Under the pieces are notes generated by a model. The model was not told the DNA's origin. It made no database searches and saw nothing but the letters and a program-made list of their open reading frames with translations. Both the position numbers and the translations under genes were made by a program. A stretch of 64,000 nucleotides of DNA from Mizuhopecten yessoensis (taxonomy: Eukaryota): assembly GCF_002113885.1 (NCBI RefSeq), contig NW_018408683.1, positions 552,144 through 616,143 on the forward strand, read 5' to 3'. Below, piece by piece: positions 1 to 64,000 of this stretch (the stretch's first letter is position 1; every line of letters begins with the position of its first letter).

Positions 1-874
1 TTTTAGATAGTTTAGTTCAAGCCTGAAAAGCTTAACCACTGACTTAATTATATTATGCATGTTTAAGGTAAGAACATAAGTTGCTGTTCTCCCGAGAACG
101 TTTTCTCGTAAACAAAGACGCATACAACGCACTCAGAGTCGGGCGCATTTTTACCATCAAAACTGTGTTCGCTTAGAATGTTTTCGGCCAAAAATAACTT
201 TCCATATCCAGTAGAGCCAGTAACCTCATAGATCAACTAAGGTTTCCATAATAGAAAATAGTCCTCGGATGATAAACCTGAACCATGATGACATGATGAT
301 CTTGTTTGTGTCCTTTCGTGAAATAATGTCTCAAAATAGATCCTCCCATCACTTCAGGATATCTTGTTTGATTTCTTCTAAGATGCTGCATATGTTGTGT
401 ATAGATGCTTTAAGAGGATAAACCATAGTTACCTGTTTCGTATTTAATAAGCCAGTGAACACACCTTATCCAGCGTTGTAGGCCGACGATAAATTGTTCT
501 TTTTTATCGGCTCAGAGATTATTCATGAGATAACTAACAGGTAGACATGTGTGCTCCTGTGCAGCCAGATATGACGAGGTATAAAGTCTGAAATTTTATG
601 AAATTTAGAAAGACCTCCTATACAATACAAACACATGCTTTGTAAAAGAATAAAAACAAACCCTTGCTAATCGGTGGCTATGTATGATCTTGTCAGTCTC
701 ACGCTAGACACATTCCTGGTTAAACAAACTCTATAGAAAATCTTGTCTGTCACTAAGCTACACAAATTCATGACTAAACAAAATGTTTTTGATAAACATG
801 TCCGTCACTTAGCTAAAAACGTCCCAGGTTAAATAAACCCTTGGGTAATCAAGTCTGTTACTCAAACACTATAG

Positions 875-1383
875 ATTACAAGACCCTTTCATGCCAAGGG
901 GTGTAGGATAGGGACATTCCCCCGAGGGGTTTTCAAATTTGGTAAAACCCGAAGCTTTGCCGAAGGTTTTGCCAACTTTGAAAATTCCGAGGTTGGAATG
1001 TCCCTATCCTTCACCCCTGGACATGAAAGGGTCTTATAATTGAGAATACTTAGCACCATTTTGAAAATATCAATTTCCCCCCTGAGCTTATTAGACGAAA
1101 ACGAATCAGCCAGCCAGATTAAGCATATCCCATATTTGCAAACAAAGTTTGCGCAGAAAAAATCTTTCTAACGTGTACGGTAAATATAAAGTAAAATGTA
1201 TTCATTTCATCACGTCGCCTTTTCCGCATTGCGGCATCGGAGAGTTCCAAATTCGTGACGTCACGTCATTGTTGAGCCATTGTTACGTCACGTCATATGA
1301 AATGGGGTGTAATATAGAAATTTCCTACACCCCTTTCTTACCCTGGACAGCTCAATCTTACACACATGGAAATGAGAGAAAAT
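875..1383. mobile_element. Non-autonomous palindromic element (long hairpin 875-1040 plus TGACGTCAC-containing arm) inserted at the edge of the minisatellite
   Basis: attacaagaccctttcatg... (875) pairs with ...catgaaagggtcttataat (1040) around loop cgaagctttgccga; shares cttaccctggacag, tgacgtcac and gagaaaaata with the element at 45870-46318. Confidence 0.65.
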
Positions 1384-1384
1384 A

Positions 1385-4300
1385 CTGGTCTGTCACTCAA
1401 ACACTGTAGATAATCTGGTCTGTCACTCAAACACTAGATAATATGGTCTGTTACTCTAACACTATAGATGATCCTGGCGGTCACTCAAACACTATAGATA
1501 ATCTGGTATGTCACTCCAACACTAGATAATCTGGTATGTTACTCAAACACTTAAGATTATCTGGTATGTTACTCAAACATTATAGATATTCTGTTCTGTT
1601 ACTCAAACACTAGATAATCTGGTCTGTCACTCAAACACTATAGCTAATCTGGTATGTCACTCAAACACTATAGATAATATGGTATGTCATTCAAACACTA
1701 GATAATCTGGTATGTCACCCAAACACTATAGATAATCTGGTTTGTCACTCAAACACTATAGATAACCTGGTCTGTCACCCAAACACTATGGATAATCTGG
1801 TCTGTCACTCAAACACTATAGATGATCCTGGCCGTCACTCAAACACTGAAGATAATCTGGTCTGTCACTCAAACACTATAGATAATCTGGTATGTTACTC
1901 AAACACTATAGATAATCTGGTATGTCATTCAAACACTAAATAATCTGGTATGTCATTCAAACACTAGATAATCCAGTCTGTCACTCATCCACTATAAATA
2001 ATCTGGTCTGTCAGTCAATTACGTTAGATTATCTAGTATGTAACTCAAACACTATAGATAATCTGGTCAGTCACTCAAACACTATAGATAATCTGTTTTG
2101 TCTCTTTAAACACTATAGATAATCTGGTATGTCACTCCAACACTAGGTAATCTGGTATGTTACTCAAACACTTTAGATTATCTGGTATGCTACTCAAACA
2201 CTATAGATAATCTGGTCTGTCACTCAAACACTAGATAATCTGGTCTGTCACTCAAACACTATAGATAATCTGGTATGTCATTCAAACACTAGATAATCTG
2301 GTATGTGACTCAAACACTATAGATGATCCTGGCCGTCAATCAAACACTATAGATAATCTGGTATGTTACTCAAACTATATAGATAATCCTGGCCGTCAAT
2401 CAAACACTATAGATAATCTGGTATGTTACTCAAACAATATAGATAATCTGGTATGTCATTCAAACACTAGATAAGCTGGTCTGTCACTCTAACACTATAG
2501 ATAATCTGGTATGTCACTGAAACACTATTGATAATCTAGTATGTCATTCAAACACTAGATAATCTGGTATGTCATTCAAACACTAGATAATCTGGTATGT
2601 GACTCAAACACTATAGATAATCTGGTATGTCATTCAAACACTAGATAATCCAGTCTGTCACTTAAACTATATAGATAATCTGGTATGTTACTCAAACACT
2701 ATAGATAATCTAGTATGTCATTCAAACACTAGATAATCTGGTCTGTCACTCAAACACTATAGATAATCTGGTATATCACTCAAACACTATAGATAATATG
2801 GTATGTCATTCAAACACTAGATAATCTGGTATGTCACTCAAACACTATAGATGATCCTGGCCGTCACTCAAACACTATAGATAATCTGATCTGTCACTCA
2901 AACACTTTAGATAATCTGGTATGTCACTCAAACACTATAGATAATCTGGTCTGTCACTCAAACACTATAGATAATCTGGTATGTTACTCAAACACTATAG
3001 ATAATCTGGTATGTCATTCAAACACTAGATAATCTGGTCTGTCACTCAAACACTATAGATAATCTGGTATGTCACTCAAACACTATAGATAATCTGGTAT
3101 GTCATTCAAACACTAGATAATCTGGTATGTCACTCAAACACTATAGATAATCTGGTATGTCATTCAAACACTAGATAATCTGGTATGTGACTCAAACACT
3201 ATAGATAATCTGGTATGTCATTCAAACACTAGATAATCCAGTCTGTCACTTAAACTATATAGATAATCTGGTATGTTACTCAAACACTATAGATAATCTA
3301 GTATGTCATTCAAACACTAGATAATCTGGTCTGTCACTCAAACACTATAGATAATCTGGTATATCACTCAAACACTATAGATAATATGGTATGTCATTCA
3401 AACACTAGATAATCTGGTATGTCACTCAAACACTATAGATGATCCTGGCCGTCACTCAAACACTATAGATAATCTGATCTGTCACTCAAACACTTTAGAT
3501 AATCTGGTATGTCACTCAAACACTATAGATAATCTGGTCTGTCACTCAAACACTATAGATAACCTGGTCTGTCACTCAAACACTATGGATAATCTGGTCT
3601 GTCACCCAAACACTATGAATAATCTGGTCTGTCACTCAAACACTATAGATGATCCTGACCGTCACTCAAACACTAAAGATAATCTGGTCTGTCACTCAAA
3701 CACTATAGATGATCCCGGCCGTCACTCAAACACTATAGATAATCTGGTATGTCACTCAAACACTATAGATAATCTGGTATGTCATTCAAACACTAAATAG
3801 AGTCTGTCACTCATCCACTATAAATAATCTGGTCTGTCAGTCAAATACGTTAGATTATCTAGTATGTAACTCAAACACTATAGAAAATCTGGTCAGTCAC
3901 TCAAACACTTAAGATATTCTTGTCTGTGACACAAACACTATAGATAATCTGTTTTGTCTCTTTAAACACTATAGATAATCTGGTATGTCACTCCAACACT
4001 AGATAATCTGGTATGTTACTCAAACACTTAAGATTATCTGGTATGCTACTCAAACACTATAGAGAATCTGGTCTGTCACTCAAACACTAGATAATCTGGT
4101 CTGTCACTCAAACATTATAGATAATCTGGTATGTCATTCAAACACTAGATAATCTGGTATGTGACTCAAACACTATAGATGATCCTGGCCGTCAATCAAA
4201 CACTATAGATAATCTGGTATGTTACTCAAACAATATAGATAATCTGGTATGTCATTCAAACACTAGATAATCTGGTCTGTCACTCAAACACTATAGATTA

Positions 4301-5200
4301 TCTGGTATGTCACTGAAACACTATTGATAATCTGGTATGTCATTCAAACACTAGATAATCTGGTATGTCATTCAAACAATATAGATAATCTGGTATGTCA
4401 TTCAAACACTAGATAATCCATTCTGTCACTCAAACACTATAGATAATCTGGTATATTACTCAAACACTATAGATAATCTGGTATGTCATTCAAACACTAG
4501 ATAAGCTGGTCTGTCACTCAAACACTATAGATAATCTAGTCTGTCATCCAAACAAAATAGATAATATGGTCTGTCACTCAAACACTATAGATACTCTGGT
4601 ATGTCACTCAAACAAAATAGATAATCTGGTATGTCATTCAAACACTAGATAATCTGGTATGTCACTCAAACACTATAGATAATCTGGTATGTCATTCAAA
4701 CACTAGATAATCCATTCTGTCACTCAAACAAAATAGATAATCTGGTATGTCATTGAAACACTAGATAATCTGGTATGTCACTCAAACACTTTAGATAATC
4801 CAGTCTGTCACTCAAATACTATAGATAATCTGGTATGTTACTCAAACAGTATAGATGATCCTGGCCGTCACTCAAACACTGTAGATAATCTGGTCTGTCA
4901 CTCAAACATTATAGGTAATCTGGTATGTCACTCAAACACTATAGATAATCCAGTCTGTCACTCAAATACTATAGATAATCTGGTATGTTACTCAAACACT
5001 ATAGATGATCCTGGCCGTCACTCAAACACTATAGATAATCTGGTCTGTCACTCAAACATTATAGATAATCTGGTATGTCACTCAAACACTATAGATAATA
5101 TGGTATGTTACTCAAACACTATAGAAAATCTGGTATGTCATTCAAACATTAGATAATCCAAGTTGTTACTCAAACACTATAGATAATCCAGTCTGACACT
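1385..5200. repeat. Minisatellite, 30/28-bp unit (cactatagataatctggt[a/c]tgtcactcaaa), roughly 130 copies
   Basis: Directly visible tandem repeat; 28-bp variant lacks 'ta'; higher-order duplications marked by rare variants. Confidence 0.97.
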
Positions 5201-5409
5201 CAGCTAAAATGTTCCTGTTTTAACTTACTCTATAGATAACACGTTAACATTCGATACCGATATCAGTTGAATCTCAATACCGATATGCAGTGGGATAAAC
5301 ACGTTTATTTTCCCCCCACAGGGGCCATTTCAACGGCATATGGGTATTCAAGGGTGAAACTGAGTTATGTTGAAGAGGCATGAATGGTTACAAATTATGA
5401 ATTATATCT

Positions 5410-5600
5410 AATAATAATAATATACAACATTTGATATAGCGCCCTATCTATCTAACATAAGCCACTCTAAAGCGATTTACAGTACATAGATATACACTTT
5501 TTATACAGTCAATACAATTAGCATATACATTAATCAATACAATATTGAGGAATTCGCAGGAGCTGCCTTATCAGGCGCTAACTACTATTCCTATGCCACC
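5410..5600 (-). mobile_element. 3' tail fragment of a SINE/L2-type retroposon
   Basis: (taa)n tail followed by atatagcgcc...ctctaaagcgatttaca, same layout as the SINE tails at 27978 and 53672. Confidence 0.35.
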
Positions 5601-6511
5601 TGGCGTATATCTCCCTATGTGTGTATGCCTGTGTGTGTGCTGGAGATGTATTTTGTTATGTCTTTTATTTAGTCTTATTAATTCTTGTAAACATTTTCCT
5701 TGGTCAGACCATTTAAGGGCTTAATACATGTATATATATACAGTTGGATACGTTTGTATCACAAACCCGTATTCACAATGACAGATAGTGTCATTGTACA
5801 GCTTGAAACTAGTTGTGACAAGTTGTATCAACGTAACTATAACAGAGGTTAAGTAACACTGATAACGGTATACTCTGAGGAAGAACCTGTTGGTAAACTC
5901 AAAAATATATAATTAACCAACAGTCATTTTTCAACCTTTTCATTCGTTAAATGTCAGTACCGCCATCAATTAACTAAATGTATGCGGAGAAAATGTTTAT
6001 ATTCGAGTGTATTCTATGTTCGTCATTGGTAATATCTCAAGTCAGAAAGAGAGCAACATCTTTCTATGGTATGATATCGAACCAATTTATGATCTAATGC
6101 ACCGATTATCACTAAATGCACCAAAAGGTAATTAATGTAATTGTAATAAAATGTTTCTTTAATGTGTTGTTTTTGTTCCATGTGCTATCAATATATGATT
6201 ATTAATACTCAAAATAATGCGCACAAAAAATGTGATGTTTCACAGCCAATGCGTTTGTTTTTGCTTTTTTTCACGTCATTTTAATCCTTTTGATTAAGAT
6301 TGGTGCATTTTATTTTGCAAACGTCTCGTTTTAGTGTGTCTTTTGGCCTAAAATTGTCAACAGACCGTAAATAAAAAACAAACTACAAACAAATCCATTC
6401 CAAGCTATCACATTTGTACCTTTTAGATATCAAAATAATTTGCCAAAAGCCAGACGTTTGCCGAAATGGCTGGTATGGGCCAAGCAAATGCGTGATAAAA
6501 AGCTGCTTTAT

Positions 6512-6927
6512 TAAAGCAGTTGCCAGATATGTTTCACCCTGACAAGTGCTGTATACTAAAGCAGTCGCCAGATATGTTTTACCCTGACAAGTGCTGTATA
6601 CTAAAGCAGTTGCCAGATATATTTCACCCTGACAAGTGCTGTATACTAAAGAAGTTGCCAGATATGTTTTACCCTGACAAGTGCTGTATAATAAAGCAGT
6701 CGCCAGATATATTTCACCCTGACAAGTGCTGTATACTAAAGAAGTTGCCAGATATTTTTTACCCTGACAAGTGCTGTATAATAAAGCAGTCGCCAGATAT
6801 ATTTCACCCTGACAAGTGCTATATACTAAAGAAGTTGCCAGATATGTTTTACCCTGACAAGTGGTGTATACTAAAGCAGTTGCCAGATATGTTTCACCCT
6901 GACAAGTGCTGTATACTAAAGCAGTTG
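6512..6927. repeat. Minisatellite, 42-bp unit (aagcagttgccagatatgtttcaccctgacaagtgctgtatacta-like), about 10 copies
   Basis: Direct tandem repeat; produces the 14-aa periodic ORFs 6383..6931 and 6520..6933. Confidence 0.95.
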
Positions 6928-7009
6928 TCATAACGATAACCTACTCAATAGAGGTAACTACCGTGACGGCTACTGTGGACCATCGCAAGAAACGTTACAG
7001 GGTAAGCAA

Positions 7010-7347
7010 AGTTTGTTAATCTTGTCAGTCACTTAGCCACTACATTTCTTGGAAAACAAACCTTAAAGATAATCTTGTCTGTCACTGAGCTAGACATATG
7101 TTTTATTAAACAACCACTGTTGATAAGCTTGTCTGTCACTTAGCTTGACATAAACTTTATTAAACAAACACTGTTGCTAAGCTTGTCTGTCAATTAGCTA
7201 GACACATAGCTTGTCTGTCACTTAGCTCCACATAAACTTTATTAAACAAACACTGTTGATAGGCTTGTCTGTCACTTAGCTAGACATGTATTTTATTAAA
7301 CAACCACTGTTGATAAGCTTGTCTGTCACTTAGCTAGACACAAACTT
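7010..7347. repeat. 54-bp minisatellite, left segment
   Basis: Units cttagctagacat...aaacaaacactgttgataagcttgtctgtca, same as 8263-11310. Confidence 0.9.
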
Positions 7348-7965
7348 TGTTTTTTTTATTTTTTATTTTTTTTATTATATTTTTTTTTTTTTACAAGACA
7401 AGACAAAACATATATGACATTGTTCCTAAGTACATGATTGTTCATACATATTAAACAAAGATCATCATCATCATCAGACATCATCATCATCATCATATAA
7501 CATATTATTATTAACACATAAGCAGATATTAAGCAAAAATTTGCCAATGTCATGTACATACATAAAGACATACACTGAGACACTGATGCAAAAACAATAT
7601 ATATAAACCTATGACATCAAACACACAAGAGAAAAACCAAACAAACTGAAACAGAATAAAAAACAAAAACAAAACACAAAACATTACCGGGGATGGGGAG
7701 CACTCCTATGTCATTATATTTTAACTTAAGCCTGGCGAATTAAAATGTATGAAATATTTGATGATTATTATTACAGTGAGGAGACGATAAAGTACAATAG
7801 ATGTATATACATTGTATGTATAGAACAAATATGTCATATATATATATATATAGTCATATTATAATTGCATCCAGTTATCTATTTGATGGTTTAACTCATC
7901 CTTATTTATTAATTTATTCTGTTATTATTACAGTGAGGAGACGATAAAGTACAATAGTATTAGTT

Positions 7966-8100
7966 ACACAGCCCGTTAGTGACCTAATACGGAAAAATAT
8001 TGGGTCTAAAAGAAACTTGTATCGGGCGTGTTCGCCTCGCCCGATACAAGTTTTTTTTAGACCCAATATTTTTCCGTATTAGGTCACTAACAAACTGTGT
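7966..8100. mobile_element. Long near-perfect palindrome (non-autonomous element end) within a composite insertion that splits the 54-bp array
   Basis: gttagtgacctaatacggaaaaatattgggtctaaaagaaacttgtatcgggcg / cgcccgatacaagttttttttagacccaatatttttccgtattaggtcactaac around loop tgttcgcct. Confidence 0.7.
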
Positions 8101-8262
8101 CACGAATTTATCCCGTCGAAGGCCCTTTGGATAAAAAAAACCCTGCAAAATAATACTAGTCACACTGATCACAGGGCAATGATCAATCGTTCCCGGCCCT
8201 CCCGCCTCAGCCCAGCCATCACTGCCCCAAAATTCATGTTCGCATCGGAAAATGCTGGGTCT

Positions 8263-11200
8263 TTTAGACATAAACTTTATTAACAAACCACTGTTGCTAA
8301 GCTTGGTTGTCAATTAGCTAGACATCTACTTTGTTAAACAAACACTGTTGATAAGCTTGTCTGTCACTTAGCTAGACATATACTTTGCTAAATAAACACT
8401 GTTGATAAGCTTGTCTGTCAATTAGCTAGACATAACCTTTGTTAAACAAACACTGTTGATAAGCTTGTCTGTCACTTAGCTAGACATATACTTTGTTAAA
8501 CAAACCCTGTTGATAGGCTTGTCTGTCACTTAGCTAGGCATATACTTTGTTAAACAAACACTGTTGCTAAGCTTGTCTGTCACTAAGCTAGATTTATACT
8601 TTGTTAAACAAACACTGTTAATAAGTTTGTCTATCAATTAGCTAGACATATACTTTGTTAAACAAACACTGTTGCTAAGCTTGTCTGTCACTTAGCTAGA
8701 CATATACTTTGTTATACAAACACTGTTGATAGGCTTGTCTGTCACTTAGCTAGACATATAATTTGTTAAACAAACACTGTTGCTAAGGTTGTCTGTCACT
8801 TAGCTAGACATATACTTTGTTAAACAAACACTGTTGCTAAGCTTGTCTGTCAATTAACTAGACATATACTTTGTTAAACAACCACTGTTGCTAAGCTTGT
8901 CTGTCAATTAGCTAGACATATACTTTGTTAAACAACCACTGTTGCTAAGCTTGTCTGTCAATTAGCTAGACATATACTTTCTTAAACAAATACTGTTGAT
9001 AAGCTTGTCTGTCACTTAGCTAGACATATACTTTGTTAAACAACCACTGTTGCTAAGCTTGTCTGTCAATGAGCTAGACATATACTTTCTTAAACAAATA
9101 CTGTTGATAAGCTTGTCTGTCACTTAGCTAGACATATACTTTGTTAATCAAACACTGTTGATAATCTTGTCTGTCACTTAGCTAGGCATATACTTTATTA
9201 AACAACCACTGTTGCTAAGCTTGTCTGTCACTTACCTAGACATACAATTTGGTAAACACACAGTGTTGATAAGCTTGTCTGTCACTTAGCTAGACATATA
9301 CTTTGTAAAACAAACACTGTTGCTAAGCTTGTCTGTCAATTAGCTAGACATATAATTTGTTAAACAAACACTGTTGATAAGCTTGTCAGTCACTTAGCTA
9401 GACATATACTTTGTTAAACAAACACTCTTGCTAAGCTTGTCTGTCAATTAGCTAGACACATACTTTGTTAAACAAACACTCTTGCTAAGCTTGTCTGTCA
9501 ATTAGCTAGACATATAATTTGTTAAACAAACACTGTTGATAAGCTTGTCAGTCACTTAGCTATACATATACTTTGTTAAACAAACACTGTTGCTAAGCTT
9601 GTCTGTCAATTAGCTAGACACATACTTTGTTAAACAAACACTGTTGATAAAATTGTCTGTCACTTAGCTAGACAAATACTTTGTTAAACAACCACTGTTG
9701 ATAAGCTTGTCTGTCACTTAGCTAGACATAAACTTTATTAAACAACATCTGTTGCTAAGCATGTTTGTCAATAATCTAGACATATACTTTGTTAAACAAA
9801 CAATGTTGATAGGCTTGTCTGTCACTTAGCTAGACATATACTTTGTTAAACAAACACTGTTGATAAGCTTGTCTGTCACTTAGCTAGACATATACTTTAT
9901 GAAACAACCACTGTTGCTAAGCTTGTCTGTCAATTATCTAGACATATACTTTCTTAAACAAATACTGTTGATAAGCTTGTCTGTCACTTAGCTAGACATA
10001 TACTTTATGAAACAACCACTGTTGCTAAGCTTGTCTGTCAATTAGCTAGACATATACTTTCTTAAACAAATACTGTTGATAAGCTTGTCTGTCACTTAGC
10101 TAGACAAAAACTTTGTTAAACAAACACTGTTGATAATCTTGTCTGTCACTTAGCTAGGCATAAAATTTATTAAACAACCACTGTTGCTAAGCTTGTCTGT
10201 CAATGATCTAGACATATACTTTGTTAAACAAACACTGTTGCTAAGCTTGTCTGTCAATGATCTAGACATATGCTTTGTTAAACAAACACTGTTGATAAGC
10301 TTGACTGTCACTTAGCTAGACATATACTTTGTTAAACAAACAGTTTTGATAAGCTTGTCTGTGACTTAGCTAGACATATTCTTTGTTAAACAAACACTGT
10401 TGCTAAGCTTGTCTGTCAATGATCTAGACCTATACTTTGTTAAACAAACACTGTTGATAAGCTAGTCTGTCACTAAATCAGACATATACTTTGTTAAACA
10501 AACACTGTTGATAAGCTTGACTGTCACTTAGCTAGACATATACTTTGTTAAACAAACAGTGTTGATAAGCTTGTCTGCGACTTAGCTAGACATATCCTTT
10601 GTTAAACAAACACTGTTGCTAAGCTTGTCTGTCAATTAACTAGACATATACTTTGTTAAACAACCACTGTTGCTAAGCTTGTGTGTCACTTAGCTAGACA
10701 TATACTTTGTTAAACAAACAGTGTTGATAAGCTTGTCTGTGACTTAGCTAGACATATACTTTGTTAAACAAACACTGTTGCTAAGCTTGTCTGTCAATGA
10801 TCTAGACCTATACTTTGTTAAACAAACACTGTTGATAAGCTTGTCTGTCACTTAGCTAGACCTAACTTTGTTAAACAAACACTGTTGATAAGCTAGTCTG
10901 TCACTAAATCAGACATATACTTTGTTAAACAAACACTGTTGATAATTTTGTCTGTCAATTAGCTAGACACACACTTTGTTAAACAAACACTGTTGATAAA
11001 ATTGTCTGTCACTTAGCTAGACAAATACTTTGTTAAACAACCACTGTTGATAAGCTTGTCTGTCAATTAGCTAGACATATACTTTGTTAAACAAACACTG
11101 TTGATAAGCTAGTCTGTCACTAAATCAGACATATACTTTGTTAAACAAACACTGTTGATAATTTTGTCTGTCACTTAGCTAGACATATATTTTGTTAAAC

Positions 11201-11310
11201 AAACACTGTTGCTAAGCTTGTCTATCAATTAGCTAGACACATAATTTGTTAAACAAACACTGTTGATAAGCTTGTCTGTCACTTAGCCATATCACTCCTT
11301 GTTAAACAAA
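8263..11310. repeat. 54-bp minisatellite (cttagctagacatatactttgttaaacaaacactgttgataagcttgtctgtca), about 56 copies, with degenerate units continuing to ~11590
   Basis: Direct tandem repeat, period 54 (e.g. aacact at 8341 and 8395). Confidence 0.97.
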
Positions 11311-12978
11311 CCGTTTAGAAAATATTGTCCGTCTCAAGGTAGAAATATTCATGGGTAAATATTCTGTGAAGACATTCATTTATGTCACTTAGCTAGAAAA
11401 AATACTCTTGTCGGTCAGTTAGTCAGAAATGTTTCTGGGTAAAAAAAACTATTTAAATAATCGTGTTAGTCACTTAGCTAGAAGCATTCCGTGGTAAACA
11501 ATCCTTAAAGATAATCATGTATGTCACTTAGCTAGAACCATTCCTGGGTAAACAAGCGCCATAGACAATCATGTCTATCTCTTAATTAGCTGTACAACTC
11601 TCAAAGTCTGAGCCCGTCATCTAATGCGTATGGAAGATTCAACTTCCAAATGAATCGAAGCATTCTAAAATAGACCGGTAACCCACTGTAACTATATTGG
11701 CTAATTTAAAATCTACATATCTTCAAGCACCAGAACATAAAGGAATCATAAAAGGCTTAATGTTGACGTGATGGATTAATTCCATAGTATGATGATAATA
11801 ACAATAGATAGTGTGTACACTGTAACAAATAAAACAATAGAAGAGTGGTGGTTATCAATGGGATGATCGACGTCAAAAACAAGAAATTGATAGCCTCCTT
11901 ACAAACATGTATGACTTTAAAAGAGAGTTTACATATGTTACTTACCGGCACAAACCTGCTACATAAAGACGAGTGGCCTCTGAACACCACTGTGTAGATA
12001 CCCTGTTACTGACAACGTTCTCACTGCACTTATAAAATCATAATGAGGTGGGTGGAATGTTAGCTTTCTTATAACACGTCGACCTAGACTTTGGCGTGTC
12101 AATTGTTCAACACACTTGTGTACTACTTGTACAGCTTAAATAATGTCAAAATTCACATCAATACAGCATCTCAGTTTAAGGAAAATTATTTCATGAACCA
12201 CTACTGGCGTTGTATTCTTCATTATATTTTTTAAGAAATGTAACGGTATCTAACATTTACATAGTGACATGTCCAATCCTATAAAACTAACAATGCTTAC
12301 GTAACGCACAATACTATGGAGACGAGACTACACATAGGGCACGATTGAGGAAGTATTATTGCTCACCTGTTATTCAATGCTGTTGGGACTTTTAAACTTC
12401 AAAGTGGGACAAAGACCATTTTTTGTCAACAATCTTCATATCAAGCAAGCTAACGCTTTATGCCTTTGTATCGTTTTTCTATATTTTTTATTGTTTGAAC
12501 CTTCAGAATTCCGCAATGTCATTTATCTTGACTGCCGTCAAGTCTTTTCATTTCAGTAATAATTACCATAACTTAAGTATGCATATATACAATACCTACA
12601 CCCAATTTTGTTTTGTCGGTTTGGTTAGAGTGTCAACTCAATTCGTTGTGCAGTTTGTGTGCCTTATACCCATCTGCCCTTGTTAATACAATTAATTATT
12701 ATTGGAAATTATTTTTGTGCTTTTACGGCCGGTTATTTTACTCCACGAGTGCCGGTGGTGTGCCACGCGGTCCGCCATTATTGTGGGTTAATTTCCGACC
12801 TCTGTTTATTTTAGTGACGGTTGTTTATTTCGGCAAACGTTTTTTTATTTTAACCGTTTTCGGATTTATATTACGGGTGAAATTCTTTCTACGTTGTGTA
12901 CTTTGTACTATCGTATTTTATTATTTTTTCCCGTGTTTATCTGCTTGTAATTTTTTGTTTACTTTCGCTTTGGAGTGA

Positions 12979-14837
12979 ATGTCTCGATCGGGACAGCGAC
13001 GAGGTAGAGCGCATGGGTGTTCCCATTTCTTCGTGGAACGGGACCCTCATGATGCTTGTCCCCAGTATTGTCCTTGCAGTGAGGTTTCGCCTGTTGAACT
13101 TTGTTCACAGACAAAATCTCTGGACAAGGACTTCATTGTTCCACAACTACCCTCAACTTACCGTAAGAGAGATTCGTCTGTTTCTTCCGGTAAGCGAGGG
13201 AAGCAGAGAGGTAGGGTCGTGCCACCAGCTCTCTGGGGTCTGGTGGTACTGTCTCTGTTCCTGTCTCGGGGGGTCTCGCTTCGGCGGGTCCCTCTCGTGA
13301 GCAGGGGATGGCCCTTCCGGTCCAGGAAATCCCTGGAGTAGGGGAGGGGCAGCCCGACCCTGGCTTGGCACAGCACAGGGTCGAATTGGCCGGGGACGCC
13401 CGTAAGCTTTCGTGCTCGCCTTCGGGTAGCAACTACCGGCCGCCGGTCACTGACTCTGTCAGTAATCCTGGCATTCCAGGCGGTGCTGTCGTTGGGGACA
13501 GTCTTGGTGCCGGGCCTGTTCTTTCGGGTTCAGGTCCTGGTGTGACTACAAACTTTCTGGGATTGTCTGTCTCTACCGGGATAAGTGACGCGCAGCTCAC
13601 TAATCCCGGTAGCAATGCTGGTCATGCTTACCCTCCCGGTAAGTTACCCGGACCCGGTCCTATTAGGTCCGGTCCAGAGGTTCATTCTTCCGGGAACCTT
13701 GAAGGTTTCCCCCCAGGGCTTAGCCCGTACATGTCCGGGTTTCCACCTGGAGGGAGTCGCGGTCCACCTTCGCCCTTTGGGCAAGTTGGCCAGCCCCAGT
13801 CTCAGGCAGGCAAGTTTGGCCAGTTCGTCTGATGACGGTCCTCAAGAGGGCTTGTCCCCTGAGGAGGACGTCCAGGATGGGGATGACCCTGAGGCAGCTG
13901 AGATTGAGGCCCAGCATGTGTTGTCCGGTATGCGGGGCCTTAGGGCCGACGTTTCACTGATTCTTTAGGAGGAGGTTTTCCCACCACCTTTGGCGTCATC
14001 TGTCCCCAAGTCCACCACCCTTTTGTGTTCCCTGGTGGCTCCTTGGGTGTCCGTTCTGTCGGACCGCTCTCTGCCAGAAGGCACTATTGTGTCTTCAGCT
14101 CTGGCCAACGCCCAGTCTCGGGATTTAGAGAAAATTTCTTCTTCAACCCGTAGTCCTGGGTATGCTGGGTTGCAGCTCAGTGTTGGCGATTTGTCGGAGG
14201 TGCACGCCACTGACTATGCCAAACATGATGGCCTGCTTGCCCCTCAACCAGCTAAGCTGGAATCGAGGGAACTTGCAGCCTGGCCCGGTAAATCGGTGGA
14301 CCAGGTGGTGTTCGGTCCAAAAGAACACCACAAGATGGAGAGACTGCTGTGTCTCTCCATCCAGATTCTGTCTTATATAGACTACCTGACGGTTTGTCTA
14401 TATGGGGTATCCGACTTGCCCGAGGGTCGGATTACCGAGACAGAGCTGGCCGACATCCAGGACAGAGTGACCTCTGCCCTGAACGGGGCATTGCGAGCGC
14501 TTGTAGCTTTACAGGTGTCATCGCTCGTCAATATTTTGTGTGCTAGGCGGTTTTCAGGTTTAAAAACCGCCCAGACGATGAGCCTTACCGTTCCAGATTG
14601 TTGACTACCCCCTTCTCAGGGTCCACTCTTTTTGAAGGGGCCCTTCCTTCTGTTCAGAAGTATTTGAAGGAGGACTCGGTCGCTTCTGCACTTCTGGTGA
14701 AGATGATTCAGACTGAGAAGTCCAGTACCTCGCAGGGGTCAGCGCCTCTTAAGAAGAAGGCTAAACCTTCGGCTTCGCAGTCTTCTGCGCAGCCCATGTA
14801 TAAACACTCCCTTCAAGGGCAACAAATGGAAGAGTAA
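12979..14837 (+). pseudogene. DIRS gag-like ORF, fragmented by frameshifts and stops
   Basis: N-terminal Cys/His motif (GCSHFFVERDPHDACPQYCPCSEVSPVELC) typical of DIRS1 gag, then Pro/Gly/Ser-rich and helical segments in ORFs 13308, 13585, 13990, 14598. Confidence 0.6.
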
Positions 14838-14949
14838 GAAGGGTAAGAACCCTCCTGGGGGTAAGAAGAAGGGTTCCTGACTCTCTTCTTTCCTCCTTGG
14901 TCGTGTCAGACGACGAGTTTGGCCGGGGGAGACTGCAGTCCTCTCGGCT

Positions 14950-16068
14950 CAAGCTTGGGTCCTTCTTTTTTTTACCAAGCGAACCTCCTTCGCCAGCCTC
15001 GGTCCAGGACGATGCACTCTCGTCCGGAGATCCTCCACCTTCACGCGTGGAAGCTATCTCAGAAAGCCTCGCTCAGGTGGGCTTTTCTAGGGACGTGTCA
15101 GATCGCACTCGATCAATTAGGTCTTTCTCATCTGTCGTCTACCAGTCACGATGGAAGATTTACTGTGATTGGTGTGTCGGCAGGAAGGTTGATCCGATCA
15201 AGGCTACTGTCCAGGTGATTGCGGACTTCCTTCTTTGGCTGTTTAGGGACCTCAATCTTGCCCCTGGCACTATCGCTGTTTATCGCACGGCCATTGCTAT
15301 TGTTATCTCTAATCATGGTAGGCCGCAGGTAGGCTCGTCCCCCTCTCTTTCTGTCTTGATTAAAGGGTTTGTGTTGGACAGGCCTAGGGTCCGGCAGTTG
15401 GCTCCGCAGTGGAATTTGCCACTGGTGCTCGAACCGCTGATGCGGGCACCTTATAAGCCTTTATCGTCTGCCTCCTTGAAGTTTGTTACCTACAAAGTGG
15501 TATTCCTCATTGCCCTGGCCTCAGGTCGAAGGAGGAGTGAGATTCATGCCTTGTTTTCTCACACCTCTTGCCTCCGCTGGTCCAGGAATTACTCTGCCGT
15601 TACCCTTCTCACTGATCCTGCCTTTATGGCTAAGAATCAGGTTCCTGGCTTCTCGCCCGATCCTATTAAGATTCCGTCTTTGACTGCCTTCGTTGGGTAT
15701 AAGGAACGGGATAGGTTGGTCTGTCCCTGTCGGGCGCTTAGGTTTTACCTCGATCTCGTCTGTTTTTGCCCATTAAGCAGGGTCAGCAGGATATCTCCTC
15801 TCAGTCAGTGTCTAGATGGATCTGTCAGGTCATCAAGTACGGTTACGATCAATCGGATGATCACGTTCGGGCGTTGTATAAGGTGAGAGCTCATGAGATC
15901 AGGGCCCTTGCTGCGTCATGGGCCCACCTCAAGGGCCCCCCTATCAGAAGATGTCTGCGGCTTTCTGGAGCGGACAGACCATTTTCACGGATTTTTATCT
16001 CCGGTCCTTGGCTTCTCATTCTGATGGATTGTATTACCTTGGACCGATGGTGGTTGCACAGTCTGTAG
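14950..16068 (+). pseudogene. DIRS tyrosine recombinase, frameshifted near 15750-15770 and in the C-terminus
   Basis: YQSRWKIYCDWC...ADFLLWLF...GTIAVYRTAI (N-terminal domain), FLIALASGRRRSEIHAL (box I Arg), CPCRALRFYL, and HEIRALAASWA (HxxR) in the next frame (ORF 15766..16068). Confidence 0.9.
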
Positions 16069-16632
16069 CTGTTCCTCCACAGTAATTCAGGGATTTTAAA
16101 TAGTAGGCTATCAGGCACAACGGTGGTACACCTGCTTGTTTCACGGGGAGGTTTTCCATTTTTTAATTACTTTCGGGGCTTTATAAGGGGGGTTCCTTGA
16201 ACCTTTTCCCTACCTTGAGCAAGTCTCGAGTTTGTTCCGTCAGCCTGGTCTGCCTGGATTCGAAGCCTCCACTGCGGTAAGACGAATTCGCATACTAAAG
16301 TTATGGTAATTGTTACTGAAAAGAGGTTTTTGAAGTAAAACCAATTTTCATGATGTAATACTTACCATAACTTTATGGAGTCCCACCCCGTATTCCTCCC
16401 CTTACCTCCTCATCCCGGCTGCCTTTAGGCTCCATAAAAGTGGTTTGAGGAAGGGAGATCACTCCGTGGCTCTGTCGTCGAGATATGGGTTACGTCACGG
16501 TAGGGGAGTAGGAATATTTGAATCTTTTGTTTTTGGGCTACAAAGATGAGTGTAGGTATTGTGTATGCATACTAAAGTTATGGTAAGTATTACATCATGA
16601 AAATAGGTTTTACTTCAAAAACCTCAAATTTC

Positions 16633-17170
16633 ATATTTCCTAGAACGTTCGTCTAAAGTGTTTGGTGCTTTCCTGGACTACAAAAAAACTTTTAATAGTG
16701 TCTGGATTGACGGCTTATTGTACAAACTGTTCCAAAAAGGATTTAACGGACAATTTTGGCGTAAAGTTAAAGACTCTTTTTGTGATGTTTCAGCTGCAGT
16801 ACTAAATGATGGTAAAGCAGTATAAAGTAACACGTGATGCAAGGGTAGGTCAAGGCCGAACACTCTCAGCGTGGGTATTTTTGATATTTGTAGGCAACAT
16901 AGCTTCCGAATTGGACGAAACGGGTATAGGTCTACAAATCTATTAGCTGATGACACAACACCTATAAATGCGTCTGTCTCATTTCTCCAAGAGCAGTTAG
17001 ATTTGGTGTGGTCATACGGCACAAAATGAAAATCTGAACTATAACCCTGCAGAAAAGTGCAGAGGCAGGGTTAAAAGATAGTTTGCAAATTAGATGCGGA
17101 TAGCATTCAGCAGTTAAGTCAAACAACGTATGCTGGAATCAGGGTCGCAGCTGGGATGTAATACTGTGTA
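16633..17170 (+). mobile_element. Degenerate non-LTR retrotransposon RT fragment
   Basis: Translates with shifts as SKVFGAFLDYKK.F.SVWIDGLLYKLFQKGFNGQFWR, RT motif 'FLDxxKAFDSV' region, followed by a decayed GVxQG and ADD-like motif. Confidence 0.65.
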
Positions 17171-18679
17171 GGCACTTGAACATATGGATGTTAGATATGT
17201 GGATTTTTTTTAGATTTGATACAACAATTTTATAAATAATGTAAAATAGAATCAATTGATAAGTATATCGGTGCGTTTTATAATTAGATATGCAACTATA
17301 TATATATACCAAATACTTAAAATGGTGGTAATGATTTTAACATACACGAATTGGAACCCAAAAGAGATAAATTTAATTTAACTTCTTATTGATGGGAGAA
17401 TCGTTCTTAAAAACGAGAATACCCGAAGTGTCAACAAAATCACAGTGAGAACTCAGAATCGATAAAACAAAACAAAAAAATGAACAAAGGCATGGAAATC
17501 TTTGAAAATTACAAGGAGAAAAAGATCATGTGTTCCGGAAGTACAAGCGTCTTCAGCTTCATCGACAATGAAATCTATGTCAAATTGAAGATGTGTTTCG
17601 TACTCAAAATGAATATTAGGGTAGAGCCAAACTCATTAGCATAATTAAAAATGATCGATCTTCATATCACACAAAGAAATAGAATATTTCTCCATTAGAA
17701 CATGATAGTGAATTGTAAACAATGTGTTGTAAGTTTGCCCTTCGGCAGTCGACAACTCTGATATCATGATAAAGTCATGAATATGTGCTATTTGAATCAA
17801 AATGATGAATACCGACCGAATACCATCTATTACGCAGATTGTTGACCATGGTTTGCACATCGGGGTCAGGAAATGGAGACTTGGTGGGTTTTTTTCAAGC
17901 GGCTAATATTGTTTTGCCTTTAGGGTTCAGCCTATAAAAAGATATCATACATGTATGCGTGCCAAATCAGAGAGGATTGGGGCATGGGCATACAAAAACG
18001 ACGCATTACTTTGAGGAGGCTCGGAAAACGGGACAGTTTCACTGCGACGGGGATCTCAGAAGGTTAGATATTTCGCATCGACCGCACTATTAACATGTTC
18101 ATCGTTGTGTTATTACCATTGATTACTTTCAAATTGAAAGTTGTATTACACTTACGTGTTTAAGAAGATCAATATGACTGCCAAAAAAACCCACATGATG
18201 TTCCGCACTTCGTACTAAACCTATATAAAACATCCTGGATTTAGTGTTAACTTTAATTTTTATGAAAATATATTTTCACTTTTCATTTGCACTGACTCAA
18301 AACAAGTATCTGACAAAATTATGTGTGGGAACGTGCCTACTCGAGCCTAAGGCAGCTACGCTACTGCCGAATTACTTTCGTGTTGAAACTAATATGATCA
18401 CCAGGAATTCTAATTCCTCTGAAAATGGCCATAAAACCTTTAATTCGCTCATTAGTATTAGTCTTCATCGATTCAGTATTAACCTTGCCACCGCAATGAA
18501 GCTGTGTTACGGCACGATTACTCATCCCGACACGATTTCTCACCCGGGTGAGAAATCCTGTTAGGAGTAGGCATATTGCCCGTTGCCATGAGCACGAACA
18601 CTGAAATTGATTATTGGGGATTGTGGTATATTAAGGCTTGGTTACTAATGCACAAACTTCAAACTTTTTCAAACTTCAA

Positions 18680-19010
18680 TTTTTAGCTCACCCGGTCCGA
18701 AGGACCAATATGAGCTTATGCCATACCGCAGCGTCCGTCCGTCCGTCCGTCCGCTTTTCCTTTAAAATGCCACTTGTCCTGAACGACCCAGTATGTTTTG
18801 ACTTAATTTGGCCTGGAGCATCCTTGGGCCAAGGGACTCAATTTTGTATAAACGGTGGGTGTGCCTCCCCCTGGAGGAGAGGGGTGGGCCCCATAGGGGA
18901 AATAGAGGTGAAACCTATGAAAGATTTGAATCCTACCACAACGATTTAGGGATTTCGTCCCAATTTGGTCTGGAGCATCCTTGGGCAAGGGGGACTCAAT
19001 CCTGTTAAAA
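18680..19010 (+). mobile_element. Helentron-associated (HINE/DINE-like) non-autonomous repeat, one end plus partial internal tandem units
   Basis: tttttagctcacc...tgagct short inverted repeat, (gtcc)n microsatellite, then two copies of aatttggyctggagcatccttgggc..agggactcaat. Confidence 0.6.
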
Positions 19011-19494
19011 TGGTGGGTTTGGACTGTTTTTATTACAAAACTGTCCAATTTTGGTCGCATCTACACAAATGCAGATAGTTTAAAGGTCTAAGCCAGGGAA
19101 ACATGGGGCTCCCAAAAGGGGTACATGTAAGTAATTGTCCGAATTTTCGGTGAAGGAGTTTGGTAGCCGGTTCGTTGTCTTTCAACCGAGCAACCGGTTA
19201 ACCGGCTAACCAATGACAACCCTACATAATACATCTGCATACCAAATCTATAACATCGATCAATATCTAAATGTCGACCAATCAGGACCTGACCTAACAC
19301 GGACATTTTGTCAAGTAAAACAAATCAACGCAGATCGCAGTAGTGCATAGAGCCTGCAAATAGGCTCTGTGGCACTTCAGGGGTTAATGCATGTTTGTTT
19401 TTTTGACAAGTTCATTTGATATATATATACATTTATTCAAACTATATTGGAGACAGAGTTGCTTGTATTTACTTTTAATATACATAAAATACAT

Positions 19495-20805
19495 TCATGT
19501 TGCACACTTGGGTACATATTCCCGTATATAAGTCATTAAATCCATGCCTGTATTCTGACAGGTTCCGGAGCCCGTAACAAAGTGTTCCAGGGCTCCCCAC
19601 AGCCTCATCCATCCAAGTTCTTTACAAGTACACTCGATACTATCACCTAACATGTTAAGAACGTAGAGCGAATCTACCTCGCCTATCGCCCTCGGTACAC
19701 CGGCAAGGTTAGTGTTGTCGAGACTGATTGAGTACAACATTGTATTTTGCTTAAATGCAGTCACTGCAATACCTTCCAAAGATGCGTTACTAAGGTCAAG
19801 GTTTCTCAGCAGAAATAATGTGGACAGATCAGAATCTTCTATGTTCGATACATTTGTGTTTTTCATTAATAAGTTTTCCACCAGTGGTATTTGACGTAGA
19901 GCTGTTGGAATGTGATCAAAGTCCGTGCGGTCTAGTGTGATATTTCTCAGCTTAGACTCGGGTGGTATGGTGTCAAGTTCCCACGATTTTATTGGGGAAT
20001 CGGTGACGTAGATGCTCAGTAAATGAGTACATTTTGAAATATTTGGCATAGTTGATAAGCTGCTGTTTTCTATCACCAAAGAAGTTAGTGAGGTGAGGTT
20101 ATGGATATCAAATGACGTCAGAAGATGGTTGTCGATAACGGCCAAATGCTCCAAGTTAGTTAGTACTTGTACGCTGTCAGGCATATCGTTACATTCATTG
20201 TTCTGCAACACAAGTGATTTCATTGTACCTGCCATGTTAAAGAATGCGTCGAACGGCAAAGAGTAGCAAGTTAGACCTACGACTGTAAGGTGAGTTATTG
20301 CATTCAATTGGTCGATGTATTTCGGCCATGGAGAGTTCTCAGAACCTATGGTAAGGTAGCGAAGAGTAGACGCAAATGACATACTAGTTCCCAGGATTAT
20401 GAAGGGGTTGTCTTGCATTGTAAGAATCTCCAGGTTCGTCAGATCATCTATAGCGTTTGGCAGATACCAGAACTGGTTAGACTCCATATGAACGGAAGTG
20501 ACGACATCATTTGAACCGACTAAGCAATCCATGGACAAGGTACTAATCTTGTTGTGTGACATGTTGAGCGACACGACTGTTATGTTTTCGAATGCTCGCT
20601 TTGGAATGGTGGTGAGCTGGTTGTAGCTAATGTCTACCGTCCAACGCTGCTGACCGCCATTAGAGATTCCAGGAACATGGCTTAAACCTTTCCCACTGCA
20701 GTCTATCATACTTCCGGGGATACGACATGTACAAGGAGGAGGGGCTGGACAGGGCTGACCTGGGTCCACAGCAATCGGCGTAATTAGTCCAACTAACGTC
20801 GTTAT
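19495..20805 (-). CDS. Secreted LRR-only protein, paralog A, exon 2 (LRRNT + LRRs + LRRCT); full protein 448 aa
   Basis: CPAPPPCTC..IDCS LRRNT, LxxLxLxxN repeats, IECTCKELGWM..GTC..VPKCAT* LRRCT; acceptor tttacactacag| at 20806; AATAAA on minus at 19432-19437. Confidence 0.9.
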   Translation of the reverse strand: MTTLVGLITPIAVDPGQPCPAPPPCTCRIPGSMIDCSGKGLSHVPGISNGGQQRWTVDISYNQLTTIPKRAFENITVVSLNMSHNKISTLSMDCLVGSNDVVTSVHMESNQFWYLPNAIDDLTNLEILTMQDNPFIILGTSMSFASTLRYLTIGSENSPWPKYIDQLNAITHLTVVGLTCYSLPFDAFFNMAGTMKSLVLQNNECNDMPDSVQVLTNLEHLAVIDNHLLTSFDIHNLTSLTSLVIENSSLSTMPNISKCTHLLSIYVTDSPIKSWELDTIPPESKLRNITLDRTDFDHIPTALRQIPLVENLLMKNTNVSNIEDSDLSTLFLLRNLDLSNASLEGIAVTAFKQNTMLYSISLDNTNLAGVPRAIGEVDSLYVLNMLGDSIECTCKELGWMRLWGALEHFVTGSGTCQNTGMDLMTYIREYVPKCAT

Positions 20806-22456
20806 CTGTAGTGTAAAGCATACATACATGTTTTAAACGTGGCGCTAACTTCGTTTAAGTTTTGCTTCGTAAGTCATGAATATATATCAATAACATTGCA
20901 AACAAAGTTTGACAAAATAAAAGTTTTGTTCGCGGCTTGAAAACTATATACCATATAGTGTTCATTTCGACACAAACGTCAATTGCATAACGAATCCGTG
21001 ATTTTTTAAATTATATTTTGTTGTTTAACGATAGCCAGTCGGAGTCAGCTTTATTATTGATATACCAATAAAAGACCATGACATGTTATTAAACCATCGC
21101 CTACATATCCAATGCAGACCCATGTAATGTTGAAGCCTAACGCCAGTTTACGCAAAACGGGACACTTGTGGAAAAGCAGCTCAAACAATTGGCATGATAT
21201 GCTAAGAAGTATTTTATTTATGCCAACTTCACTATGTGCTACTGGTATGTCAGTTAGTCTGTATATTAGCTTTATTGGCTGCTGATTACGGTTAAACGGA
21301 CAGTTTAAGGTTGGCGACATAACTCGCTTCATTTAAATTTCATAGGATGCTCTTTAATTTGGTATCAATTTCAGACACTTGTTTGTCCAAAGCTTATGCT
21401 GATTTGGAGGAGAAATTCAATCAAACCCTATTTTGTCTCTGCAAAAGTTGAAGTGTGTGTAACGTTCTTTTAATGGTGATCATTTATCCCCCAATATTGG
21501 TCAAAAAACCAAAGTGTTCCCGGATTTAGGGTACAGCTACACAGGTACACGTACCTGTTTAAGAGCTTCCATGACCCTGGTAGTATTTTGCGTTATATCA
21601 GCTTATAATAAAAGATAAATACATGTGGATAATATGTTTTAATGAAAAATGAACTAACATTTCTTGAATTGACATTATGATTTAAAATACATCAATAATT
21701 ACCCAAAATCAGTCCCGTTTTAGATGCACTGATGGTAAATGTCATAGGGTGTGGCCTAAGGGGATTAACCAAAACAAGTATCCGAATGTAGCCTTGACCA
21801 AAAAAGAAGGTCGAACATCAAACTGTCACAGAAGGTGATTTCTAAACATTTTCGTCAAGTTGGTAAGTACAGGGTGAAGAAACGTTCACTTAGCACAACC
21901 AGCAAAGTGATAATATGTGACGTGTCGATGACTAGTTGGGTATGTCATAATGTCTCATGTTTGGTGCCAAAAACCAAATATTCTAAAGCGTAACGTATTA
22001 AGTCTTCTTGATAACGTGTTAAACAACAGATAAAACCAGCGGTCTAGGATATTTCATGAAAACAATTTAAATTGTCTATCATTTACCATGCACTAATTTC
22101 CCTAAATGTATTTTTCGTCTGCGCAATCTTGCAAATATTTACTGACTTTAGACATTTTGATATGCATAAAGCTATAATGTTTTGCATGTGACCCATTCCC
22201 CAATGTATTCAATGTATACCCTATATCACAGATATGTATTGCTATATCAGATATGTATTGCTATATCACAGATATGTATTGCTCTCTGAATGATTTACGG
22301 ACGGGCATACAACAGAAGACGTTATAGAATTCGGCCAAAGACAGCGAGTAGACGAATTGTTCCATTAGATTAATACATTTCCGACCAGAACTGCAATACA
22401 TAATCCAGGTATTGTTTGTTTACGTTACAACACATTAAAACCAGATATATACTTAC

Positions 22457-22492
22457 GATGAATACTACCTGGGTGGTCTTGTAGACGGCCAT
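22457..22492 (-). CDS. Paralog A exon 1 (signal peptide start MAVYKTTQVVFI)
   Basis: ATG at 22492, 12 codons, donor gtaagt; phase 0 joins in frame to ITTLVGLITPIA forming a hydrophobic signal peptide; same 12-codon layout as paralogs C, D, F. Confidence 0.8.
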
Positions 22493-23269
22493 GTTGCTTC
22501 GTGTTGTCTCTCATTCCTGTCGTACCAAGACAGTCTGTGCCATGTGAGGAATGCCCCGCTTGTCATATTGATGACATAACCTAAATTTTGCATGGTAACA
22601 TGATATTGTGGGATCTTTCTGCGATTAAAAACATGTCTTCTTATCTGACTCAAGATTACATTAGTTACTCATTTGTAGCAAGTCAGTTATGGAGGTTTGC
22701 TGTTGTACGTGCTATATTTCCTCATACAGGAGAGGGGGACCTCAATACAAACGATATGTAGGTTGACAATAGCAGGGAATGTAAGATAAAAAGGTATAAA
22801 ACATCCGTCTTCACCCAGAACAATTAAATTCTATATAATTTCAGACCATCGGTCCCTGTAAACACATCTGAGTTTTTTCAAAAATATGTGCCGTAACAAT
22901 GTCATTTGTAAATGCTGTATAGTAAAAATAGATAAATATAAATTTTGATATGTTATGGACCTACAACATTCAGTCTTTCATCGCATCCTGCACATACCAA
23001 TGCCTAGTCAACAATGGTTTCTCAGAGAAACTTGTAATGATATACATGTAGCTATAGTATTAATTATATAATCAATCGATTCAAGTAAGTTATTGTTGTA
23101 TGGCTATATGTGCACATATATACCACTAATTCATTCCAACAGTTAAAACACGTCGATACAAAACATATGATCATATATAAACTCTGTACAGTATATTTGT
23201 AACAATTATGAAACACGTGATGTAAACTGATGTTTATCACTGGTGTTGCCCAGGATATTAGATCGCAGG

Positions 23270-23345
23270 GGGTCTTTAAATGGGAGGAAATCGGAGTACC
23301 AGGAGAAAATCCACGGGTTCGGGCAGGTGACTACATACCCCGGCC
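23270..23345 (-). mobile_element. V-domain SINE fragment
   Basis: Minus strand gtggattttctcctggtactccgatttcctccca resembles the V-SINE core GTGGGTTTTCTCCGGGTACTCCGGTTTCCTCCCA. Confidence 0.5.
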
Positions 23346-23945
23346 ACCTTGAACACCGAGTTAGTCATCTACCAACAGAACCATAGATTACCTCACCACT
23401 GATACCCCCGATGAGACACCTTACCATAAAACTCGCGAGCAGGGACTTACCCACAGAACCACGTATATACTCCTCACCTTGGAACGAGCAGGGACTTAAC
23501 CACAGAACCCCCGTATATACTCCTTACCATTAAACGAGCTGGGACTGAACCACAGAACTCCCGTATATACTCCTTACCACGGAACGAGCAGGGACTTACC
23601 CACAGAACCCCCGTATATCCTCCTTCCCTGGAACGAGCAGGGACTTAACCACAGAAACCCCGTATATACTCCTTCCCTTGGAAAGAGCAGGGACTTAACC
23701 ACAGAACCCCCGTATATACTCCTTACCACAGAACGAGCAGGGACCTACCCACAGAACCCCCGTATATATTCCTTACCATTAAACGAGCTGGGACTGAACC
23801 ACAGAACCCCCGTATATACTCCTTACCTTGGAACGAGTAGGAACTTAACCACAGAACCCCCGTATATACTCCTCACCATGGAACGAGCATGGACTTAACC
23901 ACAGAATCCCCGTATATACTCCTTACCATGGAACGAGCAGGGACT

Positions 23946-24259
23946 TTCAAGTTCAAGATATTTTATTAAGTATTTCAAGGCCAACTAGCCCATAGTACAA
24001 TTTGCACAGTACATAATAACCATATTCACACAATTTTTACATCAAAAACAATTTCTGCAGAGTACCTTATAACGTACAATTTACTAATATATAGCACTGA
24101 CTTCCGATTTAATAATACTAAATTTGAGATGTCACAGATATAATATAATTTGATCTTGATTCAAAAGCTAAATATACAAATTTAGCAACATTTCTTAATT
24201 TATCTTCATTTCCAGTTATTAACATATATTTTGCTTCAACATAGTTTTCCAATGCACCC
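23946..24259 (-). mobile_element. Duplicated 3' end of the RTEX-like LINE (copy 1)
   Basis: Near-identical to 25274-25587. Confidence 0.9.
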
Positions 24260-24809
24260 TACCCACAGAACCCCCGTATATATTCCTTACCATTAAACGA
24301 GCTGGGACTGAACCACAGAACTCCCGTATATACTCCTTACCATGGAACGAGCAGGGACTTACCCACAGAACCCCCGTATATACTCCTTACCATGAAACGA
24401 GCTGGGACTGAACCACAGAACCCCCGTATCTACTCCTTACCATGGAACGAGCAGGGACTTAATCACAGAACCCCCGTATATACTCCTAACCATGGAACGA
24501 GGAGTGACTTAACCACAGAACCCCCGTATATACTCCTTACCATTAAACGAGCTGGGACTGAACCACAGAACCCCCGTATATACTCCTTACCATTAAACGA
24601 GCTGGGACTGAACCACAGAACTCCCGTATATACTCCTTACCATGGAACGAGCAGGGACTTACACACAGAACCCCCGTATATACTCCTTACCATGAAACGA
24701 GCTGGGACTGAACCACAGAACCCCCGTATCTACTCCTTACCATGGAACGAGCAGGGACTTACCCACAGATCCCCCGTATATACTCCTTACCATGGAACGA
24801 GCAGGGACT

Positions 24810-25123
24810 TTCAAGTTCTAGATATTTTATTAAGTATTTCAAGGCCAACTAGCCCATAGTACAATTTGCACAGTACATAATAACCATATTCACACAATTT
24901 TTACATCAAAAACAATTTCTGCAGAGTACCTTATAACGTACAATTTACTAATATATAGCACTGACTTCCGATTTAATAATACTAAATTTGTGCTGTCACA
25001 GATATAATATAATTTGATCTTGATTCAAAAGCTAAATATACAAATTTAGCAACATTTCTTAATTTATCTTCATTTCCAGTTATTAACATATATTTTGCTT
25101 CAACATAGTTTTCCAATGCACCC
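24810..25123 (-). mobile_element. Duplicated 3' end of the RTEX-like LINE (copy 2)
   Basis: Near-identical to 25274-25587, same breakpoint as copy 1. Confidence 0.9.
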
Positions 25124-25273
25124 TACCCACAGAACCCCCGTATATATTCCTTACCATTAAACGAGCTGGGACTGAACCACAGAACTCCCGTATATACTCC
25201 TTACCATGGAACGAGCAGGGACTTAACTACAGAACCCCCGTATATACTCCTTACCATGGAACGAGCAGGGACT

Positions 25274-26449
25274 TTCAAGTTCTAGATATTTTATTAAGTA
25301 TTTCAAGGCCAACTAGCCCATAGTACAATTTGCACAGTACATAATAACCATATTCACACAATTTTTACATCAAAAACAATTTCTGCAGAGTACCTTATAA
25401 CGTACAATTTACTAATATATAGCACTGACTTCCGATTTAATAATACTAAATTTGTGATGTAACAGATATAATATAATTTGATCTTGATTCAAAAGCTAAA
25501 TATACAAATTTAGCAACATTTCTTAATTTATCTTCATTTCCAGTTATTAACATATATTTTGCTTCAACATAGTTTTCCAATGCACCCATTTGTCTTATAT
25601 GTTCATATAATGGACAGTGTAATAAAAAATGATATTCATCTTCAATGAGTCTTGTATTGTTTGTATATAAACAATAATTACATAATCTTTCTTCCCTTGG
25701 AATTTTTAGTTCACGACCTTTTTCAATAAATAATTCATGACTGGATACACGCAGTCTGGTTAGAGCAATTTTATGAGACTTATTTGTAATACAATATAAG
25801 TATCGTTCGGGTTCAATTAACGTTTTGACATCCGAGTAAAAATTCAGTTTATTAGAGTTATTTATTCCAAAATCCCATTCTTGCATACAAGTGTCTTTTA
25901 CTCTTTGGGTAAACAGTCTCATAAAACTATTTATATCGCCAACTTCATGATATATCCATACATAATGAAATCGATATTTGTACAACAGATCTCTAATATT
26001 TGTAGCCCAAGTTACTCTTCCAGCATTGTGTAAATTTACTAACATATCATAGCACCTTCGTGGATATCTAGTGGAGCCCATACTTAAAATATTAAACCAA
26101 TACTTTATACACTTTTTATAATAAACAACACACATGGGATGTCTCCCTAATTCACCCAGAACAGCCAAGTTTGAAGTTGATTGCTTTACTCTCAATAGTC
26201 TTTTAACAAACTTTGTTTGTACAATTTCTATGCCGGGACTGTAACAATAGCCCCATATTTCAGCACCATATGTTATTACAGGAGTTACCATATGATCAAA
26301 AAGATACAATGCCTGCGAACATCCTAAATCATAAGTATTTATGAATCTAAATAAAGTAAACAAAGCTTTCTCTGCTGAAATAACAAGTGCTTCCTTAGTT
26401 TTATTCCACTTAAGAAAACAAGTAAAGTACATACCAAGGTATTTGTACA
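25274..26449 (-). mobile_element. RTEX-like non-LTR retrotransposon, ORF2 C-terminal part and 3' UTR with (cttgaa)-type tail; 5' part lost in the assembly gap
   Basis: Open frame YKYLG...LFDHMVTPVITYGAEIWG...GELGRHP...RLRVSSHELFIEKGR...ERLCNYC...IEDEYHFLLHCPLY (post-RT thumb and C-terminal CCHC finger); AATAAA before tail. Confidence 0.85.
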
Positions 26450-27128
26450 NNNNNNNNNNNNNNNNNNNNNNNNNNNNNNNNNNNNNNNNNNNNNNNNNNN
26501 NNNNNNNNNNNNNNNNNNNNNNNNNNNNNNNNNNNNNNNNNNNNNNNNNNNNNNNNNNNNNNNNNNNNNNNNNNNNNNNNNNNNNNNNNNNNNNNNNNNN
26601 NNNNNNNNNNNNNNNNNNNNNNNNNNNNNNNNNNNNNNNNNNNNNNNNNNNNNNNNNNNNNNNNNNNNNNNNNNNNNNNNNNNNNNNNNNNNNNNNNNNN
26701 NNNNNNNNNNNNNNNNNNNNNNNNNNNNNNNNNNNNNNNNNNNNNNNNNNNNNNNNNNNNNNNNNNNNNNNNNNNNNNNNNNNNNNNNNNNNNNNNNNNN
26801 NNNNNNNNNNNNNNNNNNNNNNNNNNNNNNNNNNNNNNNNNNNNNNNNNNNNNNNNNNNNNNNNNNNNNNNNNNNNNNNNNNNNNNNNNNNNNNNNNNNN
26901 NNNNNNNNNNNNNNNNNNNNNNNNNNNNNNNNNNNNNNNNNNNNNNNNNNNNNNNNNNNNNNNNNNNNNNNNNNNNNNNNNNNNNNNNNNNNNNNNNNNN
27001 NNNNNNNNNNNNNNNNNNNNNNNNNNNNNNNNNNNNNNNNNNNNNNNNNNNNNNNNNNNNNNNNNNNNNNNNNNNNNNNNNNNNNNNNNNNNNNNNNNNN
27101 NNNNNNNNNNNNNNNNNNNNNNNNNNNN
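26450..27128. other. Assembly gap (N run)
   Basis: 679 N bases. Confidence 1.
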
Positions 27129-27977
27129 GAGCAGGGACTTAACCACAGAACCCCCGTATATACTCCTTACCATGGAAAGAGCAGGAACTTACCCACATAA
27201 CCCCCGTATATACTCCTTACCATGGAACGAGCAGGGACTTACCCACAGAACCCCCGTATATACTCCTTACCATGGAAAGAGCAGGAACTTACCCACATAA
27301 CCCCCGTATATTGGAACGAGCAGGGACTTACCCACAGAACCCCCGGATATACTCCTAACCATGGAACGAGCAGGGACTTAACCACAGAACCCCCGTATAT
27401 ACTCCTTACATTGGAAAGAGCAGGGACTTACCCACAGAACCCCCGTATATACTCCTTACCATGGAACGAGCAGGGACTTAACCACAGAACCCCCGTATAT
27501 ACTGCTAACCATGGAACGAGAACGGACTGAACCATGGAACCCCGGAGCAGATACCTAACCACGGAACCCCGATTACACACCTAACCACAGATATCATGAC
27601 AAGACACTTAATAACACAACCCCCGAGCAGTCACCTAACCACTGAACCCCTGATAAGTACTTAACCATGGAACCCCGGAGCAGAATTCAACCACACATAT
27701 CCTGAGAATACACTTAACGACTGATAGCCTGATTAGACAATTAACCATTGAACCCCTGATTGGATACTCAACCATTGAACCCATGATTGTATACTCAACC
27801 ATTGAACCCATGATTGGATACTCAACCATTGAACCCCTGATTGGATATTAAAACCCTGATTGGATACTCAACCACTGAAACCCTGAGAAGACACATAACA
27901 ACGGTATCTCCGAGCAGACACTTGACCACAAATATCCTGAGAAGACAATTTATCACGGAACCCCGAAAAATTACCAT

Positions 27978-28313
27978 TAATAATAATAATGATAATTCGA
28001 GGTTCTTTATCACAACCTAGTTCGTAGGTCGTCTCAAAGCGGTTCACAAATTATTATCCGTGGTTATAGGACTTTTGCAACTAGTCAATATCTTTATCAA
28101 CTCCTTGGGGAGCATACAGCCGGTGCTGCCATTTCGGCACTCACAGCTAGCATTCTACAATTCTAACACTTCCCAACCACGTACTAATTTACAGCTCAGT
28201 AGACTGGACAAGCGGAGAAAAGCATCTTGCTCAAAGATACATTACAGTGCCGTGCCGTGACTCGAACCCGCAACCCTTCGGTCAAAAGCCCGGTGTCCTA
28301 CCACTAGACTACC
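27978..28313 (-). mobile_element. tRNA-derived SINE, near full length
   Basis: Minus strand A box TAGTCTAGTGG (28311-28301), B box GGTTCGAGTC (28268-28259), central ttgagcaaga...agctgtaaat..gtac domain, (tta)n tail; second copy at 53672-53965. Confidence 0.8.
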
Positions 28314-28887
28314 ATAGAACCATCCAAGTAGATGCCTTAACACAGAACTCCTAAAAGACAACTAGCTACAGAATTCCGAGAATACTACTTACCACTGAAC
28401 CCCCGAGTAAACATAAACAAAACAAAAGACATCACTACCTGTACAAAATACCGGAGGGTTTAAATCTTGTAATTGAAGTTGGGGTCAGTGATTGGATGTT
28501 AAACTGGTGAAAGGGTCAACTTCGATAGAGGGTGTGGTCACCGATGTTAAAATTTGATAATGTTTCAGTATATTGAACTTGATTAGGGGGATATAGTAAT
28601 CGATGTTTAATTGTCTAAAAGACACGTACTTATTAACGAAATATATACGTTCTAACATACAAGGTCATACCTTTGAAATGTAAGTATTTGCGGTTAAATA
28701 TATGAAAATATTCGTTGACACAAAAAACTGTTGACATGTGGAACAAACCTCCCACAAAATGGACGCAATGACAGTTAAACAATTTAGCATTAAATAGATG
28801 AAGAATGGAAAAATCAACCACAAAAAATATTGTTTTAAAGAAAGAGTAGAACGGTGAAATACAAAATTACAATTATAATTATGTAAA

Positions 28888-31800
28888 GGGCCTGTTTCCA
28901 GTAATGTTAATTCTCCATAGGAGCCTGCCCCCGTATAATTTCTTATCTAGCTCAACTACTGTTTTTTTCTTTTCCAAAGTATAATTTTACACCTTTCCGA
29001 CACCCAGATTTCATAATTTCAGTGAAAATGTATTTTTATAAAGTTGTCAATTTCAGCATCAAAGACATAAGTTCGTAAATAAAAGAAGGTTATCTCGAAA
29101 TTGTAATTCGCAACATAGTATAAATTTCTTTTGATAAATATTTCCAAAACATCGTGTTTATTCATAAAACATAAAAAAAAAAATTCTCGGATGAAAATGC
29201 ACTTGCAGAGACACAATTATGAAGAAAAATGCCATAAAATTGCAATTTTCTCCCGTTATATAGTTTTGGATGCAAATTTCCATCAGAAAATCGGATAGAG
29301 CTTTACTTGTTTCATATGTGTACCAAAAATCAGCTAATTCCATGTGGTGGAACGTTCTCATATCGCCGCCTGAATGTGGTTGTAAATTGAAAGAAAAGGG
29401 GAAATGAGTAACAACCTTGTCTGAAACCCTATTATATAGCTTATTATATACAAACTTTTATATTGAATATCAGAGCGGATATTTTCATGACAGTTTTATG
29501 ATGTGTAACGACTAAATAAACAGTATCGATATAAAGATTTACACTGAGGACACCCTGATACATGAATACTGTTCTATCTCAAGTTGTCCTCTTCTGAATT
29601 TTCTGATCGTGTGGCCTTGTACATTTATCCGTATCTTCTTGTCTTTGTCTATACGTTTACGGAATCATTGACTCGACGCTAGCTATTCTTGTCTCACTTT
29701 CCTTGTTTTATTGTCCCATCTCCAAAGCGTTGTGGCTCTGTCAGGGTTGGGACCCTGACTTGTCTCACTTTCTTTGTGCCTGCCGACCACGCCACATCGA
29801 ATAGATAGATTATCCATATGAAATACTTTATTTTGTTCTAAGTAATCAATCAATTCTGCGCTTCTTGGAGGTATTGAATGTGATTTATTATATTGTCTTG
29901 TTATTTTGTGTAATTAGTTGTTCGTTATTTATCACACATTTTCGCATAATTGTACCAAACTACTAAGTATTAGCTGTTTACAGCAATCATCGGTGGCTTG
30001 CTATTTTGTTACTTTATCGACGCTTCATAAACCAATCGTTATTGTTTCAAGATGGAGGGTAAATGTGTTGGAGAAGGGTGTCAAGTATACTTCAAGAAAC
30101 GTAGTGGCAATAAGAACAGAAGTGCACGCAATGTAAATAGTCCACAATATAAATGGCTCCTAGATACGCTGGTGCAACAAGGATTGATGTCAGCAAAGGA
30201 ACAAGCACTTATTTGCCAGAAGTGCTACATGAAGTATCTTCGGAACAAAAATCAGCCTGAACCTGAACCCGAGCAGAACCAGGAAATAGAGGAAGAAGAC
30301 GACTCCCCGTCCCATATCCTGCCGTTGCTGACCCTTCATGATCTTTTGAATGGATCATCTTCACACAAAAAATGCTGTCTCTGTCTTGTTACCTTTGCAA
30401 GAAATGGAACAAAATCATCAGTCTTACCAAAACGTGCAAGACATCACCTGATCTATTCACACAAACTGTGGTGTCCCACCTCATCCCGCGTCTGCTCCAT
30501 TCACCTTATTGGTAACGACTTAGATCCGTCTACAGAGGTTGTCCTTGATGGTAGAGGTTCCTTGGAATCTCAGTTACCATCAAAATCGTCCGAAATCATT
30601 AATGACCTCCTAGAGGTGTCGCACGTCCTTTCACAGAACCAGTCTGCGTTTACAATAAGCTTTTCTTCTCTTGATGACTCGGCATGCATGGCCTGGACAG
30701 GTTGGTCCAAAGATCAGTTCCTCGAAATCCACTCGCACTGTTCCCCATATCTTTCATCTGGTATATATACCAAGACTACACACGATGCTCTATTACTGTT
30801 CTGGGTAAAACTGAAAACCGACATTTCCTGGAGTCAGTGTTCTTCTCTTTTTGGAATTTCCAAGTCAAGTGTGTCCAAAACTTTCCACTCCATAGTACAG
30901 GCATTAGACACATCGATAGTCCCACAATTTCTAGGTCCGGATCACTTGACAAGAGAACAGTTGCTCGGGCACAATACTGTCTTTTCAGAAGCATTTTTTG
31001 GAGATAAAGCCACTGCCATATTAGATGGCACCTATATTTATATCCAGAAAAGCTCCGACCACAAGCTCCAGAGAATGTCCTACTGTGGCCAGAAGAAGAG
31101 AAACTATCTCAAATTCATGAGCATCGCCTTACCAGATGGCTACATTCTGGACACAGTAGGACCATTCACTGGCAGCGAAAATGATGCTACAATTACAAAA
31201 AAAGTCATGGACAAGCTAGTTACTTGGCTACAACCAGACGACAACGTTGTCGTTGACCGAGGTTTTAGAGATGTCCTACCAGTTCTCGAAGCCTCTGGCC
31301 TCAATGCTAGCATGCCGTCATACCTGAAACCCGGTCAAAGTCAACATTCTGACGTCCAAGCAAATCTTGACAGAACTATCACCAAATCGAGGTGGATTGT
31401 GGAATCCTATCATGGTCGTCTGAAACACTGGACGTTCTTCCGAACGCAATTGGTGTCTAACAGCTTTATCAATGTCATCGAGGCTTTGCTTCGAACCGTC
31501 ACAGCCTGTCTGAATGGTATTAGAGGACCGATCTACCAGAGATCTCCAGAGAGAGATGCCAAAGATAGGCTAATGGCTGAACGTATGAAGGACCGTTTGA
31601 CAACACCGAATGGTTTAGCTCAGAGAGTCAAGACAGATCCGGATCTATCTAGACGGGCAAGGTCCGAGTTTGTCAAGATGGATGCATCTTCCGTACTGTT
31701 TCCCCGTCTCGATCTTGATTACTTGAGAACCATTACGTGTGGAACGTATCAGATATCTCTGGCTCCTGGTTACATCGCCGAACATTTAAGTGATGACGGA

Positions 31801-32960
31801 GACTATGAGGTGTGGCTTTACCAGCACTCCCCAGACCTTCTCCGATGTCAAATACATTCTCGACACAAAAGCCAAACGAAATATAACGTTTGGATACGGT
31901 TCACCGTTTCACCCGATGTTGAGGCCCCAATAAAGGACTACTACTGCCAGTGCCCAGTTGGAGAGAGAACGATGGGAATGTGTGCGCACATCTCCAGTAT
32001 CTTGTACTACCTTGGGTATTACAGGACGCTGGAAAACCCTCGACCATTACAACCACAGGTAAAGAAATTCCGACAAAACTTGAAATAGTTTTCCATGCGG
32101 CAACGGAGTGCATATGTCGAAAGTATGTTTGGGGCTCGATATGAAAGATCCCCGTTACCATGTGACTAACCAAACTTATAAATATAGGTATTATACAATC
32201 GCCCGTAGCTATGAACACTCCCGTAAATGCGAAAACCAACCAAAATCATAAGGAACACGTTTTGTTTGTTGTTCTGTCTATTTGTCAGCCAATGTCTTCA
32301 ACCACGGGGACTTGTGAAGTAGCCATCTTGGATTTTTTTTATGAAAAAGTGTTTCTCTCACTTTTTTTCATATCTGTGTACATATTCTCAACATACCGAG
32401 CAAATACTCTCGTTTTTTTGTTAATTATCTAAAGAAAGTCGAAAATCGGCAATTCAACCATAGGCTAATTCAACCCAACATTTGAAAATGTTCCACCACT
32501 TACATTTTGATGATTTTTCCTCTCATCAATAGCATATTACGTACTGTTTAATAGGATAAAAATTGGTTTGCATCCAACGCCCATAAAAGGGTGTATTCTC
32601 TAAAAAACACAGTTTTTGTGTCTAAAATGTTATCATCGAAAATGGCATTTTTGAGATTGTTTCTTCCATAAAACAGCCAAATGGCGCGATGGAAACATGA
32701 TTTTTTGTCACAATCATGCCATGAATGTATTCTTTACGGTGACCATCATTTGATTAGATTTTCATTAATATTTTACATAACATGCACATTTTATCAACAC
32801 TTAGACAGCTTCTGAAAGGTACAACTTTGAGGAGCCATAAAAAACAAACCAAGTGACCTAAATCTTTATACTTTATAGATTTGTGACCACAACGGCATGG
32901 GCAATGCACCACAGGACAGGAAATTTGAATCAGAGAAGGGGCCGTTTTGGAAACCGGCCC
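28888..32960 (+). mobile_element. PHIS-superfamily (ISL2EU/Harbinger-related) DNA transposon, apparently full length (~4.07 kb)
   Basis: Terminal inverted repeats GGGCCTGTTTCCA / TGGAAACCGGCCC (12/13), subterminal inverted pair gtggtggaacgttctca (29344) / tgaaaatgttccaccac (32483), single intact transposase ORF. Confidence 0.75.
30052..32088 (+). CDS. Transposase: N-terminal Cys-rich/THAP-like fingers, HTH (Tnp_4-type), DDE_Tnp_4-type nuclease, C-terminal SWIM zinc finger
   Basis: LLLFWVKLKT...LFGISKSSVSKTF (HTH); ILDGTYIYIQK...SYCGQKKRN...PDGYI...NDA...VVDRGFRD...RWIVESYHGRLK (DDE); YCQCPVGERTMGMCAH (SWIM CxCx9CxH); 678 aa uninterrupted. Confidence 0.92.
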   Translation: MEGKCVGEGCQVYFKKRSGNKNRSARNVNSPQYKWLLDTLVQQGLMSAKEQALICQKCYMKYLRNKNQPEPEPEQNQEIEEEDDSPSHILPLLTLHDLLNGSSSHKKCCLCLVTFARNGTKSSVLPKRARHHLIYSHKLWCPTSSRVCSIHLIGNDLDPSTEVVLDGRGSLESQLPSKSSEIINDLLEVSHVLSQNQSAFTISFSSLDDSACMAWTGWSKDQFLEIHSHCSPYLSSGIYTKTTHDALLLFWVKLKTDISWSQCSSLFGISKSSVSKTFHSIVQALDTSIVPQFLGPDHLTREQLLGHNTVFSEAFFGDKATAILDGTYIYIQKSSDHKLQRMSYCGQKKRNYLKFMSIALPDGYILDTVGPFTGSENDATITKKVMDKLVTWLQPDDNVVVDRGFRDVLPVLEASGLNASMPSYLKPGQSQHSDVQANLDRTITKSRWIVESYHGRLKHWTFFRTQLVSNSFINVIEALLRTVTACLNGIRGPIYQRSPERDAKDRLMAERMKDRLTTPNGLAQRVKTDPDLSRRARSEFVKMDASSVLFPRLDLDYLRTITCGTYQISLAPGYIAEHLSDDGDYEVWLYQHSPDLLRCQIHSRHKSQTKYNVWIRFTVSPDVEAPIKDYYCQCPVGERTMGMCAHISSILYYLGYYRTLENPRPLQPQVKKFRQNLK

Positions 32961-33238
32961 TTTATATAACGAGCTAACTTGTCAAAGGACTGACAATCCC
33001 GTACATATTTTATGTTTATTGTCAGAAAAAAAGGAATACTATCAAAATTATCAAATACGCATGACACTTCTCTAAGGCAATGTTTACTTCCATATGCTTT
33101 AATCTAATGTCACTGACTTGAAAGTCACCTTGTTCGAAGAAATCGGTCACAAATCTGCTATAGATAACAACTTAGTAGCTTTTACAATCCTGAACACACC
33201 TTAGTTTCTCTGACAAATATCCACCGTGAATGTTGACC

Positions 33239-33277
33239 ATGAAAACCTTGGCCTTTACGTGCTTGCTTTGTTTACTG
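33239..33277 (+). CDS. Probable exon 1 (signal peptide MKTLAFTCLLCLL) of LRR paralog B
   Basis: ATG, 13 mostly hydrophobic codons, donor gtgagt, phase 0, ~1.3 kb upstream of the LRR exon. Confidence 0.6.
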
Positions 33278-34605
33278 GTGAGTGTTAATCGTTTGTTTTA
33301 TAATACATAATGCAAAGCAAAGCTGATCTTTTCCGCTCATATCTAATGTTTGCAGTCGATATGTTTACATAAGATATTCTACCAGAGGAATTGCTTGTCT
33401 TTTCTCAGAGGTATTACGAGAGTTAATACCGTTACTGCTGTGTAACGCCATTTAACAATTTATTGCAGATTTTCGTTTAACATGTTTCCTGAAATATGAT
33501 CTACATTCCCCATATTTCAATGATATAGGAATCGAAATATTCACGACAGATATTTTAGATATCGTTGTAATTGCTTTATCTTTGTATGCACGGATCAAAG
33601 ATATTCCTCTTAAGGATCCCTGTACCACTACATAAACCTGTGGCTATATATCGGCTTGGCTACCTCACTGAAATATACTACCGAAGGCACCTATCACAGT
33701 ACAACAGGTCAACCAGAAACCTTTGCCTTCTGCATACTGAGAATGTTCCACAATAATTATAACCAAACGTTAGGTGGTGCCAATGATTGCTCAACAAAGG
33801 ATAAAGATAATTAATAGAAATACAAGTACAGATATGAGGTGGACATATAAAATCAAATCTGTCGCAAAGTGGATAGAGCTATAATCATAATTGTCGCCAA
33901 GGCGCCATTATGCACTTGTCATATGTCTTTATGGAACATTGGTAAATCCCTGATATAACAGGGATCGATAAAATGCTCTTCGTTCTGATGATTTAATTAT
34001 GTTAACAATAAATATATTAAACTTGGCACATTGTATTTTCACATATGATAAGCTGTTAGTCGGTTTCATGAATCCGTATTAGGGGTGTTCCTGAATATTT
34101 TGTTTACCCTGCTAAGTGCGCATCGTGTTTTACGCATCAACACTCATCCCTATGACAACCAAGCAAAATGGAATGCTATCCTATTATTCTATCATGTGCT
34201 GTGCCATTTCTTGCACATGGATTAATCACGATAAAATGGAAACCTTGCAGTTAAAGATACCGAACGATGTTTTGTTTACAGCAGTTTTCATAATGTCTGA
34301 AGATGCATACATATATATGTATGTCTGTTGTTTCTCCATTTATAGCAACCAAATAAATGATAAAACAATTATGAATAAATAAATCATGCTGCTATCCGAC
34401 GAATACATTTAAAGTATTAAAAACTTCATTTACATGGTTGAAACACTTGCTCAAAGATTAAGATCTATAAGTAAAGTGGTACATATTAATTTGTTAATTT
34501 GTTTGTGACATAGGGTAAACATGCATCACTACCCTCCCGGGCAAGGCACTGGAAACAGTCTGAAGATGGAGTCTTTAAGTCGATATATACGCTTCTCGAT
34601 CAGAG

Positions 34606-35942
34606 GTCATGCCAATTCCGTTCAAAAATACTAACATCGAGTCTTCAGTCACCCCCCGCATGTTACAACACAACGACGACTGCCCGGCCCCAGCTGTGTG
34701 TAGTTGTAGTGATGTTAACAATGTCATTGACTGCTCCGGTAGAGGACTGACTACTGTTCCAAAATTTAGTAAAAGTAACGCCATATGGGACTTGTACATA
34801 CCAAATAACCACATACACAATTTGAAAGATGACGACTTTCAAAACATCAAGATACAGTTCTTAGATCTATCAAATAATTCTTTGGCAACTGTTTCTGACA
34901 ATGCATTGGTTTGGAAAGTTCCCTCCAAACATTACACATTGAGTCGAATAGTTTGACAGGCATTCCAAATGCACTCATGAATTTGATGAAATTATCTTCC
35001 TTGAAAATCCAGCAAAATCCAATCTCATACTTTGACGAAAAAGTCATAAATTCCCTTGCGAGTTCATTGTATACCTTTCATTTCGGTTCTGAAGCAGTGA
35101 CCATTTGGCCAAAGACAGTACAGCTTCTAAATTTGTTTGAGTTGGGTATTTTCAACTTAACTTTAGAGGAATTGCCAGAAACAGCGTTTGCAAATCTATC
35201 GCTAAGTTGGTTATCCCTTAACTCTATGAAGTTGCTAAGACTTCCGTCCAGTTTCAAAGGACTCGAGAATCTATTTACGCTATCCTTGAACACTGACGAA
35301 GATCTAACATTGGACGGAATTCCGAGCACTCTCTTTGAACGTTTCAAAGGACTTAATTGGCTACAGATTATTAACGTTAAGCTCACAGCTCTTCCGGACA
35401 TATTCCACTACGTAACAGGATTGTTTCAGCTCGAAATAAACTCTGTACCCGTATCTGATTTTCCGGGTAACATGATGCCAGAGGATTCCAATATCACTAT
35501 AGCTAACTTTAACGGCACATTGTTCAACGAGGTTCCGACTGCTTTCTCCAAAATGAAGAAGTTATCTGTATTGAGTTTGAACTATAACAATATAACAACA
35601 CTTCGATCCGCCGACCTTTCTGGACTTTCCGAATTAGAATACATATCGATCTCAAACGCCCCACTTGAGAGCGTGTCTCTGGATGCGTTCAGGACACTGA
35701 CATCCCTGTCTTATATAGCACTAGATAACACGGCCTTGACAACCATTCCACGGGCTGTGGAGGGAGTCAAGTTTGATTACTTGAGCCTGCTCGGAAACAA
35801 GCTGATCTGTACTTGCCAGTCAATGGGTTGGATGAAGAATTGGCCCGACGCCAGCAGGGTTGGCATCAACGGTCAGTGTAATAATCTCGATAGCATGCAG
35901 GTTGGTGTTTATGTCAGACAGAAAGTTCCCGAATGTCCTTGA
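34606..35942 (+). pseudogene. Secreted LRR-only protein paralog B, frameshift at ~34905-34911 (young pseudogene or assembly error)
   Basis: ORF 34609 gives LRRNT CPAPAVCSC..IDCSGRGL to DNALV; ORF 34911 continues LESSLQ..LICTCQSMGWM..GQC..KVPECP*; 5' exon boundary uncertain. Confidence 0.8.
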
Positions 35943-36044
35943 AAATACCTACCAGAAAAGCGCCAATGGTCGTGCTTTTCAAACAGTTATGTGGTTTCAA
36001 ACAAATTAAAAGAGGAGATTGCATACTTAGTGTTTTGTTTGTTT

Positions 36045-36175
36045 TTGATAACTTGCCCGAAAATCAAGTTACCTATATGCCATGGCGCTGCGTCCGTCCG
36101 AACCTGTTCCGTTGAAACTCTTCTAGCCCAGAACGGCTCAGCAATTGTGACAAATCTTGGTCCTAAGAATTTTTG
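36045..36175 (+). mobile_element. Helentron-associated (HINE-like) fragment
   Basis: taacttg..caagtta hairpin then atgccatggcgctgcgtccgtccg, similar to the start of the element at 18680. Confidence 0.4.
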
Positions 36176-37069
36176 GGTTATTGTGAAAGGATTATGTAGC
36201 CTCCAAGAAGTGAGGGCAGTTTGGCTAGATCAAATTGCGAAATAGTTTTTTTATTAATACTTAATACACAGTATCAGTAAAGGTATTTTATCAAAAGGAC
36301 CTAATGGACTTTGTATAATCCGAGGGTGTGCCCAAAACATAACCCAACATACCCACACAAAAACCAGCCCACTCCTTTCATCAAACACTCTTGCGGACAG
36401 GGATGCTGAAGATTTGGTCGATAGCATACTCAGACCAAGGGGGCTTAACGTTTCAGAAATGCACAATACCCAAAACCCGTGAACTTTATATGTTGTCAAC
36501 ATGAAACATATGAAACGATTTATCAAAATCGTGCCATGCTTTTGCCCGTTTAACTGCAGTATTGAACAACATATATGTTTGGTTTAACCTCCCATATGTA
36601 TCTTCAAGTAAATTAGCGAGTCAAGCTCGTCGCGAATTGAAAAGGTCGCGTGTTTATATTTAATAAAACGCTTTACAATTAATATGACCCTATTACGGAC
36701 AATTATTTTGGTGTAATACTTCGACAAATAATCAATTATAATATATTATTTATAATATCCTTTATACGAACAAGATGGTCCACTTGTTTTCTAAAAATTG
36801 GTATATCTGACAATCCATTAGTAGATTTTATTATTCTTAGACTTACCTTAAAAATTCATTCTCTCCTCTGAGCCACTCATTTTATCAAATGCAATATTGT
36901 TTTCATTTTAGCAAGTTCCATTTTTACAACAAACAAGTCACCATGAGACAAATAACATACAATTCCCTACAGTACATTAACGGATCACAAAACGTTACTC
37001 AGCTTCAAAATTTTAAAATAGATTATAATGCCGCGTGCACTTCACATTTCTACTGTGTTGCAACATTTA

Positions 37070-39173
37070 TTTGCCTTGATGGAATTTCTGCAAAATACCT
37101 TAGGATGTCCGCAGAGGTTGTGTCTGAGTCAATTACCAAATTATTAAACATATGTATTGCAAAGAATGTTTTCCCAGACCAATTTAAGCATGCTAAAGTC
37201 AATCCAATTTTTAAGAAAGGCGAAAAGAGCTCTGTAAGTAATTACAGACCCATATCTATTCTTCCAATTTTATCCAAACTCTTAGAAAAACATGTGCAGA
37301 CTACCTTTAATAAGTTTTTAAACCAACATAATCTAATCATTGAGAATCAATCAGGATTTCGAAATTTGCATTCATGTCAAACTGCTCTTACTGCACTTAC
37401 AAATAGATGGTATGAAGAATTGGACAAGGGAAACCTCATCGGTGTAATGTATATTGATTTTCGTAAGCCTTTTGACCTTGTTGGCCATAAGATATTACTC
37501 CAGAAAATGAAAATATATGGCTGCTCTGAAAATTCCATTATGTTTTTTACCTCATACCTTTCAAACACATTTCAGAAAGTATCTTTCAAAAGTACTTGAA
37601 GTGATGCCTGTGAAATTACAACTGGTGTACCTCAAGGTTCCATAATTGGGCCTTTGATGTTTTTATTACATGTCAATGATCTGCCACTCTGCTCAAAACA
37701 TTGTGAACTTTTTATGTATGAAGATGTTACTTCAATGCAAAAAGCAGACACAAATTTGGATGTTATCGAATCATGTCTACAAACGGATTTTAATCATGTA
37801 AAGAAATGGTGTGATGTTAACAAAATGGTCATAAATACTGATAAAACCAAAGTAATGTTAATTGGAAGTAAGCAAAAAAAAACATAGATTAAAGAAAAAT
37901 CTAAATATTATAGCTGAAAATTCAAACTTGGAAGTTGTGCAAAATGAATAACTGTTAGGCGTTCGTATCGATGACACCCTAACTTGGGAAAAACATGTAC
38001 AAGACGTCCTAAAGAAACTTAATTATAAAATTTATCAACTATGTAGAATAAAGAAATTCTTACCAGTATCGGCAAGAATCACTTTCCACAACTGTTTTAT
38101 ACTACCATATATTGACTTTTGCTCGAACGTTTGGGGACATTGCTCTCAAAAACTGGTACACAAACTTGAAAGAATTCAAAAACGAGCACTGCGGATTATA
38201 CTAGATGCCGACTATACTGTTCCCAGTTCTCAGCTGTTTGTAAAACTAAAATGGCTGCCTTTTACGTACAGAGTTGAATATAACGAATGTGTTCTGATGT
38301 TTAAAGTAATAAACAAGCTATGTCCAAATTACCTAGACTGCAATACTCTTGTGAGCAATGTCCATACTATCCAAACCAGGTCAGCTGCGGCAGGTAGATA
38401 TGTTGTACCCAAACACAAAACGGAAAAATTCAAAAGCTCTTTTAAATATAATGGACCGACACTCTGGAACAATTTGCCAACCACTGTCTCTAAATGCCAA
38501 TCACTAAACAGTTTTAAGTTCGAGTGCAAAAAACATCTCAATGTAATCTATAAAGACAAGTGTAAAGAAAATTAAAAATCTGCACCCCCTTTCCCTCCTG
38601 AAATATCTATCTGCTGTAGTACCTGGAATATGACACACGTGTATCTAAATGAAGTTTTAGAATTTATCTTAATTACTATTCCTAATGCCCTAATCAACAC
38701 TTTGGTATTAACTCACGCTACATTAGCGTATATTCTGTAATTTTTTACCCTTTGTCACAATGACATGTATGTATATTAGACGCATTATGCGTTTCTTAAA
38801 TCTTCTAAAATGCAGCATGAGAATTTATGCATTGCATGATATTTAGCCAACTTTTTATTTTCCAATACACGTGTGACATATTTTATTGTAAGCCTGTGTG
38901 ATATCACATACCAATATATCTGTGATATGTATTACGTAGTTTTGTTATTGGATACAGGATGCAAGAGTGTTTTTTTTCTTTTTGTTTTTGGTTTTAAAGA
39001 TAATACAATGTTTTATTACCTGTGATATGTAACTTAATTTCTTATTTTTGTACGTGTATGTCATATCCATGTTGTAAATATTGTACATTTTATGTCGACC
39101 ACATGTGAGACGAGTCATGGACTCAATGTGTTATCGAATTTAAATAAAGTCTATTATTATCATTATTATTATT
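37070..39173 (+). mobile_element. 5'-truncated CR1/L2-group LINE, RT domain with stops and frameshifts, 3' UTR and (att)n tail
   Basis: LDGISAKYL...AKVNPIFKKG...NYRPISILPILSKLLEK...QSGFR...IDFRKPFDLV; GVPQGSIIGP; MYEDV (decayed YADD); KTKVMLIG; SFKYNGPTLWNNLP; aataaa plus att repeats at 39143-39173. Confidence 0.88.
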
Positions 39174-40465
39174 TGGTAAAAATAAAACAGCACGATTTAG
39201 CTTTTTCCATTTTTTGTGATATCTAATTTATTTAAACATGTATGTACTGATATATAAAATGGTACCTACAATACTTGCATCAGTATACATTGTGATGTAT
39301 TGCCTTGACAAGCACACTTGGCTTTGTTTGGTACAGTATGATTCGACATGCGATGTTTCATTTAATGTTTAATATAGATATGAAAATGTATGCATCTCAT
39401 TGATTAATAACTTTGTGTGTCCGCCTATGATGTTCCAAAGTTTAAAGTCTTACTTTATTAATTTTGTAGTCCTGAGACATTTGAAGACAAAGGGTCCCAA
39501 TGATGTTAGAAGTTATTATTTTTCTTTTTCAATCTAGAGTGACTACCGGTTCTACGTTACGCTATTCACTAATGTATTATTTAGCTGACGTATATCGAAG
39601 GCGAATATTTCTAAAATTTGAAAAATGCAAAAATCAGAATTTCGCAGAATCATCGCCAATGCAGTTTTATCAGAGATTTACGTGACCTTGACTTTCAGAC
39701 AAACAACCAACTACAGTCGAGAGTATGTGGAAACGCAATAGAAGGAACTCATTCATTTTTACGGGCAGACCGGTTTGTCTACTTTTGAATATAAAGAATA
39801 TTAGCGATAAGGCTTTGGCGACATCGAAATGTTTGTGCAGACATTAAAATCATGTCAAGACTATCCAGAAAACATCCCTGGGTCGGTCCCTCTTTTGTAA
39901 ACAAAAATATTGTCCGACCGGTCAAACTGGTTTGAACGCGATAACTGAAAACGGCCTTAAGTGTTTTGGTTTGGTAGGAATGTGACATCTTGATAAAACC
40001 AAACACCTTACAACATGGATGTCTGCCCAATTACTCGCGTTAATATTGGTATAAGTAGAACAGAAATCCTGTTTCAAAATTTGTATCACGCTTTCATATA
40101 AACAATTTCATGTCGGTACTGAATAAGTTTTGAATTAAGTTTCCAACAGCTTAAGATATATTTGACAAATTAAGATGAAGCATGCTTCATTTATCTTGCA
40201 AATTAACAGTCAGTGTCATTTTTTCTCGTGCTACTGTTGCATTTATTATTTGTTAATTAATATCACAAAATGTTACAATATTTTAGTGATACAAAGATAT
40301 ATCAGGATAGTATGAAATAAAAGGTATGCTTAATTTTACTAGGGAATATCGATGGTATCATTGGCATGTTTTATTACAACGAAAAGGTATTCAAAATTAA
40401 TATCAAAAGGTGTATCATAGCGCCCCTGTCGGCGGTGTATAGGTGCAGGTTATGTCGGTAAACCC

Positions 40466-40969
40466 TCTTATCTGTAATTTATATTGGGGGTAATCTTTAT
40501 CTGTATTCTATATTGGGGGTAACCTTTATCTGTATTCTATATTGGGGTAACCTTTATCAGTATTCTATATTAGGGGTAACCTCTATCTGTATTCTATATT
40601 GGGGGTAACCTTTATCTGTATTCTATATTGGGGGTAACCTTTATCTGAATTATATATTGGGGGTAACCTTTATCTGTATTCTATATTGGGGTAACCTTTA
40701 TCTGTATTCTATATTGGGGGTAACCTTTATCTGTAATCTATATTGGGGGTAACCTTTATCTGTATTCTATAATGGGGAGTAACCTTTATCTGTATTCTAT
40801 ATTGGGGTAACCTTTATCTGTAATCTATGTTGGGGGTAACCTTTATCTGTATTCTATATTGGGGGTTACCTTTATTTTATCTGTATTCTATATTGGGGGT
40901 TACCTTTATCTTATCTGTATTCTATATTGGGGGTAACCTTTATCTGTATTCTATATTGGGGGTAACCTT
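40466..40969. repeat. Minisatellite, ~29-bp unit (ctttatctgtattctatattgggggtaac), about 17 copies
   Basis: Direct tandem repeat. Confidence 0.95.
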
Positions 40970-41279
40970 TGAAAGCAGAATCTAGAACCAAACATTGCGG
41001 TTATCAGTTTACATTATCGGGTTAACATTTTGTATACATAATTAGGATAGGATGTACGGGTAAGTATCACTATCCCTAATATAATTGACAAAGTGATGAA
41101 TACTACCTCGCACGTCATAGTTGTGAAAGATAGGATCCCATTTAATGTGTTAAAATGCAATTTGATAATATTTCAAAATAAAATCAATGTCATTAAAGCA
41201 TCATTATTGTGTGCCGCTGTCGCTGAGTACTAGATGGTCTTCAAGAGCTGTCCCACATCAGCACCCCGAACCTGGTATG

Positions 41280-41875
41280 CCTGGACGACAGGCTTTCATT
41301 GGCATTAAATCTTTAGTGGACATTTTTCATGACGCATTGGCAGTTCGTACCATGGAAACAACATGAACGCCCATCACTCATATTGACGCTTCCATAATCC
41401 CGGTTAATGATGATTTACAAAACATACGTCTCTCGGATACGTCATCAGATATGATTCCCCCTGCTATTGCCAAAATGAAAAAATACAATATCTGATTATT
41501 GATAACATTAGCATAACGTCAGTGTCCGGATCAGACTTGAAAGGTCTGACCATGATAACTAGTATTGGAATTATTAACGCACCCCTGAATTCCTTTTCTG
41601 AGGACGCTTTAAGAGATACGTGCAACCTTCAGGGCCTCTTTCTGCGTTACACAAACTTGACGACGATATCCAAGGCAATCAATGGACTCAAAATCGCCGT
41701 TATGTCGACTCGGAAGGCTGCTGCCTTGTTTGTATTCTTTGGATTATTTGTTAATGTTCTAGTTTGGGTTGGCTAAAGCATCGGGAGGTTACCTCTTCCC
41801 AGTTGGTGTATGTGATATTTTGCAGTATGTCAGTATAGATGCCAGCTACAGAGCCGAGGTACCAAAATGTACAGA
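41280..41875 (+). pseudogene. Highly decayed LRR paralog remnant (C-terminal half)
   Basis: AFIGIKSL, IPPAIAKMK, SVSGSDLKGLTMITSIGIINAPLNSFSEDALRDTCNLQGLFLRYTNLTTISKAINGLK and RAEVPKC align with the C-terminal repeats and end of paralogs B/C/D. Confidence 0.7.
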
Positions 41876-42810
41876 TGATAGTTCTATTTTATGCTATATT
41901 TTTCTATGTTTTCCTGTCTTAAATAGAAAATTCAACATTACGGTATGTTAATGTTTTGACGTAACATTTTGATAAAGAGTTACCACTACGTCACGTTATG
42001 ATATAAAGTTACACCATCACCAGACATTATGACGAACGTTGGTTCCTGAATGCACAATTTGTAATTGAAGATATGATAATTTAAACACTATTTCGTCATA
42101 AAAACTACCAAACGACCAATACTTTGCTCATTTCATTTCAGGGAGTGCACCATTAATGTTATAAACAGCCGTTTCATTTATATATATATACTATTTCATA
42201 TGTATACAATTTGTCGCGCAGGAAAGAAGGCCAGATGCGTACGGACACAGTGCCAGGAGATCTTCGCTGATATGTAGTGGCAAAATACATATTGAATATT
42301 AGCAAAAAACATCTCCAAAATTAGAAAAACCTGCAGTAGGTAAGAGATAATCAATTGATAATTACATTATCGCTATGGTAGGATTACCAGCAATAATTCC
42401 CCATGTAAGAAAAACAGCATTTTTTTATCAAGAAAACGAATGATAATTCAGGGGCGGAAACAAAAAATTCGGGATGAGATGGAATGGGCAAAAAACGAAA
42501 GAAGGATATTGGCAGACTGGAATAATTCTTGAAGCTCCTATACTCTTGCACCAGATATAAAATTTGTGTTTGAGAAAGACACAAATGGAGTCGATCAATC
42601 AGTAGAAGGGTACAGGAAAAGTCTATCCCGAGGTATACAATAAAGAAATCCAAACTAGGCTGCCAATGTCCTGACTCGAAATAGTACAAAAGGAGACACT
42701 TCAGAACTAGTATTACGTTGTTGTCTCTCTGCAAATGGCTACACCACAAGGAACAAGTTATCAAATAAAAGAAATACTTTTTCGAAATGCTACATCAAGT
42801 CATGGAACTA

Positions 42811-43176
42811 CGGAGGTACATTCAGGAAAAGTACAGCGTTATTTTCTATATCAACTTTATCTCGAGTGCGTGATATATTATGTTGATCACTTTAGTTATT
42901 ATCTTCAACGCTCGACTTATTAGCTCGAGTGCTCGACATAACATCTCGAGTTCGACTTTGACTTGACGTATGAATTGCTTGATAATTACAAAACAGTACT
43001 ATTATAAAGCGATGTATACGTGAAGTATCATTTGAGAGCTCGAGATATTATGTCGGGTGCGCAGGACGTTATATTGAGCGCTCGAGATAAGAAGTTTATT
43101 GGTCGAAATAATACGTCGAGCGTTACAGATAATTAATGTATAATATACTATTGAGCATGTCCTCAATGTACCACCG
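42811..43176. mobile_element. MITE with short TIRs and internal ctcgag/ctcgac repeats, upstream of paralog C
   Basis: ta|cggaggtacatt ... aatgtaccaccg|ca; a remnant is present at the homologous position upstream of D (~46440-46505). Confidence 0.55.
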
Positions 43177-43311
43177 CATTTTATTTCTAAATTGACTAAT
43201 TAAAATAGTTAAATCTGTAATACGCTTTCCGTTAATGTAAACATACAGTTCAAGAGATAAGATATTGGAGTTCATAGGAGTCACAACTTAGTTGATAAGC
43301 TCCTTGTAAAG

Positions 43312-43347
43312 ATGGCTATGAATGGAACATATGTCTACATAATAACG
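43312..43347 (+). CDS. LRR paralog C exon 1 (MAMNGTYVYIIT)
   Basis: ATG, 12 codons, donor gtaaga; homologous exons upstream of D and F. Confidence 0.85.
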
Positions 43348-43698
43348 GTAAGATGGTGATCTACATACATTTTATACTTTGAAAAGAAAGCATTATGACG
43401 GGTGTCTGATATGGTTTAGGAAACGCTTACAATTTGAAAACATCTGTTTATCCCTTCAGGTTGTTCTGTGTTCCGTTTGTTGTCGATCCTAGCCTGTTGA
43501 CTGTTTCATTGTATATAGAAACTTACGGTAACCATCCGTTCGTCAATTTCAGCTTTTCGGGTAAATTGTGGTTGTCGTTCCCAATCTCTGGTAGAGTTGA
43601 TATATGGNGGGGGGGGGAGGGGGTGATACATCTACTTTTACGTTATAACATCGAACTATTTTGCCCAGTGTTGTTACATTTTGTAATGTTCTCTGCAG

Positions 43699-45033
43699 CT
43701 GTTGCTGACCAGTGGCAGACAGGGTACCTCTGTCTCTGTACCAGACGACCCCCGTCCTTGCCCGGTAAATGCTCCCTGCCGCTGTGACTTCAGTACAATA
43801 ATGTGTAATAATCTCACTGTGACAGAGATTCCAACGTTCACAAAGGTCAACGCGACATGGAAATGCTGGACACTCAACATGAATTACAATTACAATATTA
43901 AAACGATTCCGTCTGGAGCTTTCAGTAACATTCCCTTCTGTTCCCTTCAAATTGGTCATAATGGCTTTGAAATAATAGAAGATGGGGCACTGACTGGGTC
44001 GGAATCTTATCTTGATTCCGTTTTTATGCAGTTCAATAATTTCAAGGAACTTCCGAATGAAATTGCACGAATGCCGAACATCACAATGCTAAGTATCCAT
44101 GACAACCCGATAAACAATCTCCCAGAAACCATGGCATTCGCCTCAACTCTTCAATTTCTGGATATTGGCTCACCAGCAATGATAACATGGCCGTATTCTA
44201 TTAGATATCTGAAATCTGTTTGGAGCTTATCAATGTATAAGTTGCCGATGTCTGGTCTACCTCTAGATGCATTTGAAGGTTTGGAAGACTCAATTCAGTC
44301 TGTGTCGTTTTCTGCAACAAAATTTAAGAGTATTCCGAAAGCACTAAAAACGCTTCGGAAAATGACTGACCTATCTTTTATGGATGATGTTGAATTAGCA
44401 TGCGAAGGAATACCTGATGACGCGTTCCGTGGCATGGACTCACTTACAGATATTTACATAAGCAACAGCAGCATATCAAGCGTTCCGAATTTGTCGGATA
44501 TCCCAACACTTTCCCATTTATACTTGACTAATTCCCCAGTTACAACATGGGATCCAACTACATTGCCAGATCAGCCACTCCTACAATCAGTAAGTCTCGC
44601 TAACACAGATTTCGATCACATTCCGACCGTTGTACGCCGTATTAAAAGTCTGTATCAGTTAACACTAGACAATACCAAAGTATCCCATATTGGACCAGGT
44701 GACCTGGCAGGTCTTCAGAAACTACAATTCCTTAGTCTGATTCAAACGCCGTTGGTCAATATATCTATGGACGCCTTTAACGAGACATACACTCTGCAAG
44801 GTCTGAATTTGGATTACACAAAACTCTCAGGATTCCCTAGAGCCATTGAACGACTTCCGGCTCTGAGGTTTGTGAGTTTACAAAACGTCACAATTGAATG
44901 TTCATGCGCAGAACTTGGCTGGATGAAGACTTGGATCGGCATTAAACAATTGATGGATGGTGGCGGGCAGTGTCATAACAAGCACATGTATTTGACGGAT
45001 TATATACGCACTGAGGTACCAAAGTGTCCCTGA
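43699..45033 (+). CDS. Secreted LRR-only protein paralog C exon 2; full protein 456 aa
   Basis: Acceptor ttctctgcag|; CPVNAPCRC..IMC LRRNT; LRRs; IECSCAELGWM..GQC..EVPKCP*; AATAAA at 45062. Confidence 0.92.
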   Translation: MLLTSGRQGTSVSVPDDPRPCPVNAPCRCDFSTIMCNNLTVTEIPTFTKVNATWKCWTLNMNYNYNIKTIPSGAFSNIPFCSLQIGHNGFEIIEDGALTGSESYLDSVFMQFNNFKELPNEIARMPNITMLSIHDNPINNLPETMAFASTLQFLDIGSPAMITWPYSIRYLKSVWSLSMYKLPMSGLPLDAFEGLEDSIQSVSFSATKFKSIPKALKTLRKMTDLSFMDDVELACEGIPDDAFRGMDSLTDIYISNSSISSVPNLSDIPTLSHLYLTNSPVTTWDPTTLPDQPLLQSVSLANTDFDHIPTVVRRIKSLYQLTLDNTKVSHIGPGDLAGLQKLQFLSLIQTPLVNISMDAFNETYTLQGLNLDYTKLSGFPRAIERLPALRFVSLQNVTIECSCAELGWMKTWIGIKQLMDGGGQCHNKHMYLTDYIRTEVPKCP

Positions 45034-45869
45034 AAGATTGTGCTCTTGCTATTTATCATTCAATAAAACATCGTTTTTGAAAAAGTATTAAGAGTTTTGT
45101 CAATTTGATATAATAGTATTCAATTAAACTTCCAAGGATAAATCCACAAGAAAAATGAAGAACCATTGCATATGATTCATTGCGCATTGGCCGATAAATT
45201 TAAGTATTACAACATTATTGAATTGTTTAAAACAGTGTGTTATGTCTACTTTGTCTATGACAATTTGATAAGATGAATAAAAGACCTATCTAATGAAAAT
45301 AAAAATAATTCCTATTGAAAATAGATTTTGTGACATTACAAAAGCAAGATAAAATAGAGAGAAAGAAAGAGAGAAACTGACGGACAGAAAGACAAACACA
45401 AAAAGAGAATCTGGCACAGAAATATAAAAGATTTGTGTACCCTTATATCTGCATTTAAATAGTTTTTCTTGTGTATATAATGCCTAGTTACTGTATACTT
45501 ATTTCAATACAATGAAACTATAATAAAAATAAATTCCAATATTGACTAGTAGTCGATATTGGTTAAAACGATATTGCAAAAATAACCAGAACTACTTGTG
45601 ATCGAAAGGAGGTAAGGAAGAGAATACGGGTGTTCGCTGGGACTCGAACCTGCGATCCCAGACATCGTAGTTGGGCGGTCTAGTTCTGTCCTAAAAGAAC
45701 ATTTCCTTTAGATGAGGCTAGTATGAAGACTTAGACACTATGTACAATGTACATTCCTTTCGTTACCAATAAGATCCAGTTCTGCCGGTATAACGTTCTA
45801 TTTGTATTGGAAATATCAATCTCTTGTTTTAGAATTATACAAAGGGAATCAATCATTCAGTAGGTATAA

Positions 45870-46318
45870 GAATATTCTTTCTCTTACCCTGGACAGGGAT
45901 ATCCACCATTTAACCGGTGTGAGATTTTCTTATCTCGCCCAAGGGTTTAGACAAGCTACAGTGCGCAGGACGTTATATTGAACAATTGTATGACGTCATA
46001 GCAACAATACCATGACGTCACGGCAACAATACCATGACGTCACGGCAACAATACAATGACGTCACGTCGACAATTCAGCCGCATCACATCAACATTGTCT
46101 TGCATTGATGTAACGTCTATGTAAAATACAAGGATAAACAGTGTAAGAGAAAAATAATCATTCACCCCCTTGGGAGTGAGACAGGGCGATCTCAACCCTC
46201 GGGGTAAGATTCTTAAGCTGTCAAACACTCGGCAAGCCTCGTGTTTGGCAACTTAAGAATCTTACCCCTCGGGTTGAGATAACCCTGTCTCATCCCCAAG
46301 AGGGTGAATGATTCTATT
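45870..46318. mobile_element. Non-autonomous palindromic element (hairpin 46156-46313, loop ctcggcaagcctcg)
   Basis: Long inverted arms; internal atgacgtcacggcaacaatac tandem repeats; absent from the homologous region upstream of paralog C (~42600-42630). Confidence 0.7.
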
Positions 46319-46782
46319 AATCCCGAGGAATACAATTAAGAAATGCAAACAATGCTTCCAAATGTCCTGACACTAAGAAGTAGAGGCTTGAGAATGGTAA
46401 TTACGCTGTGGTCTCACTGCAAATGGTGTTTCGTTTCACTGTGGTACATTTAGGACATACACAATATTATTTTCTACATCAATTATCTCGAGCGCTCGAC
46501 ATATTATGTCCAAATATACTACACCAGGAGAGACTGCAGAAGTGACAAGGTCGTGCCAACAGAGATACTATAAAGAATAGAGTTGTTGTATCAAACATGA
46601 AATACAATAGGTAGTTTTAAAAATACTGCAAATAGTCTATGTCATTCGACAACAGCTGATTAAAATGGAACTATCGATAATATTCTTGTTACACTATTTT
46701 CCTCGAAGTAAACATACAGTTCAAGAGATAAGATATTGGAGTTCATAGGAGTCACAACCTCGTTGATAAGCTCCTTGTAAAG

Positions 46783-46818
46783 ATGGATATGGACGGAATA
46801 TACGTCTACATAATTATG
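46783..46818 (+). CDS. LRR paralog D exon 1 (MDMDGIYVYIIM)
   Basis: ATG, 12 codons, donor gtaagg; 5' UTR nearly identical to that of C. Confidence 0.85.
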
Positions 46819-47689
46819 GTAAGGTGGTTCTCAAAATATTTTTACGTTTTAAATAGAAAACATTATGACGGGTGTCGCATGTTGTTTGGGATACACAACG
46901 CCAACTGCACAGTTTTGCATCTAGAGTATGATTATATACGCACAAAGAGATAATAAAAACAGCTCGGTCGCATTGTGAATAAGATTTGCTTCCAATGAAA
47001 TGCCTAAAGTTCCAAGTAATAGACTATGGCAACGTTATATAACCATAAATACAAAATATCTTTTGTAAAAAATGTATTGTGCGAGTAAGAAAGTCAATGG
47101 CGTTCAGATATGGTGTCAAGAGATTATCTTGAATTTCTAGTAATAAAATGAATATTGAGAATATTTTTTTTTTAAATTAATAGGTAGTTTTAAAAATACT
47201 GCAAATAGTCTATGTCATTCGACAACAGCTGATTAAAATGGAACTATCGATAATAGGTGAAATCTGTAGCAGTTAATGTAGAAACACATGTTATTCACTA
47301 CATCTTTGTTGCATGACAGTTAAACATTACTGCTCATTTAAGAAGAAATATTGAATTAATATTAAGAGGAAAAATGAAATTCAGATGTGAGCAGACTATT
47401 TGGGAGGAGAGTGCAAAAGGGAAAAAATGACTGAATGAGAGATTACTTGAAGCCCCAATACACTTTTGTAAATACTTACTGTTTTACCACTGTAAATGTG
47501 TTCAACACAAAGATTTGATTTATATTGCAAATTAGAGATTTTTTTAGCAAAACAATATGGACGCCTTTCTAGAGATAAAATGGCTTAATTAAGTGAATTA
47601 CCAAATGAAACATGGAAAGAATTGCTTAAAAATAGGAAAATAATACCTCATAATTTACTTACATTGTAATTTGACATTATATGTTGCAG

Positions 47690-49024
47690 CTGCTGCTAAC
47701 CAATGGCATACAGGGTACCTCTCTCCCTGTACCAGAAGATCCCAGCCCTTGCCCGGTGAGAGCTCCGTGTAGTTGCAATTTCAATAAAGTGTTTTGTAAT
47801 AATCTAACTCAGACAGAGATCCCGACCTTCACCAAGGTCAACGCTACTTGGAAGTGCTGGGAGCTCAACATGAACTACAATTATAATATTAAAACGATTC
47901 CGTCTGGAGCTTTCGATAACATCCCCTTTTGTTCCCTTCAAATTGGTCATAATGGCTTTGAAACTATAAAAGATGGGGCACTGGCCGGATCGGAACCGTA
48001 TCTTGATTCCGTTTTTATGCAGTACAATAATTTTAAGGATCTTCCGAATGAAATTGCGCGAATGCCAAACATCACCATGCTTAGTATCCATGACAACCCA
48101 ATAAATTCCCTTCCGCAGACCATGGCATTCGCTTCAACTCTTGAGTTTCTCGATATTGGCTCATCAGCAATGACAACATGGCCGAATTCAATTGGAACTC
48201 TGAAATCTGTTTCGAGCTTGACAATATATAAATTAACGATGTCTGATCTACCTGTAAATGCATTTGAAGGTTTAGAGGACTCTATTCAGTTGCTGTGGTT
48301 TACTGCAACAAAATTCAAGGGTATTCCGAAAGCATTGAGGAGACTCCGAAAGGTTACTGATCTGGCTTTCGAAGATAATGTTGAATTGACTTCCGAAGGA
48401 ATCACTGATGACGCATTCATTGGCATGGACTCACTAAGAGATATTGACATAAAAAACAGTAGCCTTTCAAGAGTTCCGAATCTGTCCAAAATCCCTGCAA
48501 TTTCCTCTCTATCCCTTACTAACTCACCAATTGCATCTTGGGATTCCAATACATTGCCTGAACAACCAATCATACAATCAGTAAGTCTCACTAACACGGA
48601 TTTAGATCACATTCCGGCCGTTGTGCGACGCATCAGAAGTATTTTTCAATTAACACTTCAAAATACTAAAGTATCCCATATTGGACCGGGTGACCTAGCA
48701 GGTCTTCAGAAGTTACAGTACCTTAGTCTGAGTCAAACTCCTTTGGTTAGTATATCAATGGACGCTTTTAACGATACATCAAGTCTCCAAGGTCTTTATC
48801 TAGATAACACAAAACTCTCAGGATTTCCTAGAGCTATAGAACGACTTCCAGCTCTGAGGTTTGTGAGTTTACAGAATGTCACCATTGAATGTTCATGCGC
48901 AGAGCTTGGCTGGATGAAGACTTGGATCGGTATTAAGCAATTCCTGGGTGGTGATGGGCAGTGCCACAACATACGCATGGAGTTTATAGAATATGTACAC
49001 AATGAGGTACCCAAATGTCCTTGA
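47690..49024 (+). CDS. Secreted LRR-only protein paralog D exon 2; full protein 456 aa
   Basis: Acceptor atatgttgcag|; colinear and same length as C; ends EVPKCP*. Confidence 0.92.
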   Translation: MLLTNGIQGTSLPVPEDPSPCPVRAPCSCNFNKVFCNNLTQTEIPTFTKVNATWKCWELNMNYNYNIKTIPSGAFDNIPFCSLQIGHNGFETIKDGALAGSEPYLDSVFMQYNNFKDLPNEIARMPNITMLSIHDNPINSLPQTMAFASTLEFLDIGSSAMTTWPNSIGTLKSVSSLTIYKLTMSDLPVNAFEGLEDSIQLLWFTATKFKGIPKALRRLRKVTDLAFEDNVELTSEGITDDAFIGMDSLRDIDIKNSSLSRVPNLSKIPAISSLSLTNSPIASWDSNTLPEQPIIQSVSLTNTDLDHIPAVVRRIRSIFQLTLQNTKVSHIGPGDLAGLQKLQYLSLSQTPLVSISMDAFNDTSSLQGLYLDNTKLSGFPRAIERLPALRFVSLQNVTIECSCAELGWMKTWIGIKQFLGGDGQCHNIRMEFIEYVHNEVPKCP

Positions 49025-50092
49025 AAGCTGATTTCACAACGTTTTATTAAACAAGACATAGATGTTTTCTTAATATAATGCCATTATGTTGATTTGAGGT
49101 TTCGAGGGAAAGATTGATTTCAATGGTGTACATGATACATTTATAAGAAGCCAAAATAATGAATTATACTGAAATGAATGAAACAACAGCGTGTACTTCT
49201 TGTTTGTCGGTGACAGTTTATCAAGATGATGATTGTATTGAAATGATATCGTTAAAGTGATCATTTATCTTTGATTATAAACTGTGTGTCTAAAAAAATT
49301 GAAATAGAAAGAAAGACAGACAGAAAGTCAGAAAGCGGGACAGAGACAGACACATGGACAGAAACTTGAAATGCAATTTTAAAAATGCTACAAATAGCAT
49401 TCGTAATTCTTAATAGACTGATTAAAATAGTTCAATCGATAATAAAGTTGTTGTTAGTTTCACGTCGCAGTTAACATACAGCTCAGTTCATAATTACGGT
49501 AAGGTGGTGATCTACATATGTTTTACACTTTGAATAGAAAAACGCATACACTTCAACAAAAGTATCTGGTGGTTGCATTAGATTGTTGTGTGTTCCTTTT
49601 GTTTTTTAATATGTTGTTGTATGTTAATTTGTTTGTTAAAAGATGAATGTGATAGCACCTTTAAATTTGGTAATGGAGACAGTATACCAAAAACGATTTA
49701 CACTGCACCGTACAGCTGTTTGTCAATCTAGGATTTATTGGTGATGCTACCGAACTACCTTTGAAACAGAAGAGGTGCGTAATCCTTTAATCATATAAAT
49801 AACTATATTTATTCCACTTTGTCCTGCCAGTAAGGTCGATAGCGCACAGACATAGCGTAAAAAACAGCAGTATTTTTGTCTGTTAAAGTCAAATTTGTTG
49901 GTTTACCGCCCTTACAAAAGACAAGTTCAAAATAAGACAGATGCATAGCAAGACACTGGTATATTTTCAAGTGGTGCAAAGGTAGGGCGGTCAGGTTTTG
50001 TTTCTCAAAAGTGCCCTTAAAGCTTGAGGAAAAGCGTAGTTCCTTCAGGGGCGAATACATATTTCATATAAAAGGACATTTAATATAAATAG

Positions 50093-50430
50093 AGAATAAT
50101 ACATGCCTTTTTCCATATCACACCCAGTATCGTCCCAAGACTGCAATATCAGCCGAAGGGCTGATATTGGTCGAGGGTTGATACTGGGTGTGATATGGAA
50201 AAAAGGCATGTTTTATTCTGTTTATTACATACGTACTAATAAAAGCTACTATCTTATGATCTATTTTTCTTTTGAAATATTGAAAAAAGAAAAAAATCCA
50301 AAAGGGGTGTGATACGGGTTTTGGGGGCTGATACGGGTTTTGGGGTGTGATACGGCGGGGGCTGATATGGGGAAGAGCAATTGTGTCGTATCGCATGTAC
50401 AAAAACCCGTATTTATTAGTAAGTATTAAT
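50093..50430. mobile_element. Palindromic non-autonomous element (hairpin 50093-50219) with short gggxtgatacggg repeats, in the intron of paralog E
   Basis: catgcctttttccatatcacacccagtatc / gatactgggtgtgatatggaaaaaaggcatg; core aatatcagccgaagggctgatatt. Confidence 0.65.
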
Positions 50431-50964
50431 AAAGATAGTTTAACTACTGCTTACACATGCAGTACATAGGATACGTGTTAACGATAAACCTGTAGGACCA
50501 TTCACTTTAATTTCGGGATATATAACTATTTGTTTGGCGTATAACCAATATCTGTCACCCACATATCCACAGTGAATGCCTCTAAATGGAGAAAACCTGC
50601 AGCAGTTGATATGAGAAACACGTGTTCGTCAGTGCATGTATGTGGCGGCAAAAAGTGAGACAGAAATTTGGCAGGCAGAGAGATTTCCTGTAGCCCTTAT
50701 GCCGTTTTACTGACTTTTTATGAATATATTATCACATAAATGAATTGGTGTTTATTGCATATTAATTTATGTCTAACAAACTCCTCATTTTACTTATAAT
50801 GTCACTAAAATATTGATTTGATAAAGGGAGTTGGTGTATACCGATTCTCAGACACACATAAACAGCATTTGTTAACCAAACAAGAAAATAGGAACTTAGT
50901 TCTCTACATGATTACACGATAAGTTTAAGCATAAAGTTGTAACAAAGTAACATCTTCTTTGAAG

Positions 50965-52233
50965 CTGATGCTGACCAATGACATACAGGGTTTCTTTGTC
51001 TCTGTATCAGATTATCCCCATCCATGTCCGGTGAAGGCTCCGTATAGTTGTGGCTTCAGTACAGTAGTATGTAATAATCTCACTCTGGCAAAGATTCCTA
51101 CCTTCACCAAGGTCAACACCTCATGGAAATGCTGGAATCTCAACATGAATAACAATAACAATATTAAAACGATTCCGTCTGGAGCTTTCAGTAACCTCCC
51201 TTTCTGTTCCCTCCGTATTGGTCATAATGGCTTTGAAATTATTGAGGGTGGGGCACTGACTGGATCGGAACCATACATACGAATGCCGAAGATCACCATG
51301 CTAAGTATCCATGCTTACCCGATAAACAACCTCCCAGAGACCATGGCATTCGCTTCAACCCTTCAATTTCTCGATCTTAGATTACCAGCAATGAACACAT
51401 GGCCGTATTTGATTAGTGCTCTAAAATATGTTTGGAACTTGTCAATTGATAATTTGCAAATGTCCAATTTACCTCTTGATGCATCCGAAGGTTTAGAGGA
51501 CTCAATTCAGTCGGTGTGGTTTTCTACAACGAAATTCAAAGGTATATCGAAAGAGACTCCGAAAAATGACAAGCCTGTCTATAATGGACAAGGTAAAATT
51601 AACATCTAAAGGAATACTTGATGACGCATACATTGGCATGGATTCTCTTACAGAAATTATCCTAAGTGACAGTAGTATATCAAGGGTACCGAATGTGTCC
51701 TATATCCCGGTTCTTTCCTTTCTCTCCTTGACAAATTCACCAGTTTCAACTTGGGATTCAACTACATTGCCAGAACAGACACTCCTGCAATCAGTAAGTC
51801 TCAGCAACACTAATTTCGATCACATTCCGGCCGCTGTGCGTCGTATCAGAAGTCTGTATCAGTTATCACTAGAAAATACCAGTGTCTCATATTGAACTAG
51901 GAGACCTGACAGGGCTTCAAAGGTTACAGGAACTTTGTCTGAGTCAAACTCAATTGACCAACATATCTATGGACGCGTTTAACAAGGCAGTGTCTTCTAG
52001 TTCTGCATGTAGATTTCAGAAAACTCTCAGGATTTCCTAGAGCCAGTGAACGACTCCCTGCTCTGAGGGCCGCGAGTTTACAAAATGTCACAATTGAATG
52101 CTCCTGTGTAGAACTTGGCTGGATGAAGACTTGGATCGGCATTAAACAATTGATGGATGGTGGCGGGCAGTGTCATAACAAGCACATGTATTTGACGGAC
52201 TATTAACGCACTGAGGTACCAAAGTGTCGTTGA
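50965..52233 (+). pseudogene. LRR paralog E pseudogene (exon 2); exon 1 remnant without ATG at ~49485-49499
   Basis: Colinear with C/D; in-frame deletion after GSEPY, frameshift at ~51552, TGA at 51893, TAA at 52204; LRRNT Cys lost (KAPYSC). Confidence 0.9.
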
Positions 52234-52399
52234 AAAATAGTGCTACTGTTGTTGTTCCTCAATCAATAAACATCGGGTTTGAAATAGTCATCGTTTGTTT
52301 TCTTCATTTGATGGAATAGCATCGATGTAAGCAGTTATAAATGGAATCTGAAAGATATGTGAAAATTAATATCAATGATATCACGTATTAAGTAAAGAC

Positions 52400-53090
52400 A
52401 TAAGCCACAAGAAACACGACACCCAATGAGCCTACACCACTTCACTGTCACTAATTTCACATCAGTGACCTTGTGAAATGAGTGACCTTAAAAATGGTCA
52501 AGACCAAAATAATTTAAAATGGCAAAATATCATTCCATTACAAGTTGTTGGTTTTGTTTGATTTTTGAAGTTATTTTACTCATCTGACATGCAAAATCCA
52601 ATATTTCATAAAACTTTACATCATAAAATTACACGTACATCCCAAATTCAAGGGAAGTTGTGTTAATGGAATGGCAAAGTTGACACCTCTAACCTTGAAA
52701 ATAAGTCTAAATCATTCATCCAACATTGCTATTGGTCAAATATCCTCACCCTAGGCCTCCTAGTTATTCCTAATCCTCACCCTAGGCCTCCTAGTTATTC
52801 CTAAACCTCACCCTAGGCCTCCTAGTTATTCCTAGACAATCTTTAACCTTTCTTAGTTTGACCCTTGTCACCTTGAGCGTGGGATAATGTTATTGATGTG
52901 AAAAAAACTAGTCCTTCATCAATTCTTGGTGCTGGCCAAATATCTTTACCCTAAGCTTCTTGGTTATTCAGAAGACGTCGTACACCTTTTAACAAATTTT
53001 ACCTTCGTTAACTTGAAGGTGGGAAAAGGTTTGTTCATTTGAGTAAACCTGAAAACCAGAATAGTCACAATATGTTACTAATTTGTGCGG
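52400..53090 (-). mobile_element. Degenerate Helentron-associated satellite-bearing repeat, including a 3x 31-bp tandem (52742-52834)
   Basis: Recurrent tgaccttg/accttgaa motifs at regular spacing; cctcaccctaggcctcctagttattcctaa x3. Confidence 0.4.
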
Positions 53091-53333
53091 GGTATGTCTA
53101 CCAAGGGAGATACCATGAGTAATAAAGCTGTACTCACACACTAGAAATATAATTAAGCAGTTAATACGATGTCACAACGAGTCTTTGTACTTCTAAATCA
53201 AATTATCAAAATAGAGCAATCGTTGATAAAGTTGCTATACTGTATCCGACAAAGCAAACTCAAACGTCTAGATTAAGGATAATATATTGGAGATCATAGA
53301 AGTCATAACGTTCATTGTAAGCTCCTTGTAAAG

Positions 53334-55109
53334 ATGGCTACGGATGAAATATTTGTCTGCATAATTAAGGTAAGATGGTGAACTACAAACTTTTTGATAC
53401 TTTGAAAAAAATACATTATGACGGTGTCGCATGTGATTTGGGAAACGCTTACACTTCCAAAACATCTGATTACCCTTAATAATTATGGTAAGGTAATGAT
53501 TTACATATGTTTTACAGTATGAAAAGAAAACACAATGACGGATGAACAGAGCAGCTGGGTTCTTCTCCAGATTGTCGTGTACTTCTTCTGTTTCAGTTCA
53601 TGTCATTTGTTTTTCATTGTGTATTGAAGCTAAACTCTATGTCATTTTGTATGTATCAATTGACCAATATGATAATAATAATAATTCAAGGTTCTTATAT
53701 ACCGCTTTAGCACCACCTAGTTCGTAGGTCGTCTCAAAGCGGTTCACAAGTTATTATCCGTGGTTATAGGGCCTTTGCAACAAGTCAATATCTTTCTCAA
53801 ATCCCTTGGGAGCATACAGCCGGTGCTGCCATTTAGGCGCTCACAGATAACATTCAACAATCCAAGCACTGCCCAACCATGTACTCATTTACAGCTGAGT
53901 AGACTAGAACAAGCGGAGGAAAGTATCTTGTTCAAAGATACAACACAGTGCCGTGACGTGATGCAAACCCTCAAAGATGTACTGTGAAGGCTCCGTGTAG
54001 TTGTGTGATGAATTAAGTGCTATGTAATAATCTCAACCTTGCAGAGCTCCCGACCTTCACCAAGGTCAATGTCACTTGAAACTGCTGGAAACTCACCATG
54101 AGTCCTCTTTGTTCCCTTCAAATTGGTCATAGTGGCTTTGAAACAATAGAAGATAGGGCGCTGACTGGATCGGCACCATACTTTTTCTCTGTTTTTATGC
54201 AGTTCAATAACTTAAAGGAACTTCCGAAAGAAATTGCGCGAATGCCAAACCTTACAACGCTTAATATCCATGACAACTAAATAATTTATCTTCCACGGAC
54301 CATGGCAATTGCCTCAACCCTCGAATTTCTCGACATCGGATCACTAGCAATGGCAGTATGGCCGTAATCAACTGGAACTTTAAAAAATGTATATAGCTTG
54401 ACAATATATAAGTTGCCGATGACCGAATAACCTCTTGATGCATTCGAAGGTTTAGAGGACCCAATTCAGTCGATGTGACCCCGGTTTACTGCAACAAAAT
54501 TCAACGGTATTCTGAAAGCACTGAAGAGACTCCGAACAATGACAGGCTTGTCTTTTATGGATAATGTTGAATTAACATCTGAAGGAATAACTGATGACGC
54601 ATTCCTTGGCATGGAATCACTTACAGATATTTACATAAGTAACAGTAGTGTTTCCAGGGTTCCGAACGTGTCCTATATCCCAGCACTTTCCTCTCTTATT
54701 TTGACTAATTCACCAGTTTCAACTTAGGATTCAACTATATTACCAGAACAGCCAATAGTCTAACTAACACGGATTTTGATCACATTCCGGCCACTTTGTG
54801 CCATATTAGAAGTCTGAATCGGTTACCAATGAACTATACCAAAGTGTCAAATATTGGACCTGCTGACCTAGCAGGACTTCAGAAATTACAGGAACTTAAA
54901 CTGAGTCATGGTCCTTTGGCATATATATATATATCCATGGACGCATTTAACGAGACAAATAGTATTCAAAGTTTCAAAATGTCACAATTGAATGTTCTTG
55001 TGCAGAACTTGGTTGGATGAAGACTTGGATTTGGGTGGTGGAGAGTGTCATAACATACACATGGATTTGACGGACTACATATGCAGTGAGCTACCCATGT
55101 GCCCTTTAA
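53334..55109 (+). pseudogene. LRR paralog F pseudogene (exon 1 MATDEIFVCIIK 53334-53369; exon 2 remnant 53984-55109)
   Basis: VKAPCSC, LQIGHSGFETIEDRALTGS, MQFNNLKELPKEIARMP, DNVELTSEGITDDAF, ELPMCP; several stops and deletions; acceptor and exon start missing next to a SINE. Confidence 0.88.
53672..53965 (-). mobile_element. tRNA-derived SINE (same family as 27978-28313), head truncated
   Basis: cctagttcgtaggtcgtctcaaagcggttcacaa.ttattatccgtggttatagg... shared with 28016-28260. Confidence 0.8.
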
Positions 55110-55589
55110 CGATGATTAATTGCGTTACATCATTTTTGACACTGATCGGTGTTTTGTCCATTTGATACAATATGTTGACCCACACTCCTGAGAAAATCTG
55201 AAAATCTCACGCAGCTTGATATCAATGTGATGAACGACTGTACATGATGCATTGTTTATTACTAATAACTAATAATATTATTATTGAAAGGAATAAAACA
55301 GTGTTGATATTCTTAGTTTGTCTAAAGCAACATATTTAATTAACCCTTTGATAAATCGTGTGTGGAAAGGATGTATAATGTCGGTAGGGGATGTGGGTAA
55401 TCGACAACCGTTTGAGCTATACCTACTGTTAAATCATATATCAGCAAGTTCTAATTGTAGACGGGACCATAAGTCCCCAAAACTGATCCCATAGTCGCAA
55501 ATGATACCAGTATAGATTTTATGATGCAAACATTTGCTTTCATACTAAGTTCAAGCAAAATTAGAAACAGTGGGGGACCGTTGGCATCA

Positions 55590-55975
55590 CCTTGGCGTAC
55601 ACCTTTAAATGTTTAAAACAATCAGACTTTTTCACCTCTGACCTTGAGGTAAAGGCCACAGTGACCTAATGACACTGTATTGCACATCATCTGTAGGTGA
55701 TGCAGTTATACTGCAAGTTTAATCAATATATCTTTATTAAAAGTTACAGCCTGGACAAGATGTTCCTGAAAAATGTGACCTTTGACCTTGGAGTCAAGTT
55801 CACAATGACCTAATGACAGTGCAATGCACATCGTCTATGGGTGATGCAGGTATACTTCAAGTTTCATCAAGATTATCTTTAACGGTTTAAAAAGTTACGG
55901 CCCGGACGAGATCATATCAGAATAACGAGTACTAACACAATATGTCTTTCTTCATTCAAAGGGGAAACATAATTA
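55590..55975 (-). mobile_element. Helentron-associated (HINE-like) repeat with two ~155-bp internal units
   Basis: tgaccttg..cacaRtgacctaatgaca..gcacatc.tct..ggtgatgcag.tatact.caagttt repeated twice; terminal caatatgtc..gaaacataat. Confidence 0.5.
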
Positions 55976-56572
55976 AAATGATGCAGATCTTATATCTGAT
56001 TTTGCCAATATATCACTTTACCAGGACTGCTGCTTATTAATTGGTCATTAACTATACAGTTGCAAATTTCTTTCATATTTCAAAAAAGATGACATGCTTT
56101 TATAATGTAATTGTTGCCCTGAAATGGAAATGATAATATCACATAAAACGATTTTGATATAAATTACATATTGATGCAGACAGAAATATTTTTTTGATAA
56201 ACGTTGATCATTCATTTGCATTATGGTCATTATCTGATTAGTATTTTAAAACTCTGCAAGCCCCAACCCCCTACTCCCTTCAAATCAATTGGTCCTTCTT
56301 CTATTGAGTACCTCTTATTAGGGAGATGTGTATGCCCTACAGTAATCACGTTGTCTGCCTGTGTGTCTGGCTCACAGTCTACACTTTTATTTCCGTATAT
56401 TATCTTGGAATACAAAGGATTATTTTTTATTAATTTGACATAGTGATTTACTATGATATATAGACGGCAAAAAGGGTTAATATAGTTTTTAAGGTCATGG
56501 TCAAGGTTACGGTTGCTAAAAAGGATCCGGGGTAGGGGAAGGGCATAAATTACAGTCAGGCACCTAGCGGGG

Positions 56573-56901
56573 CACCCTCGATATCCAGGGGTTACACTCA
56601 CTTTCGCTCTCTGAAACTCTGGAATATGTCACAACAAAATTGAAGGCACACGGTTAGCTATTTGATTGGTGTCAGGTAAAAACACCTGACCAATCACTAG
56701 GCTGATACTTGTCCTTTGAAGATTACAGAGGAGCGATTTACTGTTACGCGACCGCGAAATTCTTTTGATGTACATCAAAGGATCAAACTGGTCTTCTCGT
56801 TTCATCCACAAGGTGCTGTCCACTGAGCCTTCGATTTTGCTACGACATATTCCAGGGGTGTAGAGAGCGAAAATGAGCATAACCCCTGGATATCGAGGAT
56901 G
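56573..56901. mobile_element. MITE with long TIRs and a 9-bp target-site duplication
   Basis: caccctcgatatccaggggttacactcactttcgctctc / gagagcgaaaatgagcataacccctggatatcgaggatg; flanks ctagcgggg (56564-56572) and ctagcaggg (56902-56910). Confidence 0.8.
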
Positions 56902-57769
56902 CTAGCAGGGCTATTACTGACCTGTCAGTGTTAACGTTCTAGTTGTATTTTACATCTTTCTCCATATGTTTTTATTTCAAATGATGACTGAAGCAATAAA
57001 AAACTGGTATGATTTCATTTTATTTCAAAATCTTCACACAAAGTACATCAAAATTATAAATAGTTGTGACTCTGTGTTAACAGAAATACAATGTTAATAT
57101 ATGTATCTACCAAGTAAATGTTATTTCAGCTCTTTAACAAAATATTATTGTCGTAACAATTACTAAAATATCCTTATGGAATATTGTAAACTAGATGTCA
57201 TAACAAAACTGGTTCACAAACTGAAACAGCAAAATAATATTGGCTCAATTAATTCAAAAGCCTTAAGTACCATATAGCAGAATATTTTCACGATTTTGCG
57301 TGTCATTAATGTGGTCGCCAAAATATGTCCTGTCAATGTGCTAAAATAGACAAGGGGAACAACCTTTATGATTGTCTTGGTGAACATGTGTTGCAGGAGT
57401 TAACATGTATTTGTAAATATTTGCGTTTTATACGAAAGTCAACTTGTGATGTCTCCAGTCTACATTAGACTCAGTCTCCGCGAAAAATTGAGTTCCTCCA
57501 CATGTCTAGATTGCAAAAATTATAATCTGTGTAAATCTTATTATCTAATTTTGCTTCCAAATCCTCCAAAAAATTACCCCGCATAAATAACCTGTTATAT
57601 TACTTCTTAAACCATACTTATTATCTATCTATCAAATCAAAAGTTAATTTCACCGTGTGGTTTCTATCCCTTTTCAACCCAAATCTCAATTCAAGTACAA
57701 TTGCTGATGCTGTTTAAGGGTGCTACCTATTTTTAAATATATATTAAAAAGATAATTCAATCACAACAG

Positions 57770-58482
57770 GCTGGGGATAAGTTAGTGTGTGTTACTAGTT
57801 GTAGCTGGGGATAAGTTAGTGTGTGTCACTAGTTCTAGCTGGGGATAAGTTAGTGTGTGTTACTAGATGTAGCTGGGGATAAGTTAGTGTGTGTCACTAG
57901 TTCTAGCTGGGGATAAGTTAGTGTGTGTTACTAGATGTATCTCGGGATAAATTAGTGTGTGTCCCTAGGTGTAGCTGGGGATAAGTTAGTGTGTGTTACT
58001 AGTTGTAGCTGGGGATTAGTTAGCGTGTGTTACTAGTTGTAGCTGGAGATAAGTTAGCGTGTGTTTCTAGTTGTAGCTGGGGATAAGTTAGTGTGTGTTA
58101 CTAGATGTAGCTGGGGATAAGTTAGTGTGTGTCACTAGTTGTAGCTGGGGATAAGTAAGTGTGTGTCACTAGTTGTAGCTGGGGATAAGATAGCGTGTGT
58201 TACTAGTTGTAGCTGGGGATAAGTTAGTGTGTGTTACTAGTTGTAGCTGGGGATAAGTTAGTGTGTGTTACTAGTTGTAGCTGGGGATAAGTTAGTGTGT
58301 GTTACTAGTTGTAGCTGGGGATAAGTTAGTGTGTGTTACTAGTTGTAGCTGGGGATAAGTTAGTGTGTGTTACTAGTTGTAGCTGGGGATAAGTTAGCGT
58401 GTGTTAATAGTTGTAGCTGGGGATAAGTTAGCGTGTGTTACTAGTTGTAGCTGGGGATAAGTAAGTGTGTGTTACTAGTTGT
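57770..58482. repeat. Minisatellite, 34-bp unit (gctggggataagttagtgtgtgttactagttgta), about 21 copies
   Basis: Direct tandem repeat, period 34. Confidence 0.96.
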
Positions 58483-59639
58483 CTATTTGTTTCACTCGAG
58501 CATTGGGCTTCTACAGGAAAACTTACAAGAACTAAACTGCTGGGCTTCCTTAAATGAGTAGCTGTCAAAAGAGCATAATACACGACCACATTCCACTTCG
58601 GTTACATGTATCTAAATGTTGAACATGGATAGGCTCCACAATTCCCACGTCTATATTTACCAATTACTGATGGGGGTACCTCACATATAATAAGGTATCT
58701 TATTATTGTGAAATGCAACTCATTTCAGAAGAATTTTTCACACTAACAACCTAGAAAAATATCTTTTATGAGTGATATTAAAATGTTGATTTGATTAATT
58801 AGAGCTTTTATATCAAGCAGAGGTTTAATTTTTTCAAAAGGACTGTGCGAAAATGAAACATAATGACATCCTACAAATTCTGTATGTTCAGACATGTAAG
58901 GGATACTGTTTCACCACTTCCATGTTTAAGTGAATATTTCTAGTCAACAAATGATGCAAACATAACAATTACAAAACAGACAACCAACTCTGTAGGAAAT
59001 TTTCCAAATAAAAGTGAAAAATATGATTGAAACCACACATGTATGAGGTATAAATATTGATACCAGATTATAAAGTGTTAGATACATATTGAGGGAATCT
59101 GATCGTGATGTTGCCTGGGCATGGTGTCACAATCCAGGGAACCTACAGACCCCATGGAAATCTTACACATGTATTTAAATTTGTTTACAACTTTTTTCGT
59201 TTGTAATTAAGGAGTTAAGATGATGGAAAGATTCAAAGGTTCAAAGGCAGGGCATTACACTGTAAATTTCTGAATGTAAAAGATTACATGTACCTATTCC
59301 CACTGATGTTCATGAAAAACTTATGTTAATATTTGCAGAACCGTAATATGAAAAAATCCTTTCCTTGAAGTAAATAATGGATTTGAATAAAAATATGTAA
59401 CATATCTGTATCAATAACACCCAAATAAATAAATCTCAGATTGGAATCATTTTTCTACTCATCAAAAGTTTGGATTTCCATCCAAAACTACGGCGAAAGT
59501 GAAACAGTTCATCTGATGGGTTCTATTGTTTACCTAAAATTTTGAGGCAACAATTTCTATCACAGAAAAATTCATGCATACACACAATCGATAAGATCAA
59601 CATGGATAAATTGTCCAAAAAAACAATTCATTGCTCTGT

Positions 59640-60409
59640 TCATCGATGGGTGTACTCAACTATGTACTCTGGATAGCACTGAGCACAGTCAAAAATGACA
59701 AATATTGATGGCGTCAACACATTGTCAACGCAAGAGTTGAACGGACGTCGCTTTGGATCGCCTGGGTCTGATGGAGGCTTGCGTATACCAGAGTTGCCAG
59801 AACAACATCGTCCAACTAATGCACGGGCCACAAACATGTATTTCTTGTTAGGGCCGATCGTATCCTCAACATTGGTGAAGATGATTTTATCAGTTGTGCT
59901 ACTCACATCAGGGTTACTCACATTGGCTGGCATGATTTGACCTTGGCTGTGACCTTGGAATATTGCCAGAGAATTGTTGGTGTTTGATTGTCCAATGTTT
60001 GCTGGTGCAAACACAGGCTGGCCGCTGTTGTTAGATGGTCCAAATGGCCCAAACATTGCTGCTCCATTGTTACTGGAAGACGGGAAGAAATTATTGCTGA
60101 ATGTGCCTGCAGCATTGCTATTACTGGTACCACTTAGGGGTACATAGGGAAATGCATGTGAGGTTGTTTTAAAAACATTTTGTTGCTGCTGCTGCTGTGG
60201 CTGTGGCTTATGCATGTTACTGAAATTGAATGAAGCCAGGAAAGGATTTGGAGCATTGTTCGGTGGAGTGTTAAATGACGATGGCAGATTGAAAGCCTGG
60301 GCAAAAGCTGCACTGCTGTTTCCTGGCGGTAAGGACCGGACACCCATATACCCAGGAGTCATTTGGTTGTACCTGTCTGAGTATGAAGCTTGCTTTGCAA
60401 AGTAGGTAC
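59640..60409 (-). CDS. PARP-family mono-ADP-ribosyltransferase (PARP7/11/12-like), last coding exon
   Basis: Acceptor ttgttgtag| phase 1; (G)TYFAKQASYSDRY ... KYMFVARALVG...IRKPP...NSCVDNVLTPSIFVIFDCAQCYPEYIVEY. Confidence 0.9.
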
Positions 60410-61348
60410 CTACAACAACAAGAAGGCCACTTTCTTTCACTAAAACATAAAACCCTGGTATCTGATGTTAATCATTTTACCAAATCCCCAGATATCATTC
60501 CAGTATAAATCTTCATATATTGAATATAAATCAGGTGAATAAATTGTTTTTGAAGATCCTTCTCTCTCCTTTCCAACGTAATGCTGTAGTATTTAAAAAG
60601 ACTACCTAGACAGCAGGTGGTTTCATTCTTCCACCTCACATCTGATTTTTCTGTTTTAATTATATGTAATGTACTTCAAGGGCTATTAAACCCCACCCAC
60701 AGACCTTATTATGCCTTCATAACACATCACAACCAAATCTTGTGATACTTCTCTATTACTTTGAGACCTCTATCAACTGAAGATTGTTCCATTCATACCC
60801 AATTTCATATGACACAGTCATGATTTACTGACCTGCATGAAACAAAGGATATTCCATTATCCAACCACAGCCACATTCCCTTTGAATGAAGGCTGTTTGA
60901 TTTAATTATTCTCGTCCACAACTTATCATGATTTGATGACTATTGCCTTGACCATAGGGTCTCTGCACCCCTGGAATAAGTCATGTTGGAATTGAAGGCT
61001 CAGTATAACCACCTTGTGGATGGTACAAGCTGACTAGTTCGATCCTTTTATGTACATCATCAGAACCATGCAGCGTGTAATGGTAAAATTGACCAGTTTT
61101 GAGTTGGCTGTTCCTTCTTTGTGGTCTCTATGTATCAGCCTAGTGATTGATCAGTTATATCATTTAAACCAGAACTAACTGCATGCCTTCAATGTTTTCA
61201 TGACATATTTCAGGGGTGCAGAGAACGTAAGTGGATATAACCTCTGGAATTTTGAGGATGCTTGAACGAAGACTGCTCAATGATCTTGACGAATGATGAC
61301 TGTATCTTCAATCACCCCTACCACACACTAAAATGTATCACGATGTAC

Positions 61349-61500
61349 CTTGACCGAAGGCTGTTCCGTTTTCTCCACACATCCTCCAGTCCAGTCCTTC
61401 TCTACAAATTGCATCAAACGCTTTTGTACTTGTGCCATGAAAAAGTTGCTTTTCATTGAGCTGGTTTTGCCCAAAATCTTCCACCATATGCTTTCTTGAT
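61349..61500 (-). CDS. PARP catalytic-domain exon containing the HGT motif
   Basis: ttttttatag| SRKHMVEDFGQNQLNEKQLFHGTSTKAFDAICREGLDWRMCGENGTAFGQG |gtacat; phases 2 and 1 match both neighbouring exons. Confidence 0.9.
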
Positions 61501-62063
61501 CTATAAAAAACCAAGATAACAATACCCGATAATTCACATTAATACATTGCAAATGTGATTCTAACAAACAAACATAAATGTATGTTTAAAGACAGTTTGA
61601 AAGGTATTCATTTTTTTTTTTTTAAACTAAGATACCACAACTATATTCAAATGTTTCATGATTCTTCGATGTTGCTTGGGTTTTGTTACAAAATTCTTTG
61701 CACAAATGGAAGTCATGAATGCCAGTCAATGTAACTTAAGTAACTGTTTTATATAAGCTATTTTGCAAAAACTTTTTATCTAAATTTCATCAATATGAAG
61801 GAATGCATTTTCATTCAAAAGCAGTATTAAATTTATGAAATAAATGGTAATTTTTTCTTGTTAATTAATCAATAATTATACATTTTAAAAGAAACTCAGC
61901 AGCATTAACTTTTAAAACTAAATAAAAAAAACATCATTTCACACAATAATTCAAGATTAATTAAAACACAAGCAAAAATTAAATTACAGTACATTAAAAC
62001 ACAAGCAAAAATTGAATTACAGTACATTAAAACACAAGATCATGCCATGGTTATGGTACCCAC

Positions 62064-62203
62064 AGACAGAACTTCTGCCACAAGCGTGGATTCTGTATCC
62101 TTCTGACCGCTGTGATCTGGCTGGCTGACATACTGAGAGAGAACAAAGTCTTGATGTGTTGGAACTCCACACACTTCTCATCCAGGGTAACAATCGCATA
62201 GTC
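62064..62203 (-). CDS. PARP catalytic-domain first exon (gene continues upstream)
   Basis: tttatttacag| DYAIVTLDEKCVEFQHIKTLFSLSMSASQITAVRRIQNPRLWQKFCL |gtgggt; IxRIQNxxLW motif. Confidence 0.88.
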
Positions 62204-63056
62204 CTGTAAATAAAAGCAACCAATTACTGCACTAAACTTCACAAAAGTAAATAATAATAATAATAATATCTTTTATTTATCCAGGGATACATATTTAGAC
62301 AAGTCTAATTAACAATATGGACCTGCATCAATATATTTACAGATATCACAGAAAAACACACTTAAACTACATGAAAGACATTTGCAGATTAAATTACATG
62401 TAAAAAGTCTCTTTCATTAGGCCTGTAAATAAATGTCATCAAACGGCACTAAATGGCATTAAAGTTACTATCACTAAGTCATATAAGTTAAAGCTACTAA
62501 ACTTCATAAAACTTCACTAAAGTTGCTATTACCTAGTACTGTAAAAAAAGGCCAGTAAACTGCACTTAACTTATTTGAAATATATATCAATTAGTCATGT
62601 AAGTTAAGATTACTAAACTTCATGAATTCTTACTAAAGTCCCTATCACTTAGTCCTGTATATAGAGGATACATTATTTCAGTAAATTTCATTGAAAAATC
62701 AAAAGGATTGGACAACAGGCTCTACCTATATTAATCCATTCCTAGCCAAAGTTACAAACACACACATAATATATAGAGAGAGACAGTTACATCGTAGAGG
62801 TGGTTACAGTGATGCGAGGGAGTAACACCCAGACGATTTAGTTGACAATAAGCCTCATTTATTGAGAACAAGGATCCCCCAGTGTTACACTGTAATAGGT
62901 CCACAGGCTAGTACGGATTCTGATCACACAAAGTCCTTGCCATACATGGCCTAGATCATTTACCCCAGCAGACCTTGGATCAATAGGACTGCACTAAACG
63001 CCACAAAAAATCACTATCACTTGTAATTAGTTTTGTAAGTTAAGTCCTCTTATTAA

Positions 63057-63222
63057 GGGGATAACCCTACTTTATTTTGAGATTTGCGGTGGTATATCAT
63101 GTTTATACTTTTGCAGGTTTAGTTTTATTAGTGACACGAGACGGAGCCAGTTAACGGGTATTTGCATCAGTATAATCACAATATACGTCTGCAAATCTCA
63201 AAATGCAGTAGAAACATCCCTA
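63057..63222. mobile_element. Decayed palindromic element in a PARP intron
   Basis: ctactttattttgagatttgc / gcaaatctcaaaatgcagtag arms; central cgagacggagcc. Confidence 0.5.
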
Positions 63223-64000
63223 TTGCATTTCAATTCATCGAAAATCACCAAAAGAAACAGCAATTTATAGATGATTTGTGCACTTTCATCAAAAAAATTG
63301 TCTCTAGTGTACATTTATGTTGTCAGGAACTTTTAAAGTGAGGCAGAACTACATTGACCTTTTAGGGTTACATTGTTGTTCAAGAGGTCATTTATAATCT
63401 ATTTCATGATGTGTCAGGGTCAGTCGGGGTCACTGACGCAATAACAATCACCATCAAAGCTCCATATGCAAATTGTGGACAGTATATCATGGTTATACCA
63501 TTGCAAATTAGTTTGATTGACCAATCAAATGCTGCATTACATTTCAAATGAATTAGAATAACATATATGTTGGAGCAAGTACTTGTAGGATATTGAACAA
63601 TCTGCCTTGAAATTATCTTAACCTATACTTTCATTTTCTTTCACATTTTGTTTCCCTAAACAGAACCTCTGCATCCTGGATAGATATGCCTGGCCTGCTG
63701 ACCTGTGCCATATAGCCGATTAGCTTTAACTAACTGCAGACATCTCAGAGATACATAACATATAGAGGACATGAGTAACACCCTACAGGCAGAGATGTCG
63801 TTTACAATAGAACACTATTACAGAAGCTACACATATAGTTGTGTACATAAATGAAAATCCCAGAAAAATGCAATGTCGGTGCTAAACACACAAAGAATTT
63901 GCTAGAACTTTATATCTTATTTTATGCTGGTGCCTGGATTATGATCCACAAAATACATATTAGTGCCCAATTTAGTTCCTATAATTTTGCTATAACATTA

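Follow-up and report, generated by a model that had tools for sequence, protein, structure and literature searches.

A cluster of seven LRR-only loci

The window, a stretch of 64,000 nucleotides from the scallop Mizuhopecten yessoensis, carried seven tandem LRR-only loci, of which three are intact genes (A, C and D), one is frameshifted (B) and three are wrecks (a remnant at 41.2-41.9 kb, E and F). All seven were recovered where the earlier note had placed them, and A, C and D were identical to RefSeq models (Table 1). The architecture described there was also confirmed: the leader exon is short, the intron that follows is in phase 0, and a single body exon encodes LRRNT, the LRRs (here counted as 15) and LRRCT. 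Leader exons had 12-16 codons across the cluster genes.

Table 1. Exons, decayed loci and assembly gap of the LRR-only cluster (positions within the window)
Feature	Position	Strand	Description
Gene A body exon	19495..20805	-	ORF of 436 codons + stop; LRRNT, LRRs, LRRCT, end ..PKCAT; acceptor AG at 20806-20807
Gene A leader exon	22457..22492	-	12 codons MAVYKTTQVVFI, followed by donor GT; matches N-terminus of XP_021371387
Assembly gap	26450..27128	.	Intergenic, between A and B, in satellite/transposon DNA; outside every LRR gene
Gene B leader exon	33230..33277	+	16 codons MLTMKTLAFTCLLCLL, donor GTGAGT; sequence unique within the window
Gene B body exon, pseudogene	34514..35942	+	tblastn in two frames, three-frame reading, tree
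Decayed 3' half of X-type gene	41211..41888	+	Last LRRs + LRRCT, ..EVPKC + short tail; several stops and frameshifts
Gene C leader exon	43312..43347	+	12 codons; contigs of X1, X4 and X10 show GT..AG joint 43347/43699
Gene C body exon	43699..45033	+	444 codons + stop, end ..PKCP
Gene D leader exon	46783..46818	+	12 codons; contigs of X1 and X4 show joint 46818/47690
Gene D body exon	47690..49024	+	End listed as ..PKCP; product XP_021371389, 456 aa
Pseudogene E decayed leader-exon/promoter	49362..49541	+	blastn, 71-88% vs C and D leader regions
Pseudogene E body	50965..52235	+	82% identity to C; 54-nt in-frame deletion; 8-, 2- and 2-nt deletions; one in-frame stop
Pseudogene F leader-exon/promoter	53278..53477	+	blastn, 83% identity to C counterpart
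Pseudogene F body	53984..55113	+	80% identity to C; 16 indels, 6 in-frame stops

The products of A and C were 100% identical to XP_021371387 (448 aa) and XP_021371390 (456 aa), respectively. These two public models and XP_021371389, which equal the spliced A, C and D products, were used for the protein analyses. The phase-0 intron of gene A spans 1651 bp, and its junction (22457/20805) agrees with the RefSeq model, that is, at the level of gene models. The junctions that had been proposed for C and D were found exactly, as GT..AG joints, in contigs that derive from three runs, each of a different study; the RNA nature of these runs was guessed rather than recorded. No exon downstream of the body exon appeared in these presumed RNA contigs; the earlier note had named splicing onto a downstream TM or TIR exon as an outcome contrary to its reading. 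The longest C contig terminated at 45069, 36 nt beyond the stop codon. In one raw RNA run, no reads on C or D were found. AATAAA motifs, which the earlier note had already pointed out, lie 58, 29 and 30 nt past the stop codons of A, C and E, respectively.

Gene B contains at least two frameshifts, near 34575-34597 and at 34908, where 4 nt are absent compared with its orthologs. It was identified as the ortholog of intact B-type genes in Pecten maximus and Ylistrum balloti (72-75% at the amino acid level). The remnant in the 41-kb region matched intact X-type genes of the same two species (48-65% identity, E 6e-45 in tblastn). Pseudogene E shares with C a tract of 90 identical bp (52110-52199 in E). 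The tree, the decay of E and F and this C-E tract show a cluster that evolves through duplication in tandem, decay of copies into pseudogenes (B, the X remnant, E and F) and occasional gene conversion, processes by which its copy number changes.

The assembly gap is flanked on its left by an ORF without a Pfam match and on its right by a 50-bp satellite (27129-27543), a second stretch of which lies at 23436-25274. No LRR homology was detected by tblastn within 6 kb of the gap, and ORFs that seemed to span it were rejected as artefacts of translated N.

Protein architecture and range of the family

LRR families were the only Pfam families found in the cluster proteins, and no 7TM match was among them. 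The cysteine patterns of LRRNT (Cx5CxCx6C) and LRRCT (CxC...C...C) were invariant throughout the family alignment, and the AF2 model (pLDDT 89.5) predicted a horseshoe of 15 LRR strands. The signal-like leaders were hydrophobic and conserved in orthologs, that of C being only weakly hydrophobic, and the N-terminal helix of the AF2 model was of low confidence. Each protein carries 7-9 N-glycosylation sequons. The stop codon 1-2 residues past the last cysteine was confirmed (proteins end in ..PKCP, ..PKCAT and ..PECP), and 0-2 residues follow this cysteine across the family. The inferred absence of a stalk, TM helix, TIR domain or GPI tail also held, as no hydrophobic window was found outside the leader in the A, C and D proteins and the C contig terminates shortly past the stop codon. 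The fold and sequence matches were generic LRR ectodomains, the best of them being LGR4/5, Lingo-1, LRIG1 and Toll. A specific structural relative was also sought, and Foldseek and PDB profile searches gave generic LRR ectodomains only.

The tree resolved four subtypes (A, B, X and C-type) with 100% support. These subtypes predate the scallop radiation, and the cluster is syntenic across scallops, with a PARP neighbour common to Ylistrum and the M. yessoensis window. A, B and X types have 1:1 orthologs, and Argopecten carries five tandem C-type genes and one A-type gene. The large profile search was dominated by giant multi-LRR proteins, and the informative hits were single-stretch matches of ~450 aa. 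The family reaches oysters, pearl oysters, clams and zebra mussel, with the same C-terminal ends as in scallop, and Dreissena members have the identical 12-codon leader-exon structure. The description of the cluster as lineage-specific, which the earlier note had proposed to check by BLAST, was therefore not supported, as both the family and its leader exon occur throughout Bivalvia.

The same note had not recognised a named gene family here. This stands insofar as no curated name exists, but the genes were already RefSeq models under misleading names ("LGR4-like", "chondroadherin-like"), and "let-4-like" is a further such name within the family. Literature searches by LOC, XP or OWF accession, or by chondroadherin or LGR4 plus yessoensis, returned nothing relevant to these genes.

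Selection on the intact genes and their concave face

Selection was assessed by pairwise Nei-Gojobori estimates, partitioned GY94 models in IQ-TREE and our own implementation of M0, M1a and M2a, which reproduced the IQ-TREE value (omega 0.18 overall; 0.181 under our M0). The intact genes are under purifying selection, and the split between the paralogs C and D is old (dS = 0.59). Positive selection was rejected: omega never exceeded 1, M2a returned no class above 1 and the M1a/M2a likelihood ratio was 0, in tests weakened by nearly saturated synonymous sites (tree length 5.3 per codon) as well as by gene conversion.

Concave positions were more variable than the rest of the protein (1.14 vs 0.65 bits, p = 5e-8), and replacement changes between paralogs fell preferentially on this face (odds ratio 2.7-3.3). 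Partitioning gave an omega of 0.15 for the concave face of LRR1-6, 0.47 for that of LRR7-15 and 0.18 for other polar sites, and 25 of the 45 sites on the LRR7-15 concave face fell into the neutral class vs 2 of 30 on LRR1-6. The concave face of LRR1-6 is thus constrained, and more than half of the exposed LRR7-15 positions evolve near-neutrally.

Possible roles and related systems

On balance, the locus is probably a conserved scallop tandem cluster whose LRR-only products of ~450 aa, secreted and glycosylated, represent a family found throughout bivalves. These proteins might act as soluble binding or adaptor modules. Their N-terminal half may dock a conserved partner, and the contacts of the C-terminal half may differ between paralogs. 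A putative immune role, beside which the earlier note had named allorecognition, is plausible by analogy with scallop LRR-only receptors (CfLRRop). Our leading candidate, put forward tentatively, is humoral recognition, either as a pattern-recognition protein or as a co-receptor of a membrane receptor, like CfLRRop or shrimp CD14L. Because the paralogs are old, selection is purifying and A, B and X have 1:1 orthologs, a housekeeping extracellular role would fit these data equally well.

The earlier note had seen here a lineage-specific, fast-turnover family of variable immune or allorecognition receptors; in a fuller form, such receptors would be under diversifying selection, with the pseudogenes perhaps serving as donor cassettes. 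A tandem array containing pseudogenes, the 90 identical bases shared by C and E and the variable, replacement-rich concave face are what this explanation would expect. Nevertheless, we consider it very improbable. Against fast turnover stand the C-D divergence, four subtypes older than the scallop radiation and retained synteny with the PARP neighbour, and against lineage specificity the presence of the family throughout bivalves. Against variability stand the low omega and the absence of an M2a class above 1. Moreover, contigs of three studies differed from the germline reference by no more than 3 bases per 1.3-kb gene, a level that reveals neither hypervariation nor somatic change. Agnathan VLRs resemble the cluster proteins in using a capped LRR solenoid alone as a binding module with variable concave-face residues. 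VLRs are somatically assembled from an incomplete germline gene and have 4-9 LRRs, a Thr/Pro-rich stalk and a GPI/hydrophobic tail, whereas the cluster genes are complete germline ORFs with a one-exon body, are matched by the run contigs, and encode 15 LRRs with neither stalk nor GPI signal. Rather than representing a novel type of variable receptor, the cluster belongs to an old, conserved family that extends across bivalves.

Non-immune matrix, adhesion or signalling-modulator proteins with a developmental or structural role, either akin to small leucine-rich proteoglycans (SLRPs) or a soluble decoy resembling an LGR ectodomain, are a rather unlikely alternative. Purifying selection, the deep conservation of family and gene structure, the strongly conserved LRR1-6 concave face, expression that is not ubiquitous and LGR4/5 ectodomains as top sequence and fold matches all fit such proteins. 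However, LGR and chondroadherin are generic matches at only ~20% identity, a core developmental ligand-binder would not usually occur in many tandem copies that are often lost, and a near-neutral LRR7-15 concave face is unlike a single conserved ligand site. A further alternative concerns transcription: the leader exon of the dead gene B might be alternatively spliced to the C and D bodies, giving one unit with one promoter and signal exon and several alternative terminal exons. Two public models, OWF41785 (C) and XP_021371388 (D), begin with the 16-codon B leader peptide as their first exon; they come from different pipelines, and this start is encoded solely at the B leader exon, which precedes the C and D bodies by 10.4 and 14.4 kb, respectively. 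Against this, the run contigs of C and D carry each gene's own leader exon only, these own leaders are conserved among other scallops, and both models may be ab initio, which makes a shared leader improbable. A wider scheme, in which a bivalve-specific humoral system would use LRR1-6 to dock a common partner and diverging LRR7-15 to set the ligand, with the B leader spliced to C and D so that one promoter serves several receptors, seems to us very unlikely.

Bivalves have no adaptive immunity; their defence depends on recognition proteins from large, expanded families. Soluble recognition or co-receptor proteins could reasonably be sought in a conserved, secreted LRR-only family that ranges from scallops to clams. 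In the available parts of the literature, CfLRRop-1 to -7 of Chlamys farreri are LRR-only proteins whose reported ligands are LPS, peptidoglycan, glucan and poly I:C, and induction of immune effectors is reported for them as well (PMC5877582; also PMC10178686, PMC12551460). Like the cluster proteins, they are scallop proteins of LRRs alone, and the role that we propose draws on this likeness of description. As far as the review describes them, only 1-4 LRR domains were detected in CfLRRops (PMC5877582), compared by description with 15 in the cluster proteins, and no CfLRRop name occurred among the sequence-search matches of the latter. For the secreted LRRNT-LRR proteins LvCD14L of shrimp and leureptin of Manduca, binding of microbial patterns and action via Toll receptors have been proposed (PMC10178686). 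Theirs is the class of mechanism that we would favour for the cluster proteins. They are shorter (LvCD14L has 310 aa and 7 LRRs) and belong to a different phylum. The mosquito LRIM1 and APL1C genes are also clustered, encode secreted LRR proteins and serve humoral immunity; LRIMs, however, form heterodimers through a C-terminal coiled coil and a double-Cys motif, whereas nothing follows LRRCT in the cluster proteins.

Among membrane receptors, the LGR4/5/6 ectodomain resembles the cluster proteins in LRRNT, ~15-17 LRRs, a C-terminal cap and comparable total size. The identity is ~21% and the TM-score 0.43-0.58, and the cluster proteins lack the hinge and 7TM, stopping after LRRCT. Toll-like receptors have a TM helix and a TIR domain, both missing from the cluster proteins, in keeping with the end of the C contig 36 nt past the stop. 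SLRPs such as chondroadherin have 10-12 LRRs, a class-specific N-terminal Cys cluster and a C-terminal ear-repeat cap. Membership in this group was rejected on the basis of 15 LRRs, a four-Cys LRRCT and a weaker match (E 8e-12 vs 8e-26 for LGR4).

The annotation would be put right by a definition of the family that uses gene structure, termination at the LRRCT cysteine and the four subtypes of scallops. The contrast between a constrained LRR1-6 face and a free LRR7-15 face also gives binding studies on farmed scallops and oysters a well-defined target.

Gene models and transcription

A six-frame ORF scan of the window yielded five long ORFs in which LRR families were the sole Pfam matches. Searches with the window's own genes (tblastn and blastn) mapped six LRR loci, and a search with intact relatives from other scallops added a seventh, a decayed 3' half. 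As read from the DNA, the intact genes A, C and D share a common layout, in which a phase-0 intron of 351-1651 bp, bounded by a GT donor and an AG acceptor, separates a 12-codon signal-like leader exon from one body exon (LRRNT, 15 LRRs and LRRCT). All three models were already among the RefSeq entries of Mizuhopecten yessoensis.

Features of the LRR cluster and its surroundings (positions in the window)
Feature	Position (strand)	Description
GC-rich island	12000-16000	47-52% GC vs ~35%; several ORFs of 120-330 aa without Pfam match
Long LRR ORF	19495-20829(-)
Satellite, left of gap	23436-25274	50-bp unit, ~27 copies
Spurious repeat ORF	24392-24859	Example from satellite translation
ORF, left neighbour of gap	25446-26447(-)	No Pfam match
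N run	26450-27128	Assembly gap
Satellite, right of gap	27129-27543	50-bp unit, ~8.5 copies
Transposase ORF	30052-32088(+)	Between A and B; intact, 678 aa, HTH_Tnp_4 + DDE_Tnp_4; PIF/Harbinger-type, possibly active
Leader exon of B	33230-33277
Frameshift in B	near 34575-34597
Frameshift in B	34908
Long LRR ORF	34911-35942(+)
RVT_1 reverse-transcriptase fragment	36889-37599(+)	Between B and X-type remnant
X-type remnant	41211-41888	Seventh locus
C splice junction	43347/43699
Single N	43608	Poly-G run of gene C intron; coding sequence untouched
Long LRR ORF	43702-45033(+)
End of longest C contig	45069
Apparent dispersed repeat	45787-46383	Between C and D
D splice junction	46818/47690
Long LRR ORF	47681-49024(+)
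Long LRR ORF	50959-51609(+)
C-E identity run	52110-52199	90 identical bases in a row
PARP-domain gene	59640-60440(-)	Adjoins cluster
Gene A model		RefSeq XP_021371387, 'LGR4-like', 448 aa (word search)
Gene C model		RefSeq XP_021371390, LOC110461965, 456 aa (word search)
Gene D model		RefSeq XP_021371389, 'chondroadherin-like', 456 aa (word search)

Transcription was followed in contigs from three runs of three studies, these runs being guessed, not recorded, as RNA. Coverage at C and D was confined to exons, with zero depth over introns and most intergenic DNA. The junctions predicted in the earlier note were recovered as exact GT..AG joints, in all three runs for C and in two of the three for D, and no joint from C or D to any downstream exon was seen in these contigs. 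The longest C contig terminated 36 nt after the stop codon, shortly beyond AATAAA. Meanwhile, one raw RNA run contained zero reads on C or D, indicating that their expression is not ubiquitous. Across the three studies, the contigs of C and D differed from the reference by at most three bases per gene. Of six differences in all, those at 43780, 44630, 47826, 48323 and 48356 changed an amino acid and the one at 44886 did not, a sample too small to interpret. Additionally, a stretch between C and D showed high depth and many loose ends in all four runs; it resembles part of a transcribed repeat with dispersed copies more than part of C or D.

Two public models, OWF41785 (C) and XP_021371388 (D, isoform X1), start with a peptide encoded only by the leader exon of the frameshifted gene B, implying introns of 10.4 kb and 14.4 kb, respectively, that skip other genes. 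As a putative signal peptide, it is much stronger than the leaders that C and D have of their own. In the contigs of the three presumed-RNA runs, C and D were joined only to their own leader exons. If the public models reflect real RNA, the promoter and signal exon of a dead gene would supply its downstream paralogs.

Family range and locus history

In a maximum-likelihood tree, the scallop genes fell into four subtypes (A, B, X and C-type), all of them supported at 100%; some C-type duplications are shared between species and others are species-specific. In Argopecten, five C-type genes lie in tandem over 20 kb, and a sixth was found elsewhere among the search results; in Ylistrum and Pecten, the C, B and X types are adjacent to one another. 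A PARP-domain gene adjoins the cluster in the window and an IBR-PARP gene does so in Ylistrum balloti (L004 19852-21554), so the neighbourhood is conserved.

The broken copies fit into the same classes. B, which has two frameshifts, has intact B-type orthologs in Pecten maximus and Ylistrum balloti (72-75% amino acid identity), and the remnant corresponds to the end of an X-type gene, a subtype of which both these species retain intact versions. Locus E has lost 54 nt in frame and carries one stop and three deletions that shift the frame, and locus F carries 16 indels and six stops. The run of C-E identity reported earlier held on testing against a background of ~80%, and it marks a germline conversion tract between E and C. 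The proposed birth-and-death cluster is a real, expressed family evolving in that way.

Contrary to the earlier proposal, the family is not restricted to one lineage. Full-length collinear relatives of 437-477 aa were found in Crassostrea virginica, Saccostrea cucullata, Pinctada imbricata, Ruditapes philippinarum, Mya arenaria, Mactra antiquata and Dreissena polymorpha, and all named members are from bivalves. Moreover, Dreissena matches the scallops in gene structure, with a leader exon of 12 codons, an intron in phase 0 and a lone body exon, which together with this range indicates a family that is old and bivalve-wide rather than confined to scallops.

The assembly gap is intergenic and is flanked on both sides by the satellite. 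tblastn and blastn searches with the cluster genes found no LRR homology near it; therefore, continuity across the gap bears only on the distance between A and B. Linkage of the A and C types is seen independently of the gap in Argopecten irradians, in which an A-type gene lies ~13 kb from the C-type array on the same chromosome.

Selection, predicted protein and candidate role

Selection was analysed in nine C-type genes from four species, with the caveats that synonymous sites are near saturation and that gene conversion occurs among paralogs. Pairwise omega was 0.13-0.20, and GY94 gave 0.18 overall, 0.33 for the 75 concave-face codons, 0.15 for other LRR codons and 0.17 for the caps; our own M0 run gave the same omega as IQ-TREE. 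With a dS of 0.59 between C and D, the fast turnover proposed earlier is not borne out, and the family is not fast-evolving. The concave-face differences did hold, and within that face omega was 0.15 in LRR1-6 vs 0.47 in LRR7-15 (0.18 at other polar sites). M1a placed 17% of sites at omega = 1, including 25 of 45 concave positions in LRR7-15 vs 2 of 30 in LRR1-6, with a 4.7-fold enrichment of concave over other LRR positions (p = 1e-6), and entropy agreed with this pattern. In the nine genes, M2a found no class above omega 1 (LRT = 0), and neither they nor the contigs of the three studies gave any sign of diversifying selection, hypervariability or somatic change. The contrast between LRR1-6 and LRR7-15 on this face suggests that the former carry a common docking site and the latter make paralog-specific contacts.

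In a confident AlphaFold model built from the family alignment (pLDDT 89.5), 15 LRR strands lie between an LRRNT hairpin and an LRRCT, and the fold is predicted to be a generic capped LRR horseshoe. Each mature protein is acidic, has a mass of ~47 kDa and carries 7-9 N-glycosylation sequons. The claim that they are LRR-only and predicted to be soluble stood up: A, C and D contain no hydrophobic window outside the leader, and the C contig ends just past the stop. All relatives read end 0-3 residues past the last LRRCT cysteine, apart from a few short tails of ≤10 residues.

By analogy with published work on scallop CfLRRops and shrimp CD14L (PMC5877582, PMC10178686), humoral recognition or co-receptor function is a candidate role. 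A role in the matrix or in signalling is a strong competing possibility. The closest sequence and fold matches, at ~20% identity, are LGR4/5 ectodomains, Lingo-1, LRIG1 and Toll.

Many clam and oyster members (P0143, P0210, P0216, P0232, P0235 and P0072) carry an F-L-(F/L)-D-like motif between the signal peptide and LRRNT, where the scallop C-type has V-P-D-D-P.

Follow-up and report, generated by a model that had tools for sequence, protein, structure and literature searches.

Results

The window analysed is a stretch of 64,000 nucleotides from the Yesso scallop, Mizuhopecten yessoensis (assembly GCF_002113885.1, contig NW_018408683.1, positions 552,144 to 616,143), with coordinates counted from its first nucleotide. 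It contains two intact, spliced two-exon genes on the forward strand, C and D, in a tandem cluster shared with two broken copies, E and F. Exon 1 of gene C (43312..43347) carries the ATG and the opening 12 codons of a leader that resembles a signal peptide, and it matches the start of P0001; exon 2 (43699..45033) encodes the remaining leader, an LRRNT cap, 15 leucine-rich repeats (LRRs) and an LRRCT cap, giving a whole protein of 456 aa (XP_021371390.1, LOC110461965). Gene D has the same layout, with the ATG and first 12 leader codons in exon 1 (46783..46818) and the rest in exon 2 (47690..49024), and its protein (XP_021371389.1) is 78% identical to that of C. The GT..AG joint of gene C (43347/43699) is present in contigs of all four RNA-like runs and that of gene D (to 47690) in contigs of three of the four, with introns uncovered; the RNA nature of these runs is guessed, none being recorded as RNA, and splice joints were seen in them.

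The products of C and D are predicted to be secreted, on the basis of the hydrophobic leader and the lack of a membrane anchor: the 19-residue means past this leader peak at 1.04 and 0.88, so that no hydrophobic segment was found there, and the stop codon comes after LRRCT, the protein ending one residue past the last cap cysteine. A 15-repeat LRR horseshoe is the predicted fold, the AlphaFold model being a single solenoid (pLDDT 87.8, pTM 0.85) with strands at the assigned repeats. A Pfam scan returned LRR families only and no TIR domain, which together with the stop after LRRCT and the missing hydrophobic segment rejects a Toll-like receptor; an LGR4-type receptor was rejected on the length of 456 aa and the lack of a transmembrane segment and a seven-helix domain. 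The automatic names LGR4, chondroadherin and SHOC2 reflect best-hit annotation of a generic LRR fold, not orthology. Searches of the PDB by sequence and by fold, and of the ESM Atlas, yielded generic LRR matches only (best PDB hits about 20% identical, TM-scores of 0.4-0.6), and an Atlas match to mosquito LRIM was likewise dismissed as a generic LRR look-alike. No longer fused relatives of 799-2280 aa were found at E 1e-30, which is weak evidence. In the literature search, which covered main texts for accessions and titles and abstract openings for names, the accessions of the family were absent and the family was unnamed; paper supplements may contain expression or proteome rows for it.

Copy E (50965..52233, forward strand) has lost LRR3 to a 54-nt deletion and carries three frameshifting deletions and one in-frame stop; upstream of it, only an exon 1 remnant lacking the ATG was found (about 49480-49510). 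Copy F (53334..55109, forward strand) retains exon 1 (53334-53369), and its body (about 53963-55109) is interrupted by six in-frame stops and by deletions of 48, 13, 76 and 19 nt. C and E share an identical tract of about 90 nt (44911..45000 in C, forward strand), a length reached in 0 of 500 permutations, which at the nucleotide level indicates recent exchange in either direction. Two distant family members lie further upstream: gene A (19495..20832, reverse strand), an open frame of 445 aa with 37% identity to C, and gene B (34899..35942, forward strand), 30% identical to C, with an open frame that spans LRR3 to the end.

Exons 2 of C and D, noted in the first-pass annotation for their equal length and shared blocks, align without gaps over 444 codons; the differences between them number 98 among the residues and 236 among the 1332 bases. 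That annotation had further held that nearly every strand differs at the exposed x positions of the concave face, often in chemistry, and that E supplies further states. Its strand letters were all found in the sequence (nine of nine C/D pairs, three of three E states, although E is a broken copy); among the six of 15 strands it left unlisted, no x position differs in LRR2, 4 and 15 and a single one does in each of LRR3, 5 and 11. For comparison, concave x sites were defined as x2, 3, 5, 7 and 8 of the 15 repeats (75 sites) and set against 134 exposed convex sites, solvent exposure being assigned by repeat position and family hydrophobicity. Differences fall on 22 of 75 concave and 37 of 134 convex sites (one-sided Fisher p = 0.46); against all other sites (76 of 369), p is 0.07. 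Twelve of the 15 strands do carry a difference, but the convex rate alone predicts 12.0. Changes of chemical class are indeed common on the concave face (17 of 22 differences, vs 21 of 37 convex), as are gains or losses of aromatics (6 of 22 vs 3 of 37), but aromatics occupy 15% of all concave sites to begin with, compared with 2% of convex ones. The concave pattern of C and D is what chance gives, equal to the background surface rate.

At the codon level, concave dN/dS between C and D is 0.365, compared with 0.306 at exposed convex sites (LRT p = 0.50), and lies well under 1 (dS 0.52; p = 4e-6 against 1). The concave rate thus neither exceeds the convex rate nor approaches the synonymous one, and the diversifying selection proposed for this pair is not borne out. 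Across the five in-genome copies, concave dN/dS is higher than convex (0.58 vs 0.38, p = 0.0035) while still below 1 (p = 2e-5); this excess stems from the three broken copies, whose tips have 0.93 vs 0.49, while those of C and D have concave values of 0.22 and 0.21 against convex values of 0.28 and 0.18. The proteins hinted at a concave face evolving faster on the tip leading to D (0.275 vs 0.072), but the codons did not (p = 0.89). Site models gave no positive selection in the five copies, at low power (M8 vs M8a p = 0.43; M2a vs M1a p = 0.36), although the three sites ranked highest in the non-significant M8 fit, with posteriors of 0.77-0.90, all belong to the concave face. No pre-defined site class has dN/dS above 1; LRR6-14 of C and D reach a concave value of 0.57 (below 1, p = 0.02), and the best post hoc subset, x5 and x7 of these repeats, 1.02.

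The comparison was extended to 12 scallop proteins from four species, with cross-species tests at the protein level. Concave sites changed by 2.87 steps per site and exposed convex sites by 2.31 (p = 0.032), with LRR6-14 at 3.73 vs 2.39 (p = 2.5e-4) and LRR2-5 at 1.55 vs 2.05. LRR4-5 (44077..44223 in C, forward strand) are the most conserved concave part, with 5 and 4 steps, respectively, at the five x sites of each repeat, and LRR7-14 (44293..44862, forward strand) form the variable zone, with 16-22 steps per repeat. Along the solenoid, the variable strands lie together in a block (p = 0.0006, allowing for the choice of block); no such grouping is seen for the convex face (p = 0.40). When the comparison is made stricter by limiting the control to 102 convex sites that vary freely, the difference over the entire concave face falls to 2.87 vs 2.58 (p = 0.26), whereas that of LRR6-14 holds (p = 0.004); the whole-face excess also depends on the definition of the x sites (p = 0.03, 0.03, 0.12 and 0.16 for four definitions). 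The concave excess across the scallop copies is a real but weaker pattern, concentrated in LRR7-14; a concave rate above that of other exposed sites is absent between C and D and is seen across the family, chiefly in LRR6-14.

The excess lies between paralogs. In a tree built without the concave sites, the ratio of concave to convex branch length is 0.85 (0.55-1.31) on four ortholog tips, while the remaining 17 branches give 1.59 (1.19-2.14); one of 150 bootstrap rounds reverses this contrast, which involves two inferred ortholog pairs only (support 79 and 90). One further ortholog pair, of gene A, has a ratio of about 1.05. Pooled paralog pairs differ at 113 of 375 concave and 152 of 670 convex sites (p = 0.009), pooled ortholog pairs at 79 of 272 and 167 of 483 (p = 0.13, in the opposite direction), and allele-like sets at 12 of 225 and 29 of 394. 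The four RNA-like runs contain eight coding variants, one of them non-synonymous at a concave site, in contigs that drop rare forms. Of the original proposal, selection for different ligands, the diversifying selection fails for C and D, and different ligands per copy gain indirect backing from the family excess between paralogs.

Discussion

The concave differences among the scallop copies probably reflect the adoption of a separate binding partner by each of them. We give about an even chance to a course in which the inner face shifts after duplication, mostly in LRR7-14, and each copy then keeps its own partner. C and D, which are tandem copies, would with their relatives be under birth-and-death evolution, the inner face altering after duplication and then being held. 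From general LRR knowledge, the concave face would be the partner-binding surface; LRR2-5 may provide a contact common to all copies and LRR7-14 the copy-specific binding, and the change may have come in short post-duplication bursts, too brief or too few to raise dN/dS above 1.

Relaxed constraint appears a somewhat unlikely alternative. Here LRR2-5 alone would bind, and the x sites of LRR7-14 would drift near-neutrally in redundant copies, many of which then die. Copies E, F and G are all broken, concave x sites, with an entropy of 3.16 vs 2.88, are the class that tolerates most variation in 43 distant relatives, and dN/dS nears 1 without passing it (0.57 for LRR6-14 of C and D, 0.73 in the five copies, 0.93 on the broken tips; x5 and x7, 1.02). 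Against drift, the C and D tips have concave dN/dS of about 0.2, the value for their LRR6-14 is below 1, and one ortholog pair differs at 1 of 30 x5/x7 sites but at 34 of 134 convex sites, so that the variable zone has been held within that lineage. An ongoing arms race, the reading of the first-pass annotation, in which the concave x sites would be under recurrent positive selection imposed by pathogens, is improbable: the concave values below 1, the non-significant site models, the orthologs and allele-like sets without concave excess and the single non-synonymous concave variant oppose it, although the excess is family-wide, the three top M8 sites are concave, and episodic positive selection has been reported for the ectodomains of mussel TLRs in the cited text (PMC10279657).

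Exchange between copies could create a similar contrast along the gene if conversion had homogenised the front half while the rear half retained older differences. The shared tract of C and E and the low number of synonymous differences between C and D in codons 56-122 (6 of 56, vs 90 of 273 in the remaining codons; p = 0.03, 0.06 and 0.13 with windows of three sizes) fit this account, which is nonetheless decidedly improbable: synonymous divergence in LRR4-5 is ordinary (11 of 38) and yet the concave zone there is conserved in four species, convex sites lack the front/rear contrast (p = 0.46), and the data of the front half are compatible with the tree of the rear half (AU p = 0.15), leaving a mosaic ancestry of the two halves unsupported. 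That E and F donate sequence cassettes by which C and D are diversified in somatic cells, as in a system resembling the variable lymphocyte receptors (VLRs) of jawless fish, is extremely improbable. The broken copies do adjoin intact genes, one tract is shared, and three of four C variants equal a D or E base; but C and D are complete germline frames with neither stalk nor anchor, and the contigs of the four RNA-like runs, which drop rare forms, differ by 0-2 each and have no mosaic joints.

VLRs have a stalk after LRRCT and a membrane anchor. The scallop family resembles them in its LRRNT-LRR-LRRCT solenoid and variable concave face and differs in the absence of visible somatic assembly and of a stalk, in the fixed 15 repeats and in the low within-gene variation seen in contigs that drop rare forms, the VLR features being those in the cited text (PMC10199209). 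The VLR parallel drawn in the first-pass annotation does not carry over to C and D, which are complete germline genes matched by the transcript contigs, with little allelic variation seen. Mosquito LRIM/APL1 proteins of the coil-less type resemble C and D in the signal peptide, LRR domain, cysteine caps, secretion, which is predicted for C and D, and membership of a gene family; LRIMs are described as having 6-14 LRRs and as found only in mosquitoes (PMC3020904), and the 15 repeats of C and D fall outside this range, with no room for a coiled coil past LRRCT.

As far as the cited texts describe them, the evolutionary pattern of the scallop copies has already been reported for plant EFR and PGIP. 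In Arabidopsis EFR, selection is mostly purifying, patches of the concave face are kept among orthologs, and a large part of that face diverges between paralogs, which is read as distinct ligands (PMC3138743); EFR and its paralogs show the same pattern as the scallop copies, although EFR is a membrane receptor kinase of unrelated origin with a known ligand. Plant PGIPs are described as LRR glycoproteins that are secreted and encoded by small tandem gene clusters containing pseudogenes, evolving by birth and death and differing at xxLxLxx (PMC4115169). The scallop cluster, with its predicted secretion, is alike in these features; PGIPs differ in having an identified enzyme target and in the positively selected sites that are reported for them. 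In another scallop, Chlamys farreri, binding to LPS, PGN, glucan and poly I:C is reported for five of the six LRR-only proteins CfLRRop-1 to -6 (PMC5877582). C and D are, by description, similar scallop proteins with LRR motifs only and several genes; they match Pfam LRR families alone and model as one solenoid. By this likeness, the partners of the C/D family may be microbial molecules, a suggestion that we hold at somewhat short of even chances. It is unlikely, though conceivable, that an undescribed bivalve family of secreted 15-LRR proteins constitutes a small germline repertoire of soluble adaptors, in which a fixed LRR2-5 would dock one host effector and a copy-specific LRR7-14 zone would be retuned for different targets, microbial or dietary, by bursts of positive selection following each duplication.

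A tally of differing strands makes selection look stronger than it is, the pattern of C and D alone being the background surface rate. Bivalves have many uncharacterised LRR-only genes, for which this cluster is a compact test case: C and D are two intact, spliced, gap-free, 78%-identical copies with mapped conserved and variable zones, so a swap of LRR7-14 between them can test whether the face sets specificity.

Gene cluster and products

Six members of one LRR family lie in the window: the intact tandem genes C (exon 2 at 43699-45033) and D (exon 2 at 47690-49024), named XP_021371390.1 and XP_021371389.1, respectively, among database proteins of the Yesso scallop, their broken neighbours E and F, and the more distant A (19495-20832, minus strand) and B (34899-35942). 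A genome-wide search (94 of 158 candidates scored) added two distant members and a broken copy, G, on the separate contig C2573 (G000:C2573:1509663-1510606), with D as its nearest relative. C and D both comprise a 36-nt exon 1 and a single long exon 2; GT..AG joints were present in contigs from 4/4 (C) and 3/4 (D) RNA-like runs, and intron coverage was absent. The 456-residue product, predicted from sequence to be secreted, consists of a hydrophobic leader, LRRNT, 15 LRRs and LRRCT, with 7-8 N-glycosylation sequons and no further hydrophobic segment downstream of the leader. Pfam returned LRR families and nothing else, and the AlphaFold model is one solenoid (pLDDT 87.8). Residue 247 of C is an eleventh cysteine, missing from D and probably unpaired. 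Asn 268 (LRR9) and Asn 408 (LRR15), both at x8, are invariant across all 14 close relatives and are sequons in both C and D.

C versus D

The 444 codons were sorted into six classes by repeat position and family hydrophobicity, not computed surface area. C and D differ at 22 of 75 concave x, 11 of 75 core, 37 of 134 exposed convex, 1 of 60 hydrophobic convex, 14 of 55 N-cap and 13 of 45 C-cap positions. The first-pass annotation had seen the differences recur at the exposed x positions of the strands. Every string it quoted, from 9 of the 15 strands, was correct, but concave sites are not enriched: they differ as often as exposed convex ones (29% and 28%), and the number of strands affected, 12 of 15, matches the 12.0 expected.

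In a purpose-written GY94-type codon model (not PAML), dS was 0.52 and overall dN/dS 0.24. Concave dN/dS was 0.365 versus 0.306 on the exposed convex face (p 0.50) and below 1 (p 4e-6); as the concave rate thus exceeds neither that of other exposed sites nor the synonymous one, diversifying selection at these sites, as initially proposed, is contradicted for this pair. Post hoc, the concave sites of LRR6-14 gave 0.57 vs 0.31 (p 0.04), and x5/x7 of these repeats reached 1.02. Synonymous differences dip to 6/56 at 43864-44064 of C (47855-48055 of D), with 90/273 elsewhere; the stretch is possibly an old conversion tract (p 0.03-0.13).

For the five in-genome copies, broken codons were masked (335, 332 and 265 of 444 retained in E, F and G). 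Concave dN/dS was 0.58 vs 0.38 (p 0.0035), yet below 1 (p 2e-5). Site models, of low power at n=5, gave no significant result, neither for M8 vs M7 (p 0.20), the check the annotation had suggested, nor for M8 vs M8a (p 0.43) or M2a vs M1a from three starts (p 0.36). The concave excess sits on the E, F and G tips (0.93 vs 0.49, p 0.0009), which combine functional and neutral periods of evolution; the C and D tips show none (0.22 and 0.21 vs convex 0.28 and 0.18).

Variation across scallop proteins

Twelve proteins from four scallop species (58-100% identical) were compared, two 40% relatives among the 14 matches being excluded. Parsimony steps per site were 2.87 on the concave and 2.31 on the exposed convex face (p 0.032), although the excess was not significant under two of four definitions of 'concave', nor against the 102 freely varying convex sites (p 0.26). 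The LRR6-14 excess survived this stricter control (p 0.004). Concave steps for LRR1-15 were 9, 10, 12, 5, 4, 12, 22, 16, 22, 18, 16, 22, 22, 18 and 7, with LRR4-5 near-fixed and LRR7-14 variable (p 0.0006 with block choice allowed for; convex control p 0.40). The conservation of LRR4-5 is clade-specific: both 40% relatives retain most of its residues, whereas a set of 43 distant relatives does not. In Pecten maximus model P0002, residues 1-100 are a fragment of another copy joined to a whole one, probably a gene-model error concealing a third paralog.

All 10 within-species pairs, which are not independent, had concave/convex ratios above 1 (1.06-1.72), and two inferred ortholog pairs had 0.63 and 0.93. 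Both ortholog pairs hold on a tree built without concave sites (support 79 and 90), where branch-length ratios were 0.85 for the four ortholog tips and 1.59 for 17 other branches, including tips of unresolved orthology; the order reversed in 1 of 150 bootstrap rounds. Pooled paralogs (5 of the 10 pairs) differed at 113/375 concave vs 152/670 convex sites (p 0.009), and four presumed ortholog pairs (the two inferred, one for A and one for B) at 79/272 vs 167/483 (p 0.13); a second A pair (27/67 vs 47/122) was excluded on account of a shared tip. Among the distant members, three allele-like clusters showed no concave excess (12/225 vs 29/394, p 0.40). The four runs yielded 8 coding variants within C and D; 5 are non-synonymous, and just one of the 5 falls at a concave site.

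Other elements

An open 685-aa frame at 30031-32088 (+), 2.8 kb upstream of B, matches DDE_Tnp_4 and HTH_Tnp_4 (Pfam); we take it to be a Harbinger/PIF-type transposase. GC-rich frames at 13215-15886 (+) end in tyrosine-recombinase-like sequence and presumably represent a decayed DIRS-type retroelement; 36841-38575 (+) and 25446-27188 (-) appear to be LINE reverse transcriptase-like fragments, and an N gap lies at ~26.4-27.1 kb. The frame at 59640-60467 (-) combines low-complexity sequence rich in N, Q and P with a match to the end of a PARP catalytic domain (PF00644, E 2.9e-5, under the curated cut-off). Between C and D, a repeat with inverted arms (45879-46300) is covered deeply by contigs of many other loci in 4/4 RNA-like runs, and ~45630-45680 looks tRNA-like by eye. 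Tandem repeats at 6383-6940 and 24245-24859 produce spurious open frames.

Interpretation

Binding via the concave sheet is established for LRR proteins (PMC3138743). In the reading to which we give an even chance, this sheet would be the binding face of the secreted horseshoe; after tandem duplication a copy would change LRR7-14 and either be retained with its new face or decay, as E, F and G did, while LRR2-5, above all LRR4-5, would likely preserve a contact common to all copies. The original observation is thus borne out in part, and its interpretation has partial support: the concave excess of the wider family lies between paralogs, and diversifying selection is not seen in C versus D. 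Simple relaxation of the rear face is a less probable account; it suits an excess carried by broken copies, and brief positive selection and relaxation cannot be separated with the present data. That an arms race is still running is improbable, given the allele-like clusters and the single concave variant; that conversion, of which one tract is a candidate, was the chief cause is more doubtful still, and somatic diversification is very unlikely.

Beyond scallops, the family has members of 28-32% identity in oysters, mussels and pearl oyster. By composition C and D are LRR-only proteins; tests for VLR, TLR and LGR identity were negative. They resemble CfLRRops and LRIMs by description, and from the scallop CfLRRops (PMC5877582) we infer by analogy a possible immune role, with enzyme-binding or matrix roles as alternatives. 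Among open-access papers, none was found whose main text cites the accessions or whose title or opening abstract lines name the family. Birth-and-death evolution in a cluster of secreted LRR genes is reported for PGIP (PMC4115169), and a concave face conserved in orthologs and divergent in paralogs, as in the scallop family, for EFR (PMC3138743).
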